64,000 nt of DNA from Phoronis australis (Eukaryota > Animalia > Phoronida), in NCBI GenBank assembly GCA_002633005.1, contig NMRA01000526.1, positions 198,887 through 262,886 on the forward strand, given 5' to 3'. Under the pieces are notes generated by a model. That model was not told the origin of the DNA, ran no database searches, and saw nothing but the letters and a program-made list of their open reading frames with translations. A program made the position numbers and the translations under genes. Shown in pieces: positions 1-64,000 of the stretch (within the stretch, counting starts at the first letter, position 1; each line of letters opens with the position of its first letter).

Positions 1-210
1 CAATTTTGAGATCCGAAATTTGTGAGTATTTAACGCTGCAAGTAAGAGCAATTTCTCGATGATCTAAAAAATCTATTTTGGCGCGTAAAAATGGCGGGAA
101 AATTTTGCGACCTGGCATTTACGAATGCGAGCTGGATTTTGAAAATGCGACCTGGGATTTTGGCTAGGTCGCAAAATGCGACCTGGCGATTTTAATAACG
201 TCGAGCCCTG
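1..210. mobile_element. Terminus of a hAT-like DNA transposon
   Basis: Ends in ...TCGAGCCCTG (reverse complement CAGGGCTCGA, a typical hAT 5'-CAGGG terminus). It is preceded by several direct and inverted copies of a TGCGACCTGG subterminal motif (100-190). The other end lies outside the window. Confidence 0.5.
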
Positions 211-3200
211 ATTTAACATCTCCACTTTTAAAGGGTTTAACATGATTTTGCTTTAATTGGGCAAGTTGTGTTTGTTTACTCCACAAGTGCCAGATGTCTG
301 TTCTGTCCACACTTTCTCAGTCCATCAGGTCTCCCTATGATTTGCCAATGTGAACCTTGTGCAGTCAGAATGATAAGTTTAATAAGACCTCATCTAAAAT
401 AACTCATTTTTAATACTATTGTGATAATTCATGAACTATGACACAGAAGCCTTGTTGTTCATAATTTATTTAGTCCATATATTTACTTTAATCACCTGAT
501 ACAGACTACCTCTGTATTGAAGTCGATGTAATGGTATCAACTGAATTCAGTTCTACTTGAGGGGTGGTGAATATTTGACGCTAATACCCGTGGCTTTTAT
601 CCACTTACCTGCTGCATTACCTATATTACAAAATTGACCAAAATATCAAACTATGTATCAAATAATTTGACAAAAAAGACCACTTAATCATTTAAGCTTT
701 GATACAAAATTCACATTGCACATTACAAAATTATATGCAGCTCTTGAGCACACAACCTTTTTCTTGTCTTTTTCCAGTGATTTCAAGAATAAAAAATTAT
801 TGAAGCTAATATCAGATGTCACATTTAAGAAGTGAAGTTGCTTTTCATACCATGTTCATTTTTCTTTCTCCAAAAAGTGTTGCCAAATTTATCCACGTTC
901 CACGACTTTAACTGTTCATGTACGGGTTCCAGCTGCACAAAGGCTAATGGCCAGAAGGCTTGGATCACCATTCCTCTGATCCCCAGTAAGAGGTCTTGTT
1001 TATGAGATAGAGTAACATAGGACACCCACTTGTATACAGTGACAGCTAAGTTTTATCAGCTAAATGATGGTTGAATCTTCTGATGAATGATTATGGGAAA
1101 TAGAATGCAAAACAGCTGGTCGAAATTGAATTTGTCAATTAAATGCAAAGAATTAAAGAAGTGATTGAGTTGTATGAAAGTCGGTCAGAAGCACCTTAAC
1201 TGAACAATAAGCTCAATATAATGCTATGCAGCACAATTAAATAGTGAAACAGAATTGCTCTAAAAGAAACAACTCAAAAGCTATATACCGAGCCCTAACA
1301 AAGAACATAATAACAATAACAAAATATTTCAATTATCTCAACCCACTGGCATTTATGTACTGATATAACATTTTTGGTGGCTCAGACTGCTAAACAGTTT
1401 GTTTTTCAAAGGTCATGTTCATCTACTTGACTCTTGAATCCTCAAAAACCCACATGTAAATTTGTAATCTGTTCAAATCGGGCTAAAATTAATCAAATGT
1501 GTTGATTTATAGAAAAATATACCTACCAAGTATAAAATATATGCCCGAGATAGCATCACCAAAAATCAGTTGAAAAGATTCTCCCAGCAACAGCTATTGA
1601 CCTCAGCCACATTTGTGCTGGGGGTGTTATCAGTAAAATAGTTTAACTGTCACTTGAAATGTTTATTTCAAACATGGTTATAAATTAGTTGTCAAGGATA
1701 CCACTGAAAAGTAATAGGCTAGTGCCTTTCAAACCATTATCCTGGATTCTGGAGAACTGAAGAAGCTGATGGATGAGATTTGATTTTAACATTACAGTTA
1801 TTATCTGTTAATTATTTCTTCATCAAGGAGTATTTTTAATTATCTTAACAACAAGAAATATGAATTTTTCCCAATTACTTCATGGTTACGGGGAAACAGT
1901 ATTAAAATTACTATGTGCTAATTACACCTTATGGGTTTTCTTTATCAATCTCCCTGAAAACACTGCTAAATTTACTAAATTTAATATTTTGGTTAATGCT
2001 GTATTTTAGAGGACTTGATTATCTGGACTTCAAACCTTTACTTTTACTCCTGCTAACCCCAGGCCTATCCGGTTACATTCCAGTCTGTCTGGCAAATGCC
2101 TGGTGTCTCCAGCTGACCAGCATTCACCTAAGTAGGTCAAACTCAATTCAAAAATATCGGCCAATCAGGTAATTTAAAAGGGCCTAGTTAGGCTGGGTTG
2201 CTTCAGACAAGGCATAAGGTCCCAAGTATTCATGAAAGACTGTTTGTGATTGGCTAATTGAGCAATATTGGTCTAGGATTCCATATTGAGCATGGGATTT
2301 TCCAGTCTTCCTGCACACCCCTAACTTATCTTGATTTACCTGTTGTTCTGAGGCCTCTTGTTTGAAATGGACACTTGATAATGAATTCAGAACACTTCTA
2401 CCCTTGTTTTAATTGACTTATAGTCATATGTTTTGGTTATTTGTGTTTATTTGCATGAGATGAGAATATTGAAAACTGTTGTATTTTACACCATTACCGG
2501 TGTTCCATTGGTCATCAGCAGCATATATCACAGTTATCTTCCAGATTAATATGATAGAGATGAAACTGATTTTATGAGTTTCACACTGATGTATAATACA
2601 TGGTATATAAATCAAACTGGTTTGTTAAATTTTTGATTAAAACAATTGAGGGTGTTAATATTGAGCTTGACCTAAAAATAGCCAGCCAGCTGGTCTGGAC
2701 AGTGGTTACAGTGTAAAGCATTACAAGGGTTTAACATCCAATTTGATAATTTATCTGTATTTTTCAAGTTAATGAAGTCAGCTTATTCAAAAACGATTGA
2801 AAGTGACTGAAATTTAATAAGGGATAAATGAAATTATATACTAGTAAGACAACAGCTAATTGGCTTTAACTTATAAGTAGCTTGAACCCTGCAGAGCAGT
2901 AGCGTGACAATAACTTAATCCTTGAAATAACTGTTAAGTTGTTCTTTGAAAGACCTTAAAGAATTGTATTTGACCCCTCTGAGGCAGATAGAAGGCAAAC
3001 AGCAGATTTGAAAACGGGTGGAGGGCACTTACAGGAGCATGGGCGGTTATTACGGCGAATACGGTATGCTGAATCACGTAGTTTAGGCCATACCATTCTC
3101 AGTAAAAAAATATTTAGTTCATACACACATCCCAATTGGCGTTGATGATTGTTGAAGGGGCATTTCATGAAGAAATGATCTACTGTTGGGCTATCCAACG

Positions 3201-3560
3201 TGACGGATTTTGGATGCGTCAGGAAAACTATGATTATTTTATTTTGGAAATAATGGTTAAGCCCAGATCTTGAGTGGTTTAAATCAATTTCTTTAGGATG
3301 TAGTAAATTTGTTTTACACAGGAAGGTAGGTGAAACTTGATAGACTAAGTGAAAAGTCAACTCTGAGACAGTTTTATAAGCTGCTATAGGGTTACTTACG
3401 CAGAGGTATCAAAGCTCCAGTTTGCACAACCAGCCCAACCTGAGTATAATCGACCTGAATTAAATGCTTGACGTTGTGAGAGGACTACGAGCCAATTTTG
3501 AGTGCTGGAGAAGCCCAGCTGGGGGAGGAGGGTTAGCGTTATAGCAGAATTGAATTTTGA

Positions 3561-15542
<11,982 letters not shown>

Positions 15543-15840
15543 CACAGTCAGAGTTACATAGTCGTGTGGGGTAGGAGAACTAGGGCATGCTGCTGGTTGC
15601 ACTGTCTGTCATGAAGCAATAGCAACTACGTGACTCCTGTTGGTATGACACTTGCTGTCACCGTGGGGAACATGAATAAACTGCCACTTTGCACCGGGGT
15701 CAATTGGGCATACTTTTGTATTGCTGAGAAGCATAATTTGTCTTCTATGTGGTCATCATCAGAGGAGCAGTATCGCCACCTCATTGGCGATCTGCTAGCT
15801 GCCATTGCTTCATGAAATTCCTACATTGTGCAGTATGTTT

Positions 15841-15862
15841 GTGTGTGTGTGTGTGTGTGTGT
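15841..15862. repeat. (GT)11 microsatellite downstream of the UPP stop
   Basis: Directly visible. Confidence 0.95.
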
Positions 15863-16083
15863 TTGTGAGGAATTGTGAAGACATTTTCAAACGAAATAGT
15901 GTCAAGTACAACAGTGATATTCCACACACTTCATAATTCAGTGAGATAACCCTGTGCATAATATGAAAGGGGATCAGTGCTCACTCTTGTTTTTTCTCTT
16001 TGATTCAGTCCTGTGGGATGAGGTTGACTTTCTAATTGGGTCACATGTTGCATTTGGGTCGATTAATTTGTGATAGAGGTGGG

Positions 16084-16827
16084 NNNNNNNNNNNNNNNNN
16101 NNNNNNNNNNNNNNNNNNNNNNNNNNNNNNNNNNNNNNNNNNNNNNNNNNNNNNNNNNNNNNNNNNNNNNNNNNNNNNNNNNNNNNNNNNNNNNNNNNNN
16201 NNNNNNNNNNNNNNNNNNNNNNNNNNNNNNNNNNNNNNNNNNNNNNNNNNNNNNNNNNNNNNNNNNNNNNNNNNNNNNNNNNNNNNNNNNNNNNNNNNNN
16301 NNNNNNNNNNNNNNNNNNNNNNNNNNNNNNNNNNNNNNNNNNNNNNNNNNNNNNNNNNNNNNNNNNNNNNNNNNNNNNNNNNNNNNNNNNNNNNNNNNNN
16401 NNNNNNNNNNNNNNNNNNNNNNNNNNNNNNNNNNNNNNNNNNNNNNNNNNNNNNNNNNNNNNNNNNNNNNNNNNNNNNNNNNNNNNNNNNNNNNNNNNNN
16501 NNNNNNNNNNNNNNNNNNNNNNNNNNNNNNNNNNNNNNNNNNNNNNNNNNNNNNNNNNNNNNNNNNNNNNNNNNNNNNNNNNNNNNNNNNNNNNNNNNNN
16601 NNNNNNNNNNNNNNNNNNNNNNNNNNNNNNNNNNNNNNNNNNNNNNNNNNNNNNNNNNNNNNNNNNNNNNNNNNNNNNNNNNNNNNNNNNNNNNNNNNNN
16701 NNNNNNNNNNNNNNNNNNNNNNNNNNNNNNNNNNNNNNNNNNNNNNNNNNNNNNNNNNNNNNNNNNNNNNNNNNNNNNNNNNNNNNNNNNNNNNNNNNNN
16801 NNNNNNNNNNNNNNNNNNNNNNNNNNN
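16084..16827. other. Assembly gap (744 N)
   Basis: Run of N. Confidence 1.
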
Positions 16828-17011
16828 TCCATTTTAACAGCTATTGTTGTTAGTGAAACCTGCGTTCCATTTTAACAGCTATTGTTGTTGGTGAAACCTG
16901 CGTTCCATTTTAACAGCTATTGTTGTTAGTGAAACCTGCGTTCCATTTTAATAGCTATTGTTGTTAGTGAAACCTGCGTTCCATTTTAACAGCTATTGTT
17001 GTTAGTGAAAC
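16828..17011. repeat. 38-bp tandem repeat (~4.8 copies) abutting the gap
   Basis: Unit TCCATTTTAACAGCTATTGTTGTTAGTGAAACCTGCGT. Confidence 0.95.
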
Positions 17012-17293
17012 GTACGGGGCATTGTCCGTGATCAGTGAAAAGTATTCGCTGACTTTGCCCTCGAAGCAGAAACACAACTGATCAATGCGCTCAGCATCAG
17101 TCATATTATTGGCTGCGACGTAACGCTGAAATTTTTTAAAGAATGCCACCCAGTTCCCATGGCTGTCGAAGGACATTGACCGTGGTGCGCTCGAGAAGGT
17201 GCGAGGTGGTGACGTGGCCCCCAGGCCCCGTGGGAATGCTTCCGCATGAGTCGGGCAGGGTGTCTCATAAATCGTTTGATTAGCGCGTCGCAC
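16964..17293 (-). pseudogene. Ty3/Gypsy-type gag N-terminal fragment
   Basis: SFDSHGNWVAFFKKFQRYVAANNMTDAERIDQLCFCFEGKVSEYF fits the FDG..W..F...F......W....K...L...L.G.A capsid pattern. Confidence 0.6.
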
Positions 17294-17452
17294 TCCGCAT
17301 GGGGGTATGGTGGCGCCATGCTAGGGCGCACGCGGCAGAAGGCCAGCTACAAAATTAACAACAAGTCAGAGTAAATGAATGAACAAGTTATTTTATAGGT
17401 AAATGATTCAGACACAAGTTCAGTACTTTTTATCGCATGTGTTCAGTCCTTA

Positions 17453-17700
17453 TTACTCAACAAGTTTGTAGTCCTTTAAAGAGTGGAATCTTTCAAAACA
17501 TACAACTGCATGCATTGCAACTTTGCAATCTACATTGAGTATTGCACTGCTTCCTTTTCTTTTTACGGTCCGAGCACACGACACAGTCTGGCCTGGATGC
17601 TCCAGTGCCCTCCAGGAAGTGCCGTCCAGATAGTCTAAACTCGATGAAGGTACTGGCTGGCCGTTCACGTGATTCTTTAACACACCCCAGAAGGCCCAGT
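17453..17700 (-). pseudogene. piggyBac transposase C-terminal cysteine-rich domain remnant
   Basis: A shifted frame reads FRLSGRHFLEGTGASRPDCVVCSDRKKKRKQC, then CKVAMHAVVCFERFH. Confidence 0.65.
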
Positions 17701-18127
17701 TATTCAAAAATTTTCTTGAAAATTATTTTGAGTTCAATAACACTTGAAGATAGATCACTAGATGATGAGAAAAGCATTGAAAGAAAATTTGCACTCAACA
17801 ACCTTGTTTTATAAAATGTTGCAATTTTGCAACAGTGGGAGCTGATGGTAGCAAATGTCCTATATTTAGCTAGACATTTGTTTGTAAAAATCACTACAAA
17901 ACAATCAGATGGAACACTTTATTTATGACAATTACCCTAATTATCAGCAAAAACTAAGTTTGGTGTATTAGTAAACATTTTGTTTGGTACATATGAAATT
18001 TCACCCTTCTCTCATTCCTGTAATGCAGTCAGCACGATGTGTTCCAAGACCTCCTCGGTTGCTCTGTGGGCCAGAAATTCACACTGCTGTATCTAAACAT
18101 ACAGTTTAGTTGTGGTAACTAAATATG

Positions 18128-19770
18128 TTAGAGACGGAAACAGTTTTTTTGTGAAGTAAAGCACAGATGAAGTTCACATTTCTCGAATGCAATTCCAGTA
18201 AAGCCATCAGCACAGTACATGCAACAACCTCTTTTCGCAACTTTTATGGGCCAGTGACCAACACCATCGCATCTAACCTCACGCGGAACTGCTGCCTTTC
18301 TTGCCATCTTTGGTAGTGCAGATTTTGTCAATTTAACCTCATCCAAGGATGGCCGGCCTCGCTTGGGAGCTTTGCACATGATCAGTGAAGTCGCAATCTG
18401 GGCCTGGAACATTCTCAGCTTCATGAGGTCCCTTTCGGGCTTTTGAAGAGCACGAAATTCCTTTTGCTGTACTTGTACTTTGCTGACTGAGCATCGAACA
18501 GGTCGACACCACCCATAAATTTATATTACTGACTGACACAAAATGGCCTTGGGATTTGGACATGGGACTTAAAGCTCTTGTCCCGTCTTCTGACAATATC
18601 AGTAGGATTAGCACCAACAAAAGATGAAACGACAGTTACTGGCTTGTTGTCATACCAGTGCACAACGCAGATGTTTTTGTTGACCTCGACTTTTTCTTCA
18701 TAGGAACCTCTTCCTTGTTTTTTCATTTCCTTTTCACTTTTGAGGCTGCACCCTTGAATACGATTGGCTCGTATAGTACCCAGGTACTGTATTCCACGTT
18801 CATGTAGCTTGTTAACCAGCTTGATACCAGAAAAGAAGTCCACAATTATTTTGTAGTTCTTGTAAGATGGCAAAGTTGTTGACAAATTCAAAACAACATC
18901 CGCACACAGGCCCAGCTCAGATTTAAACGTATGCTGACTGCCTCTGTAAACTTCAAAATCATACAGAAGTCCACTTACGGATGTACTAGCCCAGATTTTG
19001 AAGCCCCAAGGATGTGGTTTGCCACGAACATATTGTTTTATACCACTAAACTTCCCATTAAATTTTACCATCGTCTCATCGATTGAATTGTGCTCGTCGT
19101 GTAAGTTTAAGGCAGTTTTCGCGAAACCTGTCCAACCATGATGTCACCTTCCACAACTTTCTTTCTTTTCTTCATCAGTTACTAATAGGTTATTTGCAAA
19201 ATGGGTTGACGAAAGAATGTCCTGGAACTTGTTCCGTGACATTACATCAGCAACGGGTGGATATCTGGTTTCTGCCTCCCAATAGGTTCGATTGCCTGGC
19301 ATTTTAACAATTCCCATGCGTAAATACATCCCTATTGCCTGTTCCATCTCTTTTGTAGATATATTACTAGGAACACCCTTTTTCTGCATGGTGTAAATGT
19401 TGCTACTTTCTGTCGAAGCATCAATCACTTCAACAGTTATGAACTGTTGGAAGTATCTATACGGCGATAGAACCTCTCCATCAAGGGGTGCATCATGACA
19501 TGAACCTGTGAATGTAACATCACCAGGTTCGAACGTCTTGTTCCGCCACTTGAAAAGCTGCTTTTTGGTTGGCTGTTCACTAGTGCTGGGAGCAGGCTGG
19601 TTTATATAATGGGCTAGTGGTTCATCGTCTCTATCAGAAGTTTCATCATCGCCACCATGTTGCTGGGGAATGAAGTCTTCATCGTCATCAACATCACTAA
19701 CTAAGCCCTCCACTCTCATCTCCATCTAACACCTGTAGCACATCTCCCAACTCGAGGTTTGTCCTTGTCA
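18128..19770 (-). pseudogene. Degenerate piggyBac transposase (PGBD2/PGBD3-like lineage)
   Basis: Acidic N-terminus, then LSPYRYF, VMSRNKF, SIDETMVKF..IKQYVRGKPHPWGFKIW, GTIRANR, WYDNKPV, MGGVDL and GHWP...CCMYC...CELHLC. Several frameshifts. Confidence 0.88.
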
Positions 19771-20617
19771 TTTTGAATCTGAAAATTAACCAGGAAATCG
19801 ATTAGTGTTGCATTACGTGCATTTCAAAAGAAAAATCGAGTAATAAAAAATTACATTTGCTCGTAAAGACGCTGATTGAATGTAATATCAAAGAGACAAC
19901 GTACGTGACTCGGTAACAGAAAAAAAAAACAAAAGGTCTTCACAAAAATTAAGACCTGCTAAGTCAAACTTACATACAAGTCGAGGGAAAGCAGCATAAA
20001 AACTAACACAGTCATTGAGTTTCTACTGACACACAAAGTTTATTAACTCTAACTCCAATATATAGTGAATAGAAATTTGTGTGGGTTGTGACTGCAAAAC
20101 AAAAATAATGTTTAAATATCCGGTGATCTCGTCTACATCATAAACATGAATGAAGTCTGGACAGCTGCCTGCTGTATACAGTTTCACTATGAGTGGACAT
20201 TGGTTACTGACATAGTAAACAGAAACACAAGGATGTCCTGGAATAGTTATATAACAGAAATTGTTTTGCTGGGACAGTTGCATGTCAGAGGAAATGATTA
20301 AACTTGCACTTAATTAACACCAAACTTCAAGACATTACTGGGTTTTTCTTATAAACATTTAGCATTAACTGGGCATGAACCCAACATATTGTCAGACAGA
20401 AGACTAAGCACAAGTCTGTTATCATGGTGATGACAGAGCCCGGTGTTGCAATTGACCTATCGCCAGGATTACGACTGACTGCTTAACTGACCAATCAGAA
20501 CACAGCATTCTTGACACACCTTGGTCTGCTTTTCTGAGCCGCCATTTTACCCGACAAAGAGTACGTTGGCGTGTATAGTTTATTTTAGTTTATACATCAA
20601 GAAATTTTGCCATTATA

Positions 20618-20833
20618 ATGGTTAAACGGTGCTGCTATGGCGTCTGCAAGTCCGACAGCCGGTATGTGACTAGAGAGGAAAATCCTGTCTCATTTTGGCC
20701 ATTTCCCAAACCGAAAACTCATCTCGAGCAGTGTAAGCTATGGATAAAACTCTGTGGACGGCCACACGTACAGCTCAACTTGGCAATTTTGCGTGATTAT
20801 CCCAAGGTTAAACATAAATATATTTGTTCTGAG
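20618..20833 (+). CDS. THAP zinc-finger first exon (transposon-derived)
   Basis: MVKRCCYGVC...FWPFPKP...C..WI..CGR...YICSE, then donor gtaagt. Downstream exons not found. Confidence 0.75.
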
Positions 20834-21094
20834 GTAAGTATATTTTTCAGTTTTGTGGCTGTAGTGTAGGCGTATCTGATTTCGACTATGCAGTTTCACT
20901 TGTCTGGCGGCACCTGTTTGACCCTATCCAGTCGGCTAGTGCTGTATGAAGACTGACGTCAAAATATATTTAGTATACAACTTTGAACCAAGGCTAGTTT
21001 TACCCCAGCACTGACAATGGCACTAGCCCTAGCGGTAGTTAATGGCACTGTTATAATGAACATCGTTTTGTTTTGTAGGAAAGTGAAAAACCAT

Positions 21095-22435
21095 TTTTAT
21101 TACTTGGCGGAATGTTGGTCTGACAGCAAGTTTTTTTTTGTTTGTTCGCACTCTACAGGTCGCAATTTTCGTCCGATTTTCACGAAATTTACACACGACG
21201 TATAGATCCGAAAGTCCTAGAAGCCTATTGTTTTTGGTCATGATCGGATACAAAATGGCGGACGTGGCGGCCATTTTGTATCCGATTCCACAGTCAAATA
21301 CTCGTAGAGGCCGCATTTATCGACCTACATTGCTGAAAATCGGTACGAATATACTAGAACGCATGTGCTACATGGCGGAAATATTGGACGTGGCGCATGC
21401 GCACCCCGAAATATGACTAAAAACGTTTTCTCCTGTAGAGGGCGCATTTGCAAACCAATCACTTTCAAACTGGTCACGTGTTTGTTGAGTTTAATAAGCT
21501 TTTAAAAAAATTATTGAACCGGAAGTCACTTCCAAGATGGCGGCTGTGGCGCATGTTCACACGGTTTCAATCGCTCTGGTGTGGAATTTTTAACGGGAAG
21601 AGTAAATGACGTGAATTTTTGCATGTGGATTCCTTGAAGTATGGCCTTTCAAAAAGTCTGCGAGAGCGTATTTCTCAGACTTACCGTTTTGGAGTTATTT
21701 GACTTTGAATTTCAAAAAAAATGGTAAATTTTCAATTTTCTCGAAAATTTTTTTGATTTTTGCCAAACTACCACTTAAGATAGAATTTGTAACGGGCTTT
21801 CAGAAGATATTTTCCATTTTGCGCTACGACGTCTACTTTTTGAATTACTTAAGATTTTCGATACTGTTGTTCCTTCGGTCACCTAGGAAGCACGCAGCTG
21901 GCTGGCTTTCAGTTCACTTTGTTTTGATTATGCCTAGTTGACCCAGACTGACCCAGGCAGCACTGTTCTACTGTAGACTGGACCGTCATGTTGCGCCATC
22001 TATTGTTCTTTATTGTAGTTGATTGTATGCTCTATCAAAGTAGGTAGAGTTGTGGACGGGCTTTCAGAAGATATTTTCCATTTTGCGCTGCAACGTCTAC
22101 TTTTGAATTATTCGAGATTTTCGGATACCGTTGTTCGGCTTTCAGTTCACTTTGTTATGGTTATGTCTGTACAAGTTAACAGAGAGTTGTGACCCCGACT
22201 GACCCAACTAGCACTGTCGTACTGTAGACGGGAATTCCAGGCCAAATACTAATGTAAACATAACTTTGCTCTGCAGACTGTCACATAGTGCCACCTATTT
22301 TGGATTGTGGGAACAAAGCATATCTCGTCCGTCATGTTGCGCCATCTATTTTTTTATTGTAGTTGATTGTATGCTCTCAATTTGATTTCTTCGCTAGTCA
22401 CATGAATGTTATCGTGATATTCATAATTGCCGCCT
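21095..22435 (+). mobile_element. HINE/Helentron-type non-autonomous element with internal partial duplications
   Basis: T-rich start and 5' subTIR ACTTGGCGGAA (21102-21112), then TTTG-type simple sequence. Body homologous to 13790-14745 and 35205-35485. Confidence 0.65.
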
Positions 22436-22959
22436 TGATCAGCTTTATAAAAGTTTGTTTAAAAAATAATCAGGAAAGTTTTGCTCAACTATTTGAATGG
22501 AACAGAGTAATTGCCAAAAGCCAAAACTGTCAATTCGCAAGTTGACTTGCATGCTGGTGTATAAAATGCGCATTTTTTACGTGGTGCAACTCACAAGGTT
22601 CGGTAATTTGACCATAGGTCAGATAAAGGTTGACGGAGTGATGTTTCATGGACTTTGCTAAATAGTTCCGTTTGGTATTACTCATCTGGAGTCGTCTCAA
22701 AACTGCACACTTGAGTCCCAATAAACAGTGAGTGCCAGAATAACGAATTTCTGGAGCGTTCGCTTAATATTTCTCTGATTATCTTCAACGGAGCCGGGCA
22801 TCGACAAAGGCTTCCTGTAGGTGTCCATATATTGTAGCTTTAGTGTTTTTGATTGACGTACCCAGAATCTAATAAACACTTTTGCGTTTGTCCATATACC
22901 GCGAACACCCGGTTGAACAGTGGGTGCCAAAATAACGAATTTCTGGAGCGTTCGTTTAA

Positions 22960-25592
22960 CCCTTCAGAGCCTGACCTACATTCCACACAAATGTCGCAGA
23001 CAGCCTGACCCACTTATGCAGTAAGTGAAAACAACAACACTGTATGGACTTCAAAATACAACAACACCTTTATTAAGCTCAGTAACCCACAACATATATA
23101 CATTTTCTGAAAGGCTATAAAATTATGCATTCAATGATATTTTTAACTTTAAAAGTCCAAAATCAGAGGAAAATGTCACAGTTTGAAAACCAATGATTTT
23201 TTTTAAATAAAATATTTTGATGAAATCTAAAAAGGTTTGAAGTTCAATAATTTCATTTGAAGGCAACACAATGCAGGGTAATTTACAGAAATCTTATCTC
23301 AAATATATATTAATCAAATCCTGAAAGTTTGAACATTTTTGCTTCAACGGTTTTCAAAAAAAAAATTGTCATACTCACTATAAATCAGAAACCGGCTATG
23401 TACTTCTCACAAATGACACAATGCAAGAAAAGCATGTTCAACAGCTTAAATCCACTAATATCTCCATTTACACACTTGACATGATCACTTAGCATTAGTT
23501 CAGTCACTTTTTCATTTTTTTCCTCTGAATAGGAGCATTAGGGCGAGCCGGATCGTCAAATTGGTAATCTTCCATGTAATGATACCTGTGGAAACATGGA
23601 GCCGGACACATGTGCACTTTGCAAACAGTGCATATATATGCAGTGTCCACTCTTTGCAAGTGAACCCAACAGGGAGACCGTTTTGATGTAACTTCCGGGG
23701 CATGATTTAGATTTCGGTTGGAGCGGAGTGTCCCAACTGCCACACCGCTCTCGCGTACAGGCACAGCATTGCCACCGATAAGCTCCTTTGCGAGTAATAA
23801 GGTATACTGTTTCATAGTTATTTTCTTTCCTTGGCACATCTGGTAAAGCAAGTACGAATTAACACGACATATGTCCACGAGGTACCAAAATATCTTTAAG
23901 TACCAAACAAGTCCCCTCATCAATCGCTTGTGGCCATTGATCCTTTGATCAGAGAGATCAACCCCGCCCATATAAGAGTTGTACATGCCAATAGCTGCTG
24001 GACATGGGACGTCAATTTTAGCAAATTGACCATTTTGCTTGCTGGACCGAGAGACGTTTTCAGACTCTTCCTTTACTGGGACAGAGGTAAGTAGAGTGAC
24101 AAGCTTGTTGTCCTTCCACGACAACGCGGTCAGAGACTCTTTATACCGGTACTGTGAGTCGCCCCTTTTCATTGCCTTTACAGTTGCTGATGTCTTTTGC
24201 ATAATCTCACTTGGCAATCCTTTTCTGTTTGTTCTAACCGTGCCACATGCCAAGGTGCCTTGGGACAAGAGGTCCTCAAAAAGGGGGATGCTGGTGTAAA
24301 AGTTATCCATAAAAATACTGTGTCCCTTGTTTAAAAACGGTGATGACACATTCATGACAACGTCGTGTGTTGCTCCGTTGTCAGAAACACCGCCAGCTTC
24401 TTTCCCTGTGTAAATCTTCAAGTTCAGCACATATCCAGACGTAGATTCAGAAAGCATAAAAACCTTTAATCCCCAACGGATTGGCTTGTCCCGCATGTAC
24501 TGTTTGAATCCAAATCTGGATTTACAAGCGATCATGGATTCATCAATTGCCAGCTCACGCTCAGGGCTGTACACACTGCACAATGTGCCCACAATGATAT
24601 CTAAAACAGGTCTCACTTTATGTAATTTATCATATGCAGGGTCTGACCTGTCAGTTATTGCTTGTGAATTATCAATAAAATGAATATACCTAAGAATGCT
24701 AAGGAATCTGTCACGAGACATCACTTTCCGGAATCCCGGTGTTCCCAATAACCAATCCAGTGACCAATAGTCCTTCATGTTAATCTTTTTCACTACTCCC
24801 ATTGTCATAAACAGTCCCAACCAGGCTTGAAGATCACCACAGGTAAGTTCACTCCACTTACTTTTGTGTTTACTGGGATCTTTGGTTCTTTGTTGTGTCG
24901 CATATAGATTTGTCTGAGCAGTGATAAGTCTGAACAGAGCGTCAGTGAAAAATAGCTTGAACAATTGAACGGGGGAAGCCGATTTCAACGAGTCCTGTCC
25001 CCCAAGAGAGTCGAGAGCTTCAGCAGACAGTCCTGGTGTTCCTCTAAATCGAATATTAGCGTCAGTCCGCAAATTCGCGTCATTACTCCACCCAGTTTGT
25101 GGCTCATTCACATCTCCCAGAAAATTGTCGTCCACTTCAATTTCCGGTGCGTTCTCAAGGTCCTCCAAATCAAAATCGAGATCGGGTTCATTGTCCGAGT
25201 CCGGTCTTCTCAAACGTGACAAAGGAATATCATCATCAGGATCGTCACTTTCATCCTCTAAATCGCTGTCAAAGTCCGTATTTTCAAGCAAAGATAATGC
25301 ATCTTCAACAGCCATCATTCCTGGTTTCCGAGGAAACGCCATCTTGTAAACAAATCTTAAGAAATTCGCAAAAATTCGCCAAATATCACGACAAAAAAAA
25401 TCTTTAGACACTCAATTGATTGAAAAGCAATGACGTCACTACTTCTTGTGTACACATAACTGAAAATAGTTAACAATTGATGCAATAGATGGCAGAGGAT
25501 GTCTATGGAACTTTCCATCGCATATATGCGAGTCTCGGCTCTCGGGGTTTCAAGATCAGGTACGCACATATGCGAGTCTCGGCGCTAAAGGG
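22960..25592 (-). mobile_element. Full-length piggyBac element
   Basis: TTAA at 22956-22959 and 25593-25596; imperfect TIRs CCCTTCAGAGCC / CCCTTTAGCGCC; subterminal direct repeat ATATGCGAGTCTCGGC x2; uninterrupted transposase ORF. Confidence 0.93.
23504..25342 (-). CDS. piggyBac transposase, intact (~612 aa from MAFPRKPG)
   Basis: DDD triad motifs AIDESM, FMDNFYTS and MGGVDLSD; KQYMRDKPIRWGLK; C-terminal Cys/His-rich domain; basic NLS-like tail. The ORF-track start at 25411 is probably upstream of the real ATG. Confidence 0.93.
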   Translation of the reverse strand: MAFPRKPGMMAVEDALSLLENTDFDSDLEDESDDPDDDIPLSRLRRPDSDNEPDLDFDLEDLENAPEIEVDDNFLGDVNEPQTGWSNDANLRTDANIRFRGTPGLSAEALDSLGGQDSLKSASPVQLFKLFFTDALFRLITAQTNLYATQQRTKDPSKHKSKWSELTCGDLQAWLGLFMTMGVVKKINMKDYWSLDWLLGTPGFRKVMSRDRFLSILRYIHFIDNSQAITDRSDPAYDKLHKVRPVLDIIVGTLCSVYSPERELAIDESMIACKSRFGFKQYMRDKPIRWGLKVFMLSESTSGYVLNLKIYTGKEAGGVSDNGATHDVVMNVSSPFLNKGHSIFMDNFYTSIPLFEDLLSQGTLACGTVRTNRKGLPSEIMQKTSATVKAMKRGDSQYRYKESLTALSWKDNKLVTLLTSVPVKEESENVSRSSKQNGQFAKIDVPCPAAIGMYNSYMGGVDLSDQRINGHKRLMRGLVWYLKIFWYLVDICRVNSYLLYQMCQGKKITMKQYTLLLAKELIGGNAVPVRESGVAVGTLRSNRNLNHAPEVTSKRSPCWVHLQRVDTAYICTVCKVHMCPAPCFHRYHYMEDYQFDDPARPNAPIQRKKMKK

Positions 25593-25717
25593 TTAAAGCA
25601 CACGTGATTTTTCTTGCCTGTGCTTTATGGCAAGCTGTTATACGTGTATGATCATAAATTTCCGTATTGAAAAGTTTTAAGACGGGGTTTGTATGCAATT
25701 CATCATATGCTTTTTAC

Positions 25718-26913
25718 CTTTTATTCATGGCCATTACTTGTATGGTCTCCTCTCTACTATCTTCGTCGATCTGCAATTAACAACACAATTTTACAGTATA
25801 AAACTTTCTTGATTTTGTCTGAACATCGTGTATGTTATCTTTTCTCTGATTGATTGTATATAATGATATTTAGCTTTCTCTTGATTTTGATTGGACAAAT
25901 ATTAAGCTCTTATTAAGGTAATAAAAATTCTTTCGTTTAGTACGTTTACACATTTTTGGAATATCTTACCAAAACGGTCATTTCGGTCACCGAATTCAGC
26001 GTTGTTTTGGAGCCATATACGTCTACCTCAAGTGCGTGAAATCGCACTTGATCAGACTCTTTGATATCAGTTCCAGTTGCGTGAGATCCCCACAATTTGA
26101 TCTCCGTTCCGTCATCAAGGCTGACAATTCTTCTTTTGTAGTGGGGTTCTTCCTTTAGATCGGAAACATTTGACACTGTTCCTGCGTAGGAACATCGTCG
26201 CTTTTTCGGAGATGCTTTCAACTCTTCGGTCGTTATGTACTGCGGTTTTAGAAATTCCTCAATTTTGCTTCTATCAATCTCGAATTCAGCTACGTTTCCG
26301 AAAATCTGAAAAACATGACAGATAATTGTTAAAAACTAGATGATTTAAAAATAAATCAAATTCTTAGCTGACTGACGTGAAAGTATATGATAACTCATAC
26401 GTAATAGCTACTAAAGGTAAACCTACCGTAGTTGCGTACAATGCTCAATAGACTAATTTGCGTTCACGTCTTTCTGCAAAAACTTTCCGACATATCAGTG
26501 TAGCTATCTTACTTTATATAGGAACATATGCAATCACATTACTAGTTGCTCTAAAACGTTGAATATTTATGTATTTCAAAGTTATATCACCAAGTTCATG
26601 AACTACATGCAAACACTACAATAAGCCTCTATAATGCAAAGCCATTATTTTAAAGTACAATAATACATTACATAAAATGTACTGCAGTTACCTGATATTC
26701 TTTTTTGTGTACTCGGATCGCATTGTCCGTTTCGTACGTGGTTGTTAATAGTACATATGTATCTTTTTTCAATTCCTCATGAATTTGAGGGAGGAATAAC
26801 GTTTTAATACTTTTTGCTGTTGTCATGACGGGCGCCGCTTGGCTAATAACTTCGCCTTGTACATTTCTACGTACTTCTGGATCGCTTATGACATAATATG
26901 AACATGTAGCCAT
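25718..26913 (-). CDS. Spliced gene for an OB-fold (RPA/SSB-like) protein, 3 exons seen, 3' end not found
   Basis: Exons 26913-26692 (ATG, 74 codons), 26305-25970 (112 codons) and 25770-25718, with GT/AG boundaries and compatible phases. G.V.....L.D...IKLW......V.F..L.V..Y......NS...T pattern typical of OB folds. Confidence 0.65.
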
Positions 26914-26962
26914 CTTCTTGTCTTTGCTTGGAATAATTGTCTGAATGTGATTACGATTAAGC

Positions 26963-26970
26963 TTTTTATA
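26963..26970 (-). promoter_or_regulatory. TATA box of the OB-fold gene
   Basis: TATAAAAA on the minus strand ~50 bp upstream of the ATG at 26913. Confidence 0.5.
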
Positions 26971-29900
26971 TCGTGCTATCTGCCAGTATGATTTTGATTG
27001 GCCAGTAATGTGCTGACGTTCTTCGTGCCTGTCAAACCGTTTGAGCGAAAAGAGAGACCATTTTTGGTAGTGCTATCTACCATCACGCGGTAGTTAACCA
27101 TCCAAAGACCGATTTCTCCATGCCTGACTAAAAGTCTGGATGACATAGTTTGTTAGAGCCGTAAGAAGCGGAGGGGTGCATGGGCCTTTCCGATGTCCGT
27201 ATTAAATCGTAACACATGACAAAACCGGGGTATTCACCCCCACCTGCGACGGACATGAGGGAGACATGTCGGTACTAATAATATGATATCCTACAAACGC
27301 CAAAGCGGAAGTAGGCGAAAATCAAATTGGTTTGAGTCCTCCAATAACGTTTCCTTTCTAAAATCCTATATGTGTTGGCACAAACTTCTTTATTCTAATC
27401 TCAGATAGGTAGATAGATTTATATATTCTGAGTCCTATTTTACTCAACAAATGGACCAGGATACTCATCACTCAATCATATTTGCCCGAACTCCAAGTGA
27501 GACACGCTCCCAAAAGTTCATGAGATCCTACTGTGAGACATGCGTAAGCAACATTTTCGTGAGATCCTACTGCAGGTCTTAGACTGGTTACAGAACGATT
27601 TGTTTACTATAATATATTTTGTATGATCAGCGATAGACTTCCCCAGAAACGCCAGCTTGCGTGTGACATCAGCGATTTGTGCTATATTTCACTTTTCACC
27701 AGCCGTGTTAACGGTCATTTAACCGCACGTCGCGAGTTTGATGTTGAAGACTTAACCAGTTGCTTGCTTTGGCTATATCCTTGCTATCTTGGTATTCGTA
27801 GCTGAAACTCAATTTGTGTGTCTGTATTCGGTACGTATGATTTTTTAGAATTTGATCATTAGTCATTAAATGCGGTACCATTTTTGACTTATATCAACTA
27901 AACGCGTATGTGTTAATTATATTTTTTCTCTAGGTGTTTTACTTTTGTAATTGTGTTTTCAACCAATCCTCAATAGTCTCTTCAAGCTCCTTAATTATAT
28001 CTGTACAATTTGAAAACCATTAAAATTTTTCATCACTTAAAGCACAAAAGATTCATTCAATTTGTGTCTCTTAAATGATTATGATCAACGTTATTGTATT
28101 TTTTTGAAAACAAACATTTGTATCATATAAGGTCATAGTCAGGTATTCTGAGCCAAATGTACATTCTAATATACTGATAAAAATTAGTTAAAGACTAATG
28201 TTATACTGATACGTCATGCTATTTGTTGCAAAAGCCATATGAATCGTATCAGTCATTAACAACAGGATCTCTGGATCTCTGAAAAATGCTAAAAACATGT
28301 AACTGTCCACAAGTAATTTACTGAGCCAGTAATGTTTAAAGAAAGTGAAATGTATACACATAGAAATGTCAAAGTGCTTAACCTTGATATGCCAAATGCC
28401 ACTTATTTTCAATTTTCCAGTTGTGTTTAGTACTTTTTGAGATACCCAACCTGTTTTGTCAAACCAAAAGTGCCATACTAATTCAATCCAACGAATTAAT
28501 GGACAGGAACTTTGCATCGCACAAAAGAAATTGTTTACAGTATGACGACATTGACCAACATACATGATTTTGGAACGTTGAACTTCGGTTCGCACTATTT
28601 CACCGGTTAGACTACAGTGTCACCTTTTGTTATGAAAAGCGACAATTAGCAGAAATCAGTAGATTAGTTCAGTGGATCCTACGATTATCCGTTCGATATT
28701 TGCTCCTACTAAACAGCCGAAAAAGCCCCTGTAGCCTTCATAGAAACTCGTGAACGTGCTCTATGAATAAGTTGTCAATGATAATACTGATCGTCTGCAC
28801 TCCGGCAAAATGTCTAAAAATAGAAGCCGTCCAGGCCTGTACGGCATAGGTTTAGTTGCTAAAAACGAGTTCAGGAAAAATCAAAGTTTTGATAAACGCA
28901 ATAGCTAAAAAGTGAATGATTGAATACATATTAAAAATATATTTGGGATTATTATATGTTAAATTGTATTTTAATGTAATACAAGATACCTATGACCAAA
29001 ACTATGCAAGCTTTTTAAAAGTTTGATTGCAATATGATGACAATACCTTACACATATGCTTTTGATATCGTTCGATTCCCCGCGCCGTCATCTTTCCAAA
29101 AATATATGAATTGATCCCCTACCGCGTTTCCTTCATATTTTATCGTCTAATTTCAGTTAGCACTATTTCCCGGTGGACACTGCCATGTTAGCTCAACTCA
29201 AGATAACAGCAACACCTATTGTTATTGAATGAAACAGTATCATTGGTGGTTGCCCGCGCAAGATTCCCGCTAGTTTTCCTGACATAATATGGTAGATGCA
29301 CAAGAAGAAGCATTTTACCTTTTCCATATTTTTAGAATTGTGACCATTTGACCATTTTTCCACGAAATTGTCTGAAGTGATACTTTTTTCACAAATCTGG
29401 ACCTCAAAAACAACCTCCGCTTTTCTGGCAGACTCTTGCTAGCAGATGCGTATATCAGGGTCACCATAGGATCGAATTCGAACCCTTGGTTACGATAGAT
29501 TAGTTCAGTTTTTGACCGCCAGGTGACCCCTTATTCATTCAACATGGCGGTATTACTACCGAGTACCAGGAAATAGAGCGAGCAGAAATTTCACGATAAA
29601 AAACTAAGGGAACGGGGTAGGACAAATTTCTCTGTATATTTGGAAAGATAACATTGCGAGGAATTGAACTATACCAAGTCATATGTCTAAGTCATTGTCG
29701 TCATATTGTAAACAATTACCTCCATTTGTACTTCTCCATAATATCATGATTATTTAGACAGTGCTCACCTCAGTCAATCCCATAACGAAAGTAATAATAG
29801 AACGCACTAAACGCCAAATTAAGCAAAATAATAAGGCACTTCCGTTCACTAACGTGGTCCAAGAGACAAAGAATACTGAGACGACAACGAAACACGTACT

Positions 29901-32339
29901 TATGATTGGACATCGATGGACATTAGCAAGTGGAAGAGTCCATTAATAAAAGGGTTAACGAAGCTTGCACGAGACTAAATACGTAAAAGCAGGAAGAGAT
30001 AACCAGGAAGGGACAACTAGCTAAACCGCCGTTTTTGGCCTCCTTCGCCGGACTAATTTCAGGATTTAAGTTTTGTTTAAAATGAAACGGATGATTTTAT
30101 CAGAGAGATTAAAGCTTTTTCTATAGAAGGATATCAAAAAACTCACTTTGCAACCTTAAACAGTGGTGTAATTGTACTTTGAAAATATCGACTTCAGCGC
30201 ACGCAATCGCAACTTCCCACACGCAGTCACGGGTATTTAAGCTTTTCCGTCGATGTAAAGATGGCGCAGTAGTCAAGTACTCCCTCATGTGCATATCAAA
30301 TTTGCATAAAGGAGTTCTGAGACTCTCGTCAGTTGTTGTCGAGCGCTTGAATGGATATTTAAGCGGTGACCTCCCGCTGAGAGCACGCGCTGATGAAAAT
30401 ACCACAGCTAACTCGCAATCAAGAGGTGAAAACATTCTCATGACCGCAGTTCTGAATTTCAGCTAAGCAAGCTCTATTTCGAGGAGCGGACTTTGAATTG
30501 TTTTTGTCCGCTAACTGTGGATTGCAGAGAAAATTAGAATGAGGTCAACATCGAACTTTCTGCGGCTACCTATCGTGTTGAAAAAAGTTTGAAGTGTCAG
30601 AACCATAGACGGAGCGCGCGGGATGTCTATGATTCCTGTTCTTCAGTTGACGAAAACATTGCTATCGACATAAAGAATGGCCGTGGGAAATTAATTTTGA
30701 GGTGGACACCTGTTTCCAAGAATAATATTAATATTCTATAATATCTCACTCTCCGCGTTTCATTTCTTTGACGTTGTTTGAGGTTGCGGTATCATGAAAC
30801 AACGCCGTCGGGTGAGAGAAGTTCCACCGAATAACTGGAATTGGCTGCAGTTCTTTCCTTTAGAATGGCTGGACTCAACTGTGCCGTTTTATTGGCAAGT
30901 CTCTTGCCTGCCGAAATTTTTCTGAGCATTGAAGACATCGCCCTTATCCTGCGCCAATCAACCTTGTATCTGCTACAGAAGTGTTATACCTAATTTTCTA
31001 CCATTTTAGCACACTTTGTGGCTCTGCTACATTTAGCACTGCCATAATCGTATTTCTTCTTAATTCCGCCAAATATGCATACCTGGAAGTTAGTTTTGCT
31101 CAGTGTTTTTCCAAATTAAGCCACAACAGTTGTTCATCATTAAATGCCTCAAATTGCAAAACGCACCTTTGCCATTCTTAAAAATTTGTATATAATTATG
31201 TGCTATAATTGCTTCGAAGGACCGGCAGTAACCGTGGCTGGAATGTCGGCAGCTTAGCAACTAAGTCTACAGCTAACTCCTGTTGAAATTCTCCATACTT
31301 CAAAATTCTTGTTTGCAAATGCTGATAATTGCCTTCAATGGTTTTCATAATAAGAGACTAGAAATCCGAGTTGTCACACACGCCCAATGGCCTGGTGCTG
31401 CCTTACAATTTCACTGGCCACCTTGCTACAGTCGACTTGCGCAATAGCCGAACTAGTGTCCACATTTGTAGTCACGTACCGGGTACAGGCCCATGAGACA
31501 AGTTGCAGCAACAAATTCAGTACGAATCCATAAACCCTTTTATGCGCACAATTAAATGCGCAAAACTACTCCTGTATTTCTTAAACCTTTAATTTAATGC
31601 TCAAGCTATACAACGAGTGCGTGTTGAAACACAACATTGACCTTGGACCAAAGATGGACTCCTTGCATCAGGACCTTAGTAAGCGGGGAGAGGGCAAGTG
31701 CCACCCCAAAAAATTGGATGCCTCAGGGTTAAACCATGGCAACCGACAAAGGTGTGGGCTGATGAAAGACAAAAAAGAAAGACTTCAAATACTGATCAGA
31801 GAGAAAACTCAAGAGAACTTTAACAACTCGGTATCAGTGTATGGTTTACCATTTGAGGGCCCTGGCCAGAACAATTGTTGTTAGGGTCTCCGTTCTTGCA
31901 GCATAGGTCGTCTAAGCGCTCTTGAAAATGTGCAATTAATCATTCATACATGTATTTCGAAAATTCGAGAAAATTTATAAAGCAAAAGTTTTTCAGTGGT
32001 AGGCCTACATAGGTGGTGCATTACAGGGGGCTGAGGGGGCTTCAGTCCCCACTTTTTTCAGTGCTGCGCCCTCTATACACCTTCGACATGACACTGCCAA
32101 CTACTCACGAGGGGAAGTTGAGATTCGAAATTCACCAAAAACACAAAACATTCGTGCACAGCACAAAAGCTGTCTTGTAAGAAATGACGATGCGTCACTG
32201 CCAACTTAGTTGAAGGCTGAAGGCTGACGTGCAAAAATTCGATCCATCATCAGACCACCATATCGCAAAGAAGGACACTAAACGATAACAGTGATATTCA
32301 TGACTGTATTGAATTAATAACTAGACTAAAGATCGCCCA

Positions 32340-34455
32340 CTCGTATTTGCTTCATACAATGGGTGCAGCATAGCCTTTCAGTCATGAGGGTCTAGAAGTT
32401 ATTTACGCCAAAAACCTCACGGATTGTGCTTCCGAAGCCGTGCTTCACAAGAAAGCTGCCTTGGGGGGCTGTGCAGTTGCTGTTCGGACACGGGATGTTT
32501 ATCTGCATAACTCCAACCGGTCTCAAGAAGAACACTCGAGTGAAAAAAAACCCCAACATATTGGGCACACCAGAAGTGACAGCAGTAAGAAGAGGTGGTG
32601 GGAAAAACTCCATCTGCTTTTTCAAAACATTGCGTTCAACCACCTCGCCTCTTTGCTTGGTGTAAGGCTTGGCTGGTTAGAAGAAGCCATGTCGATCCGC
32701 TCTCTTCAGCCAACGCAGGTTCGGGGCACAGGCACCACCTCGAGACTCGTCCCAAGAGCTCTGCCACCCTTCAAAAAGAGTGACCTCCTGCTGTTCAAGC
32801 GAAGCTAACGTCGACGGCTTCTCGTGCGAGCTGCCGGAGAGCTTCTCGGCAGTGGTCACCACTGTGTCCACTAAATCAGAGAGCGCATGAGAGTTTCCTC
32901 TGTAAAAGAAAAATATTCTTAAACCTACAAATATCTTTCAAAAAGTAGTTGCAATGTGAAATACAAATTACCATTGTTAATTTTAATACTATCGTTTTTC
33001 TTAAAACAAATATACCTGGACAGCAGGCCTTCATGCAGCGTACGTCCTGGGCGTCCATTTGGACGCCCTGGCACTAATGTAAAGGCCCTGGCAAGGACGC
33101 CCAATGTATCATTTGGACGCCCTGTCAATCAGAATTTCTCCAGTTTGGACACCCACATTGAAAGATTACTAAGACTCCCAGTTAATCAAAGCAGGAAGTT
33201 GGCCCTTTCAACTGGGAAAGAAATATACAAAGTGTTTAAAATGTTGCAATATTCAAACTATCTTCAAACTATTTGGTAGACCTGTCAATCATTAGCACGT
33301 GGTTGGTTGCCAGAGTGTCTGCTTTCAATAGACTCATNAATCAGAGAGCGCATGAGAGTTTCCTCTGTAAAAGAAAAATATTCTTAAACCTACAAATATC
33401 TTTCAAAAAGTAGTTGCAATGTGAAATACAAATTACCATTGTTAATTTTAATACTATCGTTTTTCTTAAAACAAATATACCTGGACAGATAAGTATTTTA
33501 TGAGCAACATGAAACTCATATTTTAACTTACCAAAAGCACGTATTCAGCTGCATTCTTTTCAATAAATGATTCATCATTCGTTGCCCTGACAATTTCCAG
33601 ACTGTGCGCTTCTGTGCTTACCTGCATGGGCCAACAGTTCAACATCTGCCACATATCCTGGTTCGTCCGCTACCAACTCAGCGATTTCAGGTGTTGACTG
33701 CGTTGCCTCTTTCACCACACGTTTCTGCGAACAACAAGAACCCATGAGAATACATTTATAAGCCACCTTCCTGTTACTAATTTACGCAAGTAGTAACTGC
33801 AACCAATGCGAAACCTAGCACGTGGTTTGTCGCTGCCTACACTGAAACGAACTGAGTAGCCTTACGAATTTAGTAATGAACATCAAAACTACTTAGTAAC
33901 TACTATTACTTACATTACGCCTTTTGTCCAGGTGGATGGTGATTGAAGCAAAATCATTCACATACTCTAGCAGCTTTACCTTCTGCCATCGTATTATCTC
34001 GTTGGTGTCCCCTTTTCTCTCATACTCGTCCAACAACCACACGACCCACCCCACATCGTTCTCCAAGAGCCACTTGAAAGTCTTGCCACAATACTTCCCA
34101 AAGCTCATGACTAAATGGGAACGCCAGTGTTCCCGAGAACCGTGCTGCTTCGCCTGCACCTCAGCTGTTCTAGGATTCAGCCAAACCTCATCGATTTTCG
34201 GATATGTACTCTTTGCCACTAAATTTGCACCTTCGGTACACTGTAATTGAGCTTCCCCTGCTCCTTGTACAGTCGAATCATAGGATAGTCATGAATTTGG
34301 CGATGTCTTATCAGATGTTGACTGAGGGTGAACGACTTTCCGCATACTTCACAATCATAAGATTTAGTGCACAAGTGAGTTTTTAAGTGGCGCTTCAAGT
34401 TGCATTTCACACTGAACGATTTACTGCAGATACTACACTGGTGTACCTCCTCCAT
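32340..34455 (-). pseudogene. DUF6729/Dada-like transposase remnant with N-terminal C2H2 fingers
   Basis: Two C2H2 fingers (34219-34455); FGKYCGKTFKWLLENDVGW exon with donor at 33913; then FFPPP...FFTRVFFLRP....IPCP..C......G.....REV......TLMTERLCCTHC (32340-32640). Stops and frameshifts present. Confidence 0.55.
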
Positions 34456-35204
34456 AATACAGTCTGTAAACGGAAAGAAAAATTAAAATACTTCAGATTC
34501 CTACCAAACTGTAAAATTCTTGCAATCTGAACATAACACAAATCAGCTGATCGCCAATAATTAGGTCAACAGTGCCAGTACTAAACGGACGGATTTAATG
34601 TTTATAGGTTAATAGCTTAGTAAGTGAGCGATGTTCGAGATCAAACACACGCTAATACAAAGGCCACAACCTGTAATCAAGCACTTTGAACCCAATTCGC
34701 TGAAAATTGGAGGGTTAAAGAGTGTGTAAAACGCGTATTTTGTGGTAGCTGGCATTCTAACCGGAAGTGAAGAAAAAAGGTTCAATTTTACTAAATTACA
34801 GCAACTCAAGACGAACCCGATGTCACACATATAACCAAACCGCCCACTAGTCACGTGCATTCAAATGAGCGAGTCAAAGTTGGCGTACTTTTGAAAACAT
34901 TTGCAATTATAGTTAACCGGCAATTCAGTAATTCGCCGTACGAAGCCGGAAGTACGGAATTTGACCGGAAGAAGTCTACATTTTGTTAAATAATTCCTAA
35001 ACGAGAACGAGGATTGAAATCAAATCTGGCACATCAATTCTACACATGGCCTTTGTGATTTTGACCAATTATTACAGTTGAAACTTACTTATCCGAGATG
35101 ATACATAGCGTTAAACTTTCGAAGCGGAGCCTTCTTGCTAGGAGGCGGCCACTGTAGAGTGACGTCAGTCTCGATCGGCCAATGGTTGGGCCCTGTTGGA
35201 GTTG

Positions 35205-35485
35205 AATTATTCGACATTTTCGGATACCGTGGTTCCTACGGTGACACGCAGCTGGCTGGCTTTCAGCCCACTTTGTTTTGGTTATGCCTAGTTGACCCAG
35301 ACTGACCCAGCCAGCACTGTCCTACTGCAGACTGGACCGTCATGTTGCGCCATCTATTGTTCTTTATTGTAGTTGATTGTATGCTCTCTGTTTGATTTCT
35401 TCGCTAGTCACATGAATGATATCGTGTTCGTCGTCTTTTCGATTAATTCCGCCAAGTGTCGCTCCTCCGAGCGCTCTCGTTTTTA
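35205..35485 (+). mobile_element. 3' end of HINE/Helentron-type element
   Basis: Homologous to 21840-22410; subTIR TTCCGCCAAGT (35447-35457), hairpin CGCTC-CTCC-GAGCG, T-run. Confidence 0.7.
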
Positions 35486-36343
35486 TTTTTTATTCTACCA
35501 ATAGGGTGGTGCCTAACTGAACTTCTATCCAAAATTGTCATATTTAGTTCGTTCGACATAGTCGGGAGGGTTACTGCCTTTTTACTGAACTAAAAGCCTT
35601 GTTCGCCGAGCTGTCATGAAAACGTGAATTTCTTTTTGTTGAGAACCTCTTTTCACTTCGTCTGTGGAGTTGGAGAGGTGTCCTTTTGTAGTTGTTCAAA
35701 CACATATTGTAATTTGTGAAGCTTCAAAAGTATATTTTGTAAATAGCCTTTTTTGCTTCTGGGTGCCAGTGTGTAATCTTTTGTGACCATGTCACACTAC
35801 TTAATGATAGGCGGATTTAGAGTGGGGGTGCAGGGGGCCCGGGCTAGCTCCCCCCTAGGTTGCCGCAAGCAAAATGAAACGGCAAGCAGCGTGAATCGTG
35901 AGGAAACATTGAGTATAGGAACTAGGACTGGTAGCGGATGAGAAGGGAGCTCAGACGCAGAATCACGTTTCACCCTCTTCCCAATGGAAGGTCCACATCC
36001 TGGGTCCCCCCAGCTTTCGGGCCGCCTGTGCACATACGATTGCGCTTCGCCAATTTCTCCCAGGATGTTACCCCCCTTTATGGTATCCTAGATGCAACGT
36101 CTTGTTTACAAGTTTGGCCAATTCCGTCCATTAATGTATTAATTTGACTTGAACAAAAACCTACCGCTTGCCTTCGGACACCATGAATGCTTACCGCTGG
36201 GAATCTCATGTTATGACCTACTTTTCATTTGGCGGAATTTAGCAGACGACAGAATAAAAATATATGTGAACCTTCACCAACTTGTTCAAAATGTTATGAA
36301 ACCTATGGCATCATATAGATAATCACGACATTAACGTACATAC

Positions 36344-36619
36344 CCAGCTTTACACGAACATATTGCGTCAGTGGCCTTGTCGTTAGTCAGCTGCATGTGA
36401 ACCGTGTGTGGATCTTCGCTCTTCCTCTGGCTTTTGAAAACTAGCCCGAACGTTTAAAAATCCATAGTCACCCTTGTGAAATCTCACGTCGTGGACGTAC
36501 GATTCTTTGCTTAAGCGCATAGCTTGTTGTCGTTGTCTTAGGGTTTTGTTATAGTTCAAAAAGTACTCGTCTATTCCGTCAGGAACCTCGTTCAACGACA
36601 CTACATTTGACTCTGACAT
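36344..36619 (-). pseudogene. First exon of an ISL2EU accessory SWIM/YqaJ protein (frameshifted)
   Basis: ESYVHDVRF...VRAS, a shift, then FKSQRKSEDPHTVH......DAICSCKAG and donor gtatgt. CxCxAG is the start of a SWIM finger. Confidence 0.7.
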
Positions 36620-36929
36620 CTTGGTTTCTGTCGGTTGTCCCGTGACTTTTCGAAAGGGGGCGGAGCTTGCGATAGGTCAATTACGCAACATGGCATTTCA
36701 TGACTAAGGCACTTAGAAAACAAAACATTATTCAACACAAAGTTCATACCATCAAATAATATAGTCTATAATAGTTTGAATACATTACATTGAAAATTTA
36801 AATTTACCTGAACTGTGTCTTTGACTTTTGTCCACATGACAGCTTGCAGCATGGCGGAAGACATCTTGAATTTCTAATTCAAATAGTTTGTTCATTTGTC
36901 AAGAGAGGTCCCTCATACTGGAGCATTAC

Positions 36930-38793
36930 TGCAACAATGGGCCTTGGAGGGTACGGAATCAATAATATGAGCACAAAATAATTGGGGGTTAACTATAGAT
37001 TATCAAAAGTGGTATTACAATATTACAACAAGGGCCTTCCAGGGTTAACACAGTATCCTTCCAGTAAACCTTATACAATTGACTGGCGAAAACTGGCAGC
37101 AGTCTTTGCTCATTGCCATCACTTTGGTAGAGCACATACGCATTTACCATTGCGATTCCTCGCAGATGATGAAATACATTCATGTACCATTTAGGGGTAC
37201 GGTGAGGATATTCGTAGTACGAACTTAAATGGTCCATCTTGTGCGTACCCCCCCCCCTGTATTTATTGTAATCATCAATTAGCTTAGGTTTAATAACTTG
37301 CCGCTCACCGCTTTCAGCAACTGACTGCTTACAATGCACAGACTTCGTCACAGTGTCCGCATTATGAATTGATGACAAGCCCTGCACTGCCTTCTTGTCA
37401 TGAAACTGTACAGCGGTCAGGACTCCTTTTTGGCAGAACTTTGGTACCTGCCCTTTCTTCACAGGAGCAGTTTTGAAGGTAGAGAGCATGCCCTTCCACC
37501 TCCACGCACGGTGCAACATGCCCCGATATTTTTGTCTTTGAGGCGCAAGAATAATTCTGGGGAGCTATAAAAATTATCTGTATACACATGATACCCCTTG
37601 TCCTCTAAACCATTTAGTAATTTTAAAACAACACGAGTTGCCAAACTGTCAGTATTATCATTGTCATTTTCCTTACCGGCATTATGCATAGAGTGTATCC
37701 ACTTACACTTTCATTCAGCACCCAGTTCTTGATGGCAAAGTGCGTTCTCTTGGCAGGCATGTATTGTCGAAAACTGATGTAATCTTTAAATCCCATCATA
37801 CTCTCATCTATTGATAATTGTCTACTCGGCTGGTAAAATTCCAAAGACTTGTTATTCAAATGTTCGTAGACAGGTCGAATCTTGAATATGGGGTCATACC
37901 CAACCTGGCCCTTGGCAACACGCAAGTCATTGTTTACAAAATGTAATAGACCATTCATTGATAAAAATTTATTGCAAGACATGATTGACGAGCAAAAATT
38001 GTTTGCAAATATTGATGAAGTTTTCCAGTGATGTTGTACTGATGGTCTTTTCACAAGGCCCATAGATATTTGAAGTGCCGTCACGGCACAGATATTGTCA
38101 GGTAACACGGGAGCCCAGCCTTGCAAACGCGAGTGTGGCGATAACGACTGACTTTTCGCGACTACTTGATCACGTAAATATTCGTCTGGACACAAATCGT
38201 CCTCATAATATCCTCATCGAAAAAAAAGTTTGAAGTAGTTCACGGGTTTAGTATCCTCTAAAATCCCACGACGCCCAGGTACTTCAGTAAATTCTGGACA
38301 TCACGATCGCACAGGTAAGTTTTCTGGGTCAGCCACCCATTCTTCCGGTAAATCGTCGCCAGTGTGCTTCAAAATGGCATCTAAGTCAGTGTCAACTTGC
38401 CCCCATCAATCTCTTCTGAGGTAAAACCTTCAAACTCTTCGACACTATCAGAATCGTTCACAAAAATCGCATAAACTGCATCTAAATATTAGCTGTCATC
38501 AAACTCAAGTCGCCATTATTTACTATCTCAAAACATGTGCTTTTGACTCGCGAATCACGTGCGTTTTGACATCGTTAGAAGCCGAATATTTGAATGAATG
38601 CTTTGTAAAAGTAAATTTGATTGGCTTAGCCACATTTTCTTGTGGGTGTGCCTTCAAAACCAACGTCAATTGGCTAAAATGTGACCCTTATGTGGAGGCT
38701 GTATTCTGGCTCACATTGTCGCAAATAAGCAACTACGGCACTGGTAAGGCAGTGAACCATTGTCGCAGAATTGCGCCCACAACAGTAAGAGGG
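36930..38793 (-). mobile_element. Degenerate piggyBac element (another family)
   Basis: LSIDESMMGFK..FRQYMPAK, GYHVYTDNFYSSPELF and KPKLIDDYNKYRGG in broken frames; 5' terminus ...AAGAGGG|TTAA at 38793. Confidence 0.85.
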
Positions 38794-39373
38794 TTAAACC
38801 TGAGTGACTGATTCTCAAACTAATTTCCCAGCTGATAATGTCTCTGGTACTTGTGCTCCAGGTAATAATGTATGGATGCAAATTAAGGAATATTAACTCT
38901 ACAGAGCCTGGTCAAAACTAGGTCACATACCCCAGTGTAGCCTGAATTAATTCACACACCATGATGTAAACAACTGTCTAGCATTTATTTTACATACATA
39001 AACATATATACAAAGCATATATTTTCTGAGAGCAGGCAGGACAAGGATTATCATGAATATTTTAACCACAGCTTGACTTAAAGTTGATTGAATATTTTGA
39101 AAAAAAAAATAATTTCACTAAATAAACAAGATTACCTTTTACTAAATCGACAAAAAATCCAGTAGTACAGCATAGCTGACTAAAAAAATTACCAACTTCA
39201 TCACAAACCCATTTCTCACAATACCAGTAACTTTTGAAGTTAAAGCTTAATATTTACTTTTTTCAGAATAAAGAAAAATACAATCTTTCCTGTTGTCACA
39301 GACTTCAGAATCTGATAGAAATTAGATAATTATATATTACACTGCAAATAGTAACATTACTTAACAGTTGTTA

Positions 39374-39759
39374 AAGTTCTTTTGCATTGGTTGTCAAACA
39401 AAAAGACTTTCTCTCCCTTGCCAACAAAAGTAATGGCTTTCCTCCCTCATCATATGGACATTTAACTTCAATATTTCCTTCCTGGTCTTTATTCAATGCC
39501 ACACCGTCAACACTGGCACCAAGAAACTGGTGCTCCTGATCAACAACAAAACCAGTTTGCTTAACCTGTACATCCCGTCCACCTAACTGATGAATAGCGC
39601 GGTATACATCAATGGCAGACTCTTCATGCCTCTTGCCATGTTCGCATGCTTTCAGTTGAAACTGCGGGCCGTATTGAATGACTTTCTTCAAAATACCATC
39701 TGGTGGCGTGCCCTCTCTTTGCTTGAAAATAGCCCCAGCTATTGAGGCGGTTATTCTAT
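39374..39759 (-). pseudogene. YqaJ-like (lambda exonuclease family) domain exon, ISL2EU-type
   Basis: RITAS...ACEHGKRHEESA...TGFVV...FLGASVDG...IEVKCPY, i.e. PD-(D/E)xK YqaJ motifs; preceded by acceptor tttttag. Confidence 0.85.
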
Positions 39760-40206
39760 CTAAAAAGACAAGTGTCAATACAACATGCATGCATATCTTA
39801 TAGCATGAATTATGGTATATAACAGTGTGAAATTAAGTGTTAAGCTAAATAAACAACAAGCCGTCACTTTAATACATCTTAATATTGGCTTTGCGAAGAG
39901 TAATGTCTGGACATGCACAAACAGAAATTTTTTGTACGAAATGAGAGAACACAAACGTTATACAAATATTGTATTCCATAATTGGTAGATTTTAATCTTT
40001 CGATTATATACGATCTTGGAACAAACAGATACATTTGCCTATATAGTGGCATTTTGAGATCACGTTCGAAATCTTAATTTCCTATGCCATCATCTCCTTT
40101 CTTTTTCATTGTATTACTTGTCATCATGTGCACGAGAACGTGTATGATCGTAAATTTTCATGTTTGTTTTAGGACGTTTTTGTGCAATTCACCATATAAT
40201 TTTTAC

Positions 40207-40253
40207 CTTTTGTTCATGCCCATGACTTCTATGGTCTCCTTGCCTACTAAAAT
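40207..40253 (-). pseudogene. Paralog of OB-fold gene exon 3
   Basis: KETIEVMGMNK + gtaaaa donor versus EETIQVMAMNK at 25770-25718; the following intron is also alignable. Confidence 0.6.
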
Positions 40254-42518
40254 CTGACAAAAATTCTGATTGAAGCTTAAAACACGGTCTTATCAAGAAG
40301 TATTCCTGTCTTTTGCAATAAACACTAATGTTCACTCTTAGGTGTAGCTATTTCCCCATCGGCGCCACTCGTCTAGCAGCTACCCATGCAAAAGCACGGG
40401 TAGCAGCTAGTACATTTTATATTTGAACTTCCCTGAGAATGAAGATAAGGTATTTTGCTAGACATGTGAAATATAGAAAAAATGGCCAACTTTTGTTCAA
40501 TAAGGTTTGAAATATCCTTAAGTACTAGACCATGTAACCCATTCTGTCGCTGTAGTGCCGAATCCAGTTTCCGATTCACATTGCCAATGATTAGCTGCAA
40601 TTATCAAAAAAACATGTTAAAGTGAGATGCATGCATTGTCAAAATCTTAAAATTTCTTCACTACACAACTTTCCAAGTGATTAATAACCAGTAATACTTT
40701 GGTTTGCACTAACTTTAAACTAGGAAAGAAAGCATGGTATTGCAATAACGTGATGTCATCTACTATGTTAGTATCTAATCGTTATGCAGCATATTAAGCA
40801 TGATATTCAGAACTTAACTTTGAAGCACCAGCAGTGGTACAAGCACTTTCATATGTGGTTCCACGACACTGCCTATCAATGTTGATCAACGCAATACATC
40901 ACACACCAAAAATAATGAATGTGATCAATTTGTAAAGCTTAACAGACAGAGCACTGAATTTAAGAAGCTGAAAAATCGGGTTCCTTACTAAAACAATGCT
41001 TCAAGAAGCATGAATTGGGAATGGGCATTTCACAACCAAGTAATTTGAATTAACACACATAATGGTGCCCTGGTGTCAGTTAATTCATATGCCAGAGCTA
41101 AAAGCAATGCCTGAAGATAGAAAATACACAGTGTTTCAATCAAATGTAAGCAGATTATCTGGCTTTTAATAAATCTTCAAATTGTGACATGGGCAATGAT
41201 CCTTCAAGAGATTTGGCAGATACACAGGTGGATGAAAAAAGTCACTCCGAAATTTTAAAAATAGCCACCACACACAAATACTTGGTTGCGTAAAAAGTAG
41301 TCAATTTTTAAAGGAGAATAGAGAAAATTTGCAATTACGGTTGCTATTATTATGACTCTTTAACTATCAGCGAACATACTGGACACATTTCTCTTTCTTC
41401 TTCTATATCCAAATTTCGTTCTTCAATGTATTCATCACTGTCGTCCACAGTTCGATTTTGAACGATTGAACGAACCTCCGTCGTATACCAATCGTCAGTA
41501 TCCTGTAGTTCTGAAATTAAAAGATTTTTAGATTTAGAATCTAGTATATTTGATTTACATAGTAGCAAGAGGAAAATCCAAAAGTAAATAACTCCACAGT
41601 GGTCCTTGCCACATTCATCATTCTAGAATGTAATGTAGCCAGAGCTTTAAATACACAACGAATTCCAATTGCTTCCAGCAATAGCATTGGAAATGACAAC
41701 TGACATGAATCAATCTCAGAACCCAAATCAATTGCATGAAGGCAAACAAAAAACTACAAATGTCACTGGGGACACAGCATTAGTCATATATGTCTATAAT
41801 TTATGGTCCCTTGTTCTCATGTTGATAAATACACTTGGCCAGAGATCATCTTAGATACTTAATAGAGCTCTGCAACCAAAAATAAGCTGATGTGCGGTGC
41901 ATCACATTAGTCAGAGGCATCCAAAAATCATTGCCAACCATACTCTTCTCAGCAAGAACATGTTATGCAAACTTTCATGATCATTCAAGTTGTTTGTCTG
42001 ATATAGAGACAGATGCCAAACTTATATACTGGTATAGAATTCATCAAATTCATTTATACATATCTGCATTACAACAAAAATACAATGGAAACAAGAGCAA
42101 CATGGAGCCTTGCAATGCACCCACGATTCCACTGCAAACAGAGTGCTTCTAGAGTTATGGACCAGTATCATAAAAATGGCCGTAAGGTGGTTCAAAATAA
42201 GTAAACGCGTGTGAAAATGGGAAGGTGTAGTTGCCTTCCGAATACAAAACTATTTCCTAAATTTCACTAAAAAATCATCAAAAAACTCCAAAACTTATTA
42301 AGGTGAACATAAAGAAACAAAGTGCCATTGATAGAAGTGGTAGTACAGTCCGTCAGTTGAAACACATCAGATTCTGTTAATTTTCATAATGATCCTCTCA
42401 GTCTATTGGTGGGCACAGGAACATAGTTTTCATCATTTTAATACCTCCGCAATAATGTACCAATATGAATGTTGGTGCAACAAGGTTAATAGAATATTTT
42501 GTGACAAAGCATTCCAGA

Positions 42519-43424
42519 CTAACCCTCATCATAAGAGTCAACCTCATCAAAGAACTCATTCCACCACTCCTTGTCCTCTTCTAACGGCATAAATTTTTTC
42601 GCAGTGGCGAAAGAAGATTTTAGTTTATGAATTTCAAGTTTTTCAAAACTTGGTTTCACCAGTCCAGGTGTTCCAGAAGCCAGAGACTTCAACAGATAGA
42701 GTCCTGAAAATGTTTTCATTACAAATATGTGAAGCAGTTCACTATAGTTTGTAATGGCAAATATAAGTAGTCTGTGATGTGTATAACTAAGTAGTAAGTG
42801 ATAAATATTTTACATCATGTCAGGACCAAATGATGTTCCAGCACAAATTAAACACGTTTGAAGTACAACACAACCCATGCCCTATTAACCTTTAACATTA
42901 GACGTCATTACCATGCATCTATCTGGTACAGAATCTTGATTCAAAAGAATGACAGTGATCACGTACACCTGGGTAGTCATGCCTTCTTGGCATTTCTTTT
43001 GTGGTCAGTGAGGTGTGGTACACTCTTTTTTCAGAAGTACATGGTAGTATTTGTTATTTTGTACACAGAGTATGCTTAGAGTAATTTTAAAGGGAAATCA
43101 TTATTTTATGAACAATAATTGATATGGGCTTTATTTTGATTTTTGCATGGTAAACTAAGTGTTTTGTAACTTTTTTGTATTGGCCTTCCACAGGTTACCA
43201 CATTCAAACCACATTTAAAAAGTCTCAAAGTAAAAATAGTCACCAGTCTCAGTATTGAAGTCAGCTGGAGTCCATTCTGCATCTGTTGACCACTTTTTTG
43301 CAAAGAGTACGCATTTTGCACTGTCATCCCTTTCAAACGTGAACTGGTGTGGAACAGAGTGGTGCAACAGTACATTTGTTACTAATAGAATGCAGCTTTG
43401 GACAGGTGAAGGCCCATTGGTCAA
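42519..43424 (-). pseudogene. Sola1-like (DUF7869-type) transposase C-terminal remnant
   Basis: HHSVPHQFTF....KCVLFAKKWSTDAEWTPADF is homologous to HNHSLPYQFKC...KKWSADSTWTPADF at 50470-50582. Confidence 0.55.
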
Positions 43425-46410
43425 TGTACATGTTAGAAATTACTTGCTTACCAATGTAATAACACTTGCGGTTGGCTTTATGATTGCTTGAACAATTAAT
43501 TCGTAAGTTTGTAAACTTTATGTTTTTTCTTTAACTCAACGTACCACCATGGGTTGATCGTGTTTGAGGGTAATATCCAGACAGAATACTACAGTATGTG
43601 ATTTGTCACTTCAAACCATAGTCTAAGCCTGATGCTTTGTCAGAGACATTTTCTCATGTTTGCAATTTCTTCTGAACTGTAATCAAGGCCATTGTCGCAC
43701 TGCATTCTTATTGGCTTATGGCAATGTAATTATCATTGATGATTGCAATTGAGAGATTTTGACATCGTGACATTGCTTTGTTTTTCATATAACTTTTTTT
43801 ACTCTATGTACAATGTATTTACACTTTATTCAAATGAGTAATTTCATGTAACTCTGATCTCAGTACTCACTCCGTGAAGTTTGCACGGTAGGCAGCTGAC
43901 TGAATCCAACTGTTTCTGCCGCACACACTGACAATGATTATTTGAAATGGTTCCAAGTCACTAGAAAATTCGAGGATCCGTGCTTGAACATGGGGTATGA
44001 GGAGTCAAAAATTCACATAGGTACTAGGACTGTGCGACGAAACTCCGCCATTGTGACTTGATAGGCAGTCTGAAAGAAAATGTAAACGGTTACTGTAAAT
44101 GACTGTTAATTGGTTAAAGAAATATCAATCTTTGTGTTTGGAAAATATATTTACAGTAGACTTCCTACGAACAACTTTTATTTTTAACATTGCTACAAAG
44201 TACACTTGTGAATCTCCATGATAGCAAGAAGCAGCGTGTGTTGATAAAAACAATGGTGTTGACATGTTTGACATTTATTAAAACTAAATACCAAACATGT
44301 CAAGCCTATTTAAATCCATCGTTCTTTCATCATTATTCACAAATCCCATTCTGTTGGGTTTGCCTCTTAAAGTAAATTGAACTTTTTAATTACTAATTCC
44401 ACCTCTCAACTTTTCAACATATTTTCAACAATATTGTTTATTTTCTGTACCTCTCTAAGTTCGCCTTTTATCTGGTTCGGCAGCACTGCCCGAAGGTATT
44501 GTAGGACTGACTTGGGATATGTATACTGGCAATCTGGTGGTCCAATTTCTCTTTTCTGAAAGACAAATATTTTTTTAGATTACACCTCGACTGTTTTTTA
44601 TTGATGGTGGGTCGAGAAGATTGTGGTGGAGGTAATGGGTAACACTGCTGAAATATCCCATCTGGGGGGTCAAAAATGTTGCTTGTTATATCGTTTTCAG
44701 CCAGTGGTTTTCAATGACTTGGGGGTGCTCGCTCACGCCATACCCCCAAGAAGATTTCGTGTGGTTTGACTAATGTAACCTAACATAATATTTTCCCTTT
44801 CTTTAAAATCGTTATTTCTCACAGGAACGTGGAGACTCAGGGTATTGAAGTAAAGAGTCAGATTTGAAATTTCAATTTCTTGCATCTGAATTAGTAAAAC
44901 GACAATACATAATGATAAGCAACTATTCTCACCTTCAACTTTCTTGCCCATTGGGCATAGTGATAGAACCTAATCTGCTTGTTCGTCTTCCTCTTTATTT
45001 TAAACTTTGTTACATTCGCCTCGACTGCGCTGATGAAGGTGTCTGCCTCAAACCTGTAGATCATTAGATAAAATACATAGTATGCCTCAAGTATATTCGG
45101 CGGTACCGCATTTAAGAACCTGGTTTCCCCAATATTGTTTTTCCCCATTATAACACCAAACTTCTTCTCGAAACCCTACCTACGAGTAGACTATCTGAAC
45201 TGTAGCATAGTATAGCAGGTATATAACCATGACTAGCTGCAAAGGAAAAGTGCCAAGGCAGGCACAGCTTTTGAGATGCAGTGTTCTTATTTTGAAAAAA
45301 AAAACGTATCAACAGAATTAACTAATAACTCATCAAGGAAGCACTGGTTACAGAATCGTATGGCGAATGCAACAAGTCGCCGTACGCCCGTGATCTAGCT
45401 GTCTAGTTTCTCTAACACTGGTAAGTTGTGAAAAAAGATAAATCCTCACCCAAATTCGTTCATTTCTAAGACCATGTGACGTTTTGTCGTTTCTACTTCT
45501 TGCTCACGTCGCACTTTTACGCTTGGCAATCTACTTTCCATTTTATGTTTCTCCCGCGTGGTTTATTGTGGATCATAATGCACCAACTTGACCCAGTTTT
45601 AAGTAAATATGTTGACTCCGCCTGCGTGACCTACTTGGGCTGCGTGGACTGTAATTAAGTTAATTATGCACTGCAAATTCGTGTGACATTGTGTGGGAAT
45701 ATTGAAATAGTCAAGACTGCTACGGGGTTTATAAGTTTTATTGCCCAAGAACAAGTTTTCACCGAATAATTAACCGAAGTCCTTGAGATTTTCACGTCTC
45801 GCCACATAATCGGCTTTTTCTCGGCTTCGGCAAATCGACCTAATTTGAACTTAGGAACACGATTTCTCGAAAACTGCTCGGTGGATTTCGTTGAAACTTT
45901 CCAAATTTATTATTTAGTCATCAATCTCAAAAACGTTGTTAGGATTTTAGATATAAAGGTCTAGATTTTGCGTAATGTAACAAAGATGACGAACACGACC
46001 TCTATTTTTTACAAATATACCTTGCTTTTTGCGAATTGATTTGCCATAAAAATCAAATGAAAAGGTTAATCGAAAGTTCCTAACAGCGTTTTTGAGGTTA
46101 CTAGTGAAGTTTTCATTTAAAAAAGGTTTCATTAAAATCGATCGAAGAGTTACTTTGCTATGAATGTACCTTTCTGAGAAATAAATTTTTGACTTAAAAA
46201 AGGTTTTTACGTAAAAATAATAATGGTATATTAATACAAAAAGTATTTTCATATTCCCTGTTCTTTTTTTTCAGAAAATATATACTTTTACTAGTTGACA
46301 AAGCTTAGTTTTTTTGATATACGAGTTAGAATAGAGGCCACTAAATAAGGTTTGAAATAACCTTAAGATTTCTTTCGTTAAGTACGTTTACATATTTTGG
46401 AACATCTTAC

Positions 46411-46608
46411 CAAAAGAGTGGTATTAGTTAGGGAGTTCAGTGACACTTTAGACCCATAAATGTCGACCTCTAGAGCCTGAAGACGTATTTTGTCCGCCTC
46501 CTTTATATCGTCGTCAGTGGCGTGGTGGCCCCATAGCTTTATTTCTGTGTTGTTGTCAAGGGTGGTCGTCCTCCATTTGTAATGGGGCTCTTCTTTAAGT
46601 TCAGATAC
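46411..46608 (-). CDS. Paralog exon of the OB-fold gene (VSELKEEPHYKWR...IKLWGHHA...NSLTNTTLL)
   Basis: 66 open codons between ttgtag and gtaaga; aligns ungapped to the 3' part of exon 26305-25970. Confidence 0.75.
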
Positions 46609-48596
46609 CTACAAACGAATGAAAATGGGCCACAGGTTTCGCCCCTACAGTGAAACTGTCTATACTCGTGTAAAATACTCCAACGCTATGGGGATCAACT
46701 TGCAGCCACCAATGGCACGTATAACGTGATGTTATGAATGCATAATAATTTATGTTCACATCTCTTTGAAAAACCTCTTTTAATCATTACTTAGTAACTT
46801 TTGTGCCACGGGCATTATGCAGACTACTGTATGGTTAGTTACAGTTATCTTACTTTTGGTGGAGAACATTTGCTATGGCATTGCTGGTTGTCCTAAAAGG
46901 TTAATGAAAATACTTTAAACTGAACAGTAAACACCCAATCTAAACATATGTCAAGAAGCAACAATTAATAACTTAAAACTAAACATGTACAGTAAACACC
47001 TAAGCTAATTTACCCCACGAAAACCTGTCATAAACACATGCCAATATTCTCCCCGGGCGCGAAAAATGGTGAAAATAATAGGAAATGGTCGAAACAAGAA
47101 ATAAATCAGGCAAACATAAAATAAGTCAATACTAAAATAAAACGGCAAACAAATGTGAAACAAGACAATAGGAATAGTAAACAATACATATAAATGTGTA
47201 CAAGTGAGAATATGAGTCAATGTCACATATGAAGTCACTGCAGTGATGTCTCAACTGGATATAATTTGGTAATTGGTCGGTTGATAGTTCCATTTTTGAC
47301 ACGCAAAGTTACGGAACGAACATGTCCGTCATGTCCACGGTGAAGCTGTTCAAGATTCCATAGAGGACGAGCCGAGTCCTCGTGAACTAATATGATATGT
47401 CCTGGTGCGATAATGTCCTGCTGTCCATGGTTTGCTGAGCAGCAAAAAAGGTGTCCCTTTTTAACTTGGTCTTGCGTGAGCTTTATGTTGTACTTATTAG
47501 TTTAAATCTGTGAAAGCTCTGAAAGTGGTGAGTTTGAAAATGATCTCAAGGATTCTTCTGTCTTGGGCTTTGTGACATTCTTTATTTTCAAGTACAGAAA
47601 TGTACTTTAGACTGTCTTCTGGTGATACACCAATGAACAGCTTCACTTCTTCTAGTACTGCTTCTGTGATGTCACAGTTTTGGTGCGTATGCTTTATGTT
47701 TTTAAAGGGGAGGTAGAAATCTGGAACCTTTATCAAGTGTAGTCTGTTCTCTTGTGCAAGAAGGTGATCAACTACGTTTTTTGCTTGAGCATAAGGCAGG
47801 TAGTGATATTCTGTCTGTCTACCGATGTCTAGTATTGGTTGTATTTCATATCTTCTGCAGGGTTGACCTCTCCATTCTTCATTTGATCTGTAAGAGGCTA
47901 AGCCATAGTGTTGCTGTCCAGGAATTATCTGGATTACATGTGTAATCGGGACGCTCAGGGGCGTCTCATTATCGAACTCCGACAGGACTTGTGAACTATT
48001 TTAGCGTTAAAACGAACGTACTTTTAAATCAATAGAAACAATCACCATGTTGTAGTATGTAGTATGCAGCATTTATTAACTAAATAAAACAGTTCAGTCG
48101 CTAGTACGTTTTCCGTCGAGCAGGAATCAGGGTGACCATAAGCAATATTTACACGATCTTGCCAAAAAATGTGCAAAAAAGCCGCAGATGACAAAAGTAA
48201 ACTAAACAAGCTAAGCTTACTGACAAAAAGGACGTTTTCAGTCGATCTCAGTAAAAGAGATGTAGTTAACAAAGGAAATTAAAACTAAAGTACGCTACTA
48301 ACAAAGAGCACATTTTTACTCGATCTCCACGAAAAAGGTGCCAAAAAGCCGCAGTTAACAAGGAAAAACTCAAGTACGCTACGAACAAGGAGCACATTTT
48401 TACTTGACCAAAGAAAAACCAAACTAAGCCTAGTGACACCACTACAATATACCCTCATCATGTGACCTTGTGCTTTTACAAGCTCTCTCACCATGCTGTT
48501 GTCTTGAGGCCAAGAGTGAATTTTTTTCTCAATAATCAGCTGCAAGATGTATATCGACAGGTCAGAAAAACAGTTATAATTGATCAGTGAACATAC

Positions 48597-49240
48597 CTTT
48601 ACAATTAAAAATTACTGGCGTCAGTTCATATAATGTGAATGTGAGAGTTGTCGAGTCAGTTTTGTTATAACTCAGCTGTGACAAGTTCGGTCGTTGTTTG
48701 CTTTTGTTTACGAGTCAGTCGACATGCCACACTGTTGCTGTGTACTGGGATGTACTTATCATTGCCCAGAGCCTGTAAGCAGCCCTGCTGTGATGTTGAG
48801 TAGAGGGAGTGAATACAGGCCCCGTTCAACACCCAGTGACAAGGACAGTTCGTCGTCCAATGAATATATCGGCGAGCCAAATTTTGATAAGTTATTGAGG
48901 ACTTGTCTAAAGTATTGGAGCAATTTAGCAGGTGCCAGGTGTGTGGTGAGGGAGTCACACGGCGAGATGTAAGCAGTTTGTGTGCTCAGGTCACCATCCA
49001 GTGGGAGTGTGTCGCGGGACACTCGGCAAGTGAAACAACTGTTCCTCTGTCCGTGAGGCGATAATCAGTACATCTCGGTACGCAGCTACCGTTTGGCATG
49101 TTGATTGGCTCGTAAACAAAAGCAACCGGCGAACAAACTAATCACAACAGAGGTAGAACAAAGACTGACTCTGCAGCTCTTACAGTAAGACTACATGGAA
49201 TGTAATTGGCGCGAAATACTTGCCTCCCAAAACGTAAAGG
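48597..49240. mobile_element. Foldback/MITE-like element with long imperfect inverted arms
   Basis: Left arm ...GAGTCAGTTTGTT...TTGCTTTTGTTTACGAGTCAGTCGACATGCCA...GATGTACT matches the reverse complement of 49058-49190. Confidence 0.7.
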
Positions 49241-50399
49241 ACGAGTAATTGTTTATATTACAAAAAGCTGTAATTACATGAAAAATATGTCTGGGATAAT
49301 AAACGAGCGTTATTTTCGCTAAAAATGACATGAAAAAAGGTTGTCTTCGCTTTTAATTAAAACAAAAATAAGCTCTCAGTTCTTCATAACCTTAGAAATC
49401 ACCTTTGGAGTAAGGAATAAGTGGAGGCCAATTTCATTATACCAAATGGACTAAAAATTATCGGAATTAGGAAGTACCATTTAATAAATGTTTCGAGCAA
49501 ATAATATTCTTTCAAAATTCATCCCAGGGGACCCCAGGTTATTCAAATGTATGTGTGTATCGCCTCCTACAAAATGCAAGATCTGGGATGCTTGAATTAA
49601 TTGAAATAATTTTTGACTTTCTCTGCTCCACTTTAGTGCTATTTCAAGAATAAGTATTTAAAATTCTGTTTTAGTGCTAAATTTCTAATGTCTAATACTA
49701 GCTTTGCACTTGATGACTCCAGCGTTAAGTATAATAGTTCGAGACAGAACCCATGATTTCAAGCATTTTGTTGCAGGAATGTAGGATGAGAGAATTATGC
49801 ATGCGCCATTATGTGTTTCAGCACAGAATACATAATACATATAGGGACTTTGCACAAAGTAGAACAGAAAATATCAAACATATTTTGAAGTTCGATTTTG
49901 ACGCTGCCTCCACAAGCACAATTTGCTGATAAAAAGTATAATAGGGTTGAAAAAGTAATAGGTGATGGGTGGTATCTTACCTTCTATACCGTCTAGCTTT
50001 TGGAACCACTAGCTCCACCATTGCTTATCTTCTTCGTTTGTGATGAACTTTTTGGCTGACATAATTGCACTTTTCAGCTTGTGCAGCTCTAGCTTTTCGT
50101 AGTTTGGGGTCAGCAACTTTGGGGGATTGACTGGGATTGACTTCAGGACGTATGGCCCTGCACAAACACAGCAGTGAGATTAATGCATAAAGCAAATCAA
50201 TTTCCAAAACATTACACTTTGGTTACAGAGTGCATATAAGCAAGTAAAAAAACAACCTGTTGCATAACAATGAAAATCAAATTCAGCAAGAATGCTGGCA
50301 CAGACTGCCACAGACCTCTCTTATGATTGAACTTGTGTGCGTGTCTGGAAGCAACACTCTGGACTGAGTCACAAATCTTATTAAATCGTGACAAGTTCA

Positions 50400-53300
50400 A
50401 TTAACAGTGAATTGAAAATAATATGTAACAGCTTTGATTAAACAGAATACCTGATACTGAGTTTCAATGTGAAAGTCCGCTGGTGTCCAGGTGCTGTCAG
50501 CGGACCACTTTTTCACAGAGATAGTGCACTTGCCGTTATGAAGGGAGCATTTAAACTGATAAGGCAATGAGTGATTGTGCATGGGATGTGGTTTATGTTA
50601 TACAAGAAACAGGGTTTGGAGTGGTGCATCTTGTGAAGGCTTCCATTAATTTTGGAATCGTAAGAATTGAATGACGAGCCATGTAAATAGAAAAATGAGA
50701 AAAAACTTGGTCTACATCTTCATGTGTATGGCCCACCATTACAAAACCAACTTTAATTTTAGAAAAAATTCGCATTTCAACCAAAAGTGCACAAAGCCCA
50801 AATACTACAATATTTTTATTTTCCAACCAACAATTGTCCATCTGAAGATACAGAATTGGGGGCAAAAAGCTCATAGATGACAATGTTCATAGCAGGAAAT
50901 TGGCTGTCACATCTGGCCCATGTATCCACTGCCCATCATCAAAAAATGATCGTTTGGTGTCCATGGTTAATTACACCAGTGAGATGAGTTCTCAATTTAT
51001 GCAATTTTTGTAGCGTTTTGCTATAAATATTGAAAGCAGGCAGATTCGTTTTTTGTTGGTCCATGCCATCCAGTATTATGCATGCGTATCATCTTGGGCT
51101 GGACCTTGCCTTTGAGCAGTGTTTATAATATTTTTTCTCTCATTCCTGAAAAGTAATGAGAATAGTTTCATTATTCAACAGACAACATGTCCTTTAAGAT
51201 ACTCTCATTTCCACCAGATTAGAATGCAAGAACCTCAGTTATCACTTAACATGGGGACATTTTGAAATTAGAACACTCCATGTATTTTCAGTTTTACCAC
51301 CGGACTTTACAATATTGATATGCAAAGAAACCAAAACATTACAAGTTTTAAAAGCCTTTCATGAGCAAAACTTGATTTGGCAACTTTCGCTCCTAGCCTT
51401 GTTTAACTAAAGATTGACTAAATGCAAAAAAACGCCGGCTCTATACTTTTGGGGATTTCATGACTGAGAAATTTTATGAGAATGAAACTTCATAGAAATC
51501 TCTGTTATGGTTAAATTGANACACAAACAATTTCACTTGCCAGATACAGTTTATCCCCAGACAGTTTCTTTTTAAGTATTTCATACGTCTTAGCATACCC
51601 AATTACTCTCTCCATGTGTATCTGTTTTGAGGCAATGCGTCTATCCTTTAAAACAGTTTTGCTGTCCAGCTGCTTCTTGCCCTTTGTGGTGGTCGGTACG
51701 TTAACTTTTACATCACGGTTGGCAAAAAGGTCCTCTACCACTATTCCTCTGTCTGCCAAGCATTTAAACTGGTAAGGCAATGAGTGATTGTGCATGGGAT
51801 TTAAATGTGGTTTATGTTATACATTTTGTATATGAATAAGAAACAGGGTTTGGAGTGGTGCATCTTGTGAAGGCTTCCATTAATTTTGGAATTGTAAGAA
51901 TTCAATGACGAGCCATGTACATAGAAAAATGAGAAAAAACTTGGTCTACATCTTCATGTGTATGGCCCACCATTACAAAACCAACTTTAATTTTAGAAAA
52001 AATTCGCATTTCAACCAAAAGTGCACAAAGCCCAAAAACTACATTATTTTTATTTTCCAACCAACAATTGTCCATCTGAAGATACAGAATTGGGGGCAAA
52101 AAGCTCATAGATGACAATGTTCGTAGCAGGACATTGGCTGTCGCGTCTGGCCCATGTCCCCAGTGCCCATCATCAAAAAATCGATCGTTTGGTGTCCATG
52201 GTTAATTACACCAGTGAGATGAGTTCTCAATTTATGCAATTTTTGTAGCGTTTTGCTATAAATATTGAAAGCAGGCAGATTGGTTTTTTGTTGGTCCATG
52301 CCATCCAGTATTATGCATGCGTATCTTCTTGGGCTGGACCTTGCCTTTGAGCAGTGTTTATAATATTTTTTCTCTCATTGCTGAAAAGTAATGAGAATAG
52401 TTTCATTATTCAACAGACAACATGTCCTTTAAGATACTCTCATTTCCTCCAGATTATAATGCAAGAACCTCAGTTATCACTTAGCATGGGGACATTTTGA
52501 AACTAGAACACTCCATGTATTTTCCGTTTTACCACCAGACTTTACAAATATTGATATGCAATGAAACCAAAACATTACAAGTTTTAGAAGCCTTTCATAA
52601 ACAAAACACGATTTGGCAACTTTCGCTCATAGCCTTGTTTAACTAAAGATTGACTAAATGCAGAAAACCGCCGGCTCTATACATTTGGGGATTTCATGAC
52701 TGTGAGAAATTTCATGAGAATGAAACTTCATAGAAATTTGTTCTGGTTAAATTGACTACAGTTATGTACACAGTTCGGTGATTTAGCCACATCGACCTGT
52801 AGAACCAGCTGCAACAGAATGTCTTCATTCTTGCTGATGACTCATCCTTTAGAAAACTCACCGTGTTTATCTGTAAAGCAGTTGTAAGAAATCTTTGGTG
52901 CTCAGTCTTAATAATTCTCAAATGGACATTTTGCTGATACACAATTTGAGTATTCTATAGGCAACCACTTTTGAGTGTTTCAATGACGATAATGAGACGA
53001 TTTATCATAAACACAGTCATGTACTATGCTTAACATGTAGTTGGTTAACATGAACACAACACAAACAATTTCACCTGCCAGATACAGTTGATCCCCAGAC
53101 AGTTTCTTTTTAAGTATTTCATACGTCTTAGCATACCCAATTACTCTCTCCACGTGTATCTGTTTTGAGGCAATGCGTCTATCCTTTAAAACAGTTTTGC
53201 TGTCCAGCTGATTCTTACCCTTTATGGTGGTCGGTACGTTAACTTTTACATCACGGTTGGCAAAAATGTCCTCTACCACTATTCCTCTGTCTGCCAAGCA

Positions 53301-54390
53301 TTTAAACTGGTAAGGCAATGAGTGATTGTGCATGGGACTTAAATGTGGTTTTTGTTATACATTTTTGTAAACGAATAAGAAACATGGTTTGGAGTGGTGC
53401 ATCTTGTGAAGACTTTCATTAATTTTGGAATGGTAAGAATTGAATGACGAGCCATGTACATAGAGAAATGAGAAAAAACTTGGTCTACATCTTCATGTGT
53501 ATGGCCCACCATTACAAAACCAACTTTAATTTTAGAAAAAATTCGCATTTCAACCAAAAGTGCACAAAGCCCAAAAACTACAATATTTTTATTTTCCAAC
53601 CAACAATTGTCCATCTGAAGATACAGAATTTGGGGCAAAAAGCTCATTGATGACAATGTTCGTAGCAGGACATTGGCTGTCGCATCTGGCCCATGTCCCC
53701 ACTGCCCATCATCAAAAAAATCGATCGTTTGGTGTCCATGGTTAATTACACCAGTGAGATGAGTTCTCAATTTATGCAATTTTTGTAGCGTTTTGCTATA
53801 AATATTGAAAGCAGGCAGATTCGTTTTTTGTTGGTTCATGCCATCCAGTATTATGCATGCGTATCTTCTTGGGCTGGACCTTGCCTTTGAGCAGTGTTTA
53901 TAATATTTTTTCTCTCATTGCTGAAAAGTAATGAGAATAGTTTCATTATTCAGCAGACAACATGTCCTTTAAGATACTCTCATTTCCACCAGATTAGAAT
54001 GCAGGAACCTCANCAAAAGTGCACAAAGCCCAAAAACTACAATATTTTTATTTTCCAACCAACAATTGTCCATCTGAAGATACAGAATTGGGGGCAAAAA
54101 GCTCATAGATGCCAATGTTCGTAGCAGGACATTGGCTGTCGCATCTGGCCCATGTCCCCACTGCCCATTATCAAAAAATCGATCGTTTGGTGTCCATGGT
54201 TAATTACACCAGTGAGATGAGTTCTCAATTTATGCAATTTTTGTAGCGTTTTGCTATAAATATTGAAAGCAGGCAGATTCGTTTTTTGTTGGTCCATGCC
54301 ATCCAGTATTATGCATGCGTATCTTCTTGGGCTGGACCCTGCCTTTGAGCAGTGTTTATAATATTTTTTCTCTCATTGCTGAAAAGTAAT
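50400..54390 (-). pseudogene. Sola1-like (DUF7869-type) transposase exon, four copies
   Basis: DGMDQQKTNLP...LYLQMDNCWLENKN...FVMVGHTHEDVDQVFS. Copies at ~50400-51150, 51760-52385, 53300-53935 and 54014-54385. Confidence 0.7.
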
Positions 54391-55620
54391 GAGAATAGTT
54401 TCATTATTCAATAGACAACATGTCCTTTAAGATTCTCTCATTTCCACCAGATTAGAATGCAAGAATCTCAGTTATCACTTAACATGGGGACATTTTGAAA
54501 TTAGAACACTCCATGTATTTTCAGTTTTACCACCAGACTTTACAAATATTGATATGCAAAGAAACCAAAACATTACAAGTTTTAGAAGCATTTCATATAC
54601 AAACGATTTGGCAACTTTTGCTCCTAGCCTTGTTTAACTAAAGATTGACTAAATGCAAAAAAACTGCCGGCTCTATACATTTGGGGATTTCATGACTGAG
54701 AAATTTCATGAGAATGAAACTTCTTAGAAATCTCGGTTCTGGTTAAATTGACTACAGTTCTATACACAGTTGGGTGATTTAGCCACATCGACCTGTAGAA
54801 CCAGCTGCAACAGAATGTTTTCATTCTTGCTGATGACTCATCCCTTAGAAAACTCACCGTGTTTATCTGTAAAGCAGTTGTAAGAAATCTTTGGTGCTCA
54901 GTCTTAATAATTCTCAAATGGACATTTTGCTGATACACAATTTGAGTATTCTATAGTCAACCACTTTTCAGTGTTTCAGTGACGATAATGAGACGATTTA
55001 TCATAAACACATGTACTATGCTTAACATGTAATTGGTTAATATGAACACAACATAAACAATTTCACTTGCCAGATACAGTTTATCCACAGGCAGTTTCTT
55101 TTTAAGTATTTCATACGTCTTAGCATACCCAATTACTCTCCCCACTTGTATCTGTTTTGAGGCAATGCGTCTATCCTTAAAAACAGTTTTGCTGTCCAGC
55201 TGATTCTTGCTCTTTGTGGTGGTCGGTACGTTAACTTTTACATCACGGTTGGCAAAAAGGTCCTCTACCACTATTCCTCTGTCTGCCAAGACAGAGTCAC
55301 CCTTAATGAACAGATCCCTGTCTCTAAGAAGATCGCTTTTCTCAATGATCTGTCAATCACCGACAGTCTTCCGACCAAGAGCACCGCTGCCCATTGCAGT
55401 TTGAGATCTTCTTCACAGGAATTTCAGTGGTATCGAGAATCACCTGCGTGCTTGGAAAAAGCTGTTTGAAGTGACTAGGGAAATGTTCGTTAATAATGTC
55501 TCTACTTGGCCACAGCACAAGCTCTTTCAGCTTATGGAACAAGAACATTGCCCATGTCTTGAAGATCTGAGCCACTGTGTACATGCTGACTCCAAAATCC
55601 AAAGCTATAGAGTTCCATTA
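51521..55620 (-). pseudogene. ISL2EU/Harbinger DDE_Tnp_4 transposase remnants (longest 54957-55620; partial copies 51521-51760 and 52980-53298)
   Basis: DFGVS...IFKTW..FL...LWPSR..I..HFP..F...FP.TQVILD.TEI, then LADRG..V.D......VNVP......QL......DRRIAS..I.VERVIG..K.Y.IL. Confidence 0.85.
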
Positions 55621-56974
55621 CCATCATTTTCACTGCAGTCTACGAAAATATTTTAGTGACAGCTGCATGGAAAAAGTTATGATTACACATTACAAGTGAC
55701 GCAAGCCAATTTAAAAAGGGTAGCAAATCCAAGATGGCCACCAATTCCAAGGTGGCGGCCAAGTTTGAGAACCATACTCTTTCTCATAATTTTATCTTAT
55801 TAACTGACAATTTGTTAACCTTTCAACATTGGCTGAAGGTTAAAAATGGAGATGACCGCCAATTTCAACAAATAAGCTTTTTCATTTTTGTCAAAAAATT
55901 CTTTTGTTTTCACCTTTCACCAAAATTTAATGAAAACATTTAAATAACGCAAAACCAATCCAAAATTATAAATATGGCCCCTAAATCAACGATGGCAGCC
56001 AAATTTCAGACTCAAACTTTTTAAGCTGCGTTATATAAAACAACATTCATAAGAAAAAAATTGTTCTTTTTTCACCAAACTTGGCATACCACTTCAAATA
56101 TACGTGTAGTTTCCATAACTTTTTTGGCTGAAGCAAGTCAGCGTTTTAATAAGACTGACTTGCTTGAAAACTGTCCATAACACTTGACAAATCACAAGAT
56201 TGCTATTCATGAAATCTGCTACCGTTTCAAATCGTGACATCACAATCAATTGCATCTTCAAATGTCTCTGTTTCATTCCAATAGCTTATAATATATATGT
56301 CTTGATTCTTTTTCAGTTTCTTTACATGGCTATTATATAAGATTTTCTCCTGACTCTTCATCAAAACAAACATGGCAAATGCGCTTTCTTACGATTTTGC
56401 ATTGCAAAATGTCAGCTACACCTTGTAGCTCATTATTGCTGTGATCTGGAAACTCACTTGCAAGGTCAATGTTCAGCATCCTCAGTATTTTCTGTATTCG
56501 CATTTTTTTCAGCACTTTGGAAGACGACCGCTTTTTCAGCTCCATCCTCACTTCTTCAAGACCTACTTTCTCTTGCTGGCGCTGTTTCCACCCAAGACTG
56601 ATCGAGCATGCTCTTCTCACCTGCTTTTCCAACCTTTCTAAGGTATCCACAACTTAATAATCTTCTGGCCATGGATCTTGGAGGTGAGATAGTCGAGTGT
56701 TGCCCCTGCAACCTTTTACTGAGCAGCGATAACCATCCCAACTACTTCGTTGTCCATGTTGGGAAGACCTTCTGTTTCAGTCTTTTGTCTCGTCCTTTCA
56801 TCCACATTCATTGTAAAGTATCGTTTGTATTTTCGCTTAACAGATTAACAGAAGATTCAAAACATTTTGTCGTCATGTTGGCAAACAGTTGTGATTCTGG
56901 TGGTTATTGATGAAGGTAGTGTAATATGGCATCGTCTGGTAAATCTTCGCTGAACATGTCTGTGGTAGCACTTA

Positions 56975-57940
56975 TCTAAAACAGGTCTCACTTTGTGTAA
57001 TTTATCATATGCAGGGTCTGACCTGTCAGTTATTGCTTGAGAGTTATCAATAAAATAAATATACCTAAGAATGCTGAGGAATCTGTCACATCACTTTATG
57101 GAATCCTGGTGTTCCCGATAACCAATCCAGTGACCAATAGTCCTTCATGTTAATCTTTTTCACTACTCCCATTGTCATAAACAGTCCCAGCCAGGCTTTA
57201 AGATCACAACAGGTAAGTTCACTCCACTTACTTCTGTGTTTACTGGGATCTTTGGTTCTTTGTTGTGTCGCATATAGATTTGTCTGAGCAGTGATGAGTC
57301 TGCATAGAGCATCAGTAAAAACAGCTTCAACAATTGAACGGGGAAGCCGATTCCAACAAGTTCTGTCCCCCAAGAGAGTCGAGAGCTTCAGAAGACAATC
57401 CTGGTGTACCTCTAAATCGAATGTTAGCGTCATTCTGCATATTTGCGTCACTACTCCACCCAGTTTGTGACTCATCCACGTCTCCCAGAAAATTGTCGTC
57501 CACTTCGATTTCCGGTGCGTTGTCAAGGTCCTCCGAATCAAAATCGAGCTCTGGTTCATTGTTGGAGTCCGGTCTTCTCAAACGTGACAAAAGAATGTCA
57601 TCGTCAGGATCGTCACTTTCATCCTCCAAATCGCTGTCAAAGTCCGTATTTTCAAGCAAAGATAATGCATCTTCAACAGCCTTCATTCCTGGTTTCCAAG
57701 GAAACACCATCTTGTAAACAAATCTTGAGAAACTCTCAAAAAATCACCAAATATCACAACAACAAAATCTTCAGACACTCAGTTTATTGTAAAGCAATGA
57801 CATCAATACTTCGTGTGTACACATAACTAAAAATAGTTAACAATTGATGCAATAGATGGCAGAGGTTGTCTATGGAATTTTCCATCGCACATATGCGAGT
57901 CTCGGCTCTCGGGGTTGCAAGATCCGGTACGCACAAAGGG
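56975..57940 (-). mobile_element. Truncated, frameshifted copy of the 22960-25592 piggyBac (5' part)
   Basis: Colinear with 24600-25592 at roughly 90% identity by eye; ends in GGG|TTAA at 57940. Confidence 0.92.
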
Positions 57941-58202
57941 TTAAAGTTCTAGCAATAAAGTTAACATTGTTCAGAACAATCAACACATCCCATACATTTA
58001 TCATAATTGACCACAACAGATGGCTTCATGATGGACTGGGGATAAATGATTCATAACACAATTCCGTTCAGTGCAAAGCATGATTGCTTATTTCAGGACT
58101 GGTACCACAACGTCAACAGATAAAACCTGGCTCAACCACACAATGAGTGAACATTACTAATCTTACACTATGAACTGAGTGGAGTTCATTCAATTGCTTC
58201 TA

Positions 58203-58479
58203 CCCGTGGAGGTACTCCACTATTTTTTGCCCAGACACGGGCTTTAAGAAAGTGGACAAGTCACCTTGTCGGAATTTTATCCCATAACATGGCTCTTATA
58301 CATGTATATACTTGGTATTATTTCAATAAACAGAATTCCTTACTCCAAAATTGAACCATGTTTGTTGGAATTCAATTGAAAACACTCTTTAGTAGGCAAT
58401 GTGCAATAAATGAACCCACCCTTCTGAGCAGCACACCCCGTTTATACCTTCTTCATTTACGTGAGTACCCTCCCCCCGG
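58203..58479. mobile_element. Short non-autonomous DNA element (CCCG..GGTACTC termini)
   Basis: CCCGTGGAGGTACTC ... GAGTACCCTCCCCCCGG imperfect TIRs. Confidence 0.45.
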
Positions 58480-58633
58480 AGGGGGCTTCTAAACCTAGAT
58501 TCTATTTTGAAGTTGGCGATTGTAACTTGACCTAATTATCTTAGTATGTGTGTTCAATTCGCAAAAATCCAAAATCCATCTGTTATCTACAAAATAATAC
58601 ATCTGGATAATCTAGTGAAATAATGCTACAATG

Positions 58634-58982
58634 TTAATTGTCCAGTCCTTTGCATAATTTCTCGTGTCGTGAAGTATAATCTCTTCGGGAAAACCCTTTG
58701 CCACATTTACTACACATGTGGGGCTTGACGTCACTGTGAGTTGTCTGGTGTCTTGCCAATGACCTCTGATGATGTGTTGTGAAGGCACAATGATCGCAAC
58801 TTAAGTGTGGCCTGAAGTGTGGCCGGGACAATATGATCATCTAGATGAGATTTTCTAGTGAACGTCTTGCGGCACAACTTGCACTCTGAACGACTGTGTG
58901 TCCGCTGATGAGACAGGAAGTTACTCTTCTTGTCAAAACTCTTCTCGCACTCAGTACACTTGTATATTGTGGGTGAGTGCAC
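58634..58982 (-). pseudogene. C2H2 zinc-finger array (4 fingers, frameshifted)
   Basis: CTECEKSF.....HQRTH, CKLCRKTF, CDHC.....RHQTTH and CSKCGKGF across two frames. Confidence 0.8.
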
Positions 58983-59559
58983 CTCATTGTGTATTCACAA
59001 CCCACTTTGTGAGGCAAAAGTACGCCCGCATACCGTGCATGGAATTTTTTAGCACCGTGGCTCCCTCTGTTATGGTCTTCAAGTGCCGCTTTGCTCTGAA
59101 AGTGCCAGTTATAGAAAACTAAAAAGAAATCTATTATTACATGGAATCCGGAACAGATTCTGTGAACGGCATTGGCTGTCCGCAGTGAAACGCTTGATAC
59201 CTTCTTTCCTCCACAGTAGCAGTCCTTTCCCAGTGTTGGCTGTTGGCGACCACCATGGTCGCGACAGTACCATGACCCTTTTTCAACATGTGGTGGTCCA
59301 CTTGCTATTTCTCAGATGTCGCCTGAACTGCTTTGAAGAAGCGAATCTCGCCCACAGTCCTTACCCCGCAGACTTTCATCCATGCATCTTCAAATGACAT
59401 GGTTCCATCCTCCAGAATCCTGCAATAAATTGAGTGTATCTTGCTGAATATTGGCCTCTTGCAAATAACGCGACCCCTTCTGTTGGTTTACATGTTCTCA
59501 GTTGCTGGCAGCGGAGTATTCTGCCCACCGACTATTGAGGTTGTTTCATCACCCGAGTG

Positions 59560-59760
59560 ATTCTCAACCTTAATCAATGGTGGAGAATCCCAGGGAACCT
59601 AGCCCTTCGCAATGCAAGTCTTCAAATGGTCCACGTGCACAACTGATTAGCCATTTCGGCAGAAATCCAGGTATTCCACTCTGATTTCAAATTACTTAAT
59701 GATATCTACCCACTCGGTCGTTTTGGAGTCAAAAATTGGCAGTTGTTTCTCCATTCTTTT
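59560..59760 (-). pseudogene. Gypsy integrase C-terminal remnant
   Basis: SVVHVDHLKTC matches the VVH.D.LK end of the integrase GPY/F module; stops nearby. Confidence 0.45.
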
Positions 59761-60503
59761 AACTTGACCTGGCTGAATAGAATGTCCAACTGGACATAAT
59801 TTGTTAACTGACATTCCGGGACTGCAGTCATGGTTCGTCGGGAATGGGTTGCTCGGAGAATAATGAATGTTCCCCGTAATTGTATTGTTTACGTTGTGGT
59901 GGTCAAAAGCGCTACTCTAGCAGTCTGCATTTTTAGCTGGCGAGAGCACAGAAGTATCTGGATTCAATTGAACTGATCACCTGACAGTAGTTAAATATTG
60001 GGCAACTCTTTCCACTAAATTAGACATTGCATAAATGAAAACAAAACCAAGGAACAAAGTAACCTGTATATAAGGAATAATAATACCCAACTATCAAGTG
60101 CCATAATCGCAATGAAAAATACTGAATTACAAAACCAGGAACCGGAATCAAACGGACCCTACCGACAAATGGATAACTGGACTAGGTACAGAAACTCAAT
60201 GTACCCACGGAATACTCGAAAAAAATAAAAGATAAACTCCTAACACATTTCAAGAGTAGAGGTAAGCAGAAAGTAGAATGATAAAACAGGTTCCAGTCTA
60301 TGGTGCCCAACCAATGTTATCACCACAGGTTCATCCCCAGGCCACTGGGAACCGGACACCTCATTGGACAGTTTGATATCATGTGAGCTTATAGAATTGT
60401 GTGATTTTATTTTTCATTTCCATGTCATATTCCATAGCATTCATAAATATTGTAATGGCTGTACTTTGCGAGCAAGTTTTCTGATATGCAGAATTGATTA
60501 AAC

Positions 60504-60555
60504 ACACAACACTTTTCGTTATTGACAGTACACAACACTTTTCGTTATTGACAGT
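60504..60555. repeat. 26-bp perfect direct duplication
   Basis: ACACAACACTTTTCGTTATTGACAGT x2. Confidence 0.9.
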
Positions 60556-61112
60556 CTTTATTTCATTTCGTTCATATGTTTGGAATAAAACTACACTCAA
60601 TGGAACATTGATGGAGTAACTGACCAAGAGACATGATTAAAATGTTCACGATGTTTCAAAACATACTTGTTTCATTCTCAAGTGGAAATAAAATGACGTA
60701 GTAATGCCACCACTGAGCATCAGCTGGAGACATACATAGTGGGACACAGCAGGTGTGAAATACTGTAACAATGACAAATGAAGGGGGGAACAGGAAGGTC
60801 ACGTAAACAAGTGTAATATGTGGCGCGATTGTGTTTGCTGCTCATTCAAAACAGGCTTCTCCAATGCAGTCAAAAGGGACTCCAATACTTTCAATCACAG
60901 CACATTGTGTGTTAAGGTGTGATTGTTTTAACAATTATACTGATACAGTTACAGTTGGTAATGCAGGCAGAAATTTTTTTTCATAGCAGAGTGAATGGGA
61001 GTGTGAATGAGTGAAAGTCCTTTACTGCCAGCTAACCTCCTACCCCGCAAACATGTCATTTCCTGTATTTTGCTTTAAAAGCATGGTCTATATTTTTATT
61101 CTGTGTCATGTG

Positions 61113-61268
61113 TTATGTGTAGGTGGAACAATCCACCGACTGCTATAATAATGTTATGGCTCATATTATTATGTGTTGGTGGAACAACCCACCGACTGCT
61201 ATATTATGGCTCATATTATTATGTGTAGGTGGAACAACCCACCGACTGCTATAGTAATGTTATGGCTC
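61113..61268. repeat. 50-58-bp tandem repeat x3 with GGTGG/CCACC stem
   Basis: TTATGTGT(A/T)GGTGGAACAA(T/C)CCACCGACTGCTATA...TTATGGCTC units. Confidence 0.85.
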
Positions 61269-61402
61269 GTTTCAGGAAACTTGTTTACTTCACTTAAGAC
61301 CAAAATGTCATGAACCGTTGTTTTCTAAGTTGTCATCTTCAGTCACTTAATTTAGACAAAATTTTGATCTCGAGTCCAAGGTCAATTTTCTTGAAACGAA
61401 CC
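61264..61402. mobile_element. 139-bp MITE (Harbinger-like termini)
   Basis: GGCTCGTTTCAGGAAA ... TTTCTTGAAACGAACC, a 14/16 inverted match. Confidence 0.55.
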
Positions 61403-64000
61403 TTTAGTTTTTCTGTATTGATGTAGTAGATATAGACTGTTCATTTCATGAATCATGACTGTTGTGCTAAGATATTGACGGGATTGTTATGGATATAGAT
61501 TATTCTTATATCGAGTTTTATATACTGTTATACTATGCAACATTTTTTCAAAAATAAATATTTCCATCCATGGTGTTTTTCTGTATGTAGTTCTTTATTA
61601 TGAAAGCCATACTCCAGATCTCTAATAGGTACACTCACAACGTGAAGCAAGGCCTGCTCCTACAAGCCTTACAGAATCCCCATTATCTATGAGTGACTTG
61701 GTCGCAAAACTACTCTCCACTATCCATTTTTGGTCCCTAATAACTGTTACAGGATTTAAATTTTATTTGATTGTATTGATTTTTGTGTACCTTAGATGTT
61801 TGACTACTTCATTTATTGCGACCAAGAAAAAACATTTGAATGGCTTGGTATGCTTTTAGGAATTTACTTCGGATTAGTTCAGATTTGTTTTTTCCAAACA
61901 AAATCCAGGACTCGTACTGTAGAAACACAAGTCATGGAAACATCTGGTTTGGAATCCAATCTTTGTGAACATTGGTTAATTGGTGGTAGGAGGAAGCTAT
62001 TTCACGTGTTTGGATGACGAGAGGTGCAAGAATTTTTTTACAGCATCTTGAGAAAAATATTTCAAGGTTTCAGAGAAATCACTGCCACGGCATTTCTTTT
62101 CAGGCAGTCCTTGTGTACTAGTCACAGTGGCTCCCATTCATATTTTTCACTCAAGAAGTAGACTCATGGTCATGTTTGCAAACAGAATGTTTGACCTCTG
62201 GACAGAACTGGCATAATAGGGTTCAGTTTATCTTAAGATAATTTTAATATTTTCCAAGCACAGACATTTTCAGGTTTCCATAGTACATACAAACTATAAT
62301 TTCTCAATATGACTAGGAACATTCTTTGACAAGAAGAAAAGACAACTTTAACTTGCATTGTATTTACCTCGATTACAACTTCAGGGGAAGTAAGTACCAA
62401 AAACTGTACAATCATGTAGTCCACCAACGTCTTCTGAAAATGGTACAAATGATTCCTAACTCAGGCTCAGAATTTTGTATACACAAATTGGGATCACATA
62501 AAGTCTGCAGCAGTGGGTCTCCTGCCAGAGGGCAGCTGTCTAATCTTGTCCAACAGATGGCGCTCACTGACGCCACTAGTCCTCTCATCACTACTTTCCT
62601 CACTACTTCCTTCATAATCACTTTCACTGTCAGACATTCCAACTTTACTCTTTTGTTTCTTCTTTTTTGATTTGTGTTTCTGCTTGGATTTCTTTTTTTT
62701 CTCTTTCTTATGCTTCCGGGACTTTGTTTTATTTCTGTGTTTGTCCTTAGTAGATTTTTCGATAAAAAGTTCACTGGACATGTACGTCTGAACAACATCA
62801 GAGATGGGCTCATCTGAAAAAGAGATGTTAAAATAGGAAGAGAATTTATGAGATTGCCAGACGCGCACTGCAGACGGGAGCTATGGGCTTAGTCAACCAA
62901 CTTGAATCCCAATTTGCAACGCACAGCTTTTGTCTAAGCCTAATGGACCACAAGGTATTCCATCACGAGGCAATGAGGCAAATATCCATCTCGCTTGAGG
63001 ACAAAGGCAAATATCCAGTCCTTTTTCCTCACAACCCCAAAAACTTGGTGTTTGCTGGTAGCCCATACGGCGCTATGAGCTCAACATATTGGCATTCAAG
63101 TTTGGTGGTAAGCACATCGGTCACTGTCTCTGATAAGCTTAAACGTACTGTTAGAAACTTTATAAACAATATAATGGAACATGCTACATTTTAAAATCAC
63201 AATGGACTTTCCAGTACATAGTAAATTAACTAATAAGGCCCAAACACTAACATTTCCCTTGGAGTACCATACTGTAAGTTGTCGACATAAGGGATTTTTT
63301 TAATCCTGACAGAATTTCCACTGAATGTTTTAAAACAGAACATGCTTTATACAAGACAAATCGGGGATTCTCACCCATTGCCTTGCTGTCAGCTGGAGGA
63401 AGGCTCGGTCCATAGATGTCGTCATCGATCTCTACTGACCTTTGACCTTTAGGCCAATCAAATGAGTGTGGTGTGCCTGACTGTTCACTGCCATCTGGTG
63501 ATTTACAATGAGAAAAATTCAACAATGTTACTTTATAACCAACACTTGAGTAACTGACATTTTTGAGACCCATTTTCAAAATAATCCTTGATGACCAAAG
63601 AAATGTGCATAGCACACGATCATAATGCCTGAACTGTGCAGTCATATGAGCTTGTTTTTATTTTGCAAAAAATCATTGTTTAATGAAAGATAATGATTAA
63701 AAACTAGACTGTATTTCTGCTGGATAGTTTCACAGACAATTACTCGTGTTCTCTGAACAATTTTCCATCATCAGGTATACAGTTATGGAGTAAATTGCCA
63801 ATAAACATGACAAACAAATACATTAAAACAGCAAGTTAGTTAACTAAGGGCTTCCACCATCTTGTGAAAGATAATGCAGCAACATTCGCAAAATTTGCAC
63901 GCAACTTGGTAACGTGTGGGATTAACAATCGAGGATTTCTACCTCACGAACTTGACTGTCGGATAAACGACTTCCACTTTTTACCAAGTGTTGTAGCATT

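Follow-up and report, generated by a model that had tools for sequence, protein, structure and literature searches.

A transposon-remnant tract of about 45 kb with antisense RNA, a candidate uni-strand piRNA cluster

The window analysed here, a 64,000-nucleotide stretch of genomic DNA, contains an intergenic tract of about 45 kb (~16.8–61.6 kb) that is filled with transposon remnants and free of host genes. To its left lies a uridine phosphorylase (UPP) gene on the plus strand, identified from an internal exon through to the final coding exon (4213–15543). Exons at 4213–4374 and 15414–15539 matched solved UPP structures (E = 1.6e-6 and 8.4e-9, respectively); the latter aligns with their C-terminus, so that the C-terminus is complete, with a stop codon at 15543 and the gene's own AATAAA at 15675. 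RNA was present in the last-exon bin in two of three runs. A separate homologue search with one UPP exon gave no match. The initial annotation had placed UPP beside the array, also on the plus strand, with the linkage crossing a gap. The two are separated by an assembly gap of 744 N (16084–16827), and no well-supported contig bridging it was found among the DNA contigs listed. On the right the tract is bounded by a GPATCH1-like host gene on the minus strand, whose last coding exon (62494–62880) matched residues 854–930 of the 931 of human GPATCH1 (E = 5.5e-4, a composition-biased match) and carried minus-strand RNA only, in 3/3 bins. The next ORF upstream of this exon found no support in the PDB. 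The stretch without host genes, put at ~47 kb in the initial annotation, thus stands for ~16.8–61.6 kb but not for 62.4–64.0 kb, where an expressed host-like gene on the minus strand has its 3′ end; the right end of the tract lies near 61.6 kb, not 64 kb. The flanking genes are convergent.

All five piggyBac positions proposed earlier were recovered on the minus strand by Pfam (PF13843) or tblastn. The most complete is a full-length element at 22960–25592 with an intact 611-aa ORF (PF13843, E = 8e-91), flanked by TTAA at both ends, with matching CCCTT termini and three aspartate motifs; its nearest named relative is from the brachiopod Lingula anatina (59%). A 5′ part at 56973–57940 is a second copy of it, 92% identical. 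The others are a C-terminal fragment at 17456–17722 (tblastn E = 8e-4 with homologues and 3.7e-5 with the ORF at 23.5 kb), a broken copy at 18131–19725 (PF13843, E = 1e-25 and 4e-18) and a broken copy retaining its 5′ end and end motif at 36992–38793 (PF13843 in three ORFs, E = 2e-11, 3e-12 and 3e-32).

Further DNA-transposon-type pieces are also on the minus strand. A YqaJ nuclease fragment at 39374–39832 (PF09588, E = 8e-11), predicted at 39 kb, corresponds to the second ORF type of ISL2EU, elements described as including a YqaJ ORF (PMC4482050). Between 49982 and 55617 lies a tandem array of 3–4 copies (93–97% identity) of a block fusing DUF7869 with a PHIS-type DDE_Tnp_4 domain, the latter over 51–55 kb, where a DDE piece had been called at 55 kb. 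DNA depth over the block is roughly 280, whereas single-copy DNA is at about 45, which suggests that it is truly multi-copy. An old DUF7869-type transposase-like remnant at 42522–43439 (PF25273, E = 0.004) shares 48–58% amino acid identity with the 50-kb copy. The pieces at 43 and 50 kb, earlier termed Sola1-like, are therefore DUF7869 pieces at 43 and 50–54 kb, for which Sola is a tentative label. The sole plus-strand coding piece found is a THAP-domain 5′ fragment, PHIS/ISL2EU-like, at 20579–20866 (PF05485, E = 4.5e-5), which lies within high-copy bins.

LTR-type pieces are few. A gag fragment at 16913–17320 (minus) has 231 homologues at E ≤ 0.001; each of the 18 that were scanned has a PNMA, Retrotrans_gag or CCHC knuckle domain, and a back-search with 146 homologues matched 17 kb alone, on the minus strand, confirming the earlier call. 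A PDB search with this piece gave no match. The second is a DUF5641 fragment at 47238–47501 (minus; PF18701, E = 2.4e-9), absent from the initial annotation, which we take to be the C-terminus of a Bel/Pao element. The same back-search gives no support to the Gypsy half of a 'ZnF/Gypsy' assignment at 58.6 kb, where the piece identified is a C2H2 zinc-finger remnant at 58637–58994 (minus; PF00096, E = 2e-11), a putative mobile piece. Two other putative mobile genes are minus-strand remnants. One, at 32395–34482, combines DUF6729 (PF20499, E = 7e-7) with C2H2 zinc fingers (PF00096, E = 5e-12), and its former label of Dada-like was not confirmed; an ESM Atlas search with the ORF at 33.9 kb returned only unnamed clusters with scores under 0.9, and the literature searched made no mention of DUF6729 or DUF7869 by name. 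An apparent duplication around 33 kb is an assembly artefact, as one DNA contig runs directly from 32873 to 33339, past the single N at 33338. The other is an RPA-like OB-fold gene, predicted twice and found twice: remnant 1 (25949–27072) reached top ESM Atlas scores of 0.95–0.96 to OB-fold clusters, a recognition below threshold, with no sequence homologue among longer proteins, and remnant 2 (46381–46608), likewise putatively mobile, shares 68% amino acid identity with it. Rfam gave 0 matches at the gathering score. By eye, and outside all counts, 'gag-like' sequence at 59.7 kb, a Harbinger-like start at 30.2 kb and a SWIM/YqaJ-like start at 36.5 kb are further minus-strand candidates.

To quantify orientation, stop-free ORFs of at least 48 aa within 16828–64000 (n = 355; 177 plus, 178 minus) were scanned against Pfam, a procedure that treats both strands alike. 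Of 21 strong matches (E ≤ 1e-4), 20 were on the minus strand and one on the plus, and all eight weaker matches were minus. An additional scan of 141 plus-strand ORFs of 37–47 aa (110 minus-strand ORFs of that size were outside it) found no transposon family, only 3 unrelated matches (E = 0.01–0.035). Orientation is thus far from balanced, the THAP piece being the one exception. The binomial p of about 1e-4 given earlier for independent pieces is too low, because the 92% identical piggyBac pair and the tandem array at 50.5–55.3 kb are not all independent; collapsed to separate insertions the count is 15/16 (p = 0.0005), and with related pairs counted once 12/13 (p = 0.003). In the initial annotation the YqaJ and DDE genes of native ISL2EU were said to face opposite ways; the text of the ISL2EU paper (PMC4482050) nowhere uses the word 'orientation', and we gave the point no weight.

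Could the skew reflect local duplication, or a single large composite element whose captured fragments all took up its own orientation, with plus-strand RNA incidental? Real duplications exist (the piggyBac pair, the tandem block, the two OB and two DUF7869 remnants) and the joins between pieces are abrupt. The bias nevertheless survives the counting of related pairs once, and TTAA on both sides of the 23-kb piggyBac marks an insertion of its own. Neither a helicase nor a Rep domain was among the Pfam matches, the tract has no long inverted repeat at its ends, and such an origin would leave the antisense RNA of the three runs unexplained. We consider this origin improbable.

Transcription was assessed in three stranded RNA-seq runs (X5–X7) from one study of other individuals, tissue not given. 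With 18–19% of each run used, coverage was thin, and bins covered the tract up to 35.3 kb and from 44.0 kb onward. Strand controls were concordant, the first mate being minus in the UPP exon bin and plus at the GPATCH1-like exon. Plus-strand RNA, antisense to the remnants, extends over 46669–61600, its depth climbing toward the 3′ end (Spearman 0.94 with position in 20 low-copy bins). Plus exceeded minus in 22 of 23 bins over 46669–62009 and in all 18 over 50004–62009; within 55340–60008, 96.7% of RNA was plus (7/7 bins, all three runs). A lower level of plus-strand RNA covers the piggyBac and OB remnants at 23304–28639 (8/8 bins, an estimated 42 pairs vs 3), and RNA over the 611-aa piggyBac ORF is almost exclusively antisense. 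The plus-strand transcript anticipated by the initial annotation is thus seen as long single-strand antisense RNA over two stretches only, 50.0–62.0 kb and 23.3–28.6 kb. In the 15 near-single-copy bins (DNA depth ≤60), 94% of RNA depth was plus (an estimated 140 pairs vs 9), which rules out genomic DNA contamination as the source.

Across all 55 bins, 68% of RNA depth was plus and plus led in 44. Minus equalled or exceeded plus in 7 of the 36 bins with DNA depth ≤300, located at 17.3–20.0 kb, 22637–23303 and 44.0–45.3 kb (very low). In the first, minus-strand reads differ from the 18131–19725 piggyBac sequence at nearly every listed site, often with a 3-base insertion, and so appear to be sense RNA from a sister copy elsewhere. 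For the minus-leaning RNA at 22637–23303 (depth 5.7/10.7/1.2) we have no explanation. Plus-strand RNA is nearly missing at 16.6–20 kb (depth 0–0.5).

Plus-strand depth climbs toward 61.5 kb, where an AATAAA at 61553 is a candidate poly(A) signal, and then stops, which fits a long polyadenylated precursor. Since plus-strand RNA with no listed splice joints could also be pre-mRNA, we considered whether the tract could be one giant intron, its host gene on the plus strand and sense insertions having been purged from it. This seems very unlikely: UPP ends at 15543 and the right-hand neighbour is on the minus strand, so the tract is an intron of neither, and the Pfam ORF scans, including the 141 short plus-strand ORFs, found no plus-strand coding exon. 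The climb and the stop that follows it, moreover, look more like the 3′ end of poly(A)-selected RNA than like an intron.

Remnants lying one way, with RNA read from the opposite strand, point to a likely piRNA source. We consider that the tract is probably a uni-strand piRNA cluster. Its precursor, long and likely polyadenylated, would yield antisense piRNAs silencing many transposon families. One continuous plus-strand transcript would cross the tract, end at the AATAAA at 61553 and be cut into antisense piRNAs, and selection would have retained antisense insertions as added silencing guides. Both the bias and the RNA could be explained without small RNAs if a plus-strand non-coding or read-through RNA had no piRNA role, sense insertions being lost for cutting or mis-splicing it and antisense ones left. 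Such an RNA would require selection to maintain transcription of 45 kb of transposon debris in some other role. Plus-strand AATAAA signals, furthermore, are not depleted in the tract (30 vs 38, p = 0.40), unlike in the UPP region (6 vs 19, p = 0.015); depletion of plus-strand splice donors in the tract was not found either. The undepleted signals weigh against the cluster reading as well. Mouse read-through genes lacking piRNAs are also described as having no antisense enrichment (PMC11615739). An RNA of this kind is accordingly an unlikely explanation.

The putative piRNA precursor may, with about even odds, start at the UPP promoter, transcription then continuing beyond the poly(A) signal of that gene. 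If the scaffold join is correct, UPP lies immediately upstream on the precursor's strand and is expressed. Alternatively, the promoter may lie inside the 744-N gap or the array, one possibility being that of the THAP element at 20.6 kb, which faces plus.

By analogy, this locus is closer to the uni-strand clusters of slugs, and to read-through clusters that follow a gene, than to flamenco. Clusters of the slug Arion vulgaris are described as mostly uni-stranded, with densely packed transposon fragments read antisense (PMC11615739), and those of Deroceras laeve (PMC12506671) share this one-strand density and opposite-strand reading with the present tract; piRNAs were sequenced there, whereas long RNA alone is seen here. 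Slugs probably belong to the same broad animal group as the source of this DNA, the brachiopod piggyBac relative being the lead. Mammalian piC-DoGs lie behind a gene and extend across transposon-rich DNA as far as a new poly(A) site (PMC11615739); as in the present tract, the transposons are antisense, the gene ahead is protein-coding and shares the strand of the RNA, and a second poly(A) site is likely, but the mammalian cargo reported is LINE and ERV rather than mostly cut-and-paste elements, and UPP read-through is here a candidate only. Mosquito core clusters, as reported, are intergenic, single-stranded and behind a gene, with an RNA-seq peak at the cluster end as here, the same 3′ climb being ascribed to oligo(dT) priming in read-through clusters; they are enriched for antisense endogenous viral elements, none of which was identified here (10.1101/2022.08.22.504762). 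Drosophila flamenco and flam-like clusters are likewise uni-strand antisense arrays, but Gypsy LTR elements drive their strand bias, antisense Gypsy sequence being what defines the flam-like group, and these clusters act in follicle cells (PMC10643416). With LTR-type pieces making up about 1.5% of the tract (two pieces, 672 bp) and DNA-transposon-type pieces about 33%, the earlier description as flamenco-like does not hold in the strict sense. In the limited literature consulted, titles and opening lines of abstracts stated no DNA-transposon-dominated uni-strand cluster in lophotrochozoans or cnidarians, which is no proof of absence.

Uni-strand transposon-antisense piRNA clusters are already known, and the architecture itself is not new. 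Added here are strand-specific RNA for a candidate precursor at a locus that had been predicted purely from its sequence, an identifiable cargo mostly of DNA transposons, not Gypsy elements, and exact test sites: single-copy sequence at 55.3–60.0 kb, the candidate 3′ end near 61.6 kb and the UPP junction. These bear on whether read-through piRNA clusters exist beyond mammals and mosquitoes, and on whether one-strand clusters control cut-and-paste elements. A bolder and rather doubtful possibility is that the whole 45 kb is a read-through piRNA master locus behind UPP in a little-studied spiralian, holding an antisense memory mainly against cut-and-paste superfamilies; its cargo would include an intact full-length piggyBac trapped in the array, and a piggyBac family that is still being expressed from elsewhere. 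If true, gene read-through would be a way of forming piRNA clusters that is ancient in bilaterians and independent of retroviral invaders.

The transposon tract is intergenic, lying between two convergent genes at ~16.8-61.6 kb, because uridine phosphorylase (UPP, plus strand) stands to its left and a GPATCH1-like gene (minus strand) to its right. The window has a GC content of 34-44% and is interrupted by a single 744-N gap (16084-16827) and by lone Ns at four positions. The initial annotation had placed UPP on plus, which is borne out by an internal exon and a last coding exon that match solved UPPs, the latter as far as their C-terminus; an AATAAA at 15675 (plus) belongs to the UPP side. 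It had also described 16828..64000 as free of host genes, which holds from 16.8 kb up to ~61.6 kb. At the right end, a minus-strand ORF (62497-62880) matches human GPATCH1 at its very C-terminus (E 5.5e-4; a composition-biased match) and gives RNA from the minus strand only; a PDB search with the ORF next upstream found no support.

Seven tandem 56-bp copies in UPP (5512-5903) span an apparent intron/exon boundary (acceptor and exon start), and the reading frame seems to carry on from the last copy only. A motif search of 9212-15411 found no exon for the UPP segment that should follow the 9.2k exon and precede the last one; such an exon may be concealed by the single N at 13305, or missing. 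A 294-bp unit in 3.9 identical copies (12152-13304) ends at this N and may be an assembly artefact. The gap is flanked by two copies (13791-14540 and 21148-21875; 76% identical, same orientation) of a non-coding repeat present in very high copy number.

DNA-transposon-type sequence covers ~33% of the tract, a share that includes DUF7869, which we take to be a DNA transposase; LTR-type sequence covers 1.5% and unassigned coding remnants 8.5%, the remainder being unidentified or non-coding repeat. Homologue searches identify the minus-strand piece at 17k, first noted as a gag, as an LTR-element gag. A full-length piggyBac (22960-25592, minus) is flanked by TTAA at either end, its ends match and its 611-amino-acid ORF is unbroken; it is possibly still mobile. 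Its closest named relative is from the brachiopod Lingula anatina (59% identity), a pointer to a lophotrochozoan host and no more. This element is low-copy, and its ORF is nearly devoid of sense RNA. MITE-like elements of high copy number, their ends inverted, lie at 48627-49197 and 29023-29715 and cannot be oriented. PMC4482050 supports YqaJ as the second ORF of ISL2EU. A 150-bp repeat at 32874/33339 was rejected as a true duplication, being an assembly artefact that a DNA contig skips.

Coding remnants point almost uniformly one way. A Pfam scan of all 355 stop-free ORFs of at least 48 amino acids in 16828-64000 (177 plus, 178 minus) gave matches at E≤1e-4 in 21 ORFs, 20 of them minus. All eight weaker matches among the 355 were minus, as were the five loci found with 14 piggyBac homologues as queries, in agreement with the five remnants first reported; ORFs of at least 150 amino acids numbered ten on minus and none on plus. 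The claim that all 14 coding remnants are minus, the opposed ends of one ISL2EU aside, is largely right, the exception being a plus-strand THAP match (20579-20866). All 141 plus-strand ORFs of 37-47 amino acids, scanned for counter-examples on that strand only (110 minus ORFs of this size were left out), contained no transposon family. When every insertion is counted a single time, the 50-55k tandem block contributing a DUF7869 and a DDE piece, 15 are minus and 1 is plus, which corrects the original binomial p of ~1e-4 to 0.0005; these orientation counts leave out three pieces recognised by eye (30.2k, 36.5k, 59.7k) and every non-coding repeat of high copy number. A 5′ piece at 57k is 92% identical to the intact piggyBac, and the 50.5-55.3k block holds 3-4 copies at 93-97% identity; its joins coincide with single Ns, and DNA depth, a rough guide, suggests a real multi-copy block (~280 vs ~45). 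That local duplication or a composite element accounts for the shared orientation we regard as improbable; with related pairs counted once, the figures are 12 minus and 1 plus (p=0.003).

RNA was drawn from three paired-end runs (X5-X7, all from a single study under the same species label, tissue unstated; 18-19% of the reads per run) and mapped, with one DNA run (X1), to 15300-35299 and 44001-64000. First-mate depth in the UPP last-exon bin was 1.13, 1.52 and 0 on minus and 0.05, 0 and 0 on plus, and in the GPATCH1-like bins first mates fell on plus only; the libraries are therefore stranded, a first mate on minus denoting plus-strand RNA. In the 15 bins with DNA depth ≤60, one of which sits in the tandem block at DNA depth 0, 94% of the RNA was plus (~140 vs 9 pairs, estimated from depth) and 13 were plus-dominated. 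Plus RNA dominated 8/8 bins at 23304-28639, 18/18 at 50004-62009 and 7/7 at 55340-60008 (96.7% plus), bearing out the expectation of plus-strand RNA in stranded data. Plus depth climbed with position over 20 low-copy bins at 44.0-60.0 kb (Spearman 0.94) and dropped in the bin containing AATAAA 61553, the sole plus-strand AATAAA of 60.7-63.8 kb. Three minus-strand poly(A) signals (61594, 61762, 61812) lie just to the right of this candidate plus-strand one, so the 3′ ends of the long plus-strand RNA and of the GPATCH1-like mRNA may face each other in a tail-to-tail arrangement. In the 44001-64000 mapping, 37-43% of mapped reads were at least 99% identical to the window, and no splice joint of plus-strand RNA was among those listed. 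With UPP complete to its C-terminus on the left and a minus-strand gene on the right, it seems very improbable that the tract is a giant intron.

Some results run the other way. Over all 55 bins, plus made up only 68% of RNA depth, and minus equalled or exceeded plus in 7/36 bins with DNA depth ≤300. Four of these (17.3-20.0k) lie over the two left piggyBac remnants; sense reads over the 18-19.7k piggyBac mismatch the window at almost all of the listed sites, and thus likely derive from another copy that is expressed; such a copy would make a natural target. Strong minus-strand RNA (depth 5.7, 10.7 and 1.2) occurred in a low-copy bin where the intact piggyBac has its 3′ end (22637-23303), and the two remaining bins, at 44.0-45.3k, were close to the detection limit. 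Plus RNA was nearly absent beside the gap, and a 3′-biased library would give the same pattern. Plus-strand AATAAA was not depleted in the tract (30 vs 38). A long RNA with no piRNA role from which sense insertions were purged is a reading we consider unlikely.

One-way remnants are thus accompanied by antisense RNA with a 3′-weighted profile. We favour, as probable, a long plus-strand precursor that would yield antisense piRNAs. The precursor would be polyadenylated and probably unspliced, starting by UPP read-through or from a promoter within either the gap or the array; the primary piRNAs cut from it by the PIWI pathway would be antisense to piggyBac, PHIS-type elements and further families, and new antisense insertions would contribute guides and be retained. 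The piRNA-cluster interpretation is strengthened by the RNA, short of proof.

Known clusters offer parallels. Slug piRNA clusters are mainly uni-stranded, with dense transposon fragments transcribed antisense (PMC11615739; PMC12506671), and a planarian preprint describes unistrand clusters as the majority in several other animals (10.64898/2026.01.28.702291). Mammalian clusters downstream of genes (piC-DoGs; PMC11615739) and mosquito core clusters (10.1101/2022.08.22.504762) originate by read-through behind genes; in the mosquito clusters RNA-seq signal is higher towards their end. In flamenco-type clusters the bias is due to Gypsy elements (PMC10643416); the tract, with its small LTR-type share, differs in this respect, and the flamenco-like label does not fit in its strict sense. 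The locus probably works like a uni-strand, possibly read-through, piRNA cluster, and is a candidate further example of a kind already known.
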